Assembly: GCA_020443005.1 (NCBI GenBank)
Contig: JAGRJA010000250.1
Coordinates: forward strand, 1 to 40,088
DNA: 40,088 nucleotides
Direction of reading: 5' to 3'
Source: Pseudomonadales bacterium
Lineage (GTDB): Bacteria; Pseudomonadota; Gammaproteobacteria; Pseudomonadales; UBA7239
Part shown: piece by piece, positions 1-40,088 of the stretch
How positions within the stretch are numbered: the stretch's first letter is position 1
Layout: each line of letters begins with the position of its first letter
Translations under genes and position numbers: made by a program
The notes under the pieces: generated by a model
Databases searched by the model: none
Seen by the model: only the letters and a program-made list of their open reading frames with translations
Told to the model about the DNA's origin: nothing

Positions 1-2
1 AT

Positions 3-104
3 TTGAGGCCGGAGACACTTACCATTGCACGCAACAGCGGCACGGTACAAAACCTCAAGGACCGAAGACACGACCTCTACACCGTAAAGTGGCGCGGCCA
101 GTAA
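3..104 (+). CDS. 3' end of an unidentified gene entering from the left edge (partial)
   Basis: Frame 3 is open from the window edge to TAA at 102-104 (...RHDLYTVKWRGQ*). A hairpin plus T-run follows about 20 nt later. Too short to assign a family. Confidence 0.3.
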   Translation: MRPETLTIARNSGTVQNLKDRRHDLYTVKWRGQ

Positions 105-119
105 TTTTTCAGCACAGAT

Positions 120-151
120 AAAAAACCGGGCAAATCGAGCCCGGTTTTTTT
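120..151. terminator. Bidirectional intrinsic terminator
   Basis: CCGGGC-aaatcga-GCCCGG stem (126-144) flanked by an A-run and a T-run (145-151). Lies between the convergent partial + gene and yajQ (-). Confidence 0.7.
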
Positions 152-166
152 GAGCAAAGCGCGCGC

Positions 167-649
167 TTAATCGCGAAAATTCTGATACTGAAGCGGGAGC
201 GTAATATCGCTCGCTTTCAGAAACGCGATCACCTCCTGCAAATCATCCCTTTTCTTGCCTGTCACCCTCACCTGATCGCCCTGAATCGAGGCCTGTACCT
301 TGAGCTTTTTCTCCTTGATCATCTTGACGATTTTCCTCGCCAGGTCGGCATCAATACCATGACGGAACTCGGCAACCATCTTTGCCTGCTTGCCGGAAAG
401 CGTGATTTCCCCCTCTTCAATACAAGCGATATCAATGCCACATTTATGCACCGTGCCTTTGAGAATATCCAGCATTTGTGTGATCTGGAAATCGGCATCA
501 GCAACCAGTGTGACCTTGTTCTCTTCTTTCGTGAAAGATGCATCAACACCCTTGAAATCAAAACGGGTGCCCACCACACGATTGGCCTGATCCACCGCAT
601 TGGTTAATTGGTGCATATCAATTTCTGAAACCACATCAAAAGAAGGCAT
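167..649 (-). CDS. yajQ: YajQ family (UPF0234) nucleotide/c-di-GMP-binding protein
   Basis: 160-aa ORF. N-terminus MPSFDVVSEIDMHQLTNAVDQANR and the length match the YajQ family. GGGAG SD upstream of ATG 649. Confidence 0.9.
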   Translation of the reverse strand: MPSFDVVSEIDMHQLTNAVDQANRVVGTRFDFKGVDASFTKEENKVTLVADADFQITQMLDILKGTVHKCGIDIACIEEGEITLSGKQAKMVAEFRHGIDADLARKIVKMIKEKKLKVQASIQGDQVRVTGKKRDDLQEVIAFLKASDITLPLQYQNFRD

Positions 650-807
650 TGCTGAACTCCCTATTAAATTCTCAAAACCTGCCTATCATAGCCCATCAAC
701 AAACCTGATTCGACTAGGGGGCAGACCTGATTGATGACAACCTTGAGCCAAATTACATAAAACGGTTCCGTAGGATTCTTGGGAGACTATTGATATGCTA
801 GCGTCAA

Positions 808-822
808 TCAAACAGACAATCA
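808..822 (+). repeat. 15-nt direct repeat copy 1 (TCAAACAGACAATCA)
   Basis: Exact 15-mer, 11 nt upstream of the aldo/keto reductase ATG. A second copy is at 1738-1752, just after its stop. Confidence 0.6.
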
Positions 823-832
823 GGTCATCAAA

Positions 833-1720
833 ATGCGCTATCGACTCCTCGGAAAAACCGGCCTCAGTGTATCCTCTGTCGGCATAGGCTCGTGGCAATT
901 GGGTGGTGCCTGGGGAAAGGATTTCACACAGCAGGAAGTGAATGACCTGCTTTCAAAAGGTAGCGAACTGGGTATCAACTTCATCGATACCGCCGAGTGT
1001 TATGGTGATCATCTATCAGAAATGCTGATCGGTGAGGCGATACGCGGCCAAAGAGACCAGTGGATCGTTGCCACCAAGTTTGGGCACAACTGGGGCAATG
1101 GCTTGCCCAAAGAGGATAATTACAAACCCGAACAAGTGCTGGTACAACTTGAGGCTTCTCTGCGTGCACTCAAAACAGACTACATCGATATTTACCAGCT
1201 GCATTCCGCGGGACGAGAAGAATTTGATAATCAGGAGCTCTGGACCATGCTCGAAAAACAGGTCCAGGCAGGAAAGGTTCGATTTCTGGGTAATTCCATC
1301 GGTCAGCCAAGCATGCTCTATCAGGTTCAAAAATCAACCGACTACGGCATTAGCGTGATACAAACCATTTATAACGCAGTAAAACGCAAGGCAGAGGAAA
1401 CCGTGTTGCCGGTTGCCGACAATCAGAACCTCGGTGTGATCGCACGCGTTCCGCTTGCCAGCGGTTTTCTGAGTGGCAAATATCAACCGGGCGCGCGTTT
1501 TATTGACAGTGACATTCGTTCAAAACGACCGGAGGAAGGGCTTGATGCTGAAATTGCTGCGGCACTTGATGCACTGAAAGAAAAACCGGACGGAATAGAT
1601 GCAGCCAGCTGGGCAATTGCCTGGTGCCTCAAACAACCGAGAATCAGCACAGTGATACCCGGCTGCAAGACCATCGAGCAACTTCTAGCAAACGCTGCCG
1701 GTGCCGATCTTGACTTGTAA
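833..1720 (+). CDS. Aldo/keto reductase family oxidoreductase
   Basis: 295 aa. AKR motifs GIGSWQLGG and IDTAECYG (catalytic Asp/Tyr region), with (alpha/beta)8-barrel-typical length. Confidence 0.9.
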   Translation: MRYRLLGKTGLSVSSVGIGSWQLGGAWGKDFTQQEVNDLLSKGSELGINFIDTAECYGDHLSEMLIGEAIRGQRDQWIVATKFGHNWGNGLPKEDNYKPEQVLVQLEASLRALKTDYIDIYQLHSAGREEFDNQELWTMLEKQVQAGKVRFLGNSIGQPSMLYQVQKSTDYGISVIQTIYNAVKRKAEETVLPVADNQNLGVIARVPLASGFLSGKYQPGARFIDSDIRSKRPEEGLDAEIAAALDALKEKPDGIDAASWAIAWCLKQPRISTVIPGCKTIEQLLANAAGADLDL

Positions 1721-1737
1721 GCTGTATCGCTAAAGAT

Positions 1738-1752
1738 TCAAACAGACAATCA
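1738..1752 (+). repeat. 15-nt direct repeat copy 2 (TCAAACAGACAATCA)
   Basis: Exact match to 808-822. Located 18 nt after the reductase stop codon. Confidence 0.6.
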
Positions 1753-1761
1753 AAACTGCAC

Positions 1762-1787
1762 AAAAAAACCGGCCGAAGCCGGTTTTG
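1762..1787. terminator. Bidirectional intrinsic terminator
   Basis: ACCGGC-cgaa-GCCGGT stem with an A-run on the left and TTTT on the right. Lies between the convergent reductase (+) and small membrane protein gene (-). Confidence 0.7.
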
Positions 1788-1806
1788 CTCATCTTTGCGC
1801 TTTTAA

Positions 1807-1926
1807 TCAGACGACCACGATATTGATTACCACCGCAATTACTGCTGTCATAACCGCAAACCCGACCAACACCATCGCCATTTGCTTTACTACAGGCGCA
1901 TCTTCAACACTATTATCCTTGGTCAT
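1807..1926 (-). CDS. Small (39 aa) single-pass membrane protein, unknown function
   Basis: ATG at 1926 is preceded by a strong SD (AAGGGGGAGAG). Product is MTKDNSVEDAPVVKQMAMVLVGFAVMTAVIAVVINIVVV with one C-terminal TM helix. The 70-aa ORF-track version has no SD. Confidence 0.5.
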   Translation of the reverse strand: MTKDNSVEDAPVVKQMAMVLVGFAVMTAVIAVVINIVVV

Positions 1927-1992
1927 ACTCTCCCCCTTTTTTATAGAAAACATCCGGAATCGAAAAATTATCAAATCTCGGAAATATCGGCT

Positions 1993-2006
1993 TTGATTAA
2001 AGTCAA
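1993..2006 (-). promoter_or_regulatory. FNR/CRP-family box TTGATTAAAGTCAA
   Basis: Matches TTGAT-N4-ATCAA at 9/10 positions. Centre is about 73 nt upstream of ATG 1926. A GATAAT -10-like hexamer (complement of 1967-1972) sits at class-II-like spacing. Confidence 0.55.
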
Positions 2007-2023
2007 AAAACTGTTTCACGAAA

Positions 2024-2056
2024 ACGAAAAGGCCGACAATGTTGCCGGCCTTTTCG
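2024..2056 (-). terminator. Intrinsic terminator downstream of P450 gene
   Basis: AAAAGGCCG...CGGCCTTTT stem (2027-2054), followed on the minus strand by a T-rich tract. Begins 20 nt after the P450 stop. Confidence 0.65.
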
Positions 2057-2075
2057 CGTTATCAAGATTAACACC

Positions 2076-3452
2076 CTATTGGATTTTTTCGAGTACCAAT
2101 GGCAAGTCATCAGCCGGTTTTGGCATGGGTACATGTTGTAATTTCGGATAATAATTATCGGGCGCCCTGAATCGGTATTTTTGTACAAACTGGAACATAA
2201 ACAGTTTCGCCTGCATGGCGGCGAAATGCATACCGATACATTTGTGCGGCCCCCCACCAAACGGCACATAAAGGAAAGGATGACCTTTTTGCTCTGATCG
2301 CTCTGGTGAAAAACGATCCGGGTCAAATTTTTCCGGGTCTTTCCAGTATTTATCCATTTTGTGGTTATAACAGGGAGGAATAAAGATCATCGTGTTAGCA
2401 GGTACACGATGCCCACCAATTTCACATTCGCGAACCGTTCTGCGCGTCATCAACTCCACGGAAGGGTGTAAACGCAATGTCTCATGGAAAATATCATCCA
2501 GAATCTGCATATTGTTGATATCGTCATAGTCCATGAATTCCTTACCCATCGACACACAGGCATCACGCAGTTTTTCTTGCCAATCCTGATGCACAGCGAG
2601 ACGATAAACCATATGGGTCAATGCACTTGTGGTTGTATCATGAGCACCAAAAAGCAGGAATGACACATGCTGAACAATATCATCATAGGAAAACAGATCG
2701 CCCTCTTCCGTTTTCTCATGACACATGAATGACAGAATGTCGCTACCCGGCTCCTTACGCTTCATCTCGATCAGACTTTTCACATAATCATGAATAAAGC
2801 GTTTACCCTGTTGCCCCTTGTGATACTTCAACCAGGGCAAAGGAATATCCTTACGAACAATTGCAGTCAAACCATCTGTTGTTGCGATAAAAGCATCATT
2901 AAGCTTTTCAGCCTCGGGACCGATGTCATCAAGATCAATAAATACCTTCGCCACTGAGCGCAACAATGATTTTTTTATGTGCGGAAAGAAAGTAAATTCG
3001 TAAGGACTCCACTCCGCAATATACTTTTTGAAAAGCGGATTGATAACATCGACATAACCTTTCATGGCATTATTTTTGAAAGCCGACTGAAAAATCCTGC
3101 GCTGCATACGGTGCTCATCAAAATCCCTGAGTAATAAACCACCTTTATAAAAACGACCCAGACGCTCTGCGTAACCCATTTCTGTAGAGAAGTTCCTTTC
3201 CGGATCAAGGTAAATCTGCTTCAGGTTTTCGGGCCCCATCACCAATAAACCTCTTTGACCACCCAGATTGACACGGGAAACCTCGCCAAAACGCACATAA
3301 TGCTCATGCACAAGTGCATGTAAATCAGTCAGGATTTCATAGGTTTTACCGAGAACCGGCATACCATATTCGCCGGGAATATGATCCAGATTTTGTGCGT
3401 CAGGTTGATCTTTATAGGATAGGTCGAATGTAGCTTTTACAGCCTGCGCCAT
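2076..3452 (-). CDS. Cytochrome P450 (458 aa, soluble)
   Basis: I-helix GAHDTTT, ExxR (ETLR) and heme-thiolate loop FGGGPHKCIG. N-terminal IPGEYGMPVLGKT motif. GAGGAG SD before ATG 3452. Confidence 0.9.
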   Translation of the reverse strand: MAQAVKATFDLSYKDQPDAQNLDHIPGEYGMPVLGKTYEILTDLHALVHEHYVRFGEVSRVNLGGQRGLLVMGPENLKQIYLDPERNFSTEMGYAERLGRFYKGGLLLRDFDEHRMQRRIFQSAFKNNAMKGYVDVINPLFKKYIAEWSPYEFTFFPHIKKSLLRSVAKVFIDLDDIGPEAEKLNDAFIATTDGLTAIVRKDIPLPWLKYHKGQQGKRFIHDYVKSLIEMKRKEPGSDILSFMCHEKTEEGDLFSYDDIVQHVSFLLFGAHDTTTSALTHMVYRLAVHQDWQEKLRDACVSMGKEFMDYDDINNMQILDDIFHETLRLHPSVELMTRRTVRECEIGGHRVPANTMIFIPPCYNHKMDKYWKDPEKFDPDRFSPERSEQKGHPFLYVPFGGGPHKCIGMHFAAMQAKLFMFQFVQKYRFRAPDNYYPKLQHVPMPKPADDLPLVLEKIQ

Positions 3453-3534
3453 AACTTACTCCTCAAGCAATGACAGAATTGTCTGATGTATCGATATTGA
3501 AGGGGTATAGTTACGGATTAACGGTTTGCAAACA

Positions 3535-3548
3535 TTGATTCGCGTCAA
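3535..3548 (-). promoter_or_regulatory. FNR/CRP-family box TTGATTCGCGTCAA
   Basis: 9/10 match to TTGAT-N4-ATCAA. Centre is about 90 nt upstream of the P450 ATG (3452), in the fnr-P450 intergenic region. Confidence 0.55.
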
Positions 3549-3644
3549 CGAAGCGATAATGTCGACAGTGTCTACGACATTTTACTGAAGGCAAACAGAG
3601 GGGGGTTAACAATTTATACTCTTTGTAAAACCAGGCCCGGATAA

Positions 3645-4415
3645 TTACTTGTCCTGATTCACATTGGCCGCCTTTTTCAGTGCATCCATATCAAGAATCT
3701 CGATTTCCTTATTGGTCACCTTGAGCACATTATTCTTTTGCAGACGACCAAATGAACGGCTGACAGTTTCTACCGTGATACCCAGATAATTTCCGATATC
3801 GGAACGGGTCATGGCCAGGCGAAACTTCGTTGCCGATAGGTGACGACTGCTGTTTCTTGCAGAAATACTCAACAGGAGTGACGACAACCTCTCGTCAGCC
3901 GAATTGCACCCCAACAGCGTCAGCATTTGTTGGTCTTTTATGATTTCCTTGCCCATGATACGAAAAAAGTGGTGCTGCAGGGATGGCAATTTGGTTGCCA
4001 AACCTTCAAGTCTTTCAAAGGGTATTTCACAAACGCTGGATACTTCTAGAGCGACTGCTGACGCACAATGGTGTCGGCTACTGATACCGTCCATACCCAG
4101 AATTTCCCCGGGCAAGTAAAAACCCGTTACCTGAACCTCGCCACTGTCGGTAATGGAATAGGCCTTGAAGCTGCCAGAACGCACAGCGTAGACAGAATGG
4201 AATTCGTCACTTTCACGAAAAAGATGATCTCCTTTCTGTAAAGGGCGACCCCTCTTTACGATCTCATCCAGTTGATCAACCTCTTCGGTACTGAGTGCAA
4301 TCGGCAAACAAAGGGCTCCAAGCCGACAATCCGAACAACTGACATTCGGGTTTGTGTGACATCTTGCGCGAGCAACTTTGGGTTCTTCGCTAATCTTCAT
4401 GCTATTGCCTGGCAT
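3645..4415 (-). CDS. fnr: FNR/ANR-type oxygen-sensing Crp/Fnr family transcriptional regulator
   Basis: N-terminal Cys cluster C-x2-C-x5-C (SCSDCRLGALC) plus the VCEIPF cysteine gives the FNR [4Fe-4S] ligand pattern. C-terminal HTH carries the ETVSR recognition motif. Start set at ATG 4415 (AGGAAA SD); the ORF stays open to 4451. Confidence 0.9.
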   Translation of the reverse strand: MPGNSMKISEEPKVARARCHTNPNVSCSDCRLGALCLPIALSTEEVDQLDEIVKRGRPLQKGDHLFRESDEFHSVYAVRSGSFKAYSITDSGEVQVTGFYLPGEILGMDGISSRHHCASAVALEVSSVCEIPFERLEGLATKLPSLQHHFFRIMGKEIIKDQQMLTLLGCNSADERLSSLLLSISARNSSRHLSATKFRLAMTRSDIGNYLGITVETVSRSFGRLQKNNVLKVTNKEIEILDMDALKKAANVNQDK

Positions 4416-4424
4416 GTTTGTTTC

Positions 4425-4438
4425 CTGACCTGAATCAA
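4425..4438 (-). promoter_or_regulatory. Possible FNR box CTGACCTGAATCAA overlapping the fnr translation-initiation region
   Basis: 8/10 to the TTGAT-N4-ATCAA consensus (9/10 if C is allowed at position 5, as in the other boxes here). Lies 10-23 nt upstream of ATG 4415 and overlaps the SD. It would be inside the CDS if the 4451 start is real. Confidence 0.3.
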
Positions 4439-4606
4439 ATGGATACGACAAGTACCCATTTTCTACAAGATAGGGGCGCTATGCAATAGCAGCAGTACAA
4501 TGAAGCAAGCAAAACAAAAAATCCGAACCCTGATTGGACACAGAACAACAGACTGGCAAAAACCCATGCAATTCAGGGTGTCAAATTTATTTTTGCAGCG
4601 TGTTAA

Positions 4607-6010
4607 TCACAAGGTTTTGGAGTATGTGTAACCTTTTTGTCTGGATTCTTCGAGATACTGATCGAATGCCATACAAATATTGCGAAGAAATGGAAAACCC
4701 TTGTCAGTAACGGCAAGTGAATTTTGGGAAAGCTCAATAATGTCGTCTTCAATCAGGGGCTCTAGCTGAGAAATTGCTTTGGAAAAATGCAACTTGAAAT
4801 CAATTGAGAAAGCGCCCTCAAGCTCAGGTATATTCAATTCGCGGTAACAACTCAGTCGCTGGATGACCGTTCTTCTCAGCACATCCTCATCTGTCAACAT
4901 CAAACCATGGGCAACAGGTAACTGGCTGGCATCCAGCGCCTGATAATAGTGCTCAAGTGTCCGATGGTTTTGTGCATACACCCTGTCAAAACTGCTGATC
5001 GATGAAACCCCCATGCCGACCAAATCCGTGGCTTTTGCAATCGAATACCCCTGAAAGTTTCTGCACAAGGTGCCGTCCTGCCGGGCAATCGCCAAAGAAT
5101 CGTCCGGTTTCACAAAATGATCCATGCCAATGTACACATAACCCGCTTCAGTGAAGCGCCGGATGATCAATGCAAGCATACCCACTTTCTGGTCGGCATT
5201 AGGCAGCGTATGCCGGTCGATCGCACGCTGTGAAGTAAATCGTTCTGGCAAATGCGCGTAGTTGTAACAGCTGATACGATCGGGTGAAAGTTCAATCACT
5301 TTATCCAGTGTCTGGTTCATGGTGATTTCTGTTTGAAAAGGCAAGCCGTAAATCAGGTCAAAATTCAAAGAGCGAAAAGACCGTGTTCTGATATAGGCGA
5401 CCAGATCGGTCAGCTCATCAATATCCTGAACGCGATTGATGGCTTTTTGAACCGTTTTATTGACATCCTGAACACCCAGACTGACGCGGTTAAAGCCAAG
5501 ACCTCTCAACAAATCAATGGTCTGATGATTAACTGTTCGAGGATCAATTTCAATAGAGTAGTCACGACCCTGCTGCGTCTCCAGCGTAAAATAGCTGGCT
5601 GTATGATGCATCAACTCGGTCATCTCGGCTTCATCGAGAAATGTCGGCGTACCGCCTCCCCAGTGCAATTGGGTTACCGGGCGTTGGTAGACATCAAGCT
5701 GCAAGCGAATCAGTGCCATCTCCTTGCGCAGGTAGTCCAGATAATGACGAACAACCGTTTTGTCTTTTGTTACGATTTTATTACAGGCACAGTAGTAACA
5801 AATGGATCGGCAAAATGGCAGGTGGATGTACAATGACAAGGGGGCTTTCGAACTGACATCATTATTCAATGCCTGCAGATAATCCTGCTCATTGAAAGTA
5901 TCGGTAAATTGTGCAGCAGTCGGATAAGAGGTATAACGCGGACCACTGACATCATACTTCTTCAGCAATACAGGGTCGCTTTTGAATGTTTTTGTGACCA
6001 GCATATCCAT
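4607..6010 (-). CDS. hemN: Oxygen-independent coproporphyrinogen III oxidase (radical SAM)
   Basis: CRSICYYC radical-SAM cluster motif and YDVSGPRYTSYPT N-terminal signature, about 465 aa. The ORF-track start 6022 is TTG; the first ATGs are at 6010 and 6004. Confidence 0.92.
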   Translation of the reverse strand: MDMLVTKTFKSDPVLLKKYDVSGPRYTSYPTAAQFTDTFNEQDYLQALNNDVSSKAPLSLYIHLPFCRSICYYCACNKIVTKDKTVVRHYLDYLRKEMALIRLQLDVYQRPVTQLHWGGGTPTFLDEAEMTELMHHTASYFTLETQQGRDYSIEIDPRTVNHQTIDLLRGLGFNRVSLGVQDVNKTVQKAINRVQDIDELTDLVAYIRTRSFRSLNFDLIYGLPFQTEITMNQTLDKVIELSPDRISCYNYAHLPERFTSQRAIDRHTLPNADQKVGMLALIIRRFTEAGYVYIGMDHFVKPDDSLAIARQDGTLCRNFQGYSIAKATDLVGMGVSSISSFDRVYAQNHRTLEHYYQALDASQLPVAHGLMLTDEDVLRRTVIQRLSCYRELNIPELEGAFSIDFKLHFSKAISQLEPLIEDDIIELSQNSLAVTDKGFPFLRNICMAFDQYLEESRQKGYTYSKTL

Positions 6011-6078
6011 GCTTCTCGGCAATTTCTCATCTGAGGCTTCGTGAAGTTGCTAGAGTAATGCCTCGGGGGAAATTCTTG

Positions 6079-6092
6079 TTGACTTACATCAA
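6079..6092 (-). promoter_or_regulatory. FNR box TTGACTTACATCAA upstream of hemN
   Basis: 9/10 match to TTGAT-N4-ATCAA. Centre is about 75 nt upstream of ATG 6010. hemN is a classical FNR/ANR target. Confidence 0.7.
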
Positions 6093-6185
6093 GCAGCCCG
6101 CTATCTGAAATGCGCCTGAGCTATCCTTCATTCAATTCACAACACTCACCCCTGTCTTCCCGAACTTTTGTACAAGGTAAAGATC

Positions 6186-6213
6186 AAAAAAAAGCGCCGA
6201 TCGGCGCTTTTTT
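6186..6213 (-). terminator. Intrinsic terminator after the TSP3/FG-GAP gene
   Basis: AGCGCCGATCGGCGCT palindrome flanked by an A-run and a T-run. Begins 12 nt beyond the stop at 6225. Confidence 0.75.
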
Positions 6214-6224
6214 AAAAGGCCGGA

Positions 6225-7817
6225 CTAACGCTGAATTTGCCAATCTGTACCACTGTACAGACTCACAGCAGCGTTTCCTGTCACATTGGCTGCATCAATG
6301 GTAAAGATCTGCCAGTTTCCACTCGTATGTCTTAACAAAAGATCAGCATCTCCATCACCATCAAAATCACCTTCTGTTTCAAAAGACCACGCGATACTTG
6401 AAAACAGATCGAGCACATGACTACCGACCACTGTGGCTGACTGAACATCAAAAATTCGCCATGTACCAAGAAGCGTATTTCTGATCAAAATATCATCATC
6501 GCCATCGCCATCAAAATCACTGGCCACCTGAAACTGGTAATCAGAAGAAGCAAATAGTTGAGGCAGCCCGTAACTTGAAACCACAGCACCGGCTTCCACA
6601 ACAAACAAACGATATTTGCCGTCTGCACCTCTCAAGAGAATATCGTCATCAATATCCCCATCAAAATCACCCATACCTGCAAACGAATAGCTTGTACTTG
6701 ACCACAAATTGAATGCAGAATTTGCAACAACAGCCCCCGATTGAATCGTGAACAAACGCCATATACCCGTTATATTATTGCGCATAAGCACATCATCGTC
6801 CGAATCAGCATCAGCATCAAATGCAGCCACGAAATCCCAGTCTGAACCGGTATAAAGATTGATAAATACTGCTGGTGGCGGTGTCGCTTCACCCGCTTCG
6901 ACAATAATCAACTTCCACTGCCCGTCAGTGCTGCGACGGGTAATCACATCCTTATCGCCATCACCATCCACATCGAGGTTTGCTTGATGAATGCGCTGGC
7001 CATCATTGGTTGCGGCAAAGATGGTATTACTGTCTACAGCACCTGACTGAAAGGAAAACAATCGCCATACATTGGAATTAACATTGCGAACCAATATGTC
7101 ATCATCAAAGTCAGCATCAAAATCACTTTCTCCCGCAGAGGCAATCAGACAAATTGAAGCCGGATCAAGCGGGTCAGAACCACAGGCAATTTCATCAAGA
7201 TCACTAATGCCATCGTTGTCATCATTCAGATCTGCATTGTTTCCGATACCATCATTATCAGTATCCACAGACTCGGTAGCATCAAACGGAAAATCATCGC
7301 TTGAATCGGGAACACCATCATTATCATCATCCAGATCGCAGGCATCTCCTTCAGCATCACCGTCGTTATTTTCCTGTCCACTGTTCGCAATTTCAGGACA
7401 GTTATCCAGATGGTTTTTGACACCGTCGGCATCGGCATCTTCAGTAAAGCCCCAGTTAGCGCAATCGACAATGTTGTACCAGGTGTTCAGTGTTGTACCA
7501 CCGACCTGATAGCATTTGTTGCCATCGAGCGTACCGTAGCTGAAATCAAAAATCGTTTCTCCCGCAACAGCCCAGGCCTTCAAGCCCACATTAGTCGAAT
7601 TAACGGGGATAGATTCGTAATGCAGATTATTCTGGCAACCCCAGGCGCTCCAGGAAACAGTGCCCCCATTTGCTCGATGCTCGGCATCAACAACATAACC
7701 GGTCTGACCACAAGGCATATAGATGCCGAGAATATAATAGGTTTGTGCGTTAGCGGGATTGGATAAAAGAAGGGGTAAAAATGACAAACAGAATACAGCA
7801 AACAATTTTTTCATCAT
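6225..7817 (-). CDS. Secreted thrombospondin type-3 repeat / FG-GAP (beta-propeller) repeat protein
   Basis: Signal peptide MMKKLFAVFCLSFLPLLLSNPANA-Q. Ca-binding TSP3-like motifs DADADGVKNHLDNCP...NDGDAEGDACDLDDDNDGVPD (nt 7167-7442). Six repeats of about 50 aa of the DFDGDGDDDILIRN..G.WRIF type. AAGGAA SD. Confidence 0.8.
   Translation of the reverse strand: MMKKLFAVFCLSFLPLLLSNPANAQTYYILGIYMPCGQTGYVVDAEHRANGGTVSWSAWGCQNNLHYESIPVNSTNVGLKAWAVAGETIFDFSYGTLDGNKCYQVGGTTLNTWYNIVDCANWGFTEDADADGVKNHLDNCPEIANSGQENNDGDAEGDACDLDDDNDGVPDSSDDFPFDATESVDTDNDGIGNNADLNDDNDGISDLDEIACGSDPLDPASICLIASAGESDFDADFDDDILVRNVNSNVWRLFSFQSGAVDSNTIFAATNDGQRIHQANLDVDGDGDKDVITRRSTDGQWKLIIVEAGEATPPPAVFINLYTGSDWDFVAAFDADADSDDDVLMRNNITGIWRLFTIQSGAVVANSAFNLWSSTSYSFAGMGDFDGDIDDDILLRGADGKYRLFVVEAGAVVSSYGLPQLFASSDYQFQVASDFDGDGDDDILIRNTLLGTWRIFDVQSATVVGSHVLDLFSSIAWSFETEGDFDGDGDADLLLRHTSGNWQIFTIDAANVTGNAAVSLYSGTDWQIQR
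6228..7127 (-). repeat. Six tandem ~150-nt coding repeats (FG-GAP-like blades)
   Basis: D-x-D-x-D-x-D-D-[IV]-L motifs start at aa 232, 281, 333, 384, 434 and 484. A recurring nucleotide motif ccatcaaaatcac is seen at about 6358, 6498 and 6658. Confidence 0.75.
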
Positions 7818-7974
7818 GGCGTTCCTTAACCTGAAATTATTGAGCAGCGAATACTAGAGAACATGATTAGAAAAGAATAACTAAAATCCGTTTGTATTAA
7901 CGGGAATTTAGACAAGCATCATTTACCTTTTAAAATATTTTTTTACACGCGCCCAACAAGCTTCAAGAAAAGGC

Positions 7975-8000
7975 AATAAAAAAAGCGCCCGAAGGCGCTT
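7975..8000 (-). terminator. Intrinsic terminator after the dioxygenase gene
   Basis: AGCGCC-cgaa-GGCGCT stem (7984-7999), followed on the minus strand by TTTTTTT. Confidence 0.75.
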
Positions 8001-8022
8001 CTCTTAACAGCCCGAAAAAACA

Positions 8023-8994
8023 TCAGTCTTTTTGTTTGATCTGCTGAGCCGACTCGGTAATGGTCTCCGGGTCAAGGCCTTTATGACCCCACACATCACC
8101 TTCGCAGAATTCACTCGGCAACCAGCTTTCGTCTACCAACAAACCTTCACAACCAATTTCAACCTCAAAACCAAAAGGGCTGCTCATGTAGAAAGACAGC
8201 ATGTTGTCGTTGGTATGACGACCAAGTGTTGATGTTACTTTGATACCAGCAGCTTCGACACGCTCCAGACATTGAGCCACCTGATCAATATTCTTCATTT
8301 CAAGCATCATGTGATGGATGCCGTTAACGGGGCCTACATGCGTCAAACCCAATGTATGGTGACGCGGGTTGCAATGATAGAAATTCGCCGATAAATCCGG
8401 CCCAAACTTGATGTAATCACTCAGCTTGAAACCCAGAACCCAAGTATAAAAGTCTTCGCACGCCTTCAGATCCTTGACGAAAAGATTGACATGCCCCAAA
8501 CCCAGTGAACCCGTCTGGAACTCCACATTGTAAGGCGATACAAACTTGTAGTCCTTGGTGGGTCCGTAGAAAAATTCGAGTGGATTTCCTGCCGGGTCTT
8601 CCGAAATGGCGATACCGGTCACAGACCTGTTCCGGGCTTCTTCGGCCGTTCCCATTCTTGCAGGAACGCCACCCTCTTTCAGCTCTTTAACAGCTTCTTC
8701 AAGATCCTGATAGCAAGCCATTTCAAAACCCATGTACATGATTCCGGCATTATCCTCACTGGGATGAATGCCTATCCGCCACTGGCGCTCATCCAGCTTC
8801 AGATATACCGAGCCATCCGGTGCCACTCCGGAACCAGCACTGGCAGGGCCAGAGGTCGGGTCCATGGGCATACCCCAATCTTCACCGGGATAAGCGCGTG
8901 CCGGCATGGCGCCGATGATATTGACACCATAATCCAGCCATTGTTTAGGGTCTGGCGCACCAAACCCGATGTAACCGAGAGATCTTACTTTCAT
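8023..8994 (-). CDS. Type I extradiol (meta-cleavage) ring-cleavage dioxygenase, BphC/HsaC-like
   Basis: Two-domain VOC pattern: MKVRSLGYIGF start, GLGHVNLF, CNPRHHTL, HHMMLE and LGRHTNDNMLSFY. Start set at ATG 8994 with GAAGGAAG SD, 22 nt after the P450 stop. The ORF track extends to 9042. Confidence 0.85.
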   Translation of the reverse strand: MKVRSLGYIGFGAPDPKQWLDYGVNIIGAMPARAYPGEDWGMPMDPTSGPASAGSGVAPDGSVYLKLDERQWRIGIHPSEDNAGIMYMGFEMACYQDLEEAVKELKEGGVPARMGTAEEARNRSVTGIAISEDPAGNPLEFFYGPTKDYKFVSPYNVEFQTGSLGLGHVNLFVKDLKACEDFYTWVLGFKLSDYIKFGPDLSANFYHCNPRHHTLGLTHVGPVNGIHHMMLEMKNIDQVAQCLERVEAAGIKVTSTLGRHTNDNMLSFYMSSPFGFEVEIGCEGLLVDESWLPSEFCEGDVWGHKGLDPETITESAQQIKQKD

Positions 8995-9016
8995 AACACG
9001 CTTCCTTCTGTTCTGC

Positions 9017-10222
9017 TTAGTCTTTGAGGCTTGTTGGCGCAAAGGTAATGGTTACCTTCCCCCAACCGGACAAATGTTCACCGTAAAGCGGCTCACACTC
9101 CTCCTCTACCAGCTCATAATCACCGATGGCCTTGAGCAATTCTTCAAGAATAATGACACCCATCATCACGCCCACATGCATACCCAGGCACTTGTGACCA
9201 CCGTGACCAAACATCAAGGTGCGCTTTGTGGGCTGGCGATACATATCAAACTTGTCGGCATTCTCGTATTCGTTTTCATCGCGTTCAGCCGATGCATAAA
9301 TATAAAGCAGTGGTTGCCCAGCCTTGATTTGCGCGCCGTTCACTTCAAAGTCAGCAATGGCTTTCCGGCATAACATATTGGTGGGCTGGTTATAGCGGGC
9401 TGTTTCCAGAAAGGCTTTTTTGACAAGAGACAGATCTTTTAGCACTGCCGCCTTCTGCTCAGGATTTTTTGCAAGGTTATAAAGTGTTCCCCCGACAGTA
9501 ATTGGCGTGGTTTCCGAACCAACAACCAACAGTGAGAAGAGGTAGAAAACGAGTTCTTCATCATCCAGTTTCTTGCCATCAATTTCAGCGTGCAAATAAG
9601 CGGCAGCATGACGAACCGCTTCTTCAGGGTGTGCACGCAATTCGGCAACCTTTGCACCGAGATAGCCAAACAGTTCACCTGCCGCTTTCTGGTTTCGCTC
9701 GGAACCGCCACCAACCTGGCCTTCATCACGCCATAACATATCGTCGATCAGTGCTCGCCATTTTTCTGCGTCTTCCTGTGGTAAACCCAGGTTATAACCA
9801 CCGTTGATGGTTGTGACACGGTTAGCCAATTCAGAGTAAACATCCATCTTGCCTTTGGCGAGCAAGGGTTTCAGAAATTCCCTGACCAGCGCACGAATGC
9901 GTGGCGCCTCTTTCGCTGCACCGTCAGGCGTATAGGCCTCGCGAATCAGACCCCGCCACTTACGATGTTCAGGTGCATCCATGGTCATAAATGTTTTCGG
10001 AATCAGTTCACCCAAAATAACCTGACCCGGTGTCTGGCCGGCAGTGAAAGTGATATTCCCCTCCTGCTTGAGACTGGCAGCCCACACATCCTCGAAACGA
10101 CAAAACGCCCAGGCATTGTATTTCTCGATAAAATGGGGTTTTCCTTCTGCACGCATAGCCTTGTACAGTGGATAAGGGTCTTTCATTGCCTCATGGGAAA
10201 AAGGATCGTAATCAACAGTCAT
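9017..10222 (-). CDS. Cytochrome P450 (401 aa, bacterial class I type)
   Basis: I-helix GSETT, ExxR (ETAR) and heme loop FGHGGHKCLG. AGGAGA SD before ATG 10222. Confidence 0.9.
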   Translation of the reverse strand: MTVDYDPFSHEAMKDPYPLYKAMRAEGKPHFIEKYNAWAFCRFEDVWAASLKQEGNITFTAGQTPGQVILGELIPKTFMTMDAPEHRKWRGLIREAYTPDGAAKEAPRIRALVREFLKPLLAKGKMDVYSELANRVTTINGGYNLGLPQEDAEKWRALIDDMLWRDEGQVGGGSERNQKAAGELFGYLGAKVAELRAHPEEAVRHAAAYLHAEIDGKKLDDEELVFYLFSLLVVGSETTPITVGGTLYNLAKNPEQKAAVLKDLSLVKKAFLETARYNQPTNMLCRKAIADFEVNGAQIKAGQPLLYIYASAERDENEYENADKFDMYRQPTKRTLMFGHGGHKCLGMHVGVMMGVIILEELLKAIGDYELVEEECEPLYGEHLSGWGKVTITFAPTSLKD

Positions 10223-10341
10223 TGCCGTCTCCTGAAAAATAATTGCGAACTATTCCGGCTGGCCGAGGTTCTCCTCGAATGGGAAAATGTGCCACCCAAT
10301 AAATAGGGTACTCATAGTACCGATATAACATCTACCAATTT

Positions 10342-10355
10342 TTGACATTAGTCAA
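10342..10355 (-). promoter_or_regulatory. FNR/CRP-family box TTGACATTAGTCAA
   Basis: Perfectly symmetric half-sites TTGAC/GTCAA with a 4-nt spacer. Centre is about 126 nt upstream of the P450 ATG 10222. Confidence 0.5.
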
Positions 10356-10421
10356 CAAACAATGTTCTGCTTTTTGCAGCAAGACCATTGAAAGCGACAC
10401 GCGCAACCATTGGCTTTTCAC

Positions 10422-10760
10422 TCAATACCCCTGAGTGAGCTGAACCCAGGCTCTTTTTGCCTGTATGTACACAAATGCCACACCTTGAGAACTCACGAAA
10501 CGGGCATCACCGTCTTCCGGCGGGTCATAATCCTCTAACCCTTCAAGTGCAAGGGTGTTTTCAAGTACAGGTTTCCAGCAAAGGTTTCTCGGATCGCTCT
10601 CAAGGCCTAATTCACCACCAGACCAAACCAGACCATCTCTTTCGACCGGAGATGCAACATCAAAAGCGGCATCAATAAAGACAGCTGAAGTCCCCGCCAT
10701 TTTCTTGTAGAATCTGTCCGCTTTGCGATTTAACTGTTCGGCAAGACTTTTACCCTGCAT
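10422..10760 (-). CDS. Hypothetical protein (112 aa, acidic)
   Basis: Uninterrupted ORF with no motif I recognise. Sits downstream of the palindromic FNR-type box at 10830-10845. Confidence 0.45.
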   Translation of the reverse strand: MQGKSLAEQLNRKADRFYKKMAGTSAVFIDAAFDVASPVERDGLVWSGGELGLESDPRNLCWKPVLENTLALEGLEDYDPPEDGDARFVSSQGVAFVYIQAKRAWVQLTQGY

Positions 10761-10829
10761 AAAACCACCTTTTTTAAAGGGCTTTAGAGCTGAAAAACAA
10801 ACACTCTAGTGCATCCACAACCAAGCTAA

Positions 10830-10845
10830 GTTGACACAAGTCAAC
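10830..10845. promoter_or_regulatory. Perfect 16-bp palindromic FNR-type box GTTGAC-ACAA-GTCAAC shared by divergent genes
   Basis: The core TTGACACAAGTCAA fits TTGA-N6-TCAA. Centre is about 78 nt from ATG 10760 (-) and about 88 nt from ATG 10926 (+). Confidence 0.55.
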
Positions 10846-10925
10846 ATTGTTTCAGGGGTGCACTGATAGAATTGCGCGCAATCAATGAGTATTCTCTTGA
10901 AGCGTTTTACCAAAAGGAAATTCAC

Positions 10926-11525
10926 ATGCTCAGCAACCCTCTCGGCTTCCTGTTTTTTCCACATAAACAATGGGAAATCGTATCAGATGCTGCTACTGAC
11001 AAATTCAATGCAGCACTCCCCTACCCCATCATTTTCGCGCTCGTTCCGGCGCTTGCATGGTATTACGGAACGACACAGATCGGCTGGACTGTTGCCGATG
11101 GCAATGTGGTCAGGCTGACAACAGACAGCGCATTGAAAATTGTTATTGCTTTTTATCTGGCAATGATTTTTGCCATCATCGCTATCGGTTACAGCATTCA
11201 CTGGATGTCAGAAACCTATGGCACTGCGAGCTCCATAGCCAAAGGTATTACCATTTCCGGCTACACGGCCACACCCATGTTTATCGCTGGCATTCTGGGG
11301 GTTTACCCCTTGCTGTGGCTGGATATGATACTTGGCACCATTGCCGTATGCTGGGCCGTATACCTGCTGTTTATCGGTGTTCCCATCGTACTGAAAATCC
11401 CTGAAGAGCGTGGCTTCCTCTATTCGAGCGCTATTATTTCTGTGTGTCTTGTAGTGCTTATTGTACTGATGGGATTCACCGTAATTCTTTGGGATAACGG
11501 CTTCATGCCTGTTTTTATTGATTAA
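10926..11525 (+). CDS. Yip1-domain inner membrane protein (YohC-like)
   Basis: N-terminus MLSNPLGFLFFPHKQWEIVSD...YYGTTQIGW resembles E. coli YohC. Multiple TM helices. ATG 10926 has an AAAGGAAA SD; the ORF-track start 10872 is TTG. Confidence 0.7.
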   Translation: MLSNPLGFLFFPHKQWEIVSDAATDKFNAALPYPIIFALVPALAWYYGTTQIGWTVADGNVVRLTTDSALKIVIAFYLAMIFAIIAIGYSIHWMSETYGTASSIAKGITISGYTATPMFIAGILGVYPLLWLDMILGTIAVCWAVYLLFIGVPIVLKIPEERGFLYSSAIISVCLVVLIVLMGFTVILWDNGFMPVFID

Positions 11526-11562
11526 TCAGCACCTGTAATTTCGCAGTTCATTTTTCAGACGA

Positions 11563-11576
11563 ATGATGGATGTCAT
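11563..11576 (+). promoter_or_regulatory. Degenerate FNR-type box ATGATGGATGTCAT upstream of ccoN
   Basis: The core TGAT-N4-GTCA matches 8/10 of the local consensus. Centre is about 60 nt upstream of the ccoN ATG. cbb3 operons are commonly FNR/ANR-activated. Confidence 0.3.
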
Positions 11577-11629
11577 CACTTTGAAATGAACAAAACAATG
11601 ACTCATCTAACCGAAGGGCCTGGAGTAGT

Positions 11630-13033
11630 ATGAATTCGTCCCCGGAACAATCCGTTTATAACTATAAGGTAGTACGCCAATTCACAGTGATGACTGTGGT
11701 ATGGGGTATTGTGGGTATGCTGGTTGGCGTGCTTATAGCTGCCCAGCTTGTCTGGCCATGGCTGAACTTTGACTTGCCCTGGCTGCACTTTGGAAGGCTG
11801 CGCCCACTCCATACCAATGCCGTTATCTTTGCTTTTGGCGGTTGTGCACTCTTTGCCTGTTCATTGTATGTAGTGCAACGAACCTGCCAGGCACGCCTCC
11901 TCTCTGATGGCTTGGCCAGCATTGTATTTTGGGGCTGGCAGCTGATCATTCTGCTCGCCGCTCTGAGCTTGCCACTCGGCTTCACCAGTGGCAAGGAGTA
12001 TGCCGAACTTGAATGGCCAATCGACATTCTGATCGCTATTGTATGGGTGTGTTATGCCATTTTGTTTTTTGGCACGATCATGAAGCGCAAAACAGCCCAT
12101 ATCTATGTTGCCAACTGGTTTTTTGGCGCCTTTATTATCACCGTAGCTGTGCTACACATCGTGAACAGTCTTGCCATCCCTGTCACTGCCACCAAATCCT
12201 ATTCTGCGTATGCCGGTGCCATCGATGCCATGGTTCAGTGGTGGTACGGACACAACGCAGTCGGCTTTTTCCTGACCGCCGGGTTTCTTGGCATCATGTA
12301 TTATTTTGTACCCAAACAAGCCGAGCGGCCTGTTTACTCCTACCGTTTATCCATTGTTCACTTCTGGGCGCTGATCGCTGTTTATATGTGGGCAGGCCCT
12401 CACCATCTGCACTACACGGCGCTCCCCGATTGGGCTCAAAGCCTGGGCATGGTTATGTCACTGATTCTGCTCGCTCCTTCCTGGGGCGGCATGATCAACG
12501 GTATCATGACGCTATCGGGTGCGTGGCATAAACTGCGCACGGATCCCATCCTGCGTTTTCTGATTGTTTCACTGTCCTTCTACGGTATGTCGACTTTCGA
12601 AGGTCCGATGATGTCGATCAAAACAGTCAACGCCCTCTCTCACTACACAGACTGGACGATCGGACATGTGCACTCGGGTGCGCTTGGCTGGGTTGCCATG
12701 GTATCTATCGGCGCTATCTATCACCTTGTGCCGGTCATGTTCGACCGCAAACAGATGTACAGCGTAGAACTGATTAATGTGCATTTCTGGATGTCGACAA
12801 TCGGCACCGTGCTTTACATTACCTCCATGTGGGTCAACGGTATTATCCAGGGTTTGATGTGGCGAGCCTACAATCTCGACGGCACCCTGACTTACAGTTT
12901 TGTTGAATCGGTTCAGGCCAGTTATCCAGGCTATGTCGTCAGGCTGTTGGGTGGCGGTATCTTCTTTTTGGGCATGCTTGTTATGGCCTACAACGTCTGG
13001 AAGACTGCCCGGTCTTCAGAAACTTCACGGTAA
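11630..13033 (+). CDS. ccoN: cbb3-type cytochrome c oxidase subunit I
   Basis: 467 aa, polytopic, with heme-copper His motifs ([29 protein letters not shown]). GGAG SD. Confidence 0.95.
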
Positions 13034-13047
13034 GCGGGGAATCTGAC

Positions 13048-13656
13048 ATGAAGCATGAAGTCATTGAAAAGAATATCGGACTGATGATCATCCTCATCGT
13101 GGTAGCTATCAGCTTTGGAGGGCTTGTCGAAATCACACCTCTGTTTTTCAGCAAGCAGACAACAGAACCGGTCGCCGGCTTGACACCTTTGAAAGCACTT
13201 GAGCTTGAAGGACGCGACATTTATATCCGCGAAGGTTGCAATGTGTGCCATTCCCAAATGATTCGCCCGTTTCGCTCTGAAACCGAGCGTTATGGTCACT
13301 ACTCAGTGGCAGGAGAGTTTGTCTACGATCACCCTTTCCTTTGGGGTTCCAAGCGTACAGGCCCGGATCTGGCTCGGGTAGGCAAACGCTACAGTGATGA
13401 GTGGCATCGAGTTCATCTCAATAACCCGAGAGATGTAGTACCTGAATCGAATATGCCCGCTTTCCCCTGGTTAAACAAAAACATGATCGATGGCACCCTT
13501 ACCGGCAAGAAAATGGAAGCTCTGCGTATGGTTGGTGTCCCTTATACCGATAATGATATTGCCGGCGCAGAAGCCGCTGTCAAGGATCATACCGAAATGG
13601 ATGCTGTTGTTGCCTATCTGCAACAGCTTGGCATTCTTATTCAGTACAAGCGGTAA
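13048..13656 (+). CDS. ccoO: cbb3-type cytochrome c oxidase subunit II (monoheme)
   Basis: N-terminal TM helix and CNVCHS heme-c site. 202 aa, immediately after ccoN. Confidence 0.95.
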
Positions 13657-13662
13657 ATCATT

Positions 13663-13869
13663 ATGGAATTCGATATCAACACGCTACGCGGCTTGAGCAC
13701 ACTCTTTACCATGATTGCCTTTCTTGGTGTCTGCGTATGGGCTTATAGCAGAGAAAAACAACAGGATTTCCAGGAAGCCGCAAATCTGCCTTTTGCCGAT
13801 GACCCCGGCTCGCTGGATAAGCATTTAAACAGTTCCCTCAAACCCAAAGTGGAGGATGACCATGAGTAG
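13663..13869 (+). CDS. ccoQ: cbb3-type cytochrome c oxidase subunit IV
   Basis: 68 aa with a single TM helix (LSTLFTMIAFLGVCVWAY), positioned between ccoO and ccoP. Confidence 0.85.
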   Translation: MEFDINTLRGLSTLFTMIAFLGVCVWAYSREKQQDFQEAANLPFADDPGSLDKHLNSSLKPKVEDDHE

Positions 13870-14740
13870 TTTCTGGAGTGGGTGGATCATTCTGCTAACC
13901 ACAATCACCTTTATCGGTGTAACGCTGCTTTTATTTGGCAACCGCAAGATTGATGCCGGCAAGGGGCCTGAAGCCAAGACAGGTCATGTTTACGATGGTA
14001 TTGAGGAATACGACAACCCTCTGCCCGCCTGGTGGATGAATCTTTTTGCTCTCTCTATCGTGTTCGGGGTCGGCTATCTGATCGCCTATCCTGGCATGGG
14101 TAACTTCAAGGGGGTGTTGAACTGGACACAGGTTGCCGAATATGAAAATGCCAAACAGGTTGCTGAAGAACAATACGGTGCTGTATTTGCAAAATATGCC
14201 GCCATGCCGGTTGAAGAAGTTGCCAAAGATAGTCAGGCACTGAAAATGGGGCAACGACTTTTTTCTACAAACTGCTCAACCTGTCACGGTGCCGATGCGG
14301 GAGGCAATCTGGGGTATCCGAATCTTCGTGATAACGACTGGCTCTATGGCGGTTCTGGTGATCAGATCAAGGCTTCCATCACTAACGGACGACAAGGTGC
14401 GATGCCTGCCTGGGGAACAATGGGCGAAGAGAAGATAAAGCAACTCACCAGTTATGTCATGAGCCTTTCCAACCCTTCTTCGGCACTTTCCGGAGAAGCG
14501 CAACAAGGCAAAGCGGCTTTTGCCATGTGCATGGGCTGCCACGGTATGGATGGCAAAGGCAATACTGCACTGGGTGCGCCTGATTTGACAGATAACATCT
14601 GGCTTTATGGCGGCTCAAAAGAAGCTATTTCTGAGTCCATAGCGAATGGGCGTAAAGGACAGATGCCAGCGCATGCCGAATTGCTTGGCGAAGAAAAAAT
14701 ACACTTGTTGGCCGCCTATGTTTTCAGTTTGTCTAACTAA
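13856..14740 (+). CDS. ccoP: cbb3-type cytochrome c oxidase subunit III (diheme)
   Basis: Two CxxCH sites (CSTCHG, CMGCHG) and an N-terminal TM helix. Overlaps the ccoQ end. The second ATG at 13862 is better spaced from the GGAGGA SD. Confidence 0.93.
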   Translation: MTMSSFWSGWIILLTTITFIGVTLLLFGNRKIDAGKGPEAKTGHVYDGIEEYDNPLPAWWMNLFALSIVFGVGYLIAYPGMGNFKGVLNWTQVAEYENAKQVAEEQYGAVFAKYAAMPVEEVAKDSQALKMGQRLFSTNCSTCHGADAGGNLGYPNLRDNDWLYGGSGDQIKASITNGRQGAMPAWGTMGEEKIKQLTSYVMSLSNPSSALSGEAQQGKAAFAMCMGCHGMDGKGNTALGAPDLTDNIWLYGGSKEAISESIANGRKGQMPAHAELLGEEKIHLLAAYVFSLSN

Positions 14741-14820
14741 AGCGGTATTCTTTTTACAAGTGTCTGGATAAACCAGCCTTTCACCAGGGAAGCCCCTCTA
14801 ACGGCAGGGTCGTTTGTTGT

Positions 14821-14866
14821 CCAATATGCCGACAGGCATATTGGACTGTGTTCTTTTCATTTTTTG
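14821..14866 (+). terminator. Perfect 10-bp-stem hairpin plus T-rich tail between ccoP and ccoG
   Basis: CCAATATGCC-gaca-GGCATATTGG (14821-14844) followed by ttcttttcatttttt. Lies 80 nt after the ccoP stop and 45 nt before the ccoG ATG. Confidence 0.6.
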
Positions 14867-14888
14867 CATTGTTTTAGCGTGGTTGCAA

Positions 14889-16310
14889 ATGGAAGAAAAA
14901 ATTCCCGTTCATGAAATTGAGGATCTTGCGCCCAGCGAAGTATCCGAGCTCGATCTTTACCAGAAGCGCGAGAAGATTTATACCAGAAAAATTGAGGGCA
15001 CCTTCCAGAAACTGCGTTTATTTACAGGGTGGCCCCTGCTCTGCGGATATTTCTTCATGCCCTGGGTCCAATGGAATGGAAGACAGGCCGTATTGTTTGA
15101 TCTTCCAGCCAGAAAATTTCATGTTTTTTCCATCACCTTTTGGCCCCAGGATTTCTCCATGCTCGCGTGGGTTCTGGCCATTGCGGCTTTTGCACTGTTT
15201 CTTTTCACAACCCTGTTCGGGCGGGTCTGGTGTGGCTACAGTTGCCCGCAAACCGTCTGGACAAGCATTTTTATGTGGATCGAACAAAAAACGGAAGGTA
15301 GCCGCAACCAGCGCATAAAGCTTGACCAGTCTCCATGGCGCTTACAAAAATTTGTCAAAAAGTTAATGAAACATGGCCTCTGGATGGGCTTCGCCCTTTT
15401 CACCGGGTTCACCTTCGTTGGCTATTTTTCACCCGTCAACGACCTTATCTACGATCTGGCAACATTTTCTGCCCCGCTAGCGGCCGTCAGCTGGGTTATT
15501 TTCTTCACACTTGCAACCTATATCAATGCCGGCTGGATGCGCGAACAGGTATGTATGTACATGTGTCCCTATGCCCGTTTCCAGTCAGCCATGTTTGACT
15601 CCAACACACTCATTGTCTCCTATGATGCAAAACGGGGAGAACAAAGGGGTTCCCGCAAACGCGGTGAAATTGACAGGAGTGATCACCTGGGCGATTGCAT
15701 TGACTGCGAACTTTGCAAGCAGGTTTGCCCCACCGGAATCGATATCAGGGACGGCCTGCAGTACCAGTGCATCGGTTGTGCACTTTGTGTCGATGCATGT
15801 AACTCTGTTATGGAGAAAATGGGTTATGCAAAGAACCTGATCAGCTATACGACTGAAAACAAACTGGCGGGAAAGCCCGGCAAAATCCTCCGCTTCAAGG
15901 TCGTCGGTTACACAATCGCCTTGATCGTGATGTGCAGCCTTCTCGGCTTTCGTTTCTTTACCCGAACCCCTCTGCAAATCGACATTATCAGGGACAGGGG
16001 ACAACTCTATTTCCAGACCAGTGACGGGCGTATTGAAAACAGCTACACACTAAAAATCATCAATATGGACCAACAGAAGCATGATTACACGCTGTCAGCC
16101 TCCGGCTTGGAAGGCCTGGAAATCCGCGGCAAAACCAGCATTTCCGTCAATTCCGGTGAAGTGCTGGTTGTTCCGGTGCGACTCAGTGTAAAAACCACAA
16201 GTCTGGGCAGCGCCAACAGTGACATCATCATTACCGTTCAGGGTGAAAACAGCGACAAACTGAAAACCTCGCATACAACACGCTTTCTTGGGCCAGCTCC
16301 ATCCCTTTAG
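14889..16310 (+). CDS. ccoG: cbb3 oxidase assembly ferredoxin-like membrane protein
   Basis: LYQKREKIYTRKIEGTFQKLR N-terminus, CGYSCPQ, and two 4Fe-4S motifs (CIDCELCKQVCP, CIGCALCVDAC). Start moved to ATG 14889 because the ORF-track extension covers the terminator hairpin. Confidence 0.9.
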   Translation: MEEKIPVHEIEDLAPSEVSELDLYQKREKIYTRKIEGTFQKLRLFTGWPLLCGYFFMPWVQWNGRQAVLFDLPARKFHVFSITFWPQDFSMLAWVLAIAAFALFLFTTLFGRVWCGYSCPQTVWTSIFMWIEQKTEGSRNQRIKLDQSPWRLQKFVKKLMKHGLWMGFALFTGFTFVGYFSPVNDLIYDLATFSAPLAAVSWVIFFTLATYINAGWMREQVCMYMCPYARFQSAMFDSNTLIVSYDAKRGEQRGSRKRGEIDRSDHLGDCIDCELCKQVCPTGIDIRDGLQYQCIGCALCVDACNSVMEKMGYAKNLISYTTENKLAGKPGKILRFKVVGYTIALIVMCSLLGFRFFTRTPLQIDIIRDRGQLYFQTSDGRIENSYTLKIINMDQQKHDYTLSASGLEGLEIRGKTSISVNSGEVLVVPVRLSVKTTSLGSANSDIIITVQGENSDKLKTSHTTRFLGPAPSL

Positions 16311-16413
16311 TATCAGCACCTGGAGCTAGCATCACCTGCTGGAGCGGGAGTCAGGCTATCTCCGCCCCGCGTTGCCAAATTTGTTAGACTACGCCAACTA
16401 AAGGGAGCTACCC

Positions 16414-16983
16414 ATGTCGCTATCGTCTCTTCATGAAAAAAACGAGCCAGAACCCTGGTACAAGCAGTTTTGGCCCTGGTTCCTGATTGCTCTGCCCGGC
16501 TCTGTGGTCATTGCCGCTATTGCCACCTTGTACATCGCAATACAAAACCCCCAGCCACTTGTGAAAGAAGAGTATTACAAGGATGGTCTGGCGATTAACC
16601 GGGATATGGAAAAAGAACTGGCCGCCGCCCGGGCGGGTTTGCAGGCACACCTCAGTTTCAGCGAGGACAAAAGAATCATCAACATTGCTCTCAGCCGATT
16701 GAAGGAAAACATGCCATTGCCCGAACAAATCTATCTGGCATTCATTCATCCCGCCGATGACACACTCGACATCAACCTGCTACTCAATCTCGATCAAGAC
16801 AGCTTGAACCGAGGAACCCTATACAGTGGAATAATCGATAATGGTATTGCCACTCAAATCGGCGCCCAGCGCTGGTATATACAAATTGAACCTTCTACAA
16901 ATGACAAAAACGGTTTATGGCTCCTGAAAGGAGAAATTCCATCAGGCACCACATCTGCTGTGATTGGCGAAACACTTGAGTAA
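16414..16983 (+). CDS. ccoH: FixH/CcoH cbb3 oxidase assembly protein
   Basis: 189 aa with N-terminal TM helix (WFLIALPGSVVIAAIATLYIAI). Position between ccoG and ccoI. AAGGGAG SD. Confidence 0.85.
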   Translation: MSLSSLHEKNEPEPWYKQFWPWFLIALPGSVVIAAIATLYIAIQNPQPLVKEEYYKDGLAINRDMEKELAAARAGLQAHLSFSEDKRIINIALSRLKENMPLPEQIYLAFIHPADDTLDINLLLNLDQDSLNRGTLYSGIIDNGIATQIGAQRWYIQIEPSTNDKNGLWLLKGEIPSGTTSAVIGETLE

Positions 16984-16987
16984 AGTC

Positions 16988-19429
16988 ATGTCTCAGTGTT
17001 ATCACTGTGGTCTGGATACCACATCGAATACACCCTACCATCATGAAATAGATGGGTCTGAAAGAATCTTCTGTTGTCCCGGCTGTCAGGCGGTAGCCCT
17101 TACCATCCATGAAAATGGCTTGCAGGACTATTACAAACTGCGAAGCGCAAATGCCTCACCCTTGCTCAAACGACAACCAGCGGATTACGAACTCTATAAT
17201 GAACCCTTGCTTCAGGCAGAGTTTATAAAGAAAAACACCGCATCCAACTGGGAAGCCGAAATATTTATCGAAGATCTGCATTGCGCAGCCTGTTGCTGGC
17301 TAATTGAAAAAGCCGTTACCCGACAAAAAGGAATTGAAGACATCCAGGTCAATCTTTCAACGCACAAAGCGCTGGTGAAATTTGACCCCGAGCATTGCAA
17401 AGCGGCTGACATTTTTTCTGCAATTTCCAAACTGGGTTATCAGGCTGTTCCTGCTTCCGGTAACACCCCCCAAAAACACTTGCAACATCAACGCAAGGAA
17501 GACCTGAAGCGCCTGGGACTGGCGGGTCTGATCATGATGCAGACAGGAATGTTTTCCATTGCACTTTATGCGGGCGAATTTCAGGGAATCGCATACAGCC
17601 ATCAGACCCTGATTCGCGTTTTCAGCCTGATACTATCGACCATCATGCTCGCCTATTGCGCCAAACCCTTTTTTCAGGGCGCCCTGAGAAACCTCAAAAA
17701 CAAGGCACTTGGCATGGATACACCTATCAGCATAGCCTTGTCAGGCGCATGGGTTTCCAGCGCCTACGCCACAATGAGCGGAAACGGCCATGTCTATTTT
17801 GATTCAATTGCGATGTTCACCTTTCTTTTGCTGTTAGCACGGTATATCGAGTCCGGTTCACGCAACCACCCTTCATACTGGCATTTCCGGCCGGACATCC
17901 CTGCCAACTGCAAGCATCTGGATCAACAGGGGAAAATCATGATTGTGCCAGTTGCCAGCCTGAAAGCAGGCCAAATTATCCTTATCAACCCAGGGGAAAC
18001 CATAGTCGCAGATGGAGAAATCATCGAAGGTTGTTCAAGTGTCGATGATTCATCAATCAGCGGAGAGTTTTTACCAAAAAGAAAATCTGCAAACGATCCG
18101 GTTTATGCCGGTAGCATCAATCACGATGGCACCCTGAAAGTCCGAGTAAGCAGAGCTTCCGGCGACAGCAGTCTCTCCGTGATCAACAGGCTCACTGAGA
18201 GAGCGATGCTGGAAAAACCTGAAATAGCCGGTTTTGCCGAAACAGTAGCCTCCCTGTTCACGCTGATTGTATTGTCTTCCACGGGTTTGTGCGGCTTTCT
18301 CTGGTGGTACTTTAACCCTGAAAAACCGGCTCAGGAAATCTTTGAAATCTGTTTTTCGATGTTGATTGCAAGCTGCCCATGCGCATTGTCTCTGGCAACA
18401 CCGGCTGCACTCGCTTTTACCCATAACAGTTTTCGGGCAAAAGGTGTCTTTATCGTCACGAACAATGTGATTGAAAAACTGGTCACCATCAGTCGCGCCA
18501 TGTTTGATAAAACCGGCACACTGACAGAAGGTAGCTTCCGTATCGCAGAAATACAAACTTTGGGTTCACGCAACAAAAATCAATGTATCGCAATCGCCAC
18601 AACCATTGAATCTGTTTCCGATCATCCTGTTTCAGGTGCTTTCAGGCAAGCGCAAGCTTCCGGCCGAAAGGTTAACCATGCCCCTGATTCTTTCTGCCTT
18701 TTTTCAGGGGAAGGTATCGAGGCCGAGATCAAAGATACTGCCTACAGAATGGGGTCACTGCCATTTTGTCAGGAATGGCAACCCGACCTTGGTATGAAAG
18801 TGATGACCGGCGCCGCTCACTATCAAAGAATATGGCTGGTTTCAAAAGAAGAATGTCTTGCCTGCTTCTGCCTTGAAGACAGCATTCGTTCTGATGCAGC
18901 TGATCTGGTCAGCTACTTTTCCAGACAAAAACTTACAACCGAAATAATGAGTGGTGATAGCTCCAGTCATGTCGAATTTGTTGCCGGAAAACTCCATATT
19001 GACAACTTTCATACAGGAATGACAGCCAGCCAAAAACTGAAGATGATAAAAGACAGGCAAAAGAAAGGTGAAAGTGTACTGATGATAGGCGATGGCATAA
19101 ATGACGCGCCCGTTCTGGCTGCTGCCAATGTTTCAATTGCCATGGGTAACGCCAGTGATATCAGTAAAAACAGTGCCGACATACTATTATGTTCAAATCG
19201 GCTTTCCGATATCAAAACACTTTTAATTCAATCAAGAAAAACACTTCGCATTATCAAACAGAATATCGGCTGGGCCCTGTTTTACAACTGTTCCATTCTG
19301 CCGATGGCGGGTTTGGGGCTTGTCCCGCCCTGGTTGGCGGCAATCGGCATGTCATTAAGCTCTCTCGGCGTTATAATCAATGCACGAAGACTAAAACTGC
19401 CTCTGGAGTTATCAACAGTTCATGGATAG
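16988..19429 (+). CDS. ccoI: Copper-translocating P1B-type ATPase for cbb3 maturation
   Basis: N-terminal Cys-rich CYHCG...CCPGC, HMA-like CAACC, and the CPC, DKTGTLT and GDGINDAP motifs. ATG 16988. Confidence 0.93.
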   Translation: MSQCYHCGLDTTSNTPYHHEIDGSERIFCCPGCQAVALTIHENGLQDYYKLRSANASPLLKRQPADYELYNEPLLQAEFIKKNTASNWEAEIFIEDLHCAACCWLIEKAVTRQKGIEDIQVNLSTHKALVKFDPEHCKAADIFSAISKLGYQAVPASGNTPQKHLQHQRKEDLKRLGLAGLIMMQTGMFSIALYAGEFQGIAYSHQTLIRVFSLILSTIMLAYCAKPFFQGALRNLKNKALGMDTPISIALSGAWVSSAYATMSGNGHVYFDSIAMFTFLLLLARYIESGSRNHPSYWHFRPDIPANCKHLDQQGKIMIVPVASLKAGQIILINPGETIVADGEIIEGCSSVDDSSISGEFLPKRKSANDPVYAGSINHDGTLKVRVSRASGDSSLSVINRLTERAMLEKPEIAGFAETVASLFTLIVLSSTGLCGFLWWYFNPEKPAQEIFEICFSMLIASCPCALSLATPAALAFTHNSFRAKGVFIVTNNVIEKLVTISRAMFDKTGTLTEGSFRIAEIQTLGSRNKNQCIAIATTIESVSDHPVSGAFRQAQASGRKVNHAPDSFCLFSGEGIEAEIKDTAYRMGSLPFCQEWQPDLGMKVMTGAAHYQRIWLVSKEECLACFCLEDSIRSDAADLVSYFSRQKLTTEIMSGDSSSHVEFVAGKLHIDNFHTGMTASQKLKMIKDRQKKGESVLMIGDGINDAPVLAAANVSIAMGNASDISKNSADILLCSNRLSDIKTLLIQSRKTLRIIKQNIGWALFYNCSILPMAGLGLVPPWLAAIGMSLSSLGVIINARRLKLPLELSTVHG

Positions 19430-19652
19430 CCTCTATATTCTCATTCCTATCGCAATGGTTTTTTCAGCGCTTGCCATCGCCGCCTATTTATGGGCAGTAA
19501 ACAGTGGCCAGTATGATGACCTTGAAAAAGAAGCTAGCCAGATACTTTTTGATGATCCCTCAGTCTTTAACCTGCAAAATGAAAAAACAAATGAACAATC
19601 AGGCAACCCGCAAACCGGTTGCATCCCGACTGAACAAAAAAGTGTGCAATGA
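19422..19652 (+). CDS. ccoS: cbb3 oxidase maturation protein CcoS/FixS
   Basis: 76 aa. MDSLYILIPIAMVFSALAIAAYLWAVNSGQYDDLE matches the CcoS signature. Overlaps the ccoI stop. Confidence 0.9.
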   Translation: MDSLYILIPIAMVFSALAIAAYLWAVNSGQYDDLEKEASQILFDDPSVFNLQNEKTNEQSGNPQTGCIPTEQKSVQ

Positions 19653-20515
19653 CTGAATTGCAATCCCCTTATCTGATTGCTTTTTTTTTGGGCCTGATGG
19701 GCAGCACACACTGTATCGGCATGTGCGGAGGAATTTCCGGCAGTATCGGCCTGACGCTTGATGAAAGACCGCTCAAGACCTTGCTTTACACCACACTGTT
19801 CAATCTGGGCAGAATAAACAGTTATGTGTTTGCAGGCTTGTTAATCGGCACGCTAGGCACACTAGTCTCTTCCATTGCTCCTGCGCCTGCCACCCTGATC
19901 GCGGTCTCCAGAACGCTTTCGGGTATTTTGCTGGTTGTCATGGCGCTTTATATTGGGCAATGGTGGTCAGGGTTGGCAAAACTGGAACATCTTGTCGGGG
20001 GCTTGTGGCAACACATCCAGCCTCTCACACGCGCTTTATTACCGGTCAGGCAATGGCATCAGGCATTATTAGTCGGGTTTATCTGGGGCTGGATACCTTG
20101 TGGTCTTGTCTACAGCACACTGATATGGGCGTCCTTGACCACCCAAGGAATTGACATTGCCCTGCTGATGTTGTGTTTCGGCTTCGGTACTGCCCCCGCC
20201 ATGATAAGCACCCTTTTTTTTGCCAACAAACTGGCAAAAGTGCTTCAGCATAAATTTACCCGTAGCACCCTTGCAGGGGCACTGATCGTGTTTGGCCTCT
20301 GGACGATTATTGGCGGGAATATGCATTATTTTCATACTGGCTCATCACACACACACACCGAAAGCTCAGTAAAAATTGAAACCGACAAAACCAAAAGCCA
20401 CGCGCCTGATGCGGCTTCCACAAACTCCGATGCTCCTCCCACAACTGATCAGCCTGCACAGCAGGACAAAAATGAACCCCTTGAACAACATGACAGGCAT
20501 CATCAACATCATTAA
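19649..20515 (+). CDS. TauE/SafE- or DsbD_2-like polytopic membrane protein with His-rich C-terminal tail
   Basis: HCIGMCGG motif in the first TM helix. ATGA overlap with the ccoS stop. Tail is HTGSSHTHTE...HDRHHQHH. Confidence 0.7.
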   Translation: MTELQSPYLIAFFLGLMGSTHCIGMCGGISGSIGLTLDERPLKTLLYTTLFNLGRINSYVFAGLLIGTLGTLVSSIAPAPATLIAVSRTLSGILLVVMALYIGQWWSGLAKLEHLVGGLWQHIQPLTRALLPVRQWHQALLVGFIWGWIPCGLVYSTLIWASLTTQGIDIALLMLCFGFGTAPAMISTLFFANKLAKVLQHKFTRSTLAGALIVFGLWTIIGGNMHYFHTGSSHTHTESSVKIETDKTKSHAPDAASTNSDAPPTTDQPAQQDKNEPLEQHDRHHQHH

Positions 20516-20541
20516 CAAAAAACTCACACCCATGTCCCAAT

Positions 20542-20574
20542 AAAAAAAAAGGAGCATAAAAATGCTCCTTTTTT
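20542..20574. terminator. Bidirectional intrinsic terminator
   Basis: GGAGCAT-aaaa-ATGCTCC (20551-20568) flanked by A9 and T6. Lies between convergent genes. A second small hairpin TTCGCC-gaa-GGCGAA follows. Confidence 0.8.
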
Positions 20575-20608
20575 CACTTCGCCGAAGGCGAAAATCAGGG
20601 TCGGTCGG

Positions 20609-21304
20609 TTAGAACTTGTAGCCAACACCTACCATGTAAACCCAAGGGTCAATGTCGACATCTGCTGTCACCTTCCCGGCAGGACTTTTTATAGTTGCTT
20701 CTGTGTCAATATCAAGGTTCCACACAGACAGATTCACCAGCAAATTCTCACTGACGGTAATATCCACACCTGCTTCCAGTGCCAAGCCCCAGGAATCATC
20801 CAGCGACATTTTAGATTTCCCACCCAGTGCTGTTTCGAGCCCGCTGTGTACATCCTCGTCAAAGAACACGTTGTAATTCACACCTACGCCGACATAAGGC
20901 TGTACAGTCGCCTCCTTGTCATTAAAGAAATACTGTGCAGTTACAGTTGGGGGCAAATGTTTTGTGCTACCAATGTTTTTGGTGGCAAGCGCGCCCTGAA
21001 TCGTCGAATCACCCTTGATTTCATGATCAAAGGGGGTTGCGGCCAACACGCCCAGACCAATATGATCGGTGAACATATAGGTGCCGGTGATGCCCAACTG
21101 TGTATTATTGTCAACAGAAAGGTCTCCGCCAGCCGTTGCACCCAAAACAGCACCGTTCAATTTGAGATCGTTGTTACTTTCGTCGGGAGCCACAGTCGCT
21201 GCACCCAAACGCAAAATAAAATCCCCTGCCTCATGTGCCTGAACCGAACCGGCGGTCAAACCAAAACCGATCACAGCAGCTGTTGCCAAAATATTTTTTC
21301 TCAT
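20609..21304 (-). CDS. ompW: OmpW family outer membrane protein
   Basis: Signal peptide ending VQA-HE. HEAGDFILRLGAATVAPDE start and C-terminal ...VGVGYKF beta-barrel terminus. 231 aa. Confidence 0.9.
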   Translation of the reverse strand: MRKNILATAAVIGFGLTAGSVQAHEAGDFILRLGAATVAPDESNNDLKLNGAVLGATAGGDLSVDNNTQLGITGTYMFTDHIGLGVLAATPFDHEIKGDSTIQGALATKNIGSTKHLPPTVTAQYFFNDKEATVQPYVGVGVNYNVFFDEDVHSGLETALGGKSKMSLDDSWGLALEAGVDITVSENLLVNLSVWNLDIDTEATIKSPAGKVTADVDIDPWVYMVGVGYKF

Positions 21305-21368
21305 GTAATTGCTACACTTGATAACACCAAAAAGTGATGCAATTCTAATAAAGCCCTTTTTTTTATTA

Positions 21369-21382
21369 TTGACTTAAATCAG
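21369..21382 (-). promoter_or_regulatory. FNR box TTGACTTAAATCAG upstream of ompW
   Basis: 8/10 to the consensus. Centre is about 72 nt upstream of ATG 21304. ompW is FNR-regulated in enterobacteria. Confidence 0.5.
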
Positions 21383-21455
21383 GATAAACGACGAAACATT
21401 ATGATTAAACATATGTTTCATTATCGCCAGTTTTACAAGAGGCTGTTGACAGAGG

Positions 21456-21737
21456 CTAGTGCGGGGGCATCCACGGATTTTCGATATCAAACCGGCCCCG
21501 CGCTTGCAATTCTTTTTTGACGCTTTGGTATAAATGCCGCTGCTCCTCGGTGAGAAGATTCTGGCTATCTCTCAAGATTTCCCATAATTTTTCTGATGAG
21601 AAACTGCCTGCATCAATATCCTCTAGTGAATATAAAATAACTTTCGAGTCCGGATTTTTTGCAGGGGCATTTCTTTTAACTGAACATAAAATTGACTTGT
21701 TAAAGTCATTTTGAAGTTTATCCCGGTTTTCCAGCAT
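21456..21737 (-). CDS. Hypothetical protein (93 aa), AT-rich
   Basis: Only an uninterrupted ORF in an otherwise ORF-free AT-rich 540-nt gap. No clear SD and no recognised motif. Confidence 0.3.
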   Translation of the reverse strand: MLENRDKLQNDFNKSILCSVKRNAPAKNPDSKVILYSLEDIDAGSFSSEKLWEILRDSQNLLTEEQRHLYQSVKKELQARGRFDIENPWMPPH

Positions 21738-21842
21738 CACTTTTTGCAGACCTCATTTTTACAATGATGCGTATTCTATGATTCGAATATAAAAAAGCAG
21801 TTAAGTTCAGGGTTGATTTGTATTTATTTCTGATTTTTGTAA

Positions 21843-22334
21843 TCAAATACCGCTAAACAGTTTTTCATTTTTTATCAGCGGCAGTGCCATCAGCAAGGCA
21901 TCTTCGCGACCCTTTTTTGCAGGATAGTAACCCCTGCGTTGACCGATCTCTACAAAGCCAACGGACAAATAGAGGTTAATGGCCGAAAGATTACTCACCC
22001 TGACCTCCAGAAAAATGGTTTCTGCCTCGGCTTTTGCCATTGAGATCAATTTGTTCAACATCGTCCTGCCAAAGCCCCTGCCCCGATACTGAGTAGAAAC
22101 CAGAAGGTTCAGCAAGGTGTATTCATCTGCGACTGACAAAGCGGCAAAATAGCCTACAATCTCCTCATGGAACTCATAAAGACCGACACGGTGTCTGCCC
22201 GAATCAAGCGTTCCCTCAAGTATTTCATAAGACCATGGATAGGCTTGTTCTTGATATTCCAGCGCATAAAGGCGCTCGATATCAGAGGGCCGCGCCATTC
22301 TGAAAGATGGCATCTCCTGCTTGCCCGCTTTCAT
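21843..22334 (-). CDS. rimI: Ribosomal-protein-alanine N-acetyltransferase (GNAT)
   Basis: YRGRGFGRTML acetyl-CoA motif, and ...FLEVRVSNLSAINLYLSVGF...RRGYYPAKKGREDALLMALPL closely parallels E. coli RimI. ATGA overlap with the upstream gene. Confidence 0.85.
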   Translation of the reverse strand: MKAGKQEMPSFRMARPSDIERLYALEYQEQAYPWSYEILEGTLDSGRHRVGLYEFHEEIVGYFAALSVADEYTLLNLLVSTQYRGRGFGRTMLNKLISMAKAEAETIFLEVRVSNLSAINLYLSVGFVEIGQRRGYYPAKKGREDALLMALPLIKNEKLFSGI

Positions 22335-23278
22335 ATTTCCCCCATAAATGGCGAAAGCCTCTCCCAGACCTGCTTTTTCAAAACCGGAGACGATATTAAG
22401 GCCTGCAATGAAGGAAGAAAAACAGTCGTGATCGTTGAGGAAAACACCGGCTCGGGTGTCAAAAGTGCACGAATATCATCACCCATAACGAAAAGATACC
22501 GGCTGTTATAATGTTCCTGACAAACCTCCAGAAAAGCGAGCAACCTTTCCTGTGCCGCCAATCGCAGGTTTGCGCCATCCGCACTGGGCTGCCATTCAAA
22601 CTGCCGCACGGGTGCAACCATGTCCAGTGGTTTTTGCAAGGCAAAAAAAATCGCCTTTATTAAATGGAAATGCGCGCCACCGAGATGCTTGCTGTTATTG
22701 AGAAGCAGCACATCGGGCACAGGTTGAAACAGGGATAGCTGAAAGGCCGACTGGCAAATTACCGGTTCTTCCCGCTGTGTTTCCAAAGCCACTTCAGCCT
22801 GCGGTTTTTGACCCGATGGAATCCCGGGTATGGACGGTGCATCTTCAACAGCAACGACCGCGTTTTCTGAAGGTGCCTTATCCGGAACTTTGGGCTTGCC
22901 ATCCGGGTTAAAAAAACGGGCCTTGATATCGGCAAGACTGGTAATTTTCATGGAAGCCGTTTCAGGGCTGGAAGTGTTGTTTTCCTCCGGCTTGCTGGCG
23001 TGCTCCACGCTTGTTGAAGTCAAGGTTTGCGACAGCTGTTCGACGCCCCCGTTAAAAGGCTTAACCTGCTCCCCGGCACCAGAAACCAGGCCAAACGCCC
23101 CGTATTGATCAGTTTCAGGCTCGATGGCGGCTGACGATACAAGGCCATGTGCGTCAGGGGAAAGCATACCCTGGCCTTCTTGCATGACCGACGGTTTCGC
23201 TGCGGATAACTGAAAACGGGCCTTGTAGGAAACAACGCCCATTTTTTCCAGATACCTCAAGCGAGTGATGTCATCCAT
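22331..23278 (-). CDS. Possible DNA polymerase III psi subunit (HolD-like) with long low-complexity linker
   Basis: The N-terminus MDDITRLRYLEKMGVVSYKAR resembles the psi N-terminal R..L..LGI..W motif. Position directly upstream of rimI, as for holD in E. coli. The central Ser/Pro/Glu-rich region has no match I recognise. Confidence 0.4.
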   Translation of the reverse strand: MDDITRLRYLEKMGVVSYKARFQLSAAKPSVMQEGQGMLSPDAHGLVSSAAIEPETDQYGAFGLVSGAGEQVKPFNGGVEQLSQTLTSTSVEHASKPEENNTSSPETASMKITSLADIKARFFNPDGKPKVPDKAPSENAVVAVEDAPSIPGIPSGQKPQAEVALETQREEPVICQSAFQLSLFQPVPDVLLLNNSKHLGGAHFHLIKAIFFALQKPLDMVAPVRQFEWQPSADGANLRLAAQERLLAFLEVCQEHYNSRYLFVMGDDIRALLTPEPVFSSTITTVFLPSLQALISSPVLKKQVWERLSPFMGEI

Positions 23279-23283
23279 TCCGC

Positions 23284-24831
23284 TCAGACACCACCACTTT
23301 GAGGGTGAGCCCGCTCCACACGAGACATCATAATATTAAGCGCATTCAGATATGCCTTGACGGAAGCGACAACAATATCGGTATCGGCACCATTACCGTT
23401 TACGATACGGCCATCGCGCTCCAGCCGAACAGTAACTTCACCCTGCGAATCCGTTCCACTGGTGATGGCATTGACAGAATACAACTGTAAGTCGGTACCG
23501 CTTTGGGCGATTTTTTCGATTGCCTTGAAGGACGCATCGACCGGCCCGCTGCCATCGGCAGATGTTCTCTGCGATTGCCCGGCGACCATCAACTCGATTT
23601 CAGCATGGGGCGTCGAGCCTGTTTTGGAATGCACTTCCATACTTTTCAGGCGATAGGTTTCCCCCACTTCAGTGGAGTTCACATCGCTGACCAAAGCCTG
23701 TAAATCCTCGTCAAAAATCTCATGCTTCTTGTCAGCCAGCTCCTTGAAACGGGCGAATGCCTCATTCAATTCTTCAGGCGTCCCGAAAACCACACCCAAC
23801 TCCTCAAGGCGGGCTTTGAACGCTGCACGCCCGGAATGCTTACCCATCACCAGTTTATTGGTATTCCAGCCAACATCCTCAGCTCTCATGATTTCGTAGG
23901 TTTCACGGTGCTTCAAAACACCGTCCTGATGAATACCGGACTCATGGGCGAATGCATTCGCTCCGACAATTGCCTTGTTCGGTTGTACAGGGAAACCGGT
24001 AATATTGGAAACAAGGCGGGAAGCGGGAACAATGTGCCGGGTATCAATACCCGTTTCTACCGGAAAAACATCCTTGCGGGTTGCCACGGCCATGACGATT
24101 TCTTCCAGCGACGCATTACCTGCCCGCTCGCCCAGACCGTTTATGGTGCACTCCACCTGCCGGGCACCATGCACTACGGCAGACAAGGAGTTGGCAACAG
24201 CCAAACCAAGGTCATTGTGACAATGCACGGAAAACACTGCTTTATCTGCATTGGGAATATTCTGTATCAATTTGCCAATCGTCTCACCAAACTGACCCGG
24301 CTCACCATAACCGACGGTATCGGGAATATTGATGGTTCCTGCTCCGGCATTGATACAGGCTTCAATAATTCTGCACATGAATTCAAACTCGGAACGACTG
24401 GCATCCTCAAGTGAAAATTCAACATTATCGGTAAACTGACGCGCATAGGTAACCGCCTTGACAGCCTGCTCAATGACCTGGGGTGGCTCCATCTTCAGTT
24501 TGTATTTCATGTGAATCGGCGAAGTGGCGATGAAAGTATGAATACGGCTGGATGCTGCATTTTTCAGCGCATCTGCGGCCCTTGCTATGTCGCCTTCAAC
24601 TGCCCGCGCCAAACTGCAAACAGTGCTATCCTTAACCGCATTGGCAACTGCCTTGACAGCGTCAAAATCACCCGGGCTGGCAATAGCAAAACCGGCTTCG
24701 ATCACATCAACCTTCATTTTTTCAAGCACTTTCGCGATACGCACCTTTTCATCCCGTGTCATTGATGCACCGGGGCTTTGCTCACCATCTCTCAAGGTAG
24801 TATCAAAAATAATTAACTTGTCTTTGCTCAT
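23284..24831 (-). CDS. leuA: 2-isopropylmalate synthase
   Basis: 515 aa. [26 protein letters not shown] and a C-terminal LeuA regulatory domain. Confidence 0.95.
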
Positions 24832-24958
24832 GGAAAAACTCCAATCCTGATTGCAGGCATACAGCCTGAAAAATATCGTAGCCGTTAAAGCGGCCTATTA
24901 TGGCACTTCGGCTAACGGCAATAAATAAAACTTGTGGGGGGAATAATAGAATCTGCCA

Positions 24959-25069
24959 CTAGGGCAGTAGAGAAAGCAGCAAGGAATAATTCACGCCAAC
25001 ACAGAAAACCTGCCGGGCAGTTTTACCCGACAAAACCGTTTCTGTTGATATGTGAATTGCTGGTTTCAT
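24959..25069 (-). promoter_or_regulatory. Candidate Leu-rich leader peptide ORF upstream of leuA
   Basis: AGGTGA SD precedes ATG 25069. The 36 codons end in ...NYSLLLSLLP* (TTG CTG CTT TCT CTA CTG). The stop lies in the loop of CTGCC-ctagt-GGCAG, and an identical CTGCC/GGCAG pair lies upstream. Confidence 0.3.
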
Positions 25070-25123
25070 GCGTCACCTTAATTAAGCGCTTATGATAACG
25101 CTGAACAACGATAAAACCAAGAC

Positions 25124-25142
25124 GAGACCGAATATTCGGCTC
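25124..25142 (-). terminator. Hairpin after the GT2 gene
   Basis: On the minus strand, GAGCCGAATATTCGGTCTC followed by gtcttggttttatcg. Begins 34 nt after the stop at 25176. Confidence 0.4.
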
Positions 25143-25175
25143 AATTTCTCGACAAAAGGTGAACAGTGCTCATGA

Positions 25176-26024
25176 CTAAAGCCATCGCCAACCGTAAGTG
25201 TTATAAAAGGTGATCGCAGAACGGGCGAACAACCTGATATGGTGCCACCCTTTTTTGGCCGAGTGACCGCCCACATGAATGATTTTCATATCCGGACAAT
25301 AAGCCACCTTTGCCAGCCAGGCCATACGCAAGGAAAGATCGAAATCCTCAAAATAGAGAAAATAATCCTTTGAAAAGCCCCCCACCGACTTCAGCATCTG
25401 TGTTCTTGCCAACATGCAGCAGCCACTGATTATGGGTATTTCCTTACAAGCCCTGCCCGCTGTATAAACATCCTGCATTTCATAGTTTGCCAACCGTTTG
25501 CCGAAAAATCTTTTCACCCAGGATGGCGCAAAGCCCCGCAACAGAAAATCCAGAACCGTGGGAAACCGCTTGCACAAATACAAAGGCCTGTTTTTCTCAT
25601 CCACCACATGAGGCGCAAGCAAACCGACATCAATATTTGCCTGCAGATACGCCACTCCTTTTAAAAGCGCATCCTCCTCAAGAAAAACATCCGGGTTCAG
25701 AATCAGGTGAAAACGGCTTTGTCGGTTTTCAATACAGCGATTGTGACCGCCACCATAACCCAAATTGGTCGTGTTTTTGATGATGTTCACCTGGTCGAAG
25801 CAGGCGCTTAACTGCTCCATACAGCGCTCTGGCAGATTGGCCAGAGAAGTCTGCTGCGGGTGATTATCGAGCAGACAAAGACTCAAACGCTCGCTCTCGG
25901 GAAATGACTTCAGCTTTTCTGCCGCCTTCACAAGGTGCATCAGCGTTTTTTCAAGCACCGATATATCGGTGTCATACAAAACGACAGAGACCGACAAAAG
26001 TACAGCTGGAGCAGAAGAATTCAT
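25176..26024 (-). CDS. Family 2 glycosyltransferase (rhamnosyltransferase-like)
   Basis: SVSVVLYDTD N-terminal strand, LGYGGGHN, NPDVFLEEDAL (DxD-equivalent) and FLYFEDFDLSLR (ED motif). ATG 26024; the ORF-track start 26039 is TTG. Confidence 0.8.
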   Translation of the reverse strand: MNSSAPAVLLSVSVVLYDTDISVLEKTLMHLVKAAEKLKSFPESERLSLCLLDNHPQQTSLANLPERCMEQLSACFDQVNIIKNTTNLGYGGGHNRCIENRQSRFHLILNPDVFLEEDALLKGVAYLQANIDVGLLAPHVVDEKNRPLYLCKRFPTVLDFLLRGFAPSWVKRFFGKRLANYEMQDVYTAGRACKEIPIISGCCMLARTQMLKSVGGFSKDYFLYFEDFDLSLRMAWLAKVAYCPDMKIIHVGGHSAKKGWHHIRLFARSAITFYNTYGWRWL

Positions 26025-26278
26025 TACCGGAGCACACAAACAGATAGAAACACGAAACTATAACCCATACGCTTCCATTTTCGAGAAGAAAATCACCAGA
26101 AACCTTCGGCCGACAAACACTGTCCCCGAGACAAAATCACTTGCCCCGCCTTTCCACAACTTTAGGGGCTCACCCACCTGAAGAGAAAAATGAACTATAT
26201 CCCCTATTCCCTTGCAATTATTTTCCTGCGAAAGCTATTATGACGGGCTATTCTTTTCAACGAAGTGTAAAAATACCA

Positions 26279-27010
26279 ATGCGTCAACCCGAAAGAATCC
26301 TTTGTGTCCTCGGCATGCATCGAAGTGGAACCAGTTGTCTGACCGGCTCCCTGCAGCAAGGCGGCCTTTTTTTGGGAAAACACCATACTTGGAATGAGTA
26401 TAACCGCAAAGGTAATCGGGAGAATCAGGATATCGTTGATCTGCACGAAAATATTTTCAAGGCAAACGGTGTCAGCTGGCATTACCCCGTTCGCTGTTCA
26501 AGCTGGTACGAAAGACTGTTCAAACCCCAGTTGAAGTGGCGAAACAGCGACTACGAGCAGGCCCGAAAAATACTTGATGATTACGCCGACCAACCCATCT
26601 GGGGCTTCAAGGATCCACGCGCCCTGATGCTACTGGACGGATGGCTAAAAGTTGCACCTCACATGGAATTCGTGGGCATATACCGTCATCCGATGGCAGT
26701 AGCACAGTCCTTGCACAACAGGGAAGCACTCAAACTCGAAATAGCCCACGGCCTTGAGTTATGGCTTCAATACAATACTGCCCTCTTCCGGCAATTCAGA
26801 AAAACCCCCTTCCCGCTGCTGAGCTTTGACTGGTCAGAAGAAAAATTTCACGACAAACTGGAACAATTGCACAAGCAACTGGGGCTGGCAGCTCTACCTG
26901 AAGGGCAACGCTTTTATACAGCAGAATTGCACAATGAGAAGATAACCACCGCAGCCTTGCCACCCAAGGTTCAGGCCTTGTATGAAAAATTCCAGGAGAT
27001 TGAATACTAA
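26279..27010 (+). CDS. Sulfotransferase family protein
   Basis: PAPS 5'-phosphosulfate-binding-loop-like motif ILCVLGMHRSGTS seven residues from ATG 26279. Alternative starts at 26240 and 26141 (TTG). Confidence 0.7.
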   Translation: MRQPERILCVLGMHRSGTSCLTGSLQQGGLFLGKHHTWNEYNRKGNRENQDIVDLHENIFKANGVSWHYPVRCSSWYERLFKPQLKWRNSDYEQARKILDDYADQPIWGFKDPRALMLLDGWLKVAPHMEFVGIYRHPMAVAQSLHNREALKLEIAHGLELWLQYNTALFRQFRKTPFPLLSFDWSEEKFHDKLEQLHKQLGLAALPEGQRFYTAELHNEKITTAALPPKVQALYEKFQEIEY

Positions 27011-27011
27011 T

Positions 27012-28091
27012 ATGCCTGAGAACAAATCGCCCAACCTGGCTACAGACAAACCAACGCCCAAAAATATTCCCAACGCGCCAAAGCCGGTTATGTGGTTCGA
27101 CCCCCACAGTATGCCGACGATTCCGTCCAGTGATCCCGGCTACCTCACAAAAAGTCACAAACCCGTGCTGTCCATCATTGTGATGGTTTATAAAATGCCC
27201 GAGCAGGCCCAAAAAACCATCTATTCCCTGTCAACAGCCTATCAACGGGATGTCAGTGAAGCAGACTATGAAATTATTGTTATGGAAAACCCTTCCAATA
27301 ACCTGCTTGGCAAAGAAGCGGCAGAATCAATAGCCAGCAATGTACGCTACATTTTTTACCCGGAAACCCTGCCCACACCAGTAAACGCAATGAATCATGG
27401 TGCTCAACAGGCAAACGGTGACTGGATAGCTGTAATGATCGACGGTGCACGCATGGTCACTCCGGGCATGGTTAACTATATTCTCGCCGCTCGTCGACTT
27501 GCGCCCAGAGTCGTTATCTCGGTACCCGGGTATCACCTTGGCAACAAGGTTCAGCAGGAAGCGATGCTTGAAGGCTACGATGAAACAACCGAAGCCGAAC
27601 TCCTCGACAGTATTAATTGGCCAGAAGACGGCTACCGGCTGTTTGAGATCAGTTGTCTGAGTGGCACCAGTGCCGGTGGCTACTTCAAACCTATCGGCGA
27701 ATGCAACTGCTTCTGTATGTCGCGCGAGGTATGGAACGAGCTAGGCGGCTATGATCCGGGTTTCACGGAAACAGGCGGAGGCCAATGTAACCTCGACCTC
27801 TATAAAAGGGCTGTTGAATTACCGGATACCACACTGGTTACACTCATGGGAGAAGGCTCCTTCCATCAGTTTCACGGTGGCATTACCACCGGAACCAAGG
27901 GCGAGGAACGACTGAAAGCCATGCAGGATCATTTCAACCAATATGCCGCCCTTCGTGGCGGTTCCTATTCATCTCCACTCAAGCGGTCACTGTATCTCGG
28001 CACACTTCCCGACTGTGCTCTCAAGTTTGTCCGGCATTCGGCCAGCGTTGTGATGAAAAACCACGGTGAAATACCTCGCGAACTGAAATAA
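27012..28091 (+). CDS. GT-A (GT2)-like protein, paralog 1 of 5, with Pro-rich N-terminal extension
   Basis: Shares LSIIVMVYKMP, YEIIVMEN, IDGARMVTP, VPGYHLG, W..DGYRLF, GGG.CNL and GEGSFHQFHGG with the other four paralogs. ATG is 1 nt after the upstream stop. Confidence 0.7.
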   Translation: MPENKSPNLATDKPTPKNIPNAPKPVMWFDPHSMPTIPSSDPGYLTKSHKPVLSIIVMVYKMPEQAQKTIYSLSTAYQRDVSEADYEIIVMENPSNNLLGKEAAESIASNVRYIFYPETLPTPVNAMNHGAQQANGDWIAVMIDGARMVTPGMVNYILAARRLAPRVVISVPGYHLGNKVQQEAMLEGYDETTEAELLDSINWPEDGYRLFEISCLSGTSAGGYFKPIGECNCFCMSREVWNELGGYDPGFTETGGGQCNLDLYKRAVELPDTTLVTLMGEGSFHQFHGGITTGTKGEERLKAMQDHFNQYAALRGGSYSSPLKRSLYLGTLPDCALKFVRHSASVVMKNHGEIPRELK

Positions 28092-28128
28092 ACCCCGATA
28101 GCAAGACGCAAGAAGGAATAACCGGAAA

Positions 28129-29154
28129 ATGACAAAAAAACCCATACTCTCAATTATCGTCATTGTCTACAAAATGCCTCGACAAGCAATGAACACCCTG
28201 CTCAGTCTCGCGCTTCCCTACCAGAAAAACGTCAATCCAGAAGAATATGAAGTGATTGTCATTGAAAACAGCTCAGAACAGAACCTGAACGCTGACACAG
28301 TCACAGCTCTCGGCCCGCAATTCCGCTATTTTCTCAGGGAGGAGTCTGGTGTTTCTCCTGTGCCAGCGGTTAATTTCGGTTTTGAACAATGTCAGGGCGA
28401 ATTCATAGGCCTGATCATTGACGGCGCCCGTATGGTCACACCGCGGGTTCTTGAATACGCCATGCTTGGCTATAAAATCACCCGTCAGGCGATTGTTATG
28501 GTACCCGGCTATCATCTGGGCGAAGAAGATCAAAAGTTTCATCTCACCACCGGTCACTCTGCGCAAAAAGAAATCGAAAAACTGGAAGAACTGGACTGGC
28601 AGGAAAACGGTTACCGTCTCTTCAACTTTGCAGCATGGAGTTCCAGTAACCAACGAGGTTACTTCCAACCGATGCAGGAATGTAATTGCCTTTTTGCCTC
28701 AAAGGACAATTTTGACCTTATTGGCCGTGCTGATGAGCGCTTTGATCAGGCTGGCGGCGGCAGCATCAACCTGCATATCTATCGCAGCCTCGGCATGCTA
28801 CCTGAAAGCCAGCTTTTCATACTGCCAGGGGAGGGTTCATTCCACCAGTTTCACGGCGGTGTAACAACCACCGAAATTGAAAACCGTGAAGCCCTGCTAA
28901 AAGCGTTTGATCAACGCCTGGAAGAGATCTGGGGAGGGAGCTTCAAGGCACTGACGAGAGAACCTATGCTGCTTGGCGCTGTCACCCATGCGGCTCAACC
29001 CTTTCTCTCGAAAGCCTCGGAACTGGCAACCCGCCGGTTCCAGCGGCTGACAATCAATAAAAAGGAATTCTGGGAAGATGACAAGGCTTTCGAACGATTC
29101 ACAGAAAACGCTGTCAGTGTTGTCGACGATGGCTATCAGCCTCCGGAAATGTAA
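28129..29154 (+). CDS. GT-A (GT2)-like protein, paralog 2 of 5
   Basis: SIIVIVYKMPRQAMNT, YEVIVIENSS, IDGARMVTPRVLEY, VPGYHLG, GGGSINLHIYR and PGEGSFHQFHGG. Confidence 0.7.
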   Translation: MTKKPILSIIVIVYKMPRQAMNTLLSLALPYQKNVNPEEYEVIVIENSSEQNLNADTVTALGPQFRYFLREESGVSPVPAVNFGFEQCQGEFIGLIIDGARMVTPRVLEYAMLGYKITRQAIVMVPGYHLGEEDQKFHLTTGHSAQKEIEKLEELDWQENGYRLFNFAAWSSSNQRGYFQPMQECNCLFASKDNFDLIGRADERFDQAGGGSINLHIYRSLGMLPESQLFILPGEGSFHQFHGGVTTTEIENREALLKAFDQRLEEIWGGSFKALTREPMLLGAVTHAAQPFLSKASELATRRFQRLTINKKEFWEDDKAFERFTENAVSVVDDGYQPPEM

Positions 29155-29161
29155 TAAACAC

Positions 29162-29443
29162 TCAGGGTAGCTTTTTTTTAGCCATACGCTTCAGTTTCGC
29201 TTTGGCGTATTTGTCGCCCTGATCAGCTGCCTGTTGTAACCAGTACAAATACTGGTCATGACTTTTCTCAACACCATTACCGGCAAAATACATGCGAGCC
29301 ACTTTCTGCTGTGCCTCCAGAACGCCCTGCTCTGCGAGCGGCAGAAGAATCTGAAAGGCCTGATCAAATTCAAAATGCATAAAAGCATTCACACCTTTCT
29401 GCAGCAATTGCATATTTTCATTTTCCCCAGTGGATTTGCTCAT
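29162..29443 (-). CDS. Sel1-like repeat (SLR/TPR-type) protein, 93 aa
   Basis: LAEQGVLEAQQKVARMYFAGNGVEKSHDQYLYWLQQAADQGDKYAKAKL fits the Sel1 repeat consensus. ATG 29443 has an AAGGAG SD; the ORF track extends to 29548. Confidence 0.7.
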   Translation of the reverse strand: MSKSTGENENMQLLQKGVNAFMHFEFDQAFQILLPLAEQGVLEAQQKVARMYFAGNGVEKSHDQYLYWLQQAADQGDKYAKAKLKRMAKKKLP

Positions 29444-29573
29444 AATCTCCTTGCGTTCAGGTTGATTTGCGCCCTGTTTTATTGCATCTGGAAATCGGTT
29501 CAACACACAACTGCCGATGCTATCCATTTTCGCAACAGGAGTGCTCAAGGCAATATTATACGCATTAAACCTG

Positions 29574-30326
29574 CTATACAGCGGGTGTTTTTTTCCAGAT
29601 AGTCACATGTGGCCTGTCACTTTCTCCGACAGGCCGACCGTTGGAATAGTAGAAAGTGGAAATCGATTTTCTCGACATATCCGGCGGGCAGGTCAGTGGC
29701 GTCGGATGCCCATGATAAGTGTCGCTTCCCGTTGAGAAAATGACAGCTCTCCCGGCTAAAGGTGCAACTTTTTTCACGCAGGTTTTCATATCGGCAGTCC
29801 ACAACTCAAGATCACCGCCATAACTCTCTTTCCAGTTCTTGTTCAGGTAAACAATGATATTCAGCCGTCGGTCAAGATCGGTTTCAGGTTGTTTATTATA
29901 GTCAGCGTGCACCATCAAGAATCCACCCGCCTTGCTTTCATGCAAGCCCCCTCCGGCCCGATAGGGGTCGGGAATCAGTGCAGACACACCAGTAAGCGTT
30001 TGCAGAAATGAAATAAACTCGGCCGAATTAAGTTCCCAATAAAAGTGACGAATGGGCAAGCCAACACGAAGCTCCATTGAAACCCAGTGCTTTTTATATT
30101 GCGCTACCGTACCATCTTTGAGTTTTTGTGACTCATCATCGTGATTGTCCCTTTTTTTGGGCTCAGGGAATGTCGCCAGTAACAAATCAATCGATTTCTC
30201 ATCGAGAAAATGATCAATAACGATGTGAGGGAACGGTTCAGCATTCCGGTATTCGTCAGCGTGCTTTCTGGCGAAATCCTGTAGAAAATCAAAATCAAGT
30301 AGAGGCTGGATACCTTGTTGGCTCAT
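29574..30326 (-). CDS. 2OG-Fe(II) oxygenase (prolyl-4-hydroxylase-like)
   Basis: PFPHIVIDHFL N-terminal motif, HxD (VHADYN), distal His (YHGHP) and the 2OG-binding RKS. GGGAGG SD. Confidence 0.8.
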   Translation of the reverse strand: MSQQGIQPLLDFDFLQDFARKHADEYRNAEPFPHIVIDHFLDEKSIDLLLATFPEPKKRDNHDDESQKLKDGTVAQYKKHWVSMELRVGLPIRHFYWELNSAEFISFLQTLTGVSALIPDPYRAGGGLHESKAGGFLMVHADYNKQPETDLDRRLNIIVYLNKNWKESYGGDLELWTADMKTCVKKVAPLAGRAVIFSTGSDTYHGHPTPLTCPPDMSRKSISTFYYSNGRPVGESDRPHVTIWKKTPAV

Positions 30327-30359
30327 GACTTCAAGCTACCTCCCGTAATACACGACAAA

Positions 30360-30995
30360 TCAATAATCCTCGAATGCTTTTTGTCGCTCTTCCAGCGAAC
30401 GGGCACGATCATTGATATAAAAGAAAGCGACCAGCGACCAGGCGGAACCATTTACCGTCGATCGAATTGCGGAAAGCTCTTTTACTGCTGAGAGAAACAA
30501 TTGACCGGGTATCATGGTTTTTATTGTACTGCTCTCGCCTTCATCGGGCATCCGTATAGCTGTTTCAGAAGGCGCATGCGATTCTGCAGCCAACAATATT
30601 TCCACCCGAAGTACCGGGTACAAATCAGTCACCGGATGGCGTAAAAAGGGTAACTGTATTTTCTGGTTGTTCCAGCTCTCAATACCACCACCCACAAGAA
30701 ACGGATCTGGCAACAGAGCCTGAGTACCCGACACAGAGGCAAGGTGACGCAAGGTGGTCGGTGAATGAAGCTCCCAAATCAGCTGTCGAATCAAGGGCGT
30801 CTGCCTAAGTCGGGCCTGGCCTTCAGGGCTTGCAACAACAGAAGCCTGCAAACCTGCCAGACAATCTGCAAACACAGCATGATATTCACGCTTGATGAAA
30901 TCGCCAAGAAACAGGTGCGGGAAGTGTTCCGCATTTTGAAATCGACTGCATTGATACTGCTGAAAATGGCTAACAAGTACAGAAGTATCAACCAT
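30360..30995 (-). CDS. Degenerate paralog of the adjacent 2OG-Fe(II) oxygenase (facial triad lost)
   Basis: Shares NAEHFPHLFLGDFI, WELHS and GTQALLPDPFLVGGGIE with its neighbour. It has HPV instead of HxD and lacks the distal His and the Arg. ATG 30995; the ORF-track start 31040 is GTG. Confidence 0.55.
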   Translation of the reverse strand: MVDTSVLVSHFQQYQCSRFQNAEHFPHLFLGDFIKREYHAVFADCLAGLQASVVASPEGQARLRQTPLIRQLIWELHSPTTLRHLASVSGTQALLPDPFLVGGGIESWNNQKIQLPFLRHPVTDLYPVLRVEILLAAESHAPSETAIRMPDEGESSTIKTMIPGQLFLSAVKELSAIRSTVNGSAWSLVAFFYINDRARSLEERQKAFEDY

Positions 30996-31187
30996 TATTG
31001 CCGGCAACTTTTTCGCCACAGACACGCCACTCCATCCCACCCCGGGATTGCAAGATCATTAACGGTTCACTTATTCAGGAATTCACTCTAACATACAACA
31101 CATGAATCAGAAAAATGTTGATACAGGGCAAGCACTTGCCATCAGTTTATTCACGACAGAAAACCCCGAACACAGACAGCTTATAAC

Positions 31188-32177
31188 ATGAAGGCACCAT
31201 TGAAGATATCTGTCATTGTTATTGTTTATCGTATGCCGAGACAGGCTATTAATACGATTTACAGCTTGTCAGCCCTGCACCAGAGAAACATCAAGGAAGA
31301 AGAATACGAAATCATTGTTGTCGAAAACAGGTCCGAAAATATGATTGATCAGCAACAACTCCTTGCACTGGGTAAAAACATTCGTTATTTCAGCCGCGAA
31401 GAGAGTGGCCACTCACCAGCTGCCGCAATCAATTATGGTTTTAGCCTCTGTCGCGCAGATTACATTGGCCTGTTGATTGACGGCGCCCGCATGGTGACAC
31501 CGCGTGTTCTCGAATACGCCCTTCAGGCCAAAAGCATTGATAAAAATTCGATTTTTGCCGTTCCGGGCTACAACCTTGGCGCCGAAAAACAACACATTGA
31601 TTCTCACTACAGTGAAGAAAAGGAAATCCGTTTGCTCTCGAAAACCAACTGGCAGCAAAACGGATACAGGCTGTTTGATATTGCCAATATCGGCGAAGCT
31701 AATCCCCGCGGATTTTTCCAGCCTTTCATGGAAAACAACTGTCTATTTTCATCGCTGGGCAGCTATGAAAACATAGGTTTCGCCGATGAGAATTTTCATT
31801 TTCTGGGTGGCGGTGGACTAAACCTTCATATGTTTCGGCTTTTGGGTACATTAGCCAATGCGCCTTACCTTTTTGTCACGCCAGGTGAAGGCTCTTTTCA
31901 CCAGTATCACGGTGGCGTTTCCACAACTCCGCGAGCCGACAGGGAAGAAATACTGGCCCCCCCCCGTAAACAGTTGGTGAGTTACTGGGGAGGCGATACT
32001 TTCAAGGCGCTGCAAAGAGAGCCTTTTCTGCTGGGCGCTGTCAACAGCCACGCACAGAAATTTCTGCTCTATTCCAGCCAGCGAGCACTGAAACGCTTCG
32101 AGCGCAAAACCCGTAATAATGAGCCATTCTGGCCATCCGACTTCAAACAAAAGCGTTATACGGAGCATTTCAGTTGA
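31188..32177 (+). CDS. GT-A (GT2)-like protein, paralog 3 of 5 (contains C9 tract)
   Basis: SVIVIVYRMPRQAINT, YEIIVVENRS, IDGARMVTPRVLEY, VPGYNLG, GGGGLNLHMFR and PGEGSFHQYHGG. Confidence 0.7.
   Translation: MKAPLKISVIVIVYRMPRQAINTIYSLSALHQRNIKEEEYEIIVVENRSENMIDQQQLLALGKNIRYFSREESGHSPAAAINYGFSLCRADYIGLLIDGARMVTPRVLEYALQAKSIDKNSIFAVPGYNLGAEKQHIDSHYSEEKEIRLLSKTNWQQNGYRLFDIANIGEANPRGFFQPFMENNCLFSSLGSYENIGFADENFHFLGGGGLNLHMFRLLGTLANAPYLFVTPGEGSFHQYHGGVSTTPRADREEILAPPRKQLVSYWGGDTFKALQREPFLLGAVNSHAQKFLLYSSQRALKRFERKTRNNEPFWPSDFKQKRYTEHFS
31957..31965 (+). repeat. Homopolymeric C9 tract inside paralog 3 coding sequence
   Basis: Read directly: ctg gcc ccc ccc cgt (LAPPR). It is the longest G/C homopolymer I found in the window. 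Confidence 0.9.
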
Positions 32178-33178
32178 ATCAACCCATACCCAAAATATCG
32201 GTTGTTATCATTGTTTACAACATGGCTCGTCAAGCCATGAATACATTGTATTCATTGAGCCCTGAATATCAGAAAAACATTGATGCCAACGACTACGAAA
32301 TTATTGTGGTTGAAAATCATTCCTGCAACATGCTCGATAAACAGCAGGTTGAAATGCTTTCGCCAAATATCCGATATTTTTGCAGGGAAGAAAAAGGTGT
32401 TTCTCCCGTTCCGGCAATCAACTTCGGTTTTCAAAAATGTCGCGCCCCCATGATTGGCCTGATGATTGATGGTGCTCGCATGGTCACACCGCGCATTATC
32501 GAATACACCTTAATGGCTCAACACATCGATGCGAATGCTGTCGTCGCCGTACCCGGCTACAATCTTGGCCCCGCCGAACAGCAATATGCAGAGCAGTTGA
32601 ATTATAACGAAGCGATTGAAACCGCTATGCTCAGCAAGACAAACTGGCAAAAAAATGGCTACCGTCTTTTTGATATCAGCAGTATTGGTGGCGCCAATCC
32701 CACCGGAGTCATCAATCCTTTGATGGAGTCAAATTGTGTATTCGCCTCAAAAAAAAGCTTTGAAAAAATCGGATGGGCCGACGAGCAATTTACTTACCCC
32801 GGTGGCGGTTCGGTTAACTTGCACATCTTTCGCTCATTGGGCATGCTGCCTGAAAGCAATGCCTATTTTATCTTGCCCGGAGAGGCCTCTTTTCACCAAT
32901 TGCACGGTGGAGTCACCACTGCCAACTCAAGCCAACGCGAAGCCATGTTGAAAAAGTTTGCCCAACAATTGAATAATCTATGGGGTGTATTCAGTGTACT
33001 CAAACGCGAACCCATTTTACTCGGTGCTGTTACCAGTCACGCACAACCCTTTTTGAAATTTTCAGCTGATGAAGCGATGATTCGCTTTGATCGCCTATCC
33101 GAAAAGGGTGTTGATCACTGGGTGGACGATGTCGCCCGAAAGCAAAAAATCGGCAGCCAAGGAAAACCATACCCATGA
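32174..33178 (+). CDS. GT-A (GT2)-like protein, paralog 4 of 5
   Basis: SVVIIVYNMARQAMNT, YEIIVVENHS, IDGARMVTPRIIEY, VPGYNLG, GGGSVNLHIFR and PGEASFHQLHGG. The TTG start overlaps the paralog 3 stop (TTGA), and no in-frame ATG lies upstream of the conserved core. Confidence 0.7.
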   Translation: MNQPIPKISVVIIVYNMARQAMNTLYSLSPEYQKNIDANDYEIIVVENHSCNMLDKQQVEMLSPNIRYFCREEKGVSPVPAINFGFQKCRAPMIGLMIDGARMVTPRIIEYTLMAQHIDANAVVAVPGYNLGPAEQQYAEQLNYNEAIETAMLSKTNWQKNGYRLFDISSIGGANPTGVINPLMESNCVFASKKSFEKIGWADEQFTYPGGGSVNLHIFRSLGMLPESNAYFILPGEASFHQLHGGVTTANSSQREAMLKKFAQQLNNLWGVFSVLKREPILLGAVTSHAQPFLKFSADEAMIRFDRLSEKGVDHWVDDVARKQKIGSQGKPYP

Positions 33179-34167
33179 CCAGAAACCCAAAGCTATCGAT
33201 CGTGCTGATCGTTTACAAGATGCCGCGACAGGCGCTGAATACGATTTACAGCCTTTCCATAAACCACCAGAAAAATGTGCGGGAAACTGATTACGAAATC
33301 ATCGTGGTAGAAAACCTTTCCAGCGATAACCTCGATGGAGATGCAGTTTGTGCAATCGGCAACAACATACGCTACTTTCCAAGAAATGAAACCAGCGCCT
33401 CTCCGGTTGGTGCAATCAACTTCGGCATTGAACAATGCCGGGCACCGGCGATATGTCTGATGATTGACGGCGCCAGAATGGTGACGCCTCGCGTCATTGA
33501 GTATGCACTGATGGCTCGCAACATCGATCAGGATTTTCTGTTGGCCGTTCCGGGTTACAATATCGGCCCCCATGAGCACCAATACAACATCTCAAGGCAA
33601 TACGATCAGGAAACTGAAAAACGCTTGCTGGAAACCGTAAAATGGAAAACCAACGGTTATCGCCTGTTTGATATCTGCAATATCAGCGGTGCCAATGAAA
33701 AAGGCATTTTTCACCCGTTGCTGGAGTGCAATTGCATGTTTTCTTCTGCACAAAACTTTGAGCGTATCGGTGGTGCAAACATGGATTTCCAGCTTCCGGG
33801 AGGAGGGTCAATCAACCTTCACATGTTCCGTCAACTCGGCATGCTGAAACAGACCCGATACTACTTCATCACACCCGGGGAAGGTTCATTCCACCAGTTT
33901 CATGGCGGCATAACCACACAGGAAGCCGAAGATCGTGAGGAAGTACTTGAATCCCATCGCAAACAGCTTCATTCCTACTGGGAAGGTGGTTTTCATGCCA
34001 TGCGACGGGAGCCTATTCTTCTTGGCGCCGTTGGTAGCAAGGCACAATCATTTCTGCATTACTCCTCAAAAAAAGCGCGCAAACGCTTTGGGTGGATGCG
34101 AAACGGAGGAAAACATCCCTGGATTGACGACTTCAATCTGTTTGCATCTGCCAATTTCAACACTTAA
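33175..34167 (+). CDS. GT-A (GT2)-like protein, paralog 5 of 5
   Basis: SIVLIVYKMPRQALNT, YEIIVVENLS, IDGARMVTPRVIEY, VPGYNIG, GGGSINLHMFR and PGEGSFHQFHGG. ATGA overlap with the paralog 4 stop. Confidence 0.7.
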   Translation: MTRNPKLSIVLIVYKMPRQALNTIYSLSINHQKNVRETDYEIIVVENLSSDNLDGDAVCAIGNNIRYFPRNETSASPVGAINFGIEQCRAPAICLMIDGARMVTPRVIEYALMARNIDQDFLLAVPGYNIGPHEHQYNISRQYDQETEKRLLETVKWKTNGYRLFDICNISGANEKGIFHPLLECNCMFSSAQNFERIGGANMDFQLPGGGSINLHMFRQLGMLKQTRYYFITPGEGSFHQFHGGITTQEAEDREEVLESHRKQLHSYWEGGFHAMRREPILLGAVGSKAQSFLHYSSKKARKRFGWMRNGGKHPWIDDFNLFASANFNT

Positions 34168-34257
34168 TATGAATATTTTGACACTCACCGGCAAGTTGTC
34201 AGCCCTGTAAACACCCTCGGCAAGAATGAGTCGATCTACCACACAAAGAGAATATAT

Positions 34258-35043
34258 ATGGCGATTTATGCACCCCCTTCAATCCGCAGATTTTCAGCTG
34301 ACTTTATGTGCTTCAGTACATGGGTAGATCATCTGGCATTTGGTTATGACATTGTCGCCGCATTAAGGCCCGCACTTACTGTAGAACTCGGCACTCAGGG
34401 TGGGCTTTCCTTTTTCTGTTTCTGCCAGTCGTTAAAAGAGAATGAAATTGATGGTATTGCCTATGCCGTCGACACCTGGGAAGGAGAAGAGCATACAGGC
34501 AAGTATGATGAATCCGTTTTCAATAGCGTGCAGGAACACGCCAGAAAAAATCATGCTGGACGAGCCTATCTCATGCGCATGCTTTTTCAGGAAGCTATCA
34601 ATCACTTCAGTGACGAATCCATTGATCTACTGCATATTGATGGCTTGCACACCTACGACGCCGTGAAAGAGGATTTCACAACCTGGTTACCCAAGGTAAG
34701 ACCCGGAGGTGTTATCCTCTTTCATGACATTCAGGCCAGGATGATGGATTTTGGCGCCTGGAAATTCTGGGAAGAATTATCTGCTTCCGGAGAATACAAA
34801 ACCATGGAATTCAAACACGGTTTCGGTCTGGGCGTGCTTCAGAAAAACGGTGGGCCGCAAAACGAACATACTCTGCTCAAACTCCTTTTTGACGCGTCAC
34901 CGGATGAGCACGGTGAATTACGCGCATTCTACATCCATGCAGCAAAATTCCTTGAACTCCAGCGCAAAGTTGAACGGCAGGAGCGCATGAAGAAAAAACG
35001 ACAGGCCGAAATGCAGGCAAAACAAAAAAACGCACAAGCGTAA
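34258..35043 (+). CDS. Class I SAM-dependent methyltransferase (Methyltransf_24/CmcI-like by recollection) with basic C-terminal tail
   Basis: Motif I-like VELGTQGGLS, IDLLHIDGLHTYDAVKEDF and VRPGGVILFHD. Lys/Arg/Gln-rich tail is RKVERQERMKKKRQAEMQAKQKNAQA. Confidence 0.7.
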   Translation: MAIYAPPSIRRFSADFMCFSTWVDHLAFGYDIVAALRPALTVELGTQGGLSFFCFCQSLKENEIDGIAYAVDTWEGEEHTGKYDESVFNSVQEHARKNHAGRAYLMRMLFQEAINHFSDESIDLLHIDGLHTYDAVKEDFTTWLPKVRPGGVILFHDIQARMMDFGAWKFWEELSASGEYKTMEFKHGFGLGVLQKNGGPQNEHTLLKLLFDASPDEHGELRAFYIHAAKFLELQRKVERQERMKKKRQAEMQAKQKNAQA

Positions 35044-35052
35044 TAGCTTTTT

Positions 35053-35847
35053 TTAAAGACGACTCTCAAGCACCCCTGAAAAAAATTCAGCCGTTTCCTC
35101 AAGAAGCGGTTGAGCCCAGGGAATACGAACAAAGTCCTCCTGACTTACACCCCTCATTTTGTTCACATAACTTTCAAGTAAACCACAGAGTTTTTCAGAA
35201 GAAAAATCGCCATCAAGCCCCCTGTCAAGTGAAACACTGGAGATGGGGCTCTTGTTGCTCACTGTCATCGCCAGGTCAAGATGAGGAGGTGGTACAGCCA
35301 GCTGGCTGAAAGCCAAGGCTGCATCCTTGTGCTGAATGACACTGGGCAGCCTGCTGTTGCTATCGAGCCACTGACTGCTAACAGCATAATTATTCGTCAT
35401 GCAACGCCCATTCAAACCCCAGATAAAAACCGGATGTTGTTGATTCGGGCTACCTATATTAGCCGAACGCCAAAGTATTGCAGGAAGGGCTTCCTGATCA
35501 AGCTGACCCAGATGAACAGCAATATCGGGATCAATCCAGTCATCATCGTCAATAAACAAATAGTAGGCATTGGCCACAATCGGTATATTTTTATAGCCCT
35601 TGAAAGGGATAAAAAGTGTATTTGCTGCTTCTCTGATATTCTTCTCGGAAAGGTTTTTTAAGGCTTGCCTCACATTGCAATACGATATCTGAAAGGTCCT
35701 GTTCCACAGATGATAAAGTTTTTCAAGATAATTCAAGGGCTTGCCCCAAAGCCTACAAAAATCACGGGACTGTTGCAAAAAAGCGGTCTCGCTCATCCCC
35801 CCCCAATCAGGAGTTTGCCGCTGTACAACCACCACACTATTGCTCAT
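35053..35847 (-). CDS. Hypothetical protein (264 aa) with DDDD motif; contains G8 tract at codons 14-16
   Basis: The ORF starts 7 nt after the upstream gene stop. YYLFIDDDDWIDPD is reminiscent of a GT-A DxD motif, but no family is recognised. Confidence 0.5.
   Translation of the reverse strand: MSNSVVVVQRQTPDWGGMSETAFLQQSRDFCRLWGKPLNYLEKLYHLWNRTFQISYCNVRQALKNLSEKNIREAANTLFIPFKGYKNIPIVANAYYLFIDDDDWIDPDIAVHLGQLDQEALPAILWRSANIGSPNQQHPVFIWGLNGRCMTNNYAVSSQWLDSNSRLPSVIQHKDAALAFSQLAVPPPHLDLAMTVSNKSPISSVSLDRGLDGDFSSEKLCGLLESYVNKMRGVSQEDFVRIPWAQPLLEETAEFFSGVLESRL
35807..35814 (-). repeat. Homopolymeric G8 tract (C8 on + strand) near the 5' end of the 264-aa ORF
   Basis: Read directly: tgg ggg ggg atg (WGGM) on the minus strand. 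Confidence 0.9.
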
Positions 35848-35854
35848 CGGGCTG

Positions 35855-38071
35855 TCAGGAATTCATCACATCGTGAATAGGTTTGCGGGAGAGCTTTCTT
35901 TTTATTGTTCGTTGCAGCTCAAAGGGAATGAGACGAACCAGCGTTCTTATCACCGGCTTTTCCCGCAATAACAATAAAAATCTCAGCAACTTTTCACGCT
36001 TGCCAGGGTCGAGCACCTCCTGTTTTTCTCCATGCGGGAAAGAGAGAGTCCGCATCGTTTCCATATCAGAGGCAAGAGTCGACAAGTTTCTGGCAGAAGG
36101 CTGCGTGTCAACAATAAAGTCCTCGGCATAACGAAAAACAGCATCGCCCGATGCGCAATTGTCCCACACCGTTTGCTCGTAGCTGTGTTCAAGCATCCAT
36201 TCCCTCAGCTCAATGAAAGCATTTTTCCATTGCTCGGGTTCATCATTCCATCGACGAATATAACTCAATGGTCTGCCTGCGAGTCGCTCTTCAAAGGAAC
36301 CAAGATTTGATGCCATAATCGGCCTACCGGACTCGAGGGCAGAACTCAAAACATAGCAATAGGTTTCGGGCCACTGGGCCGGAAACCAAATCACATGAGG
36401 GTTAATCTGCTCGATCAGACCTTGAAGTTCATCATTTTTATAAGCACCGTGACTTGTAATCGTTTCACGCATGGGTTTATAGGCGTAACCGATCAAATGA
36501 AACTCCAGTCGATCCAGTGGGTCCCTATGGCACGCTGTATGCTCGAACTTATCTGCCCCCTTCTCGCGACTGACAGCACCTATCACTGCGATACGCAATT
36601 TTTCGTTTTCTGCAACAGGAACAACATAGGGTGCCGGATAGGATTTGATCATTTCGGCATCCGGATGGTAAGCAACTGTAATCGACAAATGAGGGAAATA
36701 ACTGTTATAGATTTGGGCGCACGCTTTACTGGGAGAAAAAATCCGCTTTGCACCGTCAAGCACGCTCCGACTAAAGACCTGCCAGGAAGAAAGTGAATAG
36801 CCCGTTGGCAAGGGATATGATTCAGCGCACTTTACAGGTCTGTCTTTTGGGTCTTCTACAAAAATCCCTTGCTTGTCGGTCAATGTCGGATTGGCATTGA
36901 TAAAATAATAGTCATGCAATGTCACATCATAAGGAAGTGCCAATATGCGGGGCAGCTCAAGCGCCTTTACGGGCATTCTCATGACATGATGGATATGTAT
37001 TCGTTCAACGCCAAGATAAACCAGCGTGTCGACGAGCAATGAGAAATCGCTCCTCATAGAAAAAAACAAATGCAGGTCAAAATGTCGTGCTGTAAAACAT
37101 AGCTCAAGACCTTCTTCGCCATTGGGCTTGAGCACCAGAATATTGATTTTATCCGAGAAAAAAGCCTGCATTTCATTGATATGGTTCTGGATACCACCGC
37201 CCATATCATGTGTCATAAACAGAATTGTTCTGCGGCTTTCTTCCGCAAGCATATCAAGCTGGATTTTTTGCCGTAAATGTCGGGCCGGATCTTGCTGAAT
37301 ATGCTCATGAACCAGACGGTGATAGTGGGGATATTTTTTATCGAGTATTTGCATGGCGTTTTCAACACGCTCAAGCTTCTCATGAGAAAAACTCACCCCT
37401 CCCTCATGAAACACAAACACATTCGTACACAAGGCATGCCGCAAGCCAACGGCCTCACACCTCAGACAAAAATCGTTTTCCTCACCATAACCTCGCCCAA
37501 AAGCCTCTTCATCAAAATAACCCACTTTTTTCAAAGCAGATCGCTTGATATACATACAGAATCCAACAGCGGTCGGCATAAAGATCGGTTCGGAAAAGTG
37601 GTATTTGGAAAAAAAACTGTCGATCTCGCTGACACTTTTATCCCCAACAAGCTCATTACTTTTACACAGCACCGGAAAACTGCAAATTTCAGCGTTATTG
37701 CTAAATGGGGTTACTGTCGCAATCGCATCGTCAGAGATGGCACATTCATACAATCGATCTAGCCAGTTATTGGCAACGATGGTATCGCTGTTAACAAGCA
37801 CAACATCCCTGTCCTCATGCAAGCGCATGCCTTTGTTAACCGTAGCCACAAACCCCAGATTTTGCTCATTCGTCAACAGGGTGAATTTTCCGGTATCCGC
37901 ATGCTCCATCAGGTAATCGGTCAGTTTCTGATTGGGCGAGCCATCATTGATAATGATAATCTCGCAATCATGTGCGTAATCCGATGCAAGAACCGAATCT
38001 ATACAGCGTACTGTCTGATCGAAACCATCATATACCGGAATAATTATATCGACGGGAGGGTTTACACTCAT
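35855..38071 (-). CDS. Bifunctional-looking glycosyltransferase (N-terminal GT2 domain, C-terminal GT1/GT4-like domain)
   Basis: N-terminus has VDIIIPVYDG, EIIIINDGSP, VLVNSDTIV and EENDFCLR. The middle has THDMGGGIQNH. The C-terminus has IAVIGAVSREKG...WPETYCYVLSSALESGRP (E-x7-E-like). ATGA overlap with the upstream gene. Confidence 0.8.
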   Translation of the reverse strand: MSVNPPVDIIIPVYDGFDQTVRCIDSVLASDYAHDCEIIIINDGSPNQKLTDYLMEHADTGKFTLLTNEQNLGFVATVNKGMRLHEDRDVVLVNSDTIVANNWLDRLYECAISDDAIATVTPFSNNAEICSFPVLCKSNELVGDKSVSEIDSFFSKYHFSEPIFMPTAVGFCMYIKRSALKKVGYFDEEAFGRGYGEENDFCLRCEAVGLRHALCTNVFVFHEGGVSFSHEKLERVENAMQILDKKYPHYHRLVHEHIQQDPARHLRQKIQLDMLAEESRRTILFMTHDMGGGIQNHINEMQAFFSDKINILVLKPNGEEGLELCFTARHFDLHLFFSMRSDFSLLVDTLVYLGVERIHIHHVMRMPVKALELPRILALPYDVTLHDYYFINANPTLTDKQGIFVEDPKDRPVKCAESYPLPTGYSLSSWQVFSRSVLDGAKRIFSPSKACAQIYNSYFPHLSITVAYHPDAEMIKSYPAPYVVPVAENEKLRIAVIGAVSREKGADKFEHTACHRDPLDRLEFHLIGYAYKPMRETITSHGAYKNDELQGLIEQINPHVIWFPAQWPETYCYVLSSALESGRPIMASNLGSFEERLAGRPLSYIRRWNDEPEQWKNAFIELREWMLEHSYEQTVWDNCASGDAVFRYAEDFIVDTQPSARNLSTLASDMETMRTLSFPHGEKQEVLDPGKREKLLRFLLLLREKPVIRTLVRLIPFELQRTIKRKLSRKPIHDVMNS

Positions 38072-39756
38072 GCTTCATTCCTGTTAAACAGTTTTTCCGC
38101 CAACCTTACCATCCTTAAAGAGCGCAAATTATTGAGATCACGAGAAAGAAATTCATTTTCCTGCCTGATTTTTTTTACATATTCGTGATGATCTTTCAGA
38201 ACACTTTGGAGACGCTGATTATTAACCTTGATACGGCTGAGAAGATCACTTTCAACCTCATCCAGTTCATTGATTCGATTGTGACATTTATCGATGTACT
38301 CTGCAGCGTTATCCAAATCCGTTTGCTTTTCCGCAATCATTTCGTCGAGTTCATGAATTCTCGCTTCACACAATGCAATGTAATCTGTATTTTGCCTAAT
38401 ATCTTTTTGCCGGTCCTCAAGTGCCTGTTCCAGCTCTGCAATATACCCTGTACACTGCTCTATATATTTTGAGTTGTGCTCCAGATCTTGTTGTCGCTTC
38501 AACAAAATACTATCGAGCTCTTCAATGCGGGCCTGACATTTCTCAATATAGGCGAGATTTTCAGCAAGTTTTTCTTCTCTATCTGATACGGCCAATTCGG
38601 CCTGTTCAAGACGCTCGGCCTTCAAACCAAGCTCAGACAAGAGCTTGTCCTGTTCACTGATTCTCTGCTCACAACGGGTAATATAATCAATATTCTGCTC
38701 GATTTTTCTTTCCCGATCCAGAACAGCCAATTCAGCCTGCTCAAGTCTTTCTGCCTTTACACCTAAATCCTTAAGCAACGCATCCTTTTGCTGAATCGTT
38801 TCCAGCGCCTTTTGATGGGATTCACCCAGATCACTCAGTGCCTGATTACATAATACAAAATTTTTCTGCGTGCCCTTCAGTGCAAGCCCGATACCCGTAG
38901 CGAGCAGGTTTTGCAAAGAAAAAAAACGCTCCTTTAATTTACTGAATTCATAACAAAATAATTCGTCTGTTAATGTGGGCGTTTTTGATTGCATCAACAA
39001 ATCATAAAATCGAACAGAAAGTTCAACAACTTCGTTTTCAGGTAAAACCTGCGCACAATTGTGTTTTTTCCTGCTATCTACAACTCTGCCAACAGCCTCT
39101 AAAAATTCTTCCTGAAGGATATCTTCTGCCAGGCCAAAATGATTCAACATCGTTTCAGCTGTTTGTTCAGAAGAAAGAATCAGCGAATCATAATCAATGA
39201 CAACACGATCATATGCCGATGAAAAATTGAGCAAATCGAACATGTAATACAACCAAAGCAGGTAGCAGTAACACTCATCAAACCCGTCCCTGCGCATGAT
39301 CGACGCAACCACCTCGGCAGGATGGCGTATTGCAATCAGTATCTTGGGAACCAGATTCAATCGTTTGAAAACATCGCCCCAGAAAGGCAGTAGACGACAG
39401 AACCTTGGGTCTTTAATCGCAACCCGCGATGCGCCCAGATGCTGTTCTCTGTACCAGTCTTCAGCAACACTAAGCAAGGTATTGTACTCGGCATCAACTG
39501 AAAGAGCCGGCTTCCCATCATTGAACAGACAACCTATATCAAACCAGCTTGTGGAGAGGAGCTCAAACAAACGCTCATTGATTGACATGACTTCCTGGTC
39601 TTCCCAAAAACCATCGTCATTAATATTTTCGATACCCTCAAGCAGGTTATTACCAAGTTCATAACCCTGCATTCCGAGTATTCGACATATCAGCGAAGTT
39701 CCGCTTCTATGCATCCCCGCTACAATAACAAGCTCGGAATCAATATCGTTCATCAT
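38068..39756 (-). CDS. Sulfotransferase fused to a C-terminal repeat coiled coil
   Basis: LVIVAGMHRSGTS loop at residues 9-21. Residues about 329-502 are heptad-rich repeats, each with YIxxC. Confidence 0.75.
   Translation of the reverse strand: MMNDIDSELVIVAGMHRSGTSLICRILGMQGYELGNNLLEGIENINDDGFWEDQEVMSINERLFELLSTSWFDIGCLFNDGKPALSVDAEYNTLLSVAEDWYREQHLGASRVAIKDPRFCRLLPFWGDVFKRLNLVPKILIAIRHPAEVVASIMRRDGFDECYCYLLWLYYMFDLLNFSSAYDRVVIDYDSLILSSEQTAETMLNHFGLAEDILQEEFLEAVGRVVDSRKKHNCAQVLPENEVVELSVRFYDLLMQSKTPTLTDELFCYEFSKLKERFFSLQNLLATGIGLALKGTQKNFVLCNQALSDLGESHQKALETIQQKDALLKDLGVKAERLEQAELAVLDRERKIEQNIDYITRCEQRISEQDKLLSELGLKAERLEQAELAVSDREEKLAENLAYIEKCQARIEELDSILLKRQQDLEHNSKYIEQCTGYIAELEQALEDRQKDIRQNTDYIALCEARIHELDEMIAEKQTDLDNAAEYIDKCHNRINELDEVESDLLSRIKVNNQRLQSVLKDHHEYVKKIRQENEFLSRDLNNLRSLRMVRLAEKLFNRNEA
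38251..38772 (-). repeat. Intragenic coding repeats (2 x LG[VL]KAERLEQAELAV units plus 5 x ~28-aa YIxxC units)
   Basis: aa 331-345 and 376-390 are near-identical. YITRC, YIEKC, YIEQC, YIALC and YIDKC recur at about 28-44-aa spacing. The nucleotide similarity is visible (38594-38655 vs 38730-38790). Confidence 0.8.
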
Positions 39757-39771
39757 TCAATTGTTTATCAG

Positions 39772-40088
39772 TTATTTAACTGGCTTGTATCCATAGTTTT
39801 CATAAAATGGTTGTGTGAGGTCCTGAACGAGTGCGATTTCTTTCGAATTAAGCAACTGCTTGTATTTGTTTTTTTCTTTATGTGTGTCAACACTGGAATA
39901 ATTCATGATTGAAGAATCCTCTCCAATAAATTCTAGAATTTTCTCGATATAGGGCTTTGGTTTTGCCACCATTGATTCATATTCAATTTCCAGCAGTCTG
40001 TCACCGTAATGTTTTTTGAACTCATCAATAATGATCATCGTTTCAGTCCAATAATTTATCCCGCCGATCACGCTGTGTTTTGCCATTA
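39772..40088 (-). CDS. Probable sulfotransferase, C-terminal part only (gene runs off the right edge)
   Basis: ...LLEIEYESMVAKPKPYIEKILEFIGED... resembles the C-terminal segment of sulfotransferases. No N-terminal PAPS loop is present, so the ATG at 40086 is probably internal. Confidence 0.5.
   Translation of the reverse strand, partial: MAKHSVIGGINYWTETMIIIDEFKKHYGDRLLEIEYESMVAKPKPYIEKILEFIGEDSSIMNYSSVDTHKEKNKYKQLLNSKEIALVQDLTQPFYENYGYKPVK

Follow-up and report, generated by a model that had tools for sequence, protein, structure and literature searches.

The window, a 40,088-nt stretch of DNA from an uncultured marine Pseudomonadales bacterium, carries a cluster of promoters that are probably activated by the single FNR of this genome, an Anr-like, O2-labile [4Fe-4S] regulator. 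When oxygen falls, holo-FNR would dimerise and bind boxes of the form TTGAY-N4-RTCAA at the class II position, with centres about 41.5 bp 5′ of the transcription starts; from there it would recruit RNA polymerase to promoters with a -10 hexamer and without a -35. The units switched on would be hemN, perhaps with read-through into fnr; Yip1-ccoNOQP, whose transcription probably extends into ccoGHIS; the divergently transcribed 112-aa gene; ompW; and, as lineage-specific units, P450a (CYP120-like), P450b with an extradiol dioxygenase, and a 39-aa membrane protein. The sites, with their statistics, geometry and conservation, and the identity of the regulator are shown by the analysis; FNR binding, its regulatory direction, the start points of transcription and the boundaries of the operons are inferred. 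Since narG and nirS are absent from the 97%-complete genome, FNR is most likely a microaerobic regulator here, which under O2 scarcity would raise a group of O2-consuming oxygenases along with the high-affinity oxidase and O2-independent heme synthesis.

Table 1. Genes and FNR-type sites of the cluster (window coordinates).
Feature	Position	Strand	Remarks
sm39, 39-aa single-pass membrane protein	1807..1926	-	ORF with GGGGGAGAG ribosome-binding site
Exact FNR box TTGATTAAAGTCAA, 39-aa gene promoter (minus strand)	1993..2006		GATAAT end 32.5 nt from centre
Cytochrome P450 "P450a", CYP120-like	2076..3452	-	Pfam p450 227 bits; best PDB match CYP120A1, 2ve3
Exact FNR box TTGATTCGCGTCAA, P450a promoter	3535..3548		Exact pattern match
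fnr	3645..4418	-	NF008365 291 bits; likely ATG 4418
One-mismatch site CTGACCTGAATCAA at fnr	4425..4438		Overlaps fnr ribosome-binding site; probably chance
hemN (oxygen-independent coproporphyrinogen III oxidase)	4607..6022	-	TIGR00538 560 bits; likely ATG 6010
Exact FNR box TTGACTTACATCAA, hemN promoter	6079..6092		Exact pattern match
Extradiol (BphC/HsaC-like) dioxygenase, second gene of P450b operon	8023..9042	-	
Cytochrome P450 "P450b", class I bacterial type (CYP125/130/142-like)	9017..10222	-	
Exact FNR box TTGACATTAGTCAA, P450b-dioxygenase promoter	10342..10355		TACTAT end 34.5 nt from centre
112-aa protein, conserved unnamed ~100-aa family	10422..10760	-	275 homologues
Exact FNR box TTGACACAAGTCAA	10831..10844		Divergent promoters: 112-aa gene leftwards, Yip1-ccoNOQP rightwards
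Yip1-domain membrane protein, first gene of cco operon	10923..11525	+	Pfam Yip1 107 bits
Two-mismatch site ATGATGGATGTCAT before ccoN	11563..11576		No -10; probably not functional
ccoN, ccoO, ccoQ (13663-13869), ccoP: cbb3-type oxidase	11630..14740	+	
ccoG, ccoH, ccoI, ccoS (19422-19652) and DsbD_2 membrane protein: oxidase maturation genes	14814..20515	+	
ompW-family porin	20609..21304	-	Pfam OmpW 222 bits
One-mismatch FNR box TTGACTTAAATCAG (CTGATTTAAGTCAA on gene strand), ompW promoter	21369..21382		TAGAAT end 33.5 nt from centre

Scanning the window for TTGAY-N4-RTCAA yielded five exact boxes, at 1993, 3535, 6079, 10342 and 10831, all of them intergenic (5/5). A sequence-only reading of the same DNA had proposed eight FNR-type boxes, with that of the divergent pair placed at 10830; this box is exact but starts at 10831, and the sites at 4425 and 21369 have one mismatch and that at 11563 two. 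Six promoters hold up as credible: those of the 39-aa gene, P450a, hemN, P450b-dioxygenase, the divergent 112-aa/Yip1 pair and ompW. All six have some support in relatives, the P450b-dioxygenase promoter the weakest. The distances from box centre to start codon at sites 1993 (to the 39-aa ATG), 3535, 6079, 10342, 10831, 11563 and 21369 are 73.5, 89.5, 75.5, 126.5, 77.5/85.5, 60.5 and 71.5 nt, roughly the 60-90 nt that had been given for most boxes.

A -10 hexamer (at least four of six positions matched, A2 and T6, at +32.5 to +34.5 from the box centre) was found at class II (-41.5) spacing in 5/7 promoters, compared to a background of 6.8% (P 2.8e-5), which supports the class II architecture that had been suggested for these boxes. 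The -10 candidates of P450a and hemN are weak, with 3 of 6 positions matched each, and the site at 11563 before ccoN has no -10 hexamer at this spacing. As in the class II promoters of Escherichia coli FNR, a palindromic box stands in for the -35, with about 34 nt between its centre and the end of the -10 hexamer; unlike in E. coli, the targets here are not genes for anaerobic respiration or fermentation, and a pair of back-to-back class II promoters appears to share box 10831 (the -10s, plus-strand TGaTAGAAT and minus-strand TAGAGT, both end 34.5 nt from its centre). Repressing FNR sites normally overlap the -10 or the transcription start, or come in tandem. Nothing overlaps the -10 or the start at the oxygenase boxes, which have the geometry of the hemN, Yip1-cco and ompW boxes, with the centre about 34 nt 5′ of the -10 end and no -35, as in the activating class II layout. 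This makes it unlikely that FNR binds the P450 and dioxygenase boxes but represses, shutting off O2-dependent enzymes that are useless without oxygen, although halting oxygenase synthesis once O2 is gone would be intuitively sensible and FNR and Anr are repressors at some promoters, such as cioA in Pseudomonas (PMC6588701).

The regulator assigned to these boxes scores 291.3 bits against the curated FNR model NF008365 (cut-off 228) and contains the domains cNMP_binding, HTH_Crp_2 and Crp. It aligns with Aliivibrio fischeri FNR (5cvr, 235 bits) over both the cysteine ligands and the ETVSR motif: the Cys-X2-Cys-X5-Cys and central Cys ligands of the [4Fe-4S] cluster, in VSCSDCRLGALCLP and SSVCEIPF, align with IHCQDCSISQLCIP and SMVCEIPY, and the E--SR recognition helix GITVETVSRSFGRLQ aligns with TVETISRLLGRFQ. 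Hence, the ETVSR helix noted earlier is present, together with the Cys cluster. FNR tblastn of the genome (96.9% complete, 516 contigs) gave only the window's gene at E<=1e-3, with no Crp/Fnr paralogue, and this single Crp/Fnr protein is, as judged from its sequence, a canonical [4Fe-4S]-type FNR. So fragmented an assembly may have hidden another Crp/Fnr regulator or additional targets. The TTGAT-N4-ATCAA consensus is common to Dnr, FixK and Anr, so the boxes might be read by another Crp/Fnr-type regulator (Dnr/NnrR/FixK-like, with a non-O2 signal) encoded in the unassembled 3%. Against this stand the tblastn result, the lack of narG or nirS, which would call for a Dnr-type regulator, and the location of fnr inside the cluster both in this genome and in relatives; we regard such a second reader as still less probable than repression by FNR.

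The frequency of the boxes was compared with chance at three scales. In the window, the five exact boxes contrast with a mean of 0.27 and a maximum of 2 in shuffled sequence, and the intergenic DNA from 1.7 to 11.6 kb, 1.5 kb in all, would be expected to contain about 0.01. Across the 2.64-Mb genome, there are nine exact boxes in intergenic DNA vs. 1.9 expected (P 1.4e-4) and 10 in coding DNA vs. 18 expected, an intergenic enrichment of about 5-7-fold, so the comparison of coding and intergenic frequencies that the sequence-only reading had suggested comes out in favour of the boxes; five of the genome's 20 exact boxes fall within 8.9 kb of the window. Relatives have 10-33 exact boxes, compared to 2-15 for a reversed control pattern. 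Intergenic boxes are thus commoner than chance for the exact class, to which the five belong, and the one-mismatch class is not supported: there are 14 such sites in the window vs. 8.2 expected, and genome-wide, they show no enrichment (240 per Mb intergenic vs. 200 per Mb coding). An exact match by itself is no proof of function, because coding DNA contains about 10 such boxes, a frequency close to chance. It is nevertheless highly improbable that the boxes have no regulatory role and are merely palindromes that arose by chance or copies of a short repeat. The 14-mer does carry little information, genes contain about half of its exact copies in the genome, as often as chance predicts, and copies with one mismatch show no enrichment; but the density between 1.7 and 11.6 kb far exceeds expectation, the flanks compared show no similarity beyond the box, and the boxes are kept at orthologous promoters where the surrounding intergenic DNA has diverged.

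In relatives, boxes of the core regulon lie upstream of the orthologues of hemN, the cbb3 oxidase and OmpW/OprG. An exact box was found within 300 nt upstream of hemN in 59/66 loci, and Yip1 is preceded by one in 10/12 family genomes and at 36 of about 52 other loci; box 10831 is also conserved in the relative G001. The ompW orthologues of the family have TTAAYTTAAGTCAA-type boxes (at most one mismatch) in the same place at 9/13 loci. Yip1 is always immediately 5′ of ccoN in the relatives, and there is no terminator between the two genes in the window, where ccoN is most likely transcribed from the box before Yip1. The weaker ccoN box that had been proposed at 11563 was rejected: it has two mismatches and no -10, is not conserved in the Yip1-ccoN spacers of 11 relatives and probably arose by chance. 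So, too, was the proposed box of fnr itself at 4425, a degenerate, one-mismatch site centred 13.5 nt from the likely fnr ATG, on the ribosome-binding site, with no counterpart in G004, G005, G011 or G001. While hemN, cco and ompW are the expected targets that they had been taken for, a well-known low-oxygen set (hemN, ccoN and oprG, of the OmpW family, are established or predicted Anr targets, PMC6588701), Yip1 had been counted as unexpected and is instead the conserved first gene of an FNR-boxed cco operon in many Cellvibrionales-type genomes.

What is new is the predicted FNR boxes before O2-consuming oxygenases. As had been pointed out from the sequence, the P450s and the dioxygenase are non-standard targets, and an exact box precedes each of the two P450 units. 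All three syntenic genomes (G004, G005 and G011) have kept, in the spacer that separates fnr from the P450a orthologue, an exact box (TTGACCAGAATCAA) together with a -10-like ACTAT element. The P450b operon ends in a strong terminator after the dioxygenase gene (8006-7977), and its box is exact solely in the genome studied; the orthologues in genus g3 have one good half-site about 92 nt upstream, within a half-degenerate site (TTGAT-N4-AACAA, -GACAA or -CGCAA) that is nearer to a class I position (-61.5), and G001 has its P450b gene 3′ of the boxed 112-aa gene. Exact boxes also precede other oxygenases in relatives: a P450 paralogue in both G002 and G009, and in G001 a 2OG-Fe(II) oxygenase as well as a flavin monooxygenase. 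The literature searched contained no experimental case of FNR activating O2-requiring enzymes; such activation is physiologically plausible but not established.

Two conserved orphan proteins, of 39 aa and about 100 aa, are likewise new predicted FNR targets: they had been listed as unexpected, and both are preceded by exact boxes that are conserved in relatives. The 39-aa protein has no PDB or Pfam match, and in its single homologue found, in G001, where it adjoins the P450b-dioxygenase genes, an exact box and a TATAAT are present with the spacing unchanged. The 112-aa protein has no Pfam domain, and its AF2 model (pLDDT 79) gave no significant PDB fold match. A box with at most one mismatch lies upstream of this family in 9/15 order-wide loci, and the G001 box is conserved too.

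The usual description of FNR/Anr regulons is of a switch to oxygen-independent metabolism. In this bacterium, which has neither narG nor nirS, the same switch appears to raise enzymes that have O2 as a substrate. We tentatively propose that, in this P450-rich uncultured marine Pseudomonadales family, FNR may drive a "hypoxic oxygenase" programme, induced together with the cbb3 oxidase when O2 is limiting and comprising CYP120-like and CYP125-like P450s, the HsaC/BphC-like dioxygenase and, in relatives, a flavin monooxygenase and a 2OG oxygenase, with Yip1, the ~100-aa family and the 39-aa peptide perhaps as accessory factors of microaerobic respiration. If so, this would suggest a strategy by which the oxidation of terpenoid-, steroid- or aromatic-like substrates goes on when O2 is very low, as in sinking particles or at the edges of oxygen-minimum zones, and the P450s and the dioxygenase would be candidates for high O2 affinity. 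The Yip1 protein, which precedes ccoN in many genomes, the orphan family and the peptide are conserved candidates for a part in cbb3 oxidase biogenesis or microaerobic physiology.

The core logic of a high-affinity oxidase with hemN, and the box consensus, are shared with the rhizobial FixK2/FixLJ microoxic regulons (fixNOQP, hemN), but FixK2 has no Fe-S cluster and is controlled by FixLJ, whereas the protein here has the FNR Cys cluster. In B. japonicum, a P450 locus is expressed anaerobically and symbiotically. The Anr of P. putida acts in a bacterium without anaerobic respiration, and the genome studied also lacks narG and nirS. With Pseudomonas Anr, the window shares the four Cys ligands, the E--SR helix, the TTGAT-N4-ATCAA box and the core targets hemN, ccoN and oprG/ompW, and anr adjoins hemN as fnr does here (PMC6588701). 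It differs in that boxes are also found before two P450s, an extradiol dioxygenase, a cco-heading Yip1 and two small orphan proteins; P450 has 0 occurrences in the Anr regulon study (PMC6588701).

The island core (hemN, fnr, cco and ompW) is an ordinary, conserved layout that is not peculiar to this genome. Halieaceae and families related to them have [box]hemN-fnr-[box]Yip1-ccoNOQP-ccoGHIS as their standard arrangement, and Halieaceae, Spongiibacteraceae and allied MAGs have the same genes with boxes before hemN and Yip1 too. In the window, however, the hemN-fnr block is inverted relative to Yip1-cco, the two are split by a gene for a secreted TSP3/FG-GAP protein, the P450b-dioxygenase operon and the 112-aa gene, and P450a and the 39-aa gene come after fnr. 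An expanded island similar to that of the window is present in G001.

We scanned the 40-kb window with the FNR-type pattern TTGAY-N4-RTCAA and found five exact boxes, at 1993, 3535, 6079, 10342 and 10831, where 100 dinucleotide shuffles gave a mean of 0.27 and a maximum of 2. The sequence-only reading had counted eight boxes, but the other three are degenerate, with one mismatch at 4425 (CTGACCTGAATCAA) and 21369 (TTGACTTAAATCAG) and two at 11563 (ATGATGGATGTCAT), and the one-mismatch sites of the window are not above chance (14 observed vs. 8.2 +/- 2.9 expected). Since the sequences flanking the boxes are unrelated, their origin in a repeated element was rejected. The genome-wide scan proposed in that reading was run on the whole metagenome-assembled genome (2.64 Mb in 516 contigs, the window being contig C145), using a coding mask from a crude ORF caller (90% coding) on this fragmented assembly. 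It contains 20 exact boxes; nine are fully intergenic, against 1.9 expected (P 1.4e-4, first-order Markov model), and 10 lie inside coding DNA, against 18 expected under the ORF-based mask, so exact boxes are not equally frequent inside genes. Neither one-mismatch (240 vs. 200 per Mb, intergenic vs. coding) nor two-mismatch sites (1911 vs. 1854 per Mb) show any intergenic enrichment genome-wide, and degenerate sites are without statistical backing of their own. Of the 20 exact boxes, five are clustered in 8.9 kb of the window, where 0.01 would be expected in the 1.5 kb of intergenic DNA. Four relatives have 10-33 exact boxes each, compared to 2-15 for the reversed control pattern.

The proposal of a dense FNR regulon island thus holds in part: the evidence best supports a real FNR (Anr-type) regulon cluster, in which the boxes at 1993, 3535, 6079, 10342, 10831 and 21369 are likely to be functional promoter boxes, but the sites at 4425 and 11563 are probably spurious. 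FNR binding, whether FNR activates or represses, where transcripts start and how the genes group into operons are all predicted here from the DNA. The window's hemN, its cbb3 oxidase with maturation genes, and OmpW correspond to the Anr regulon of Pseudomonas and to the gene neighbourhood of anr and hemN described there (PMC6588701). To this known core are added oxygenases that consume O2 and three conserved but uncharacterised proteins; the kind of regulon is well known and the added targets are new.

The protein encoded by fnr matches NCBIfam NF008365 (Fnr) at 291 bits, against a cut-off of 228, and the solved FNR of Aliivibrio fischeri at 235 bits, with all four cysteines (three N-terminal and one central) and the previously noted ETVSR recognition helix aligned. 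A tblastn search of the whole fragmented assembly with this protein gave no second Crp/Fnr-family gene at E<=1e-3. Neither narG nor a cd1 nitrite reductase domain was found in the 96.9% complete genome, and FNR is therefore probably used for microaerobic adaptation, not anaerobic respiration.

We then examined the promoter geometry, looking for a -10-like hexamer with its last base 32.5-34.5 nt away from the centre of the box, as a box at -41.5 (class II) would require. Such a hexamer is present in five of seven promoters, against a background of 6.8% among 8,393 mock positions placed upstream of genes of this genome (hexamers of at least 4/6, with A2 and T6; P ~3e-5), which supports the class II architecture first suggested from box-to-start distances. 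The hexamers of P450a and hemN are weak. On both strands, a -10 is found at class II distance from the 10831 box, so that this single box could serve both divergent promoters, those of the 112-aa gene and Yip1. Overall, the box geometry argues for activation over repression. Strong terminators are found 3′ of the dioxygenase gene (8006-7977) and of the TSP3 gene (6213-6188); the terminator scan of the window gave none in the Yip1-ccoN and hemN-fnr intervals.

Genes of the window and candidate -10 elements of the box-associated promoters
Feature	Position	Strand	Candidate -10	Offset from box centre (nt)
aldo-keto reductase	833-1720	+		
39-aa membrane peptide	1807-1926	-	GATAAT	32.5
P450a (CYP120-like)	2076-3452	-	AACTAT (weak)	34.5
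fnr	3645-4418	-		
hemN	4607-6022	-	TACTCT (weak)	33.5
secreted TSP3/FG-GAP protein	6225-7817	-		
extradiol dioxygenase	8023-9042	-		
P450b	9017-10222	-	TACTAT	34.5
112-aa orphan	10422-10760	-	TAGAGT	34.5
Yip1-domain protein	10923-11525	+	TGaTAGAAT	34.5
ccoNOQP	11630-14740	+		
ccoGHIS	14814-19652	+		
DsbD_2 protein	19649-20515	+		
ompW	20609-21304	-	TAGAAT	33.5

The organism is an uncultured Pseudomonadales/Cellvibrionales bacterium, and its nearest records are metagenome-assembled genomes such as Cellvibrionales UBA2034. Among 80 loci around fnr relatives, the commonest layout is a boxed hemN followed by fnr, then a boxed Yip1 followed by ccoNOQP and ccoGHIS, and it occurs in Halieaceae, Spongiibacteraceae and allied assembled genomes. 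An exact box lies at most 300 nt upstream of hemN in 59 of 66 genes of relatives. Of ~52 Yip1 genes, 36 have an exact box, for most of them 76-79 nt before the start; within the family of the window, 10 of 12 genomes have one before Yip1-ccoN. The Yip1-ccoN spacers of relatives (30-210 nt) hold essentially nothing box-like. Taken together, these layouts make Yip1, initially listed among the unexpected targets, the conserved first gene of the FNR-boxed cco operon, and the 10831 box is most likely the one on which ccoN depends. Hence, ccoN is retained as a probable FNR target through the box before Yip1, but not through its own site at 11563, which has two mismatches, no candidate -10 hexamer at 32.5-34.5 nt and nothing similar in the Yip1-ccoN spacers of 11 relatives. 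A box before Yip1 and not ccoN is the usual arrangement across loci L067-L136 and L151-L162, which come from the window's family, Halieaceae, Spongiibacteraceae and allied assembled genomes. Our literature search, which was incomplete and so gives absence of evidence only, returned nothing joining Yip1 with ccoN or cbb3.

The 4425 site, earlier taken for fnr's own FNR box, was also rejected: it has one mismatch, sits over the ribosome-binding site at 13.5 nt from the fnr ATG, and has no counterpart before fnr in four relatives (G004, G005, G011 and G001). For ompW, nine of 13 family orthologues have a site at the same place that deviates by no more than one mismatch (TTAAYTTAAGTCAA and variants), with the promoter-proximal half-site and the spacer identical to those of the window.

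Among the oxygenases, P450a is closest to CYP120A1 (2ve3), P450b to class I bacterial P450s including CYP125, CYP130 and CYP142, and the dioxygenase to BphC and M. tuberculosis HsaC. The hemN-fnr-P450a synteny is kept in G004, G005 and G011, an exact box (TTGACCAGAATCAA) and an ACTAT element being conserved in a spacer that has otherwise diverged. Boxed oxygenases recur in relatives: in G002 and G009, an exact box lies ~119 nt upstream of another CYP120-like P450. By comparative evidence, P450b is the weakest case among the box targets. Its orthologues in genus g3 are without the dioxygenase and retain only TTGAT-N4-(AACAA, GACAA or CGCAA), ~92 nt before the start; a conserved CACAAT comes after it, at a distance compatible with -61.5. 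In g3, this arrangement points to a class I-like (-61.5) site, or that of another regulator, replacing the exact class II box of the window. Upstream of these orthologues, loci L026-L038 share TTTGATTTAC..., then GGCACAATGC ~47 nt further on.

The genome has ~16 P450-like genes in 2.6 Mb, and genomes of the window's family (1.3-4 Mb) have 2-23. The P450 density of this genome and its family is unusually high. Even so, two P450s among about a dozen box-adjacent genes are unlikely to be there by chance, with ~0.08 expected as estimated from these counts. Twelve Halieaceae loci have a homologue of the window's extradiol dioxygenase (37-42% identity) that is divergent from hemN and shares hemN's box. 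Loci of this type, from a subgroup of Halieaceae (L076, L079, L082, L083, L089, L095, L097, L101, L113, L119 and L121) are without an exact box before Yip1. Literature linking FNR or Anr to P450s or to extradiol dioxygenases was not found in the same incomplete search, again absence of evidence only.

G001, which belongs to a different genus, carries the whole expanded island: a boxed hemN with fnr and, further on, ompW; DsbD_2-ccoSIHG-ccoPQON-Yip1 on the opposite strand; a box followed by the 112-aa gene, P450b and the dioxygenase; and a box followed by the 39-aa gene. Its P450-rich contig C22 (L166, L167) has seven exact boxes; two of them are in front of a 2OG-Fe(II) oxygenase, and others in front of a universal stress protein and a flavin-containing monooxygenase of FMO/BVMO type. 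The only homologue of the 39-aa peptide found in the genome search is that of G001, whose gene has an exact box 75.5 nt from the ATG and then TATAAT at class II spacing. This gene (L164, G001:C8, 17923-18130), with its perfect TATAAT, comes directly after the P450b-dioxygenase genes. A functional tie of the peptide to the P450b-dioxygenase operon or to the oxidase is possible. A tblastn search of all loci retrieved and of the genome gave no paralogue, and the PDB no sequence match, so that the peptide is not linked by sequence to known small oxidase subunits.

The 112-aa family (~100 aa) is widespread in Cellvibrionales, and nine of 15 order-wide loci have a box of no more than one mismatch a short distance upstream; in one of the nine, the gene is divergent from ccoN and the same box is common to both. 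The 112-aa protein has no Pfam, NCBIfam or PDB sequence match, and its moderately confident AF2 model (pLDDT 79) resembles no PDB fold significantly (best Foldseek E-value 0.03, TM 0.37). The conserved family (P0002-P0121) is likewise without a Pfam domain and has the signature motifs YKKMAGTSAVF, ASPVERDG and LALEGLEDYDPP; its genes, often with an FNR-like box upstream, sometimes adjoin ccoN or ompW.

Other intergenic exact boxes of the genome adjoin PPK2 and rlmJ, rlpA, and a LuxR-type gene with a response regulator. One at C16:2109 lies between genes for a MerR-family regulator (with a SoxR-like CIGCGC motif) and an RND efflux adaptor, a possible tie of the FNR circuit to a redox-stress circuit. 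The TSP3/FG-GAP protein of the window, which has a paralogue elsewhere in the genome, lies within the island without a box of its own; at C11:2705, an exact box is found ~70 nt before the signal-peptide start of a second, larger secreted TSP3/FG-GAP repeat protein.

Follow-up and report, generated by a model that had tools for sequence, protein, structure and literature searches.

The P450 and extradiol dioxygenase genes that form a two-gene operon, closed by an intrinsic terminator, in the window (the whole stretch of DNA analysed, 40,088 nucleotides) are best explained as coding for the two enzymes that begin an estrogen-type 4,5-seco ring-opening pathway, placed under FNR activation and a probable repressor, a reading to which a probability of about 0.55 may be given. 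It draws on the identity of the genes, on their family membership (by sequence and by fold), on the pathway genes encoded elsewhere in the genome and on the anatomy of the promoter together with its conservation.

Table 1. Features of the operon, of its promoter and of its presumed regulator, with positions in the window.
Feature	Position	Strand	Basis and remarks
fnr gene, presumed trans-acting regulator	3645-4451	minus	Cys cluster C-x2-C-x5-C, Cys in SVCEIPF, ETVSR recognition helix
Intrinsic terminator	7977-8006	minus	Terminator scan and sequence; GC-rich hairpin then T run, 17 nt past the dioxygenase stop
EdcB-like Fe(II) extradiol (meta-cleavage) dioxygenase, 323 aa	8023-8994	minus	Domains, alignments and model; family loop at residues ~31-56
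EdcA-like soluble cytochrome P450, 401 aa	9017-10222	minus	PF00067 and alignment to edc-cluster P450s
P450 ribosome-binding site AGGAG	10229-10233	minus	Read from sequence; kept in the sister species (L057)
Palindrome GGTACT-ATG-AGTACC, candidate repressor operator	10307-10321		Perfect; overlaps the -10; unique in the genome
Putative -10 hexamer TACTAT	10314-10319	minus	Spacing, begins 22 nt past the box end; start site inferred
FNR/ANR-type box TTGACATTAGTCAA (TTGAC-TAAT-GTCAA, minus-strand reading)	10342-10355		Motif scan; centre 126.5 nt upstream of the P450 ATG

In Caenibius (Novosphingobium) tardaugens NBRC 16725, EdcA is the estrone 4-hydroxylase P450 and EdcB the 4-hydroxyestrone 4,5-dioxygenase, with orthologues in Croceicoccus estronivorus MH-B5 and in Sphingomonas sp. 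KC8 (OecC), and the edc cluster of MH-B5 (L009, JRQQ01000001) is presented as a homologue of the edcA/edcB/edcC cluster that has been proven genetically in N. tardaugens (PMC7793797). The P450 of the window matches Pfam PF00067 (4.6e-19), retains the heme loop (FGHGGHKCLG), the I-helix motif (GSETTP) and the ExxR motif (ETAR) that are conserved in the alignment to edc-cluster P450s, and is 55% identical to the edc-cluster P450 of C. estronivorus MH-B5 and 58% identical to that of Zhongshania aquimaris, it being these orthologues, and not the N. tardaugens EdcA sequence, on which the assignment to EdcA rests. It is collinear with both over the full length, the indels being terminal or of a few residues only. 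The genome holds about 18 P450 genes, among which a genome search found the window copy to be the sole EdcA-like one of the MAG, with a runner-up that is 24-26% identical. Judged from its sequence, the protein is a putative phenol (estrone-type) ortho-hydroxylase. The original prediction that the P450 gene precedes an extradiol dioxygenase gene by 22 nt is accurate: both are on the minus strand with intact motifs, and the true start of the dioxygenase, after that gap from the P450 stop, is the ATG at 8994 (MKVRSLGY), with AGGAAG before it.

The dioxygenase belongs to the two-domain type I extradiol type (PF00903 and PF22632) and is 62% identical to EdcB of C. estronivorus. The Fe ligands and the catalytic residues equivalent to those of BphC are intact in the alignment to 1HAN and 2ZI8, and H168, H228 and E279, which make up the 2-His-1-carboxylate Fe site, are invariant across 82 homologues. 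The top structural match of its AlphaFold2 model (mean pLDDT 93.1) is HsaC (2ZI8; TM 0.83 and 0.90). It had been described as BphC/HsaC-like, a label that has to be given up, as it scores below both NCBIfam cut-offs (247.7 vs 366.45 for BphC, TIGR03213; 224.5 vs 450 for HsaC, NF045631) and groups with EdcB, in the same way that the P450 groups with EdcA. A Gly/Pro/Ser-rich insertion had also been pointed out as an extra of this protein; the stretch (query residues ~33-55) is indeed without counterpart in 1HAN and 2ZI8, but it is no peculiarity of this dioxygenase, since it corresponds to a loop, MPARAxPGExWGxPxxPxSGPASxGSG, that is near-invariant in the window protein, in a paralogue on contig C101 and in the homologues from MH-B5, Zhongshania, Burkholderia and Sphingomonas. 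Placed between the first strands of the N-terminal domain and ordered in the model, this loop of ~25 residues is a conserved, ordered hallmark common to the EdcB family, its use as a family marker being an operational definition taken from the alignment. At 55-62% identity the family of the pair can be considered secure on sequence grounds, which the identity of its substrate cannot, and both enzymes are ordinary members of a known family. The original idea that such a pairing is a sign of aromatic or steroid ring degradation is right in its essence.

The pair is located between hemN and ccoNOQP. Its immediate surroundings in the window contain neither a ferredoxin or reductase gene nor a hydrolase gene or any other catabolic one, and the dioxygenase is not inside an estrogen (4,5-seco) gene cluster, the P450 being its only such neighbour, while the C101 paralogue is inside one. 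The lack of redox partners had been presented as an anomaly; that none is adjacent stands, but the anomaly does not, since the characterised edc cluster is likewise without Fd and FdR genes (PMC7793797), and EdcA was assayed with spinach Fd/FdR and NADPH supplied (PMC7793797). A genome search for dedicated redox partners yielded no putidaredoxin-reductase-type Reductase_C domain. Two Fer2 hits in the genome were discarded as P450 partners, resembling, as judged by eye, a CoxS-like molybdoenzyme small subunit and a formate-dehydrogenase-type protein, and so was the only P450-type ferredoxin (Fer4_15), which adjoins a different P450 on contig C384. The composition of the pair (49.7% GC vs 48.6% for the genome) bears no sign of a recent horizontal transfer.

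Other genes of an edc-like pathway are found elsewhere in the MAG. Contig C101 carries the second EdcB paralogue followed by ACAD, SDR, ChsH2-like, thiolase and ECH genes; contig C489, an ACAD, hot-dog proteins, a TetR, CoA-transferase subunits and a thiolase; contig C172, an EdcC-like IOR-family protein (1132 bits vs a cut-off of 816); and contig C209, a small glyoxalase. The original prediction had counted against itself the case in which the pair belongs to a larger catabolic set elsewhere, and this turns out to be partly so, since the edc-like gene set of these contigs supplies a context for it. In Zhongshania aquimaris and in one Pseudomonadales MAG, the same pair heads complete clusters, in the order P450, dioxygenase, small glyoxalase, TetR, SDR, ChsH2-like, thiolase, ECH, ECH and EdcC-like. 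In searches with edc-cluster proteins, no HsaD-type hydrolase was found beside either dioxygenase copy. Within the host family, essentially all 16 genomes encode the P450 and the dioxygenase along with the EdcC-like gene; among 25 genomes of other families in the order, the P450 and the dioxygenase turn up in only one, and several have EdcC-family matches of a weaker kind (46-55% identity). The P450 and dioxygenase genes are unlinked in genus g3, where they lie in housekeeping contexts. By its predicted gene content, the host family, a small-genome marine Cellvibrionales-type one, shows EdcA-, EdcB- and EdcC-like genes as a core that is scattered around the genome.

Regarding the promoter, the symmetric FNR-type box that had been noticed about 126 nt upstream of the P450 is real, and a perfect site. 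The window contains five perfect TTGAY-N4-RTCAA sites (0.27 expected; none of 100 shuffles reached five), and the whole genome (2.64 Mb) only 20. The spacing between the box and a TAnnnT hexamer is equal at all five window boxes, and the promoters of hemN, P450b, orf112, Yip1/cco and box-1993 have it in common with that of the pair. The promoter of the pair has no -35-like hexamer, with AAAATT, as read from the sequence, at the 17-nt position, and at the position that the FNR site takes up here, the orthologous promoters of C101 and L034 carry a good -35 hexamer (TTGACA and TTGACC). At about -41.5 from the inferred transcription start, the predicted FNR site fits the geometry of a class II activator, and because the -35 element is lost and the FNR site is in the class II position, transcription should need [4Fe-4S]-FNR, that is, O2-limited conditions. 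Two options had been proposed for this box, a microaerobic co-induction with the cbb3 oxidase and an FNR-mediated repression; owing to the class II activator geometry and the missing -35 element, the promoter anatomy favours the former as the probable direction of the FNR effect, the latter being disfavoured. The full-length CRP/FNR-family regulators of the genome are two, the FNR of the window and a Crp/Vfr-like protein on contig C374.

The sister species (L057/L058; P450 95% identical), whose contigs derive from the sequencing runs SRR33375179 and SRR33375183, retains all five boxes, and upstream of its P450 both half-sites are conserved while the spacer and the flanks differ. The box upstream of the P450 is absent in genus g2 (L010, L062), in genus g3 (L029-L036) and in G038, the pair being present without it in g2 and the two genes being solitary and boxless in g3, so that the FNR control of the pair would be genus-specific. 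Since three genera have a box at the second P450, encoded immediately downstream of fnr, a link between FNR and P450 expression as such seems to be a trait of the family. From a physiological point of view, a low-O2 dependence of the sole first-step oxygenase is counter-intuitive.

The second element of the promoter is the palindrome, around which a block of 26 nt (10301-10326) is 100% conserved with the sister species, the remaining intergenic region having diverged. The terminator scan flagged it as terminator-like, but a DNA operator is judged more likely because of the overlap with the -10. The operator consensus published for EdcR (TetR), TnnCnnTACnAnTnGTAnnGnnA, is palindromic and overlaps the -10 (PMC8700777), and it is matched at 12 of its 12 specified positions by the palindrome of the C101 promoter and at 11 of 12 by that of C489. 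Of the 12 positions in the core of the C101-type operator, the window palindrome agrees at only 9, a level that taken alone is not significant. Related CGRTAC-N5-GTNYCG sites, which resemble the operators of C101 and C489, lie just 5' of the orthologous P450 in L010, L062 and L034. A second perfect match to the EdcR consensus in the genome-wide scan (C457:6323) was dismissed as an operator, since it falls within the coding sequence of an SDR, on the TGxxxGIG motif. The TetR of the C489 cluster is 44% identical to that of the Zhongshania cluster and just 26% identical, over the 80 N-terminal residues, to that of C. estronivorus MH-B5, for which reason it was not accepted as EdcR and EdcR-type control is uncertain. 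Furthermore, the Croceicoccus and Zhongshania loci examined contain no matches to the consensus of at least 11/12, so that across classes the operator can be tied to a regulator only tentatively. The best reading of the promoter would be a dual control, exerted by hypoxia via FNR and by a substrate-released repressor, presumably of the TetR type.

Under the preferred reading, the EdcA-like P450 would ortho-hydroxylate a phenolic ring to a catechol, the likely substrate being estrone or a similar compound (a phenol or a steroid with an aromatic A-ring), and would draw its electrons from a generic ferredoxin and reductase whose genes lie elsewhere. The EdcB-like dioxygenase would cut the catechol through an Fe(II)-dependent meta-cleavage, and the cleavage product would go to the EdcC-like indolepyruvate:ferredoxin-oxidoreductase-family enzyme and to the products of beta-oxidation-type genes, both encoded on other contigs. 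The pair may then be regarded as the satellite “head” of an edc-like pathway that forms a single cluster in other lineages and has probably been broken up in the host family. In the host genus, its promoter would have lost the -35 element, with the FNR site at the class II position instead, and the pair would share its induction with hemN, ccoNOQP and the second P450, while the palindrome over the -10 probably adds a substrate-dependent repression by a TetR-type regulator.

The same enzymology and regulation could also serve a non-steroid phenolic substrate (an alkylphenol, a diterpenoid phenol or an algal/lignin-type phenol), the edc-like genes degrading a side product of that compound. This would be in line with an identity of merely 55-62% to proven or cluster-assigned EdcA/EdcB, with a host family of small-genome marine Cellvibrionales-type MAGs, in whose setting estrogens are scarce, with a number of P450 genes that suggests a broad oxygenase repertoire and with the dispersal of the genes in genus g3. 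It is considered unlikely, however, in view of the co-occurrence of the full set (P450, loop-bearing EdcB, small glyoxalase, EdcC-type IOR, ChsH2-like, thiolase and ECH), of its collinearity in relatives with the characterised estrogen clusters and of the nearest structural match being a steroid enzyme, HsaC. Hardly tenable is a BphC/HsaC-type module, devoted to the degradation of biphenyl or of the A-ring of 9,10-seco steroids and with the P450 as a side-chain/ring hydroxylase: the scores well under both NCBIfam equivalog cut-offs, the EdcB-specific loop that is missing from BphC and HsaC, the location of the nearest named relatives in edc clusters and the absence, in searches with edc-cluster proteins, of an HsaD-type hydrolase beside either dioxygenase copy argue against it, although BphC and HsaC are the best PDB matches in both sequence and fold and the JGI annotations of homologues name the HsaC reaction.

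As for the regulation, the FNR site might repress the operon, or be physiologically irrelevant, with an expression that takes place mainly in air. Both enzymes need O2, E. coli FNR represses some aerobic genes and the orthologous pair of other genera is devoid of the box. However, a single site, with a spacing to the -10 exactly as in hemN and cco and no -35, constitutes the textbook architecture of a class II promoter that depends on an activator; the sister species retains the half-sites and differs in the flanks, and the second P450 downstream of fnr keeps its box in three genera, which leaves repression or irrelevance distinctly improbable. In the opposite direction, the preferred reading of FNR activation could be extended to the whole estrogen-type ring opening of the host genus, which would then be hypoxia-gated, the pair (the only first-step P450 and a dedicated dioxygenase paralogue) representing a high-O2-affinity “low-O2 isozyme set”, co-expressed with the cbb3 oxidase, also under a substrate-responsive repression and born of a -35-to-FNR-site swap, with the C101 paralogue in charge of normoxia. 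This extension is possible but doubtful; if true, the hypoxia-gated pair would be a natural example of how the breakdown of aromatics by oxygenases can be adapted to microoxic niches, for instance on particles or at the margins of oxygen-minimum zones.

The estrogen-type 4,5-seco ring opening has so far been characterised almost only in sphingomonads and actinobacteria of sludge and soil, and very few degraders are recorded from marine settings (2025 review). In one genus, its O2-requiring entry steps appear to be wired to the low-oxygen sensor FNR, beside a high-affinity oxidase. Should this wiring be true, it would offer a concrete case of oxygenase-dependent degradation sustained at low O2, as well as a promoter that acts as a natural AND gate, calling for both FNR activation and the release of a repressor, and that could serve in biosensors.

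Among the known systems, the window shares with EdcA/EdcB the combination of a soluble class I-type P450 and a loop-bearing type I extradiol dioxygenase, the absence of Fd/FdR from the cluster, the presence in the genome of an EdcC-type IOR and of beta-oxidation genes, and a palindrome (the candidate operator) that overlaps the -10. Unlike EdcA/EdcB, the pair is detached from the remaining pathway, lying between hemN and ccoNOQP, the MAG keeps another EdcB paralogue alongside the beta-oxidation genes, the promoter has a predicted FNR site in place of the -35 element, and the host is a marine gammaproteobacterial MAG and not a sphingomonad, the substrate being here putative. In Rhodococcus sp. 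B50, aedA/aedB code for the actinobacterial estrone 4-hydroxylase P450 and 4-hydroxyestrone 4,5-dioxygenase (PMC8085986, PMC12507874), with which the window has in common the logic of an adjacent P450 and meta-cleavage dioxygenase for the opening of the estrogen A-ring; these actinobacterial proteins are, according to a figure taken from a review, <40% identical to the proteobacterial ones. HsaC (M. tuberculosis, 2ZI8) and BphC (1HAN) resemble the dioxygenase in fold (TM 0.8-0.9), in the Fe ligands and in the catalytic His/Tyr/Asp, and differ from it in that the identity is 35-39%, the loop at ~31-56 is present only in the window dioxygenase and the pathway context is another. A literature search found no report of FNR/ANR control of an EdcA/EdcB-type, P450 or extradiol catabolic operon. 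As in class II FNR/ANR promoters (E. coli FNR and Pseudomonas ANR; hemN and ccoN), a TTGAT-N4-ATCAA-type site would be centred ~41.5 bp from the presumed start, in place of a -35, and the operon is encoded near hemN, cco and fnr. The O2-dependent hemF of P. aeruginosa is reportedly among the ANR-activated class II promoters; unlike the known class II targets of FNR/ANR, the target predicted here is a catabolic oxygenase pair.

The P450 and the extradiol dioxygenase encoded downstream of it are, as judged by homology and gene context, of the EdcA/EdcB type and not of the BphC/HsaC type, because their homologues sit in clusters of the edc type (the estrogen 4,5-seco pathway genes of N. tardaugens) in Croceicoccus estronivorus MH-B5, in Zhongshania and in a Pseudomonadales MAG. 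The original prediction of a BphC/HsaC-like dioxygenase is therefore not borne out: both proteins stay below the NCBIfam equivalog cut-offs (for the dioxygenase, 248 vs 366 for BphC and 224 vs 450 for HsaC), and the nearest named relatives of the dioxygenase belong to edc clusters. Searches of large databases returned hundreds of homologues of ~320 aa (dioxygenase) or ~400 aa (P450), mostly from MAGs and isolates of marine Cellvibrionales, Halieaceae and Zhongshania, and also from the estrogen degraders C. estronivorus and Sphingobium estronivorans. In MH-B5 (JRQQ01000001), the counterparts of the window P450 and dioxygenase, 55% and 62% identical to them, are encoded side by side among acyl-CoA dehydrogenase (ACAD), enoyl-CoA hydratase (ECH), thiolase and ChsH2-like genes, in a cluster shown to be homologous to that of N. 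tardaugens (PMC7793797). In the latter, three functions were assigned by deletion, complementation and in vitro work: the P450 EdcA is the estrone 4-hydroxylase, EdcB is the 4-hydroxyestrone 4,5-dioxygenase, and the indolepyruvate:ferredoxin-oxidoreductase-like (IOR) enzyme EdcC acts on the meta-cleavage product (PMC7793797). In Zhongshania aquimaris the pair (58% and 61% identity) heads a complete collinear cluster ending in an EdcC-like gene, as it likewise does in one Pseudomonadales MAG. The enzymes are new members of an already known family.

An insertion in the dioxygenase had also been pointed out. It is real with respect to BphC (1HAN) and HsaC (2ZI8), in which residues ~33-55 have no counterpart, but this gene is not unusual in having it: alignments of 9 and 82 family members place it among the best-conserved segments of the protein, with many invariant columns (MPARAxPGExWGxPxxPxSGPASxGSG), and it is a hallmark of the family. 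In the AlphaFold2 model (mean pLDDT 93.1, pTM 0.91), whose best structural match is HsaC, followed by BphC, the insertion is an ordered loop, modelled with high confidence and devoid of regular secondary structure (mean pLDDT of 89-98 over ten-residue blocks), possibly serving as a substrate lid or as a subunit contact.

Features of the window bearing on the operon and its predicted FNR control
Feature	Coordinates	Strand	Remarks
P450	9017-10222	minus	401 aa, PF00067 match
Extradiol dioxygenase, two-domain	8994 (ATG) to 8023	minus	323 aa
Intrinsic terminator, strong	8006-7977	minus	3' of dioxygenase
FNR-type box, perfect palindrome TTGACATTAGTCAA	10342-10355		centre 126.5 nt from P450 ATG
fnr	3645-4451		canonical FNR: Cys cluster, Cys in SVCEIPF, ETVSR helix
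P450b (second P450)	2076-3452	minus	458 aa; directly 3' of fnr; own FNR box 3535-3548
FNR box in convergent intergenic region (1807-2006)	1993-2006	minus	strand is that of the -10-like ATAATT/TAATTT, at class II spacing
orf112	10422-10844		acidic orphan of 112 aa, without Pfam or NCBIfam match; span includes its FNR box (10831-10844)

The re-derived ORFs, domains and box positions do agree with what had been read from the sequence alone, namely a P450 followed 22 nt on by a dioxygenase, with an FNR-type box upstream. In the P450, the heme loop reads FGHGGHKCLG, the I-helix motif GSETTP and the ExxR motif ETAR; the dioxygenase ATG, with AGGAAG just 5' of it, lies 22 nt past the P450 stop codon, and given the terminator after the dioxygenase, the two genes constitute a two-gene operon. 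Between hemN and the dioxygenase, a secreted protein with TSP3 repeats and FG-GAP is encoded (6225-7817), with paralogues on contigs C11, C265 and C457 of the same MAG that have a common C-terminal end, ...DWQ(I/L/V)QR.

No other catabolic genes adjoin the pair, but an edc-like set does exist elsewhere in the genome (a 2.64-Mb MAG of 516 contigs, ~97% complete). Contig C101 encodes another EdcB paralogue (68% identity to the copy in the window, 64% to that of MH-B5), with ACAD, SDR, ChsH2-like, thiolase and two ECH genes downstream; C489 carries genes for an ACAD, two hot-dog proteins, a TetR, both CoA-transferase subunits (A and B), a DUF35 protein and a thiolase; C172, that for an IOR-family protein (1132 bits vs a cut-off of 816) with 56% identity to the EdcC-like protein of Zhongshania; and C209, a small glyoxalase gene. 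The window P450 is the only EdcA-like gene. The ORF divergent from the C101 operon reads, by eye, as a tyrosine recombinase of the integron-integrase type.

In a survey of 41 related genomes, the P450, the dioxygenase and the EdcC-like protein (71-81% identical) were found in essentially all members of the window's family, absences being confined to genomes 62-79% complete, and the P450 and dioxygenase in only one of 25 genomes outside it. The P450 and dioxygenase genes lie side by side in g1, the genus of the window, in a second genus (g2) and in the single outside genome; in a third genus (g3) they and the EdcC-like gene are dispersed. In the dioxygenase tree, cluster-type copies and g3 singles form one well-supported clade; the copies paired with a P450 branch outside this clade but still in the same family-level group. 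In two g3 genomes the genome search reported one in-frame stop in the frame around the P450 orthologue, which may lie inside the CDS or upstream of the true start (TAG, G009:C1:980428-981627; TGA, G007:C1:437184-438395). In g2, an SdsA1-type alkyl-sulfatase gene is divergent next to the pair (L010 7613-9691), and the Zhongshania edc cluster is flanked by an arylsulfatase and a TonB-dependent receptor (L040 3242-4891, 5990-8263); these flanking sulfatases hint at sulfated phenolics or steroids as natural substrates.

Regarding electron transfer, the published edc cluster also lacks ferredoxin and ferredoxin reductase genes, and EdcA was assayed with the spinach proteins (PMC7793797), so the absence of redox partners near the pair is normal for the EdcA type. 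The genome is unusually P450-rich for its small size (~18 P450 genes in 2.6 Mb), and candidate partners are few. The proposed search for orphan redox genes yielded a single P450-type [3Fe-4S]-like ferredoxin (C384:2574-2762), adjoining a different P450, but no Reductase_C-type ferredoxin reductase was found in the genome, and its two Fer2 matches look, by eye, like a CoxS-like subunit and a protein of the formate-dehydrogenase type.

Perfect TTGAY-N4-RTCAA sites number five in the window, against 0.27 expected, and only 20 in the whole genome; one-mismatch sites lie at 4425 and 21369, and at 11563 no site with up to one mismatch was detected. Besides FNR, the genome encodes one other full CRP/FNR-family regulator, which is Crp/Vfr-like. 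Each of the five perfect boxes is followed, 21-22 nt past its end, by the start of a TAnnnT-type hexamer; the promoters concerned are those of hemN, P450b, orf112, Yip1/cco, the operon of P450 and dioxygenase, and the gene for a 39-aa peptide. This spacing fits class II, with the site centred near -41.5 from the predicted start. The P450 promoter (hexamer TACTAT, 10319-10314; 199-nt intergenic region) looks activator-dependent, because its -35 position reads AAAATT. The sister species (contigs L057 and L058; P450 95% identical) keeps the gene order and 5/5 boxes, and upstream of its P450 only the two half-sites, a 26-nt block (ATATCGGTACTATGAGTACCCTATTT) and the ribosome-binding site are conserved. 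Two further boxes merit description: that at 1993-2006 lies ahead of an ORF for a hydrophobic peptide of 39 aa (MTKDNSVEDAPVVKQMAMVLVGFAVMTAVIAVVINIVVV), the sister species having the same box and a 38-aa ORF (L057); and a perfect box at 10831-10844 is common to orf112 and the divergent Yip1-domain gene plus ccoNOQP, orphan and box being kept in the sister species and in g2 (L010).

The pair itself has no FNR box in front of it in g2, and its predicted FNR control is therefore specific to g1. P450b, whose best PDB match is Synechocystis CYP120 (2VE3), behaves differently: its box is kept in the sister species, in g2 next to the pair (L010 12275-13710) and in three g3 genomes (L064-L066) in the order fnr, box, P450b, and on this conservation the FNR-P450b linkage looks like a family trait of ancestral origin. 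In L064 and L065, the frame just 5' of the P450b box ends, by eye, like an FNR C-terminus. Ordinary -35 hexamers at the C101 operon (TTGACA) and at the P450 of the outside genome (TTGACC) suggest that an FNR site replaced the -35 element in g1.

A second layer of control may act through operator-like sites. The perfect palindrome GGTACT-ATG-AGTACC, unique in the genome, lies inside the conserved 26-nt block and overlaps the P450 -10. In the C101 promoter (C101:7190-7250), a 12-5-12 palindrome (ATTATTACGATAC-N5-GTATCGTAATAAT) between the -35 and the -10 (TAGTAT) fits the published EdcR operator consensus at 12/12 specified positions; a 12-3-12 repeat upstream of the ACAD gene of C489 (C489:860-900) matches it at 11/12, and the window palindrome core at 9/12, weak on its own. 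CGRTAC-N5-GTNYCG-related sites, each weak alone, occur 35-50 nt 5' of the P450 in L010, L062 and L034; their repeated occurrence at this position in three lineages speaks for a common repressor, the cluster TetR being the most plausible candidate. The latter (C489) shares only 26% identity with that of MH-B5 over 80 N-terminal residues, and "EdcR-type" control of the pair is a tentative proposal, to which we give somewhat less than even chances.

Taken together, the operon would be the entry module, split off from the rest, of an edc-like 4,5-seco pathway, and would hydroxylate a presumed phenolic substrate and then open the resulting catechol by meta-cleavage. In g1, it is probably expressed from a promoter requiring active FNR, a direction of effect that we infer, with added control by a repressor. 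Literature searches turned up no description of an EdcA/EdcB-type or P450 catabolic operon under FNR control. There are precedents for raising O2-consuming enzymes under O2 scarcity, such as the cbb3 oxidase and, in P. aeruginosa, the O2-dependent hemF induced by ANR/DNR. What is new relative to the known edc systems is the split architecture and the predicted FNR wiring, the enzyme family itself being known.

What the first reader, a model, noticed from the sequence alone, without database searches (positions are those of the whole stretch)
25176..40088. 15-kb tailoring-enzyme locus with no visible export, polymerisation, priming or sugar-nucleotide genes
From the end of the leuA upstream region to the window edge, every gene is a modifying enzyme or an orphan.

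- One GT2.
- Five paralogous GT-A-like genes.
- A GT2/GT4-like fusion.
- At least three sulfotransferases (26279, 38068, 39772).
- A SAM methyltransferase.
- An intact 2OG-Fe(II) oxygenase plus a dead paralog.
- A Sel1-repeat protein and a DDDD-motif orphan.

I see no Wzx/Wzy, ABC transporter, undecaprenyl-phosphate priming transferase, chain-length regulator or NDP-sugar synthesis gene.

The conservative reading is part of a sulfated, methylated surface polysaccharide locus. The alternative is a protein-directed system. A P4H-like hydroxylase combined with serial glycosyltransferases recalls eukaryotic hydroxy-amino-acid O-glycosylation (Skp1, extensins). Adding sulfation would be very unusual for a bacterium.
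Basis: partly seen in the sequence, partly recalled or inferred. Interest (0 to 1): 0.8.

Follow-up and report, generated by a model that had tools for sequence, protein, structure and literature searches.

The report
Sulfated O-antigen-type glycan cluster, truncated
This is the enzyme half of an ordinary ABC-transporter-type surface-polysaccharide gene cluster from an uncultured marine bacterium; the export genes look absent only because the assembled contig stops there, and the one unusual part is a sulfotransferase carrying a long coiled coil in the position where related clusters carry the chain-length "ruler" enzyme.

Summary
The gene inventory is correct. The 15 kb holds a GT2, five paralogous GT-A enzymes, a GT2+GT4 fusion, three sulfotransferases, a methyltransferase, an active 2OG oxygenase with a dead paralog, a Sel1 protein and an orphan. 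None has a predicted membrane helix.

The missing export genes are an assembly artefact. The window is a complete 40,088-bp MAG contig that ends inside the last sulfotransferase gene. In four of four collinear relatives whose contigs reach that far (L081, L082, L003, L004), and in the more distant L015, that gene is directly followed by wzt and wzm.

The protein-glycosylation alternative gains no support.

One feature is new. The 562-aa sulfotransferase plus coiled coil (g14) overlaps the start of the GT2/GT4 polymerase (g13) by 4 bp. It is fused to that polymerase in two alphaproteobacterial MAG loci (L062 Hyphomonas, L067 Amphiplicatus). It occupies the slot held by a methyltransferase in beta-proteobacterial homologues, which have the Klebsiella O7 ORF6 architecture. 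It is probably a sulfate-adding chain terminator and ruler. However, the Wzt of close relatives lacks the cap-binding domain found in all known terminated systems.

The 2OG pair and the orphan remain unexplained.

The parts
25176..26039 (-). g01: GT2 glycosyltransferase, 287 aa, WbbL/rhamnosyltransferase-like. Part of the extra module g01-g04.
   Evidence: PF00535 E=2e-6. TIGR01556 E=1.4e-8, below cutoff. Homologues of 39-42% in L015 and L083.
26141..27010 (+). g02: PAPS-type sulfotransferase, 289 aa by longest ORF. The true start is probably further in. Paralog of the g14 N-terminal domain.
   Evidence: PF13469 E=8.8e-6. Invariant MHRSGTS and RHP..V..S motifs in alignment A3. 42-46% homologues in L015 and L083.
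26982..29154 (+). g03 (26982-28091) and g04 (28129-29154): two extra members of the GT-A paralog family.
   Evidence: PF00535. Alignment A1. g03 is 53-63% identical to single copies in L083 and L084.
29162..29548 (-). g05: small cytoplasmic Sel1-repeat protein. Orthologues are 84 aa, so the true start is probably internal.
   Evidence: PF08238 E=1.2e-6. 64-66% orthologues in L081 and L082 at the same position.
29574..30326 (-). g06: active P4H-type 2OG-Fe(II) oxygenase, 250 aa. Substrate unknown.
   Evidence: PF13640 E=1.4e-18. HADYN...HGHP...RKS conserved. Weak PDB hits to prolyl hydroxylases.
30360..31040 (-). g07: catalytically dead paralog of g06, 226 aa, conserved as a gene.
   Evidence: 26% identity to the g06 N-terminal half. 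HxD, distal His and RxS are missing in all four orthologues.
31188..34167 (+). g08, g09, g10: conserved triad of GT-A paralogs. Each has its own orthologue in L081 and L082.
   Evidence: Alignment A1. 63-73% orthologues. AF2 pLDDT 90 with GT-A fold matches.
34258..35043 (+). g11: SAM-dependent (sugar) O-methyltransferase, 261 aa, with a basic helical tail.
   Evidence: PF13578 E=1e-27 and TylF weak. Only PDB sequence hit is 6g7d, 'Methyltransferase domain protein'. 67-77% orthologues.
35053..35847 (-). g12: orphan with an IDDDDW motif, 264 aa. Last gene of the wzm...g13 operon. Found only in the closest relatives.
   Evidence: No Pfam, NCBIfam or PDB hit. 52-55% orthologues directly after g13 in L081 and L082.
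35855..38071 (-). g13: two-module GT (GT2 + GT4-like), 738 aa. Inferred polymerase.
   Evidence: PF00535 E=5e-17. GT4/GT1 domains in orthologues. More than 600 genomic homologues, and a Wzt-type ATPase within 10 kb in most of the 80 fetched loci.
38068..39756 (-). g14: sulfotransferase domain (residues 1 to ~286) plus a ~270-aa proline-free coiled coil built of 28-residue repeats. Its stop overlaps the g13 start by 4 bp. Inferred terminator/ruler or scaffold.
   Evidence: fold and motifs. (homologue lengths 345-820 aa). (fusions to the polymerase). (shared tail motif).
39772..40088 (-). g15: C-terminal ~104 aa of a ~255-aa stand-alone sulfotransferase, cut by the contig end. In relatives wzt and wzm follow directly.
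   Evidence: PF13469 and PF00685. Aligns to residues 153-254 of orthologues. wzt and wzm lie next to it in L081, L082, L003, L004 and L015.

Best explanation
The 15 kb is the cytoplasmic enzyme part of a Wzm/Wzt (ABC-transporter-dependent) pathway for a sulfated, O-methylated glycan. The product is most likely an O-antigen-type polysaccharide built on a polyprenol carrier at the inner face of the membrane.

Inferred roles:
- g13 (GT2+GT4) is the polymerase.
- The GT-A paralogs, and possibly g01, add the remaining backbone or branch sugars.
- g11 O-methylates a sugar.
- g02 and g15 sulfate sugars using PAPS.
- g14, a sulfotransferase on a long coiled coil, docks on the polymerase and caps or marks chains of a set length. 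It would work like WbdD, WbbB or Klebsiella O7 ORF6, but add sulfate.

The transporter genes wzt and wzm lie just past the contig end. Priming, ligation, PAPS and NDP-sugar supply are encoded elsewhere.

The locus is a mosaic of two separable modules:
- Module A: wzm, wzt, g15, g14, g13, g12.
- Module B: g01-g04, g06-g11.

Shown here: the domain identities, the synteny, the fusions and the contig end. Inferred: the polymerase and terminator roles, the substrate, and the O-antigen fate.
For: 1. The window is the whole contig, and g15 is cut at about residue 153.
2. Collinear relatives L081 and L082 have the order Sel1, 2OG, dead 2OG, three GT-A genes, MT, orphan, GT2/GT4, ST+coil, ST, Wzt, Wzm. 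Their g10 is 70-73% and g13 57-59% identical to the window. L003, L004, L005, L010, L011 and L015 have the order Wzm, Wzt, a stand-alone ST (absent in L005 and L010), ST+coil, g13.
3. The relatives' Wzt and Wzm score best against TagH/Wzt and Wzm/KpsM models.
4. None of the 15 proteins has a predicted TM helix. This fits cytoplasmic-face assembly.
5. The g13 family has more than 600 genomic hits. Most of the 80 fetched loci carry a Wzt-type ATPase within 10 kb, and many also a recognisable Wzm.
6. The g14 fold is a PAPS sulfotransferase with invariant PAPS motifs, followed by two helices of 96 and 167 residues.
7. The g14 coil is proline-free with 28-aa periodicity.
8. g14 homologues directly upstream of g13 range from 345 to 820 aa.
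9. ST-linker-GT2-GT4 occurs as a single ORF in L062 (1694 aa) and L067.
10. Beta-proteobacterial g13 homologues are methyltransferase-linker-GT2-GT4 fusions. This is the architecture shown biochemically to be terminator, ruler and polymerase in K. pneumoniae O7 (PMC11231755).
11. The ends of the ST coils and the fusion junctions share an S-x-S-W-R-x-T-x-P-L-R-like motif.
12. ST-bearing loci L016 and L062 have Wzt with the Wzt_C cap-binding domain.
13. Sulfated polysaccharide clusters with ABC transporters and sulfotransferases are documented in marine Cobetia and Vibrio.
Against: - The transporter genes are not in the window. Their presence rests on synteny.
- In four less similar loci (L012, L079, L013, L009) the ST-g13 module has no adjacent wzm or wzt.
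- Wzt in all window-type relatives is short (227-250 aa) and lacks Wzt_C. [quoted passage not shown] This weakens the terminator role for g14 in this lineage.
- Module B also occurs without g13, wzm or wzt (L083, L084). It may therefore serve a different glycan.
- Nothing shows that the product is ligated to lipid A-core rather than being another glycolipid or capsule-like polymer.
- The roles of g05, g06, g07 and g12 are unexplained.
Confidence: 0.78

Rival explanations
1. The pathway is the same ABC-transporter glycan pathway, but g14 is not a chain terminator. Its coiled coil only tethers a repeat-unit sulfotransferase to the polymerase or membrane. Chain length is then set by coupling of polymerisation to export, as in CBM-less systems such as K. 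pneumoniae O2a.
For: Wzt of every window-type relative lacks Wzt_C. All characterised terminated systems have that domain. Three sulfotransferases in one locus suggest heavy internal sulfation.
Against: [quoted passage not shown] ST-bearing loci L016 and L062 do carry Wzt_C.
Confidence: 0.3
2. Two unrelated systems happen to lie side by side. Module A (wzm, wzt, g15, g14, g13, g12) makes one sulfated polymer. Module B (g01-g04, g06-g11) modifies a different envelope glycan or glycolipid.
For: Module B homologues (g01, g02, g03, g04/g10, g11, and a pair of g06-like genes) occur in L083 without g13, wzm or wzt, and a subset (one g03-like GT-A and the 2OG pair) in L084. There they sit beside GtrA, UbiA and DprE-like genes. 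Module A occurs without module B in L005 and L010-L013.
Against: The two modules are adjacent and collinear in the window and in L081, L082, L003, L002 and L004. These come from different MAGs with 47-73% protein identity. One two-module polymerase alone would leave module A without adaptor or branch GTs.
Confidence: 0.2
3. A protein-directed system. g06 hydroxylates a Pro or Lys of a target protein, the GT-A paralogs glycosylate it serially, and the sulfotransferases modify it.
For: g06 is P4H-like. The best structural matches of the g14 ST domain are tyrosylprotein sulfotransferases. One of the GT-A fold matches is ppGalNAc-T2.
Against: These are fold-level similarities at 10-18% identity that also include non-protein enzymes (CurM ST, TarP, K4CP). 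No candidate substrate gene is conserved in the locus. The genes are embedded in a wzm/wzt operon in all collinear relatives. The same 2OG family sits next to P450 and Rieske genes in L085. Homologues of g14 carry the source label 'O-antigen biosynthesis protein'.
Confidence: 0.05
4. A group 2/3-like capsule (Kps-type) rather than an O-antigen.
For: The described sulfated marine polysaccharide clusters are kps-type. The Wzm of L081 also hits the KpsM model weakly.
Against: No KpsE, KpsD, KpsC or KpsS-like genes were seen in the flanks of the relatives. In L015 wzm abuts an Nramp gene, and in L003 an AT3 acyltransferase. Wzt and Wzm score higher against Wzt/TagH and Wzm models.
Confidence: 0.08

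Closest known systems
K. pneumoniae O7 ORF6 and O12 WbbB (terminator, coiled-coil ruler and polymerase in one protein); E. coli O9a/O8 WbdD + WbdA (split version). Source: PMC11231755, PMC3482155.
   Same: The order is catalytic capping domain, extended coiled coil, then two GT modules. It occurs either fused (L062, L067, beta-proteobacterial homologues) or as overlapping adjacent genes (g14/g13). It sits in a wzm/wzt cluster, and coil length varies between homologues.
   Different: The capping domain is a PAPS sulfotransferase rather than a methyltransferase, kinase or Kdo transferase. Wzt in the window's lineage lacks the Wzt_C cap-binding module that all characterised terminated systems have. 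No biochemical data exist.
Sulfated capsular polysaccharide clusters of marine Cobetia marina KMM 1449 and Vibrio sp. KMM 8419 (PMC11766843, PMC11641403).
   Same: Marine gammaproteobacteria with an ABC-transporter route, several GT2/GT4 enzymes and stand-alone PAPS sulfotransferases in the cluster.
   Different: Those clusters are kps-type (KpsMTED, KpsSC) and contain PAPS-synthesis and rml/man genes. Here the transporter is Wzm/Wzt-type, no Kps or PAPS genes are nearby, and one sulfotransferase carries a coiled coil.
K. pneumoniae O2a-type Wzm/Wzt systems with a CBM-less Wzt (established knowledge).
   Same: A short Wzt (about 230-250 aa) without a C-terminal carbohydrate-binding domain.
   Different: Those systems have no terminator or coiled-coil protein.
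Wall-teichoic-acid glycosyltransferases TarP/TarS/RmlT and chondroitin polymerase K4CP (closest solved folds of the GT-A paralogs).
   Same: GT-A fold. Foldseek E from 6e-12 to 1e-8, TM-score about 0.5.
   Different: Only 9-18% identity. The paralogs have a single Asp (IDGAR) where a DxD is expected, plus a family-specific GEGSFHQxHGG motif. Donor and acceptor are unknown.

Membership tests
ABC-transporter-dependent (Wzm/Wzt) polysaccharide pathway | wzm (ABC-2 permease) and wzt (NBD) in the cluster | tested here: inconclusive
   Not in the window, because the contig ends inside g15. Present directly next to the g15 orthologue in L081, L082, L003, L004 and L015. Absent next to the module in L012, L079, L013 and L009.
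ABC-transporter-dependent (Wzm/Wzt) polysaccharide pathway | No Wzx flippase or Wzy polymerase; all assembly enzymes are soluble or peripheral | tested here: met
   No Pfam hit to Wzx or Wzy. The maximum 19-residue hydropathy is below 1.6 for all 15 proteins.
ABC-transporter-dependent (Wzm/Wzt) polysaccharide pathway | Multi-module cytoplasmic GT acting as polymerase | tested here: met
   g13 is GT2 + GT4-like at the domain level. Polymerase activity was not tested.
ABC-transporter-dependent (Wzm/Wzt) polysaccharide pathway | Und-P priming by a WecA/WbpL-type enzyme and ligation by WaaL | not testable with these tools
   The rest of the genome is unavailable. The source genome is absent from the species-representative genome collection scanned, and the two window proteins looked up were not on record.
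Coiled-coil chain terminator / molecular ruler (WbdD, WbbB, KpO7 ORF6, KpO4 ORF7) | Catalytic domain joined to an extended coiled coil | tested here: met
   The g14 ST domain is followed by helices 289-384 and 393-559. The 267-aa tail has no proline and 28-aa periodicity.
Coiled-coil chain terminator / molecular ruler (WbdD, WbbB, KpO7 ORF6, KpO4 ORF7) | Physical or genetic coupling to the polymerase | tested here: met
   g14 and g13 overlap by 4 bp. The pair is adjacent in 14 or more loci and fused in L062 and L067. The junction motif is shared with MT-GT fusions.
Coiled-coil chain terminator / molecular ruler (WbdD, WbbB, KpO7 ORF6, KpO4 ORF7) | Wzt carries a C-terminal CBM (Wzt_C) that recognises the cap | tested here: not met
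   Wzt of L081, L082, L004, L010, L003 and L015 is 227-250 aa with no PF14524 hit where scanned. The feature is met in ST loci L016 and L062 and in the MT-fusion loci. The window's own wzt is unseen.
Coiled-coil chain terminator / molecular ruler (WbdD, WbbB, KpO7 ORF6, KpO4 ORF7) | Modification of the non-reducing terminal residue stops polymerisation | not testable with these tools
   Needs glycan structure or enzymology.
PAPS-dependent sulfotransferases (Sulfotransfer_3 / Sulfotransfer_1) | 5'-PSB P-loop and 3'-PB Arg/Ser motifs; sulfotransferase fold | tested here: met
   MHRSGTS and RHPxxVxxS are invariant in 37 sequences including g14 and g02. Foldseek matches TPST, CurM ST and SULTs with E from 2e-6 to 1e-4. 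The Pfam scores of g02 and g14 are just below gathering. g15 orthologues score E about 1e-32.
GT-A fold glycosyltransferases (GT2-like) | Rossmann-like GT-A fold with a DxD metal and nucleotide-sugar site | tested here: inconclusive
   The fold is met. The expected DxD position reads I-D-G-A-R with one invariant Asp. Metal dependence is unknown.
Prolyl-4-hydroxylase-type protein hydroxylation + O-glycosylation (Skp1/extensin-like) | Active 2OG oxygenase with a protein substrate, and GTs acting on the hydroxy-amino acid | tested here: inconclusive
   The catalytic triad is present in g06. No substrate gene is conserved. The context is glycan clusters or P450/Rieske genes. Substrate identity is not testable here.
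Group 2/3 capsule (Kps) system | KpsE/KpsD export partners and KpsC/KpsS Kdo-linker enzymes | tested here: not met
   None among the annotated flanks of L003, L015, L081 and L082. Only about 10 kb was seen on each side.

The most novel reading that the evidence does not exclude
g14 and its relatives are a previously undescribed class of O-polysaccharide chain terminator. The model is a PAPS sulfotransferase on a modular coiled-coil ruler of 28-residue repeats, with whole-protein length varying from 345 to 820 aa between genomes. It would cap the growing chain with sulfate.

In the window's lineage this would work without the cap-reading Wzt_C domain that every characterised terminated system has. 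That would break the current rule that termination and export are coupled through a CBM.
Probability: 0.35. Interest if true: 0.65.

Novelty: new variant of a known kind. Interest (0 to 1): 0.42.

Why it matters
The locus as a whole is an ordinary kind of thing, a Wzm/Wzt glycan cluster. It is a reminder that "missing" genes at a contig end are not evidence of absence.

Its value lies in three points.

- **A possible new cap.** The known chain-terminating caps are methyl, phosphomethyl and alpha/beta-Kdo. A sulfotransferase in the terminator and ruler slot would add sulfate to that list. It would also give a sequence handle for finding sulfated O-antigens in abundant uncultured marine Pseudomonadales and Cellvibrionales.
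- **A test of the coupling rule.** Loss of the Wzt cap-binding domain in this lineage tests whether termination must be coupled to export.
- **Unexplained conserved parts.** The GT-A triad, the methyltransferase and the active/dead 2OG oxygenase pair form a widespread module with no known role. The GT-A family has about 2,600 homologues and the oxygenase family about 2,800.

Tried and rejected
- **Extending the contig.** Exact-protein look-ups for g14 and g13 found nothing. An exact 42-mer from the window end found nothing in metagenome contigs. The best genome contigs relative of g13 is only 53% identical. One search then showed that the window is the full contig, so extension is impossible in this assembly.
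- **Cyanobacterial origin.** I first guessed a cyanobacterial synechan-type (xss) cluster from the GC content. I rejected this because the flanking genes (fnr, hemN, ccoNOPG with a copper-ATPase, ompW, rimI, leuA) and the source name indicate a gammaproteobacterium.
- **Function of g12.** Pfam, NCBIfam and PDB sequence searches gave no hits.
- **DNA tandem repeats in the g14 coil.** None were found. The repeats are visible only at protein level.
- **Promoter and terminator scans.** Counts were no different from shuffled sequence and were not used.
- **KdoO/LpxO-like role for g06.** I considered this. There was no family hit, only weak YhhC and FlmC matches below cutoff.
- **Capsule (Kps) and protein-glycosylation readings.** Both were considered and ranked low. 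See the rival explanations.

Full report
**1. What is in the window**

- g01 is a GT2.
- Five genes of 329-369 aa form one paralogous family: g03, g04, g08, g09 and g10.
- g13 is a 738-aa GT2 plus GT4-like fusion.
- Three genes are sulfotransferases: g02, g14 and the fragment g15.
- g11 is a Methyltransf_24 enzyme.
- g06 is a 2OG-Fe(II) oxygenase, and g07 is a degenerate paralog of it.
- g05 is a small Sel1 protein, and g12 is an orphan with an IDDDDW motif.

The paralog family is a real GT-A family. A 40-sequence alignment gave an AF2 model with mean pLDDT 90. Its best PDB matches are K4CP, TarP, TarS, RmlT and ppGalNAc-T2.

g07 aligns with the N-terminal half of g06 at 26% identity. In four genomes it lacks the HxD, distal His and RxS residues, yet it is retained as an ORF.

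None of the 15 proteins has a hydrophobic stretch compatible with a membrane helix. The statement that the window holds no Wzx/Wzy, permease or priming transferase is therefore correct.

The first 25 kb are housekeeping genes of a gammaproteobacterium: yajQ, fnr, hemN, ccoNOP, ccoG, a copper P-type ATPase, ompW, rimI and leuA.

**2. Why export looks absent**

A protein 100% identical to g10 is on record from a Pseudomonadales MAG. Its longest contig is 40,088 bp, which is the window length. Position 40088 is therefore an assembly end.

g15 aligns to residues ~153-254 of ~255-aa orthologues, so about 456 bp of that gene are missing.

Attempts to extend the sequence failed. Exact-protein look-ups, a 42-mer scan of metagenome contigs and a scan of GTDB species genomes found no copy of the source.

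**3. What lies beyond the edge in relatives**

The two closest loci are L081 (a JGI metagenome contig) and L082 (GCA_028280345.1).
- They are 70-73% identical at g10, 57-59% at g13 and 64-66% at Sel1 and the 2OG oxygenase.
- Both are collinear with window positions 29.1-40.1 kb.
- Their gene order is Sel1, 2OG, dead 2OG, three GT-A genes, MT, orphan, GT2/GT4, ST plus coiled coil, ST.
- Both then continue directly with an ABC ATPase (231-242 aa) and an ABC-2 permease (254 aa).

The same order, Wzm, Wzt, a stand-alone ST (absent in L005 and L010), ST-coil, g13, is seen in L003, L004, L005, L010, L011 and L015.

The ATPase scores best against TagH/Wzt models, and the permease against Wzm/KpsM models.

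All four loci that share the full gene set and extend far enough have wzt and wzm next to the g15 orthologue.

In four more distant loci (L012, L079, L013, L009) the ST-g13 module is not next to a transporter. The inference for this genome is therefore strong but not certain.

The g13 family itself is widespread, with more than 600 genomic hits. Most of the 80 fetched loci carry a Wzt-type ATPase within 10 kb, and many also a recognisable Wzm.

**4. The sulfotransferase with a coiled coil**

g14 has an N-terminal PAPS-sulfotransferase domain.
- The MHRSGTS and RHP..V..S motifs are invariant across 37 homologues.
- The fold matches tyrosylprotein sulfotransferases, the CurM sulfotransferase domain and cytosolic SULTs.

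This domain is followed by two predicted helices of 96 and 167 residues. The 267-residue tail has no proline and a 28-residue (four-heptad) periodicity.

Its stop codon overlaps the g13 start by 4 bp.

Homologues at the same position directly upstream of g13 range from 345 to 820 aa. They carry proline-free stretches of 103-580 residues.

In two alphaproteobacterial MAG loci the two genes are one ORF. L062 (Hyphomonas) encodes a 1694-aa protein with the order ST-like domain, ~480-aa linker, GT2, GT4, GT1. L067 (Amphiplicatus) is similar.

In most beta-proteobacterial homologues the GT2-GT4 module is fused to an N-terminal SAM methyltransferase and a linker containing a ~100-residue coil. In L031 a separate FkbM methyltransferase sits in that slot.

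The ends of the ST coils and the junctions of the fusions share an S-x-S-W-R/Q-x-T-x-P-L-R-like motif. The motif is degenerate in the window's lineage.

This is the architecture that Kelly et al. characterised biochemically in K. pneumoniae O7 ORF6: methyltransferase-kinase terminator, coiled-coil ruler, then two polymerase GT modules. [quoted passage not shown]

On this comparative evidence, g14 plus g13 is a split terminator, ruler and polymerase unit in which a sulfotransferase replaces the methyltransferase.

**5. The discordant feature**

[quoted passage not shown] Pfam confirms Wzt_C (PF14524) in three scanned methyltransferase-type loci (the fusions L021 and L032, and L031 with a separate FkbM) and in two sulfotransferase-bearing loci, L016 and L062.

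Wzt of L081, L082, L004, L010, L003 and L015 is only 227-250 aa and has no such domain.

There are two ways to read this. The window's lineage may terminate chains without cap-gated export. Alternatively, g14 may be a tethered repeat-unit sulfotransferase rather than a terminator.

I rate the terminator/ruler role at about 0.35-0.45 and the scaffold role at about 0.3. In the lineage with short Wzt, a stand-alone ST (the g15 type) is found directly after wzt.

**6. Mosaic structure**

Homologues of g01, g02, g03, g04/g10, g11 and a pair of g06-like genes occur together in L083, on a 2.67-Mb contig. A subset (one g03-like GT-A and the 2OG pair) occurs in L084. Neither has g13, wzm or wzt. They sit among GtrA, UbiA and DprE1/DprE2-like genes (L083 has the first two, L084 the DprE-like pair and GtrA), with methyltransferase, PhyH, MBOAT and LtaS/sulfatase-family genes.

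Conversely, the wzm...g13 operon occurs without the GT-A family in L005 and L010-L013.

The locus therefore combines two modules.
- Module A covers export, sulfotransferases and polymerase.
- Module B covers the GT-A enzymes, methyltransferase, 2OG oxygenases, and the extra GT2 and ST.

The two modules stay adjacent in six loci from different MAGs. This argues for, but does not prove, a common product. In the window, module B is expanded (g01-g04) relative to L081 and L082.

**7. The protein-glycosylation idea**

g06 is P4H-like, and some fold matches are to protein-modifying enzymes. These are 10-18% identity fold-level matches that also include polymer- and ACP-directed enzymes.
- No substrate gene is conserved in the locus.
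- The genes sit in a wzm/wzt cluster.
- The 2OG family occurs as tandem pairs in other envelope-glycan clusters. In L085 it lies next to P450 and Rieske oxygenases.

I put this reading at about 0.05. The substrate of g06 is unknown, as is the purpose of its dead partner g07 and of Sel1 g05. A heteromeric complex acting on a sugar or substituent is my guess and is marked as inference.

**8. Comparison with what is known, and novelty**

Sulfated polysaccharide clusters with ABC transporters and sulfotransferases are already described in marine Cobetia and Vibrio. Those are kps-type and include PAPS genes.

Full-text searches found no paper linking a sulfotransferase with WbdD. They also found none describing a sulfotransferase in a Wzm-type sulfated O-antigen cluster. 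The K. pneumoniae paper does not mention sulfate. The library is not exhaustive.

**Verdict**

The finding as framed, an export-less tailoring locus that might be protein-directed, is mostly explained away by the contig end and synteny.

What remains is a new variant of a known kind. It is a Wzm/Wzt glycan cluster whose terminator slot holds a coiled-coil sulfotransferase, in a lineage whose Wzt lacks the cap reader, together with an unexplained conserved 2OG pair. Interest is moderate.

Noticed in passing
L021 8408-12181, L032 8198-12178, L018 8375-12271, L057 7196-12274: Beta-proteobacterial and myxobacterial homologues of g13 are 1250-1700-aa fusions in the order SAM methyltransferase, linker, GT2, GT4 (the K. 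pneumoniae O7 ORF6 layout). Wzt carries Wzt_C in the two of these loci that were scanned (L021, L032).
   Followed up: partly
L062 7925-13009; L067 3177-6704: Single ORFs fuse a g14-like sulfotransferase domain, a coiled-coil linker and the GT2-GT4(-GT1) polymerase. The Wzt of L062 has Wzt_C.
   Followed up: partly
window 38068-38870 (g14 residues 296-562) and tails of homologues: The coil is built of about 28-residue repeats (xxYIxxCxxRIxELDxxLxxxQxDLxxN). It ends in a tail related to an S-x-S-W-R-x-T-x-P-L-R motif, which also marks the coil-to-GT junction in fused homologues. This may be a polymerase or membrane docking site.
   Followed up: partly
L085 7429-9043 (same genome as L082): A second tandem pair of g06-like 2OG oxygenases (63% and 46% identity) lies next to two P450s and a KshA-like Rieske oxygenase, not next to glycan genes.
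   Followed up: no
window 2076-3452, 8023-9042, 9017-10222: Two cytochrome P450 genes and an extradiol (HsaC/BphC-like) dioxygenase lie upstream in the window, separated by fnr and hemN. This suggests aromatic or steroid-type catabolism.
   Followed up: no
window 6225-7817 (-): A 530-aa ORF with only weak partial hits (MtsC / Omp28-related domain). Function unknown.
   Followed up: no
window 19649-20515 (+) and 22331-23278 (-): Two ORFs of 288 and 315 aa, between the cco accessory genes and leuA, have no NCBIfam hit.
   Followed up: no
L082 3569-6145: An 858-aa YfhO-family (GT-C) membrane protein directly flanks the Sel1 gene in this relative only. It may add periplasmic glycosylation to the same polymer.
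   Followed up: no
L079 5265-7766; L083 16191-18719: Large (833-842 aa) Sulfatase/LtaS-family proteins recur next to module A (L079) and module B (L083). They could be periplasmic phospho-substituent transferases or sulfatases.
   Followed up: no
window 38001-40000: GC falls to 0.41 over g14 and g15, against 0.44-0.51 in the rest of the locus. This fits a laterally exchanged operon end.
   Followed up: no
window 34900-35043 (g11 C-terminus): The methyltransferase ends in a ~50-residue, highly basic helical tail (…RKVERQERMKKKRQAEMQAKQKNAQA). The tail is absent from the catalytic domain model. It may be a membrane or complex tether, so g11 is an alternative capping enzyme.
   Followed up: no

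What the first reader, a model, noticed from the sequence alone, without database searches (positions are those of the whole stretch)
27012..34167. Five tandem, diverged paralogs of a GT-A-like protein lacking the canonical GT2 acidic motifs
**What is conserved.** Five ORFs of about 330-360 aa share a collinear motif set:

- SIIVIVYKMPRQA.NT
- YEIIVVEN.S
- IDGARMVTPR..EY
- VPGY.LG
- W..NGYRLF
- NC.F.S
- GGGS.NLH..R
- PGEGSFHQFHGG

**How it differs from GT2.** Motif order matches GT2 enzymes, but three positions differ:

- The nucleotide-binding DD is E-N.
- The DxD position is D-G-A.
- The position where GT2 enzymes carry the ED catalytic-base motif is GGG.

A strictly conserved His-rich motif, FHQ[FYL]HGG, appears instead.

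**Interpretation.** By-eye identity between paralogs is roughly half, so these are old duplicates maintained side by side. That implies five distinct specificities or a hetero-oligomer. Short nucleotide islands, such as the one encoding IDGARMVTPR, remain highly similar between copies. The family may be an uncharacterised transferase class rather than a standard GT2.
Basis: partly seen in the sequence, partly recalled or inferred. Interest (0 to 1): 0.75.

Follow-up and report, generated by a model that had tools for sequence, protein, structure and literature searches.

The report
Divergent GT2-like glycosyltransferase paralogs, non-canonical active site
Five related genes in a marine Pseudomonadales surface-sugar gene cluster encode enzymes with the common glycosyltransferase (GT-A) fold, but their usual metal-binding and catalytic acidic residues are replaced by a different conserved residue set; no member of this large family has been studied experimentally.

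Summary
The five paralogs are real, intact and 37-56% identical. They are arranged 2+3, not strictly in tandem: three minus-strand genes lie between them.

**Fold and family**
- AlphaFold models (pLDDT 93 and 86) have a GT-A fold. The nearest solved structures are GT2 enzymes: K4CP, TarP, RmlT and WrtF.
- Pfam PF00535 matches above its threshold, but only over the N-terminal ~100 residues.

**Motifs**
The metal-binding Asp of DxD is Ala (D-G-A-R), and no acid occupies the xED site (GGG-S/L-x-N).
- Two readings need correcting. E-N is a conservative form of the ordinary GT2 (D/N)-(D/N)-x-S motif. FHQxHGG is most likely the standard GT-A C-terminal His, with a second His added.

**Family structure**
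- The family has about 2,200 clusters at 50% identity and no characterised member.
- It splits into clade A (P1) and clade B (P2-P5). It usually occurs as adjacent pairs or triplets, and sometimes as fused two-domain proteins.
- P3, P4 and P5 each have positional orthologs in other genomes.

**Context and verdict**
- The usual neighbours are sulfotransferases, a Methyltransf_24 methyltransferase, a 2OG oxygenase and Wzm/Wzt.
- Most likely these are active glycosyltransferases with a non-canonical way of handling the donor diphosphate or a metal. They probably build a methylated, sulfated surface glycan.
- This is a new variant of a known kind, of moderate interest.

The parts
27012..28091 (+). 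P1, the clade-A family member. It is 359 aa from the NCBI start; the ORF opens at 26982. It has a ~45-55 aa N-terminal extension rich in Pro, Lys and Asn. DGAR lies at 27441-27452 and FHQFHGG at 27861-27881. It carries Asp at the position equivalent to P5 residue 216 (NLDLY).
   Evidence: AF2 model: pLDDT 86, GT-A fold. Orthologs are 350-390 aa long and up to 84% identical.
28129..29154 (+). P2, a clade-B family member of 341 aa. DGAR lies at 28420-28431 and FHQFHGG at 28840-28860.
31188..32177 (+). P3, a clade-B member of 329 aa. It is the positional ortholog of the first gene of the triplet in L001 and L002. DGAR lies at 31479-31490 and FHQYHGG at 31896-31916.
   Evidence: (63-67% identical to L001_a and L002_a).
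32174..33178 (+). P4, a clade-B member of 334 aa. It overlaps P3 by 4 nt. It is the positional ortholog of the second gene of the triplet. DGAR lies at 32468-32479 and FHQLHGG at 32891-32911.
   Evidence: (65-66% identical to L001_b and L002_b).
33175..34167 (+). P5, a clade-B member of 330 aa and the reference for residue numbering. It overlaps P4 by 4 nt. It is the positional ortholog of the third gene of the triplet. DGAR lies at 33466-33477 and FHQFHGG at 33889-33909.
   Evidence: 70-73% identical to L001_c and L002_c. AF2 model: pLDDT 93, pTM 0.92. Foldseek places it with GT-A/GT2 structures.
26141..27010 (+). Sulfotransferase (Sulfotransfer_3-like) immediately upstream of P1. The same sulfotransferase-then-A/B-pair order occurs in Aquipseudomonas guryensis SR9.
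   Evidence: A homolog lies within ±8 kb in 33 of 54 long family loci.
25176..26039 (-). Canonical-looking GT2 of 287 aa. By eye it carries LLDNHP, LNPD, FEDFD and HVGGH motifs.
29162..29548 (-). Small Sel1-repeat protein. It is part of the conserved module upstream of the triplet.
29574..30326 (-). 2OG-Fe(II) oxygenase (PF13640).
   Evidence: A homolog lies near family genes in 27 of 54 long loci.
30360..31040 (-). Degenerate paralog of the 2OG oxygenase. The HxD iron-binding motif is not conserved.
   Evidence: (BLASTP E=8e-12).
34258..35043 (+). Methyltransf_24 (CmcI/TylF-like) O-methyltransferase directly downstream of P5.
   Evidence: 37 of 54 long loci. The same domain is fused to family domains in other organisms.
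35053..35847 (-). Conserved 264-aa protein of unknown family. It contains FIDDDDWIDPD.
35855..38071 (-). 738-aa two-module glycosyltransferase. The N-terminal module is a canonical GT2 and the C-terminal module is GT4-like. It is the likely chain-building enzyme.
38068..39756 (-). 562-aa sulfotransferase-like protein.
39787..40088 (-). 3' part of a small sulfotransferase gene, cut by the contig end. In syntenic loci this gene is followed by wzt and wzm.

Best explanation
**What the proteins are.** The five proteins are soluble or peripheral single-domain GT-A glycosyltransferases. They belong to a large, uncharacterised, GT2-related clade.

**Where they act.** They sit in a cytoplasmic, ABC-transporter (Wzm/Wzt)-type pathway that builds a methylated and sulfated surface glycan, either an O-polysaccharide or a capsule-like polymer. 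A 738-aa two-module glycosyltransferase probably makes the chain. Each paralog probably adds one particular sugar or linkage: side branches, adaptor residues or capping residues. The neighbouring Methyltransf_24 enzyme and sulfotransferases would then O-methylate or sulfate those sugars.

**How they may associate.** P1+P2 is one 'A+B' unit and P3-P4-P5 is one 'B-B-B' unit. The members of a unit may work as a hetero-oligomer or in strict sequence.

**Inferred active site.**
- The N-terminal Rossmann half binds a nucleotide sugar in the usual GT2 way (Y14, E46/N47-x-S49, N82, D98).
- Ala100 replaces the Asp that normally holds Mn2+/Mg2+, and there is no xED base.
- The diphosphate is instead handled by R101 (His in some members) and the H240-Q-x-H243 loop.
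- This happens either directly, making the enzyme metal-independent, or through a metal bound by D98, H240 and H243. The second option would be a relocated version of the Asp/His/His site of GT27.
- The base, if one is needed, is E184 (at the G-loop position), D/H216 or E236.

**Shown versus inferred.** Shown here: fold, motif substitutions, family-wide conservation, paralog orthology and gene context. Inferred: donor, acceptor, metal use, stereochemistry and oligomeric state.
For: **Fold**
- The AF2 models are confident: P5 has pLDDT 93 and pTM 0.92; P1 has pLDDT 86.
- Foldseek ranks GT2 GT-A enzymes first, including K4CP at E=3e-12, TarP, RmlT, WrtF, AvpGT and ppGalNAc-Ts.
- PF00535 scores above its gathering threshold for all five paralogs, and for 58 of 60 family members.

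**Motif register**
- Aligned to K4CP, YEVIVADDGS pairs with yeiivvenks, DSDDFLEP with DgaRmvtP, and HWGGED with lpGGGs.
- Aligned to the window's canonical GT2, NDGS pairs with ENLS, VNSDT with IDGAR, and GYGEEND with GGGSINL (probability 70%, E=4e-5).

**Constraint**
- Counts in 139 representative domains from clusters at no more than 50% identity:
  - D98: 139
  - A100: 137
  - R101: 113, with His in 17
  - P105: 139
  - E184: 136
  - G211: 138
  - N214: 129
  - position 216: D/E 114, H 16
  - E236, H240, Q241 and H243: 138 each
- All five window paralogs keep these residues.

**Glycan role**
- Family domains are fused to Methyltransf_24/TylF/Methyltransf_11, sulfotransferase, GT4, TPR and NKWYS domains.
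- One fusion, to a CmcI-type methyltransferase, lies directly after rfbCBDA in Rhodobacter sp. CZR27.
- Gene order is conserved with the 735-aa GT2-GT4 protein, sulfotransferases and wzt/wzm in L001, L002, L003 and A. guryensis.
- Within ±8 kb in 54 long loci, Methyltransf_24 occurs in 37, a sulfotransferase in 33, the 2OG oxygenase in 27 and Wzt in 21.

**Distinct roles or heteromers**
- P3, P4 and P5 show one-to-one positional orthology.
- Locus patterns are AB in 31 loci, BB in 13 and BBB in 3, out of 83.
- Fused BB and AB proteins of about 650-666 aa exist.

**Precedents**
- GT-A enzymes that lost DxD and are metal-independent include GT14, bacterial GT6 and the GT2 enzyme WrtF, whose motif is GADD (PMC7185993, PMC12595478).
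- C-His is a known metal ligand (PMC7185993).

**Membrane association**
- No transmembrane segment is predicted. The maximum Kyte-Doolittle 19-residue average is about 1.05.
Against: - No activity, donor, acceptor or metal has been measured for any member.
- PF00535 covers only about the first 100 residues. The C-terminal half matches no curated family.
- The alignments at the xED and C-His positions are weak on their own. The K4CP sub-alignments are individually insignificant. The P5 local alignment to the window's GT2 is at background, and the P1 alignment reaches only z=2.5.
- I could not read model coordinates. The proximity of D98, R101, H240 and H243 is therefore inferred from GT-A topology, not measured.
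- Loss of both DxD and xED is also the signature of the inactive GT-A scaffold COSMC (PMC7185993).
- R101 is not invariant: Q, C, Y or N occur in 8 of 139 domains.
- Position 216 is H, Y or C in clade B. It cannot be a universal catalytic base.
- wzm and wzt are not in the window itself, because the contig ends first.
- The loci used for searches were found with family-motif patterns, so their motif statistics are biased. The statistics are not.
Confidence: 0.6

Rival explanations
1. These are ordinary GT2 enzymes with standard chemistry. The motif differences would be alignment artefacts, and a canonical DxD-metal and Asp-base mechanism operates from nearby residues.
For: - PF00535 scores above threshold.
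- The fold is GT-A and the nearest structures are GT2.
- E/D-N-x-S is a normal GT2 variant.
- Functional NxD variants of DxD are known (PMC11231755).
Against: - Three independent alignments put Ala100 at the metal-binding Asp.
- The stretch from residue 97 to 106 holds only one acid, D98, family-wide, and residues 209-215 hold none.
- No equivalog or curated subfamily matches. The best NCBIfam score is 24.8 bits against a cutoff of 370.
Confidence: 0.08
2. These are catalytically dead GT-A scaffolds or chaperones, like COSMC. They would organise or regulate the canonical 738-aa glycosyltransferase, the sulfotransferases or the methyltransferase, or bind the nascent glycan.
For: - Both DxD and xED are lost, as in COSMC (PMC7185993).
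- A canonical multi-module GT2 and tailoring enzymes lie nearby.
- The cluster also holds a clearly degenerate oxygenase paralog.
- Multi-copy and fused arrangements would suit scaffolding.
Against: - Polar residues at active-site positions are near-invariant: D98, E184, E236, H240, Q241 and H243 are each present in at least 136 of 139 domains, across about 2,200 clusters.
- Both members of A/B pairs carry the same substitutions, so no canonical partner of the same family exists to be chaperoned.
- Many members are the only GT-like domain fused to a sugar methyltransferase.
- The canonical 735-aa GT is found near only 13 of 54 long loci.
Confidence: 0.12
3. This is a GT-A-fold enzyme with different chemistry. 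One option is an anionic acceptor such as a phosphate, which needs no base, as in the dolichol/undecaprenyl-phosphate GT2-DP group. Another is a non-NDP-sugar donor such as a CDP-alditol or a sugar-1-phosphate, or a β-linked 6-deoxy-L-hexose donor that requires a freed diphosphate, as in WrtF.
For: - Absence of the xED Asp is characteristic of GT2-DP enzymes, which transfer to phosphate (PMC7185993).
- WrtF links DxD loss to the use of β-L-fucose (PMC12595478).
- The family is associated with rfb (dTDP-L-rhamnose) genes, RgpF, and CmcI/TylF-type methyltransferases.
- A YfhO-type GT-C lies next to the cluster in L002.
Against: - No transmembrane or amphipathic anchor typical of polyprenyl-phosphate GT2s is evident.
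- Three to five paralogs per cluster would be unusual for Und-P-sugar synthases.
- No nucleotide-sugar pathway genes lie in this window.
- The evidence is contextual only.
Confidence: 0.15

Closest known systems
CAZy GT2 / Pfam PF00535 GT-A glycosyltransferases. Structural prototypes: E. coli K4 chondroitin polymerase (2Z86/2Z87), TarP, TarS, RmlT, SpsA.
   Same: - GT-A fold.
- An N-terminal β1-β4 nucleotide-binding half that PF00535 recognises.
- The (D/E)-N-x-S and A-x-N-x-G motifs.
- A first Asp at the end of β4.
- A His in the C-terminal 'C-His' position.
- A setting in polysaccharide gene clusters.
   Different: - The third residue of DxD is Ala, followed by Arg or His.
- There is no acidic xED residue. 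The site reads GGG-[SLF]-x-N.
- An invariant Glu sits at the G-loop position (E184).
- The C-His motif is extended to E-G-x-F-H-Q-x-H-G-G.
- Structural similarity is only moderate: TM about 0.45-0.56 and 9-19% identity.
WrtF, the GT2 α-1,4-fucosyltransferase of Rhizobium tropici O-polysaccharide (PMC12595478; PDB 9OMH-9OMN).
   Same: - A GT2-type GT-A enzyme in an O-polysaccharide pathway with a degenerate DxD.
- It appears among the Foldseek hits for both models.
- It shows that GT2 scaffolds can work without a DxD-bound metal.
   Different: - WrtF's motif is G-A-D-D, so the first Asp is lost and the later ones are kept. Here the motif is D-G-A-R, so the first is kept and the later one is lost.
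- WrtF has no basic residue at the diphosphate and no HQxH motif.
- Sequence similarity is insignificant (E about 0.85).
Metal-independent GT-A families that lost DxD: GT14 (C2GnT-L) and bacterial GT6 (BoGT6a).
   Same: DxD is lost, and a conserved basic residue (R101) lies next to the former metal site. This would fit diphosphate neutralisation by side chains.
   Different: - These are unrelated families, with no detectable sequence similarity.
- Their basic pairs come from other structural elements.
- Metal independence has not been tested here.
GT27 polypeptide GalNAc-transferases (D-x-H plus C-His metal site; WGGEN motif).
   Same: - They appear among the Foldseek hits.
- Their metal is held by one Asp and two His, including the C-His.
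- The xED region is Gly-rich and lacks the catalytic Asp (WGGEN versus GGGSxN, from my own knowledge of the motif).
   Different: - The second His here would come from the C-terminal loop (H243), not from the β4 loop.
- The proteins have no lectin domain and occur in a bacterial polysaccharide context.
- Membership in this family is not supported.
COSMC (C1GALT1C1), a GT31 pseudo-glycosyltransferase.
   Same: [quoted passage not shown]
   Different: COSMC pairs with an active close paralog. Here all paralogs share the substitutions and keep an alternative invariant polar constellation.

Membership tests
GT2 / Pfam PF00535 (Glycos_transf_2) | Sequence match to the family model above its curated threshold | tested here: met
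   The five paralogs score 24.8-35.2 bits against a cutoff of 23.3. The match covers only profile positions 1 to about 85-130. 58 of 60 family members match.
GT2 / Pfam PF00535 (Glycos_transf_2) | GT-A (single Rossmann-like α/β/α) fold | tested here: met
   The AF2 models have pLDDT 93 and 86. The top Foldseek PDB hits are GT2 GT-A enzymes with E of 1e-12 to 1e-8 and TM 0.45-0.56.
GT2 / Pfam PF00535 (Glycos_transf_2) | DxD (or NxD) motif after β4, whose last Asp binds the divalent cation (PMC11231755, PMC7185993) | tested here: not met
   D98-G99-A100 aligns to DSD of K4CP and 5HEA, and to NSD of the window's GT2. A100 is present in 137 of 139 representative domains.
GT2 / Pfam PF00535 (Glycos_transf_2) | xED acidic catalytic base at the start of helix αF | tested here: not met
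   GGG-S-x-N aligns to WGGED and GYGEEND. No acid occurs at positions 209-215 in the family. The register is uncertain by 1-2 residues.
GT2 / Pfam PF00535 (Glycos_transf_2) | Inverting transfer from an NDP-sugar | not testable with these tools
   This needs enzymology.
GT-A common core (Taujale et al. 2020) | C-terminal His (C-His) about 20-30 residues after the xED region | tested here: inconclusive
   - H240 lies 28 residues after S212. In K4CP, H386 lies about 25 residues after the ED (my arithmetic and PMC7185993).
- The P1 local alignment pairs SFHQFHGG with VFHE--GG of the window's GT2, but only at z=2.5.
Metal-independent GT-A enzymes (GT14, bacterial GT6, WrtF) | Loss of the DxD metal site | tested here: met
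Metal-independent GT-A enzymes (GT14, bacterial GT6, WrtF) | Basic side chains contacting the donor diphosphate | tested here: inconclusive
   R101 is present in 113 of 139 domains and His in 17. Contact with the diphosphate was not measured.
Metal-independent GT-A enzymes (GT14, bacterial GT6, WrtF) | Activity unaffected by EDTA or divalent cations | not testable with these tools
   This needs enzymology.
Pseudo-glycosyltransferase (COSMC-like) | Loss of catalytic motifs together with relaxed constraint on the active-site region | tested here: not met
   The motifs are lost, but D98, E184, E236, H240, Q241 and H243 are each conserved in at least 136 of 139 domains.
ABC-transporter-dependent polysaccharide (O-PS/CPS) biosynthesis cluster | wzm/wzt genes, multi-module polymerising GT and tailoring or terminating enzymes in one locus | tested here: inconclusive
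   - The window has the 738-aa GT2-GT4, three sulfotransferases and a methyltransferase.
- The contig ends before the position where wzt and wzm lie in the collinear loci L001, L002 and L003.
- Wzt lies within ±8 kb in 21 of 54 long family loci.

The most novel reading that the evidence does not exclude
The family is a catalytically active GT-A lineage that rebuilt its active site. The DxD-held metal and the xED base would be replaced by a D98 / E184 / E236 / H240-Q-x-H243 constellation. That constellation would act either as a relocated Asp-His-His metal site or as a metal-free His/Arg diphosphate clamp. The family would operate as obligate A/B (or B/B/B) hetero-oligomers that install the methylated or sulfated residues of ABC-transporter-exported glycans. 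If so, it would merit its own GT2 subfamily or a new CAZy family, and it would be a new mechanistic variant of the GT-A fold.
Probability: 0.3. Interest if true: 0.65.

Novelty: new variant of a known kind. Interest (0 to 1): 0.5.

Why it matters
**Mechanism.** GT-A enzymes are usually explained by three elements: DxD, xED and C-His. Metal-independent or rewired examples are few (GT6, GT14, GT29, GT42 and WrtF). This family has about 2,200 clusters at 50% identity, keeps the fold, and replaces two of the three elements with another invariant residue set. It is a ready test case for how the GT-A scaffold tolerates rewiring of its active site.

**Annotation.** These proteins are currently labelled 'glycosyltransferase family 2/A'. 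That label implies a DxD-dependent mechanism, which the sequences do not support.

**Biology.** The conserved module combines these glycosyltransferases with sulfotransferases, a CmcI-like methyltransferase and a 2OG oxygenase. It points to a methylated, sulfated cell-surface glycan in marine Pseudomonadales (Halieaceae and relatives) and in some Pseudomonas. Such a glycan would bear on phage and grazer interactions and on marine sulfated-polysaccharide pools.

**Tractability.** Cultured carriers exist: Aquipseudomonas guryensis SR9, Pseudomonas sp. PDM18, P. subflava, P. paralcaligenes and Ca. Seongchinamella marina IMCC8485. Genetics and biochemistry are therefore feasible.

Tried and rejected
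- **Near-identical DNA in plasmids.** No match.
- **NCBIfam.** Only sub-threshold matches to N-terminal GT2 regions.
- **PDB sequence searches.** Both the 5-sequence and the 60-sequence profiles gave only N-terminal GT2 matches, with a best E of 8.5e-5.
- **hhalign of the family profile against the window's 287-aa GT2.** Not significant.
- **Smith-Waterman of the P5 C-terminal half against the 738-aa GT2.** At background. The C-His equivalence therefore rests on spacing, topology and the weak P1 alignment.
- **Full-text search for the motif strings** FHQFHGG, HQFHGG, IDGARM and DGARMV. Nothing relevant.
- **Literature search for sulfated, ABC-transporter-dependent O-antigen clusters.** No paper on this family.
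- **Recent gene conversion as the cause of the nucleotide 'islands'.** Rejected, because the islands are only 60-86% identical.
- **Asp/His216 as a universal relocated catalytic base.** Rejected as universal, because clade B also has Tyr and Cys there.
- **PAPS as donor.** Rejected, because dedicated sulfotransferase genes or domains accompany the family.
- **Klebsiella O4/O7 paper, checked for an equivalent module.** Its GT2 modules carry DxD or NxD.
- **PDB search with the 264-aa unknown protein (35053-35847).** Nothing found.
- **Distances in the AF2 models.** Could not be measured, because coordinates are not exposed.

Full report
**1. What is in the sequence**

Positions 26982-34167 hold five intact + strand ORFs of 329-369 aa with a collinear motif set.
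- P1: 26982/27012-28091
- P2: 28129-29154
- P3: 31188-32177
- P4: 32174-33178
- P5: 33175-34167

Pairwise identities are 37-40% for P1 against the rest, 50-53% for P2 against P3-P5, and 55-56% among P3-P5.

The array is not strictly tandem. Three minus-strand genes lie between P2 and P3:
- a Sel1-repeat protein (29162-29548);
- a PF13640 2OG-Fe(II) oxygenase (29574-30326);
- a degenerate paralog of that oxygenase (30360-31040).

P3/P4 and P4/P5 overlap by 4 nt. The conserved nucleotide 'islands' are only 60-86% identical. They reflect purifying selection on motifs, not recent gene conversion.

**2. Origin and surroundings**

The window is an entire 40,088-bp contig of a Pseudomonadales MAG. 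Upstream lie ordinary chromosomal genes: the cco operon, OmpW and leuA.

The glycan cluster runs from about 25176 to the contig end. Besides the five paralogs it contains:
- a 287-aa GT2;
- three sulfotransferase-like genes;
- a Methyltransf_24 methyltransferase;
- a conserved 264-aa protein of unknown family;
- a 738-aa protein with a GT2 module and a GT4-like module.

Window 29168-40086 is collinear with a JGI metagenome contig (L001) and with MAG JANQLY01 (L002). In both, the small sulfotransferase that the window's end truncates is followed directly by wzt and wzm. A Cellvibrionales MAG (L003) shows the same ending. The cultured Aquipseudomonas guryensis SR9 (L066) has wzm/wzt, then a sulfotransferase, then a family pair, an acyltransferase and Methyltransf_24, together with a WbsX/RgpF protein.

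Within ±8 kb of family genes in 54 long loci from species-representative genomes, homologs of Methyltransf_24 occur in 37, the sulfotransferase in 33, the 2OG oxygenase in 27 and Wzt in 21.

**3. Fold and family**

PF00535 (Glycos_transf_2) matches all five paralogs above its gathering score. The match covers only the first ~100 residues. The C-terminal two-thirds match no Pfam or NCBIfam family.

AlphaFold2 models of P5 (pLDDT 93, pTM 0.92) and P1 (pLDDT 86) are confident. Foldseek against the PDB returns GT2 GT-A enzymes first: K4 chondroitin polymerase at E=3e-12, then TarP, RmlT, WrtF, AvpGT, 6P61 and ppGalNAc-Ts. TM-scores are only about 0.45-0.56 and identities 9-19%. The fold is therefore GT-A, but no close structural relative exists.

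No transmembrane segment is predicted.

**4.

Three sets of alignments agree on the register (P5 numbering). They are HMMER alignments of the family profile to solved GT2s and an hhalign alignment to the canonical N-terminal GT2 module of the window's own 738-aa protein (probability 70%, E=4e-5).

| Family residues | Aligns to |
|---|---|
| E46-N47-x-S49 | D-D-G-S or N-D-G-S |
| D98-G99-A100-R101 | D-S-D-D (K4CP, 5HEA) and N-S-D-T (window GT2) |
| G209-G-G-S212 | W-G-G-E-D (K4CP) or G-Y-G-E-E-N-D (window GT2) |

Ala100 thus occupies the position of the cation-binding Asp. The third alignment has a 1-2 residue uncertainty.

In the K4CP alignment, E184-x-N186 falls where the GT-A 'G-loop' lies (nomenclature from PMC7185993).

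H240 lies 28 residues after S212. This is comparable to the ED-to-C-His spacing in K4CP. A weak local alignment pairs P1's SFHQFHGG with VFHE--GG of the window's GT2 (z=2.5).

I therefore read FHQxHGG as the GT-A C-His motif with a two-residue insertion that adds a second His. It is not a motif that appears 'instead' of a GT2 motif.

'E-N for D-D' is a weak anomaly. The family has D (69) or E (70) at position 46 and N at position 47 (136 of 139). The window's canonical GT2s have D-N and N-D there.

**5. Family-wide constraint**

A profile search of 1.84 billion representative proteins found 2,181 clusters (50% identity) at E≤1e-3, 1,196 at E≤1e-10 and 628 at E≤1e-30.

In 139 near-full-length domains from the best 150 representatives, the conserved residues are as follows.

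| Position | Count of 139 |
|---|---|
| D98 | 139 |
| G99 | 137 |
| A100 | 137 |
| R101 | 113 (His 17) |
| P105 | 139 |
| E184 | 136 |
| G209 / G210 / G211 | 137 / 135 / 138 |
| N214 | 129 |
| Position 216 | D/E 114, H 16 |
| E236 | 138 |
| F239 | 138 |
| H240 | 138 |
| Q241 | 138 |
| H243 | 138 |

All five window paralogs keep this set. This is the signature of a constrained ligand-binding or catalytic site, not of a decaying one.

Distant members from cultured alphaproteobacteria, about 30% identical, keep the same motifs.

**6. Paralog structure**

Clustering of 152 family domains gives two clades.
- Clade A includes P1. It has Asp216 in 42 of 42 members and often an N-terminal extension. 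It is the broadly distributed type, and the one usually fused to other domains.
- Clade B includes P2-P5. Position 216 is H, Y or C.

Locus patterns are AB in 31, B in 24, BB in 13 and BBB in 3 of 83 loci. Natural fused BB and AB proteins of about 650-666 aa exist. The window therefore combines an 'AB' unit (P1-P2, preceded by a sulfotransferase as in A. guryensis) with a 'BBB' unit (P3-P5).

P3, P4 and P5 each have a one-to-one positional ortholog in L001 and L002, at 63-73% identity against 50-58% between paralogs. The triplication therefore predates these lineages, and each copy has been kept. Together with the fusions and the overlapping stop and start codons, it makes sequential action or a hetero-oligomer plausible.

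**7. Function**

Fusion partners of the family domain are Methyltransf_24/TylF/Methyltransf_11 O-methyltransferases, sulfotransferases, GT4, TPR and NKWYS.

In Rhodobacter sp. CZR27, a fusion of the family domain to a CmcI-type methyltransferase lies directly after rfbCBDA and next to manB/manC.

This pattern fits a sugar-adding domain whose product is then O-methylated or sulfated, within ABC-transporter-dependent glycan assembly. In such pathways, multi-module enzymes and non-reducing-end modifications are typical (PMC11231755).

The donor is unknown. The associations with rhamnose genes and RgpF, and the WrtF precedent, hint at 6-deoxyhexose donors. In WrtF, a GT2 with a degenerate DxD uses β-L-fucose without a metal (PMC12595478). 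This hint is contextual only.

**8. Mechanism (inferred)**

The N-terminal half keeps the usual GT2 nucleotide-binding residues. The Asp that normally holds the cation is Ala, and there is no xED acid. I see two sub-models.
- (a) Metal-free. R101 (or His) and H240/H243 contact the diphosphate directly, as basic residues do in GT14 and bacterial GT6 (PMC7185993, PMC12595478).
- (b) Relocated metal site. It would be formed by D98, H240 (C-His) and H243, analogous to the Asp/His/His site of GT27.

I cannot discriminate between these without model coordinates or experiments.

A base, if one is required, could be E184, E236 or D/H216. Position 216 is not universally basic-capable in clade B. Absence of the xED Asp is also compatible with a retaining mechanism or with an anionic acceptor (PMC7185993).

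**9. Rivals**
- Ordinary GT2 chemistry is disfavoured by three concordant alignments and by the lack of any nearby acid.
- A COSMC-like pseudoenzyme is disfavoured by the near-invariant polar constellation, by the fact that all paralogs share the substitutions, and by fusions in which this is the only GT domain.
- Different chemistry, such as a phosphate acceptor or an unusual donor, remains open.

**10. Verdict**

This is a GT-A, GT2-related clade with a rewired active site and no characterised member. Databases nonetheless recognise it as GT2-like. One 'missing' motif is an ordinary variant, and the 'new' His motif is most likely the known C-His position, extended.

It is a new variant of a known kind, of moderate interest. 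It is experimentally tractable, because cultured Pseudomonas and Halieaceae strains carry it.

Noticed in passing
window 30360-31040 (-): This 226-aa ORF has no Pfam hit. It is a diverged paralog of the adjacent 2OG-Fe(II) oxygenase (BLASTP E=8e-12). The oxygenase's VHADYN stretch, which carries the HxD iron motif, aligns to LPFLRH, so the protein is probably non-catalytic. The oxygenase / pseudo-oxygenase / Sel1 trio is conserved upstream of the triplet in L001 and L002.
   Followed up: partly
window 35053-35847 (-): This conserved 264-aa protein has no Pfam or PDB sequence match. It contains an acidic 'FIDDDDWIDPD' stretch. A 55%-identical ortholog sits in the same position next to the ~735-aa GT2-GT4 gene in L001, and a same-sized gene with no Pfam hit sits there in L002. 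It may be a further unrecognised transferase.
   Followed up: partly
window 39787-40088 (-), contig end: The contig ends inside a small sulfotransferase gene that is 46% identical to the L001 homolog. In three syntenic loci that gene is followed immediately by wzt and wzm. The ABC transporter of this cluster is therefore probably just off the assembly.
   Followed up: yes
window 34258-35043 (+) and 29574-30326 (-): A CmcI/TylF-like Methyltransf_24 methyltransferase and a 2OG oxygenase co-occur with the family in 37 and 27 of 54 long loci. The pairing recalls the CmcI/CmcJ hydroxylate-then-methylate couple of cephamycin biosynthesis. That resemblance is from my own knowledge and was not tested.
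   Followed up: no
window 27012-27170 (P1 N-terminus): P1 carries a ~45-55 aa N-terminal extension rich in Pro, Lys and Asn (pLDDT 44-81). Its presence and length are conserved in P1 orthologs (350-390 aa), and it is absent from P2-P5.
   Followed up: partly
L084 (Sphingobium sp. RAC03 plasmid pBSY17_1, 97417-98304): A distant family member, 34% identical and with all motifs kept, sits in a different context. Its neighbours are an acyl carrier protein, a fatty acyl-AMP ligase, two PhyH dioxygenases, a P450 and pyruvyl transferases. This suggests a glycolipid or acylated-glycan pathway.
   Followed up: no
window 22331-23278 (-) and 6225-7817 (-): A 315-aa ORF with no Pfam hit lies between leuA and a GNAT acetyltransferase. 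A 530-aa TSP3/FG-GAP repeat protein lies next to two P450 genes and an extradiol dioxygenase. Neither was examined further.
   Followed up: no

What the first reader, a model, noticed from the sequence alone, without database searches (positions are those of the whole stretch)
29162..31040. Inverted three-gene module splitting the paralog array: active 2OG oxygenase, catalytically dead paralog and Sel1-repeat protein
The paralog array is interrupted between copies 2 and 3 by three minus-strand genes.

- **Intact oxygenase (29574-30326).** It has the HxD...H triad (VHADYN, YHGHP) and the RKS 2OG-binding residues.
- **Degenerate paralog (30360-30995).** It keeps the N-terminal and central scaffold (NAEHFPH, WELHS, ALLPDPFLVGGG). 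It has HPV in place of HxD, a short deletion, and no distal His or Arg. It looks like a pseudoenzyme partner.
- **Sel1 protein.** A 93-aa Sel1-repeat protein, a typical protein-protein adaptor, follows.

Enzyme/pseudoenzyme pairs plus an adaptor suggest a substrate-recognition complex, which would fit a protein or peptide substrate.
Basis: partly seen in the sequence, partly recalled or inferred. Interest (0 to 1): 0.65.

Follow-up and report, generated by a model that had tools for sequence, protein, structure and literature searches.

The report
Oxygenase, dead paralog and Sel1 operon
Three co-transcribed genes encode an iron/2-oxoglutarate oxygenase, a conserved non-catalytic copy of it and a tiny Sel1 adaptor, and in every relative found they sit beside the same sugar-transferase genes, so this is a real, undescribed bacterial enzyme/pseudoenzyme module whose substrate is still unknown.

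Summary
Three minus-strand genes sit between copies 2 and 3 of five GT2-like paralogs.

- **Oxygenase (29574-30326).** It keeps H140/D142/H205 and R219/S221, which are invariant in 22/22 sampled homologs.
- **Upstream protein "X" (30360-31019).** It is a true homolog (BLASTP E=8e-12; profile-profile 99.5%). The model is a prolyl-hydroxylase-type fold (pLDDT 87). Across 38 family members the triad is gone, Arg is replaced by Trp in 36, and the substrate hairpin is deleted.
- **X is not decaying.** It has invariant motifs and pN<pS, although dN is 3-4 times that of its neighbours. It has no Pfam or NCBIfam match, about 37 known sequences, and occurs in one MAG among 185,579 species genomes.
- **Co-occurrence.** X is directly followed by the oxygenase in 11/11 loci, and Sel1 follows in 9/9. 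Three GT2 genes plus a Methyltransf_24 gene are divergent upstream in every locus long enough.

The setting is a soluble glycan-assembly cluster. The closest analogue is Tpa1/Ofd1/OGFOD1 plus Nro1/Ett1, here split into separate genes. A physical complex and a protein substrate remain untested; the context favours a glycoconjugate.

The parts
29162..29443 (-). Sel1-repeat mini-protein (93 aa, about two repeats, no hydrophobic segment)
   Evidence: ORF and Shine-Dalgarno. Pfam Sel1 30.5 bits, and 9/9 orthologs match Sel1. The ortholog profile hits PDB Sel1-repeat proteins at E=1e-37. It is 56-79% identical to orthologs, with 41 invariant columns. It follows the oxygenase in 9/9 loci.
29574..30326 (-). 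Catalytically competent Fe(II)/2OG oxygenase (250 aa), Tpa1/OGFOD1-like prolyl-hydroxylase fold
   Evidence: PF13640 E=1.4e-18. H140, D142, H205, R219 and S221 are invariant in homologs. AF2 model pLDDT 92, pTM 0.91. Top Foldseek hits are Tpa1, OGFOD1, PasI, DdPhyA and PHD2. 2774 homologs were found.
30360..31019 (-). 'X': non-catalytic DSBH paralog of the oxygenase (219 aa from GTG 31019; the ORF could extend to 31040)
   Evidence: BLASTP E=8e-12 to the oxygenase and hhalign 99.5%. No Pfam or NCBIfam hit. AF2 model pLDDT 87, pTM 0.84. Foldseek hits are PHD2, Tpa1, P3H1 and PPHD. The triad is absent and Arg is replaced by Trp in 36/38 members. Family alignment with invariant LLPDP, RHPxTxL and ND.
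31020..31187 (.). Divergent intergenic region between X and the first GT2 of the conserved trio
   Evidence: Same divergent layout in every locus. The promoter scan is at chance level, so no element is claimed.
31188..34167 (+). Three GT2-like glycosyltransferase paralogs (329, 334, 330 aa), always divergent from X
   Evidence: Pfam Glycos_transf_2. One-to-one orthologs in L006 at 63-73% identity, against 55-56% identity to each other. Present in all loci long enough.
34258..35043 (+). Methyltransf_24 (TylF-like) methyltransferase, conserved partner of the GT2 trio
   Evidence: PF13578 E=1e-27. Present in all loci long enough, including the distant L011-L013.
26982..29154 (+). Two further GT2-like paralogs (369 and 341 aa), convergent on the Sel1 gene
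   Evidence: Pfam. Orthologs in L006 (77% and 69%) lie 4-8 kb from the core there.
25176..27010 (.). GT2 (287 aa, minus strand) and Sulfotransfer_3-like protein (289 aa, plus strand) at the left edge of the cluster
   Evidence: Pfam. The same pair accompanies copies 1-2 in L006 and L017.
35053..39756 (-). 264-aa unknown protein with a DDDD motif, 738-aa GT2-family protein, and a 562-aa N-terminal sulfotransferase with a C-terminal coiled coil
   Evidence: Pfam. Coiled-coil repeats and the absence of TM segments. Collinear homologs in L018 and L013.
39772..40088 (-). C-terminal 104 aa of a third sulfotransferase, cut by the window end
   Evidence: 55% identical to the L012 sulfotransferase that lies next to ABC_tran and ABC2_membrane genes.

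Best explanation
X, the oxygenase and Sel1 form one conserved operon that encodes a three-part oxygenase unit.

**Shown.**
- The 250-aa protein has everything a working Fe(II)/2OG oxygenase of the prolyl-hydroxylase fold needs.
- X is a paralog with the same fold. It has lost the 2-His-1-carboxylate triad, the 2OG-anchoring Arg (now Trp) and the substrate hairpin.
- X is nevertheless kept under purifying selection.
- The third gene is a two-repeat cytoplasmic Sel1 adaptor.
- The three genes are inherited together, tightly spaced or overlapping. They are always placed divergently from three GT2-like transferases and a Methyltransf_24 methyltransferase, inside a cluster of soluble transferases.

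**Inferred.**
- X and Sel1 are non-catalytic subunits that hold or target the oxygenase. This is how the dead C-terminal DSBH domain of Tpa1/Ofd1/OGFOD1 and its helical-repeat partner Nro1/Ett1 are thought to work.
- The oxygenase oxidises (most simply hydroxylates) a residue of the glycoconjugate that the neighbouring transferases build, methylate and sulfate.
- Whether the atom attacked belongs to a sugar, a substituent or a protein acceptor is unresolved.
For: - **Active-site residues.** They are intact and invariant in the enzyme and absent in 38 X-family members: 0 His at the first His column, 7/38 at the distal His, Trp for Arg in 36/38. The profile-profile alignment agrees.
- **Fold.** X folds confidently as a DSBH and resembles PHD2, Tpa1, P3H1 and PPHD. 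The hairpin strands of the enzyme (E64-67, E73-81) have no counterpart in X (helices only).
- **Constraint on X.** It has 18 invariant and 24 nearly invariant columns in 37 sequences. pN<pS, with dN 3-4 times that of the oxygenase, Sel1, GT2 and MT24 genes for the same locus pairs.
- **Co-occurrence.** X is followed by the oxygenase in 11/11 loci, Sel1 follows in 9/9, and the GT2 trio plus MT24 is present in all loci long enough (gene tables).
- **A paralogous partner is a general habit of this enzyme family.** Shorter dead partners occur in L012/13 and L009/10, and fully equipped partners in L011 and L004.
- **Glycan context.**
  - GT2, sulfotransferase and MT24 assignments come from Pfam.
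  - The cluster includes a coiled-coil sulfotransferase and no protein with a TM segment.
  - An ABC-2 exporter lies in the collinear L012/13 cluster.
  - A GT47-oxygenase fusion exists, P0262.
- **Precedent.** The OGFOD1/Tpa1 CTD lacks a metal site and binds Nro1/Ett1, which has been proposed as a substrate-recognition module (PMC4396695).
Against: - No direct evidence that the three proteins bind each other; the complex prediction could not be run.
- X evolves 3-4 times faster than its neighbours, which is unusual for an obligate structural subunit.
- X keeps X-specific invariant polar residues (K43, E83, R91/H92, R127/H128, R138/E140, N203/D204). These could form a new ligand-binding or catalytic site rather than an interface.
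- No exporter, priming transferase or sugar-nucleotide gene is visible in the window or within 10 kb in the X-family loci. The glycan pathway is therefore inferred partly from more distant relatives.
- All closest solved relatives with a known macromolecular substrate act on proteins.
Confidence: 0.6

Rival explanations
1. The module is a protein hydroxylase system. The oxygenase hydroxylates a proline (or other residue) of a target protein, X and Sel1 recognise that protein, and the neighbouring soluble GT2s then build an O-glycan on the new hydroxyl. This would resemble the cytoplasmic Skp1 hydroxyproline glycosylation pathway. It is the first reader's reading.
For: - The closest solved folds are protein prolyl hydroxylases: Tpa1, OGFOD1, DdPhyA (the Skp1 hydroxylase), PHD2 and PPHD.
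- All 14 cluster proteins lack TM segments, and no exporter or priming transferase is seen near X-family loci.
- Sel1/TPR adaptors typically bind proteins.
- A GT47-oxygenase fusion of apparently eukaryotic origin exists.
- TSP3/RCC1 giant proteins lie next to the cluster in L006 and L017.
Against: - No conserved candidate substrate gene is present in the loci (and the gene tables).
- Related clusters carry an ABC-2 exporter and an Acyl_transf_3/SGNH acyltransferase, typical of exported polysaccharides. L011 carries GtrA and UbiA, which are polyprenyl-linked sugar functions.
- A coiled-coil terminator-like protein points to polymer length control.
- PasI and PolD, with the same fold, act on sugar-phosphate nucleosides.
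Confidence: 0.25
2. X is not a passive partner. It is a neo-functionalised protein: a metal-independent enzyme (cupin-like epimerase, isomerase or lyase) or a small-molecule or glycan-binding sensor that uses a rebuilt pocket.
For: - X-specific invariant polar residues line the former active-site strands: R127-H128 after beta-II, R138 and E140 on beta-III, W194-S195 on beta-VIII, and N203-D204.
- The cluster has no recognisable sugar-nucleotide-modifying enzyme.
Against: - Fast protein evolution relative to all neighbours.
- Strict adjacency and frequent overlap with the oxygenase gene.
- Shorter dead partners in related clusters lack most of these residues yet keep the same position.
- No sequence match to any solved protein at a significant E-value (best 0.048, to an unrelated regulator).
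Confidence: 0.12
3. X is a decaying relic of a tandem duplication with no function of its own.
For: - It has lost all catalytic residues.
- Its dN is 3-4 times that of its neighbours.
- The window and L001 copies carry an extra 5-residue deletion.
Against: - Intact ORFs of similar length in 37 sequences that are only 27-56% identical.
- 18 invariant columns.
- pN<pS.
- A confident fold prediction.
- A C-terminal Tyr in 35/37 members.
Confidence: 0.03

Closest known systems
Tpa1p / Ofd1 / OGFOD1 with Nro1/Ett1 (eukaryotic uS12 prolyl hydroxylases)
   Same: - An active prolyl-hydroxylase-type DSBH is paired with a second DSBH that lacks the metal site, plus a helical-repeat partner proposed to recognise the substrate (PMC4396695).
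- Tpa1 and OGFOD1 are the top structural matches of the window enzyme (TMq 0.60-0.65).
- Tpa1 gives the best TM-score for X (0.60).
- JGI names for homologs say 'Tpa1-like'.
   Different: - Here the two DSBH units are separate genes, with the dead one encoded first.
- The system is bacterial, whereas the paper states the OGFOD1 subfamily is eukaryote-only.
- The helical partner is a 93-aa Sel1 protein, not Nro1.
- The genomic setting is a glycosyltransferase cluster, not ribosome biology.
- Sequence identity to the solved structures is only 16-18%.
Single-domain bacterial and protist prolyl 4-hydroxylases (PPHD acting on EF-Tu, DdPhyA acting on Skp1, B. anthracis P4H)
   Same: PF13640-type DSBH, HxD...H triad and Arg, and weak sequence matches (6t8m E=4e-4, 4iw3 E=3.5e-3). 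DdPhyA works upstream of cytoplasmic glycosyltransferases (own knowledge of the Skp1 pathway).
   Different: Those enzymes have no dead paralog partner. Identity is low and the substrate here is unknown.
PasI / PolD (2OG oxygenases acting on high-carbon sugar-phosphate nucleosides)
   Same: Same fold class, with TM-scores normalised to the target of 0.68-0.70. PasI (9ei6) is also a weak sequence hit. They show that this fold can act on sugars.
   Different: They belong to nucleoside-antibiotic pathways, have no partner proteins, and share only 17-18% identity.
Pseudoenzyme activators of their active paralogs (for example the trypanosome AdoMetDC prozyme)
   Same: A catalytically dead paralog retained next to, or together with, the active enzyme (PMC5201418 abstract).
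   Different: A different fold and chemistry. Activation by X is only a hypothesis here.
ABC-transporter-dependent O-polysaccharide assembly with coiled-coil terminators (E. coli O9a WbdD)
   Same: Soluble transferases plus a modifying enzyme fused to a C-terminal coiled coil (the 562-aa protein). WbdD regulates chain length and carries a coiled coil (PMC3482155). An ABC-2 exporter is present in the collinear L012/13 cluster.
   Different: The terminator-like protein here has a sulfotransferase head. No exporter is visible inside the window. No 2OG oxygenase module is described for those systems in the papers retrieved.

Membership tests
Fe(II)/2OG-dependent oxygenases, PF13640 (prolyl-hydroxylase-like): the 250-aa protein | DSBH fold with an HxD/E...H metal triad | tested here: met
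   PF13640 E=1.4e-18, above the cut-off. H140, D142 and H205 are invariant in homologs. Model and Foldseek hits.
Fe(II)/2OG-dependent oxygenases, PF13640: the 250-aa protein | Basic residue that binds the 2OG C5 carboxylate (the Arg of RxS on beta-VIII) | tested here: met
   R219 and S221 are invariant in 22/22 sampled homologs and in 116 aligned sequences.
Fe(II)/2OG-dependent oxygenases, PF13640: the 250-aa protein | 2OG-dependent turnover | not testable with these tools
   Needs a biochemical assay.
Fe(II)/2OG-dependent oxygenases: protein X | DSBH fold homologous to the family | tested here: met
   hhalign 99.5%. Model pLDDT 87. Foldseek hits are PHD2, Tpa1, P3H1 and PPHD at probability 1.00.
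Fe(II)/2OG-dependent oxygenases: protein X | HxD/E...H triad and 2OG-binding Arg | tested here: not met
   Window X has Q122/P124 at the HxD columns, Ser or Ile at the distal His, and W194 at the Arg position. Across the family: 0/38 His at the first His column, 7/38 at the distal His, 36/38 Trp at the Arg position. X is therefore a homolog but not a functional member.
Tpa1/Ofd1/OGFOD1 subfamily | Catalytic N-terminal DSBH and metal-free C-terminal DSBH in one polypeptide | tested here: not met
   They are two separate genes, with the dead one upstream. The architecture is described in PMC4396695.
Tpa1/Ofd1/OGFOD1 subfamily | Hydroxylation of ribosomal protein uS12 | not testable with these tools
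   No assay is possible. The genomic context is glycosyltransferases, not translation genes.
Sel1 repeat proteins (PF08238) | Sel1 repeat consensus | tested here: met
   30.5 bits against a cut-off of 30.7 for the window protein alone, which is marginal. All 9/9 orthologs match, and the ortholog profile hits solved Sel1 proteins at E=1e-37.
Pseudoenzyme (dead paralog retained by selection) | Homology to an enzyme, loss of catalytic residues, evidence of purifying selection | tested here: met
   homology; loss of residues; invariant motifs, pN<pS.
Pseudoenzyme (dead paralog retained by selection) | Demonstrated lack of catalysis and a defined non-catalytic role | not testable with these tools
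   Needs biochemistry.
ABC-transporter-dependent glycan assembly cluster | ABC-2 type exporter (Wzm/Wzt-like) encoded with the transferases | tested here: inconclusive
   None is found in the window. An exporter is present next to the orthologous sulfotransferase in the collinear L012/13 cluster, and the window ends inside that sulfotransferase.
ABC-transporter-dependent glycan assembly cluster | Soluble or peripheral glycosyltransferases plus a chain-modifying or terminating enzyme with a coiled coil | tested here: met
   GT2 hits. No TM segments, and a sulfotransferase with a roughly 230-aa coiled coil.

The most novel reading that the evidence does not exclude
The operon is the recognition and hydroxylation head of a bacterial cytoplasmic hydroxy-amino-acid O-glycosylation pathway.

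- The dead DSBH and the Sel1 protein would select a protein acceptor. Sel1 may be docked on the invariant C-terminal Tyr tail of X.
- The active oxygenase would create the hydroxyl.
- The adjacent soluble GT2 trio, methyltransferase and sulfotransferases would build and cap the glycan.

This would be a prokaryotic counterpart of the Skp1 or extensin hydroxyproline-glycosylation systems, and a split-gene ancestor-like form of the Tpa1/OGFOD1 two-DSBH architecture.
Probability: 0.12. Interest if true: 0.85.

Novelty: new variant of a known kind. Interest (0 to 1): 0.55.

Why it matters
- **Dead partners of 2OG oxygenases.** They are known as fused domains in eukaryotic Tpa1/OGFOD1 enzymes, and their role there is still debated. 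This module offers the same logic as three small, separately encoded bacterial proteins, so each part could be deleted, purified and recombined.
- **A new family.** The work defines a protein family with no database model (X), and shows that a paralogous partner, dead or alive, is a general habit of this oxygenase clade.
- **An unexplained chemistry step.** An oxygenase is tied to glycan-building genes in uncultured marine-type Gammaproteobacteria. This points to an oxidative step in the synthesis of methylated or sulfated glycoconjugates that current pathway schemes do not include.

Tried and rejected
- **Complex prediction.** The heterodimer could not be tested, and model coordinates are not returned, so conserved residues could not be mapped in 3D.
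- **Wider sampling.** The metagenome scan with X patterns gave only 3 loci, and the genome scan only 1.
- **Literature.** Searches for a described bacterial dead 2OG paralog or for this cluster type found nothing relevant.
- **Promoter and terminator scan of 28900-31400.** Counts were at chance level, so no regulatory element is claimed.
- **Origin of X.** The X profile scores enzyme-type and partner-type active paralogs equally (49.7-70.8 bits). Which copy degenerated is unresolved.
- **Oxygenase-methyltransferase fusion.** The C-terminal domains of P0189 and P0299 have no significant BLAST match to the window MT24 and only a faint Pfam hit (E=0.19). This is kept as a hint only.
- **dN/dS.** Synonymous sites are saturated, so ratios are unreliable. 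Only pN<pS and relative dN are used.
- **Shifted triad.** Rejected. Many X members carry an 'H-x-A-E' stretch, but it lies in an insertion, does not align with the HxD columns, and is absent from the window protein.
Full report
**Observation.** The window carries three adjacent minus-strand ORFs between 29162 and 31040. They lie between two groups of plus-strand GT2-like genes.
- One group is 26982-28091 and 28129-29154.
- The other group is 31188-32177, 32174-33178 and 33175-34167.
- All five match Pfam Glycos_transf_2 and are 37-56% identical to each other.
- G+C content is uniform across the region, so nothing marks the three genes as foreign.

**The enzyme.** The 250-aa product of 29574-30326 matches PF13640 (2OG-FeII_Oxy_3) at E=1.4e-18.
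- Its VH140AD142YN, TYH205GH207P and R219KS221 residues sit in columns that are invariant in 22/22 sampled homologs and in a 116-sequence alignment.
- The family is large: 2774 hits, many at 50-80% identity, some labelled 'Tpa1-like proline 4-hydroxylase' by JGI.
- Sequence matches to solved structures are weak and all are prolyl-4-hydroxylase-type entries.
- The AlphaFold2 model is confident (pLDDT 92, pTM 0.91).
- Its best structural neighbours are Tpa1p and OGFOD1 (TMq 0.60-0.65).
- Next come PasI and PolD, which act on sugar-phosphate nucleosides, and then DdPhyA, PHD2 and PPHD.
- The fold therefore does not decide between a protein and a sugar substrate.

**The dead paralog, X: homology and fold.** The product of 30360-31019 has no Pfam or NCBIfam match.
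- It is 26% identical to the enzyme over 151 residues (E=8e-12).
- The two families align profile-to-profile with 99.5% probability (E=2e-22, 199 columns).
- Its model is confident (pLDDT 87, pTM 0.84).
- The model matches PHD2, Tpa1 (TMq 0.60), a Burkholderia 2OG oxygenase, P3H1 and PPHD.

**X: loss of catalytic features.** In a joint alignment the enzyme's H140 and D142 face Q122 and P124 of X. The distal His faces Ser or Ile, and R219 faces W194.
- Across 38 X-family sequences, none has His at the first His column, 7 have His at the distal position, and 36 have Trp at the Arg position.
RHPVTDL aligns with KQPETDL, five residues downstream.
- X also lacks about 20 residues that form a beta-hairpin in the enzyme model (strands 64-67 and 73-81). 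X has only helices there.
- In OGFOD1 the equivalent hairpin lines the substrate groove (PMC4396695).

**X is selected, rare and undescribed.**
- A word-based search found a single relative. A profile of four orthologs found 37, all from metagenomes or MAGs and none with a Pfam domain.
- An exhaustive HMM search of 1.84 billion representatives gave only 8 clusters below E=1e-30. After that come shorter dead relatives (185-213 aa) and then active oxygenases.
- Only one of 185,579 species genomes carries X, a Pseudomonadales MAG.
- The family alignment has 18 invariant and 24 nearly invariant columns: LLPDP, RHPxTxL, R138/E140, W194-S195 and N203-D204.
- For the same locus pairs, dN of X is 3-4 times that of the oxygenase, Sel1, GT2 and methyltransferase genes. 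For the window against L001 it is 0.58 against 0.15, 0.16 and 0.21.
- pN stays below pS. Synonymous sites are saturated, so ratios are only indicative.
- X is thus fast-evolving but constrained, not a relic.

**Sel1.** From ATG 29443, preceded by AAGGAG, the third gene encodes 93 aa with no hydrophobic segment.
- Nine orthologs of 84-93 aa are 56-79% identical to it, with 41 invariant columns.
- All match Pfam Sel1, and their profile hits solved Sel1-repeat proteins at E=1e-37.

**Co-occurrence.** All fetched loci were scanned with HMMs for X, the oxygenase, Sel1, the GT2 paralogs and the methyltransferase.
- X is immediately followed by the oxygenase on the same strand in 11/11 distinct X-family loci.
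- Sel1 follows in 9/9 loci long enough.
- Three GT2 paralogs plus Methyltransf_24 lie divergently upstream in every locus long enough.
- Genes overlap or are a few bases apart in most loci, as expected for co-translated partners.
- The five GT2 copies are old paralogs with one-to-one orthologs in L006 (63-77%). There, copies 1-2 lie 4-8 kb away.
- The conserved feature is therefore the divergent pairing with the GT2 trio, not the splitting of an array.

**A partner is a habit of this enzyme clade.**
- Relatives at about 50% identity also have a paralog directly upstream.
- In L012/13 it is a 166/185-aa dead one (P, I, E, V, C at the catalytic columns).
- In L009/10 it is a P0165-type dead one.
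- In L011 it is a 286-aa copy with all catalytic residues.
- L004 has two fully equipped copies in tandem.
- Which lineage X descends from could not be resolved.

**Context.** The cluster runs from about 25176 to the window end.
- It comprises a GT2 and a sulfotransferase, GT2 x2, the module, GT2 x3 and Methyltransf_24.
- It continues with a 264-aa unknown protein, a 738-aa GT2-family protein and a 562-aa protein with a sulfotransferase head and a roughly 230-aa coiled coil.
- It ends with the last 104 residues of another sulfotransferase.
- None of 14 proteins has a TM-like segment.
- The order sulfotransferase / coiled-coil protein / large GT2 is collinear with L013. There the next genes are ABC_tran, ABC2_membrane and an Acyl_transf_3/SGNH acyltransferase.
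- An exporter just beyond position 40088 is therefore predicted but not seen.
- A modifying enzyme fused to a coiled coil recalls WbdD of E. coli O9a (PMC3482155).
- A 953-aa protein fuses an Exostosin GT47 domain to a domain of this very oxygenase family (205 bits). That is independent support for a link with glycosyltransferases.

**Mechanism.**
- *Shown:* a competent oxygenase, a constrained paralog without catalytic equipment, a Sel1 adaptor, and strict co-inheritance with transferases.
- *Inferred:* X and Sel1 are non-catalytic subunits that stabilise or target the oxygenase. The oxygenase oxidises the glycoconjugate built by the neighbours.
- *Speculative:* 35 of 37 X proteins end in Tyr despite variable tails. 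The shorter dead partners do not, and L012/13 lack Sel1. The tail could therefore be the Sel1 docking site, as TPR domains bind C-terminal EEVD peptides (own knowledge).

**Comparison and novelty.** The nearest known arrangement is Tpa1/Ofd1/OGFOD1.
- That arrangement has a catalytic DSBH, a metal-free DSBH and a helical-repeat partner, Nro1/Ett1, proposed as a substrate-recognition module.
- The present module fails that subfamily's defining features. Its two DSBH units are not one polypeptide, their order is reversed, it is bacterial, and its setting is different.
- It works like that system but is not a member of it.
- No description of a separately encoded dead 2OG paralog in bacteria was found.
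- I rate it a new variant of a known kind.

**Limits.** No complex prediction could be run and no model coordinates are returned. Saturated synonymous sites prevent reliable dN/dS. The substrate is unknown, and exporter presence is inferred by synteny.

Noticed in passing
window 30360-30365 (last codons of X); alignment A3: 35 of 37 X-family proteins end in a C-terminal Tyr although the preceding tail varies. Gene overlap does not force this. The shorter dead partners lack it, and the one such cluster seen in full (L012/13) has no Sel1 gene. The tail may be a docking peptide for the Sel1 protein.
   Followed up: partly
window 38068-39756 (-) and 39772-40088 (-): The 562-aa protein combines a sulfotransferase-like head with a roughly 230-aa repetitive coiled coil, an architecture like the WbdD ruler. 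The window ends inside another sulfotransferase whose L012/13 ortholog (55% identity) lies next to ABC_tran/ABC2_membrane genes, so an exporter probably lies just beyond the window.
   Followed up: partly
P0262 (953 aa), P0189/P0299 (546/552 aa): Fusion proteins of this oxygenase family. P0262 is Exostosin GT47 + oxygenase and looks eukaryotic. P0189 and P0299 are oxygenase + a roughly 300-aa domain with a GxGxG motif and a faint full-length Methyltransf_24 match (E=0.19).
   Followed up: partly
L004 7429-9043; L011 7144-8738: Tandem pairs in which both 2OG paralogs keep all catalytic residues. L004 sits beside P450, Rieske and rubredoxin genes with no glycosyltransferases. L011 sits beside MT24, GT2, PhyH, UbiA and GtrA genes.
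   Followed up: partly
L009 818-1417, L010 225-824, L012 7504-8004, L013 7447-8004; P0161-P0173: A second, shorter class of dead DSBH partners (166-213 aa; motifs QHPxTxLY and YYSPD). Each one seen in context lies directly upstream of an oxygenase of this family.
   Followed up: partly
window 29152-29164 and 29444-29573: The stop codons of the convergent GT2 (28129-29154) and Sel1 genes are only 7 nt apart, leaving no room for terminators. The 130-nt gap between the oxygenase stop and the Sel1 start is unique to the window; orthologs range from overlap to an 18-nt gap.
   Followed up: no
window 6225-7817 (-); L006 20005-20708; L017 3031-6066: Proteins with thrombospondin type-3 repeats (with RCC1 or DUF4185 in the loci) lie 17 kb from the cluster in the window and directly beside or inside it in L006 and L017. 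They could be surface proteins related to the glycan, or coincidence.
   Followed up: no
window 11630-19429 and 2076-10222: The left half of the window holds housekeeping respiratory genes: a COX1-family oxidase subunit, FixG, FixH and a P-type ATPase, as in cbb3 oxidase maturation. It also holds two cytochrome P450 genes, an extradiol dioxygenase-like gene, HemN and a Crp-family regulator. None appears related to the module.
   Followed up: no
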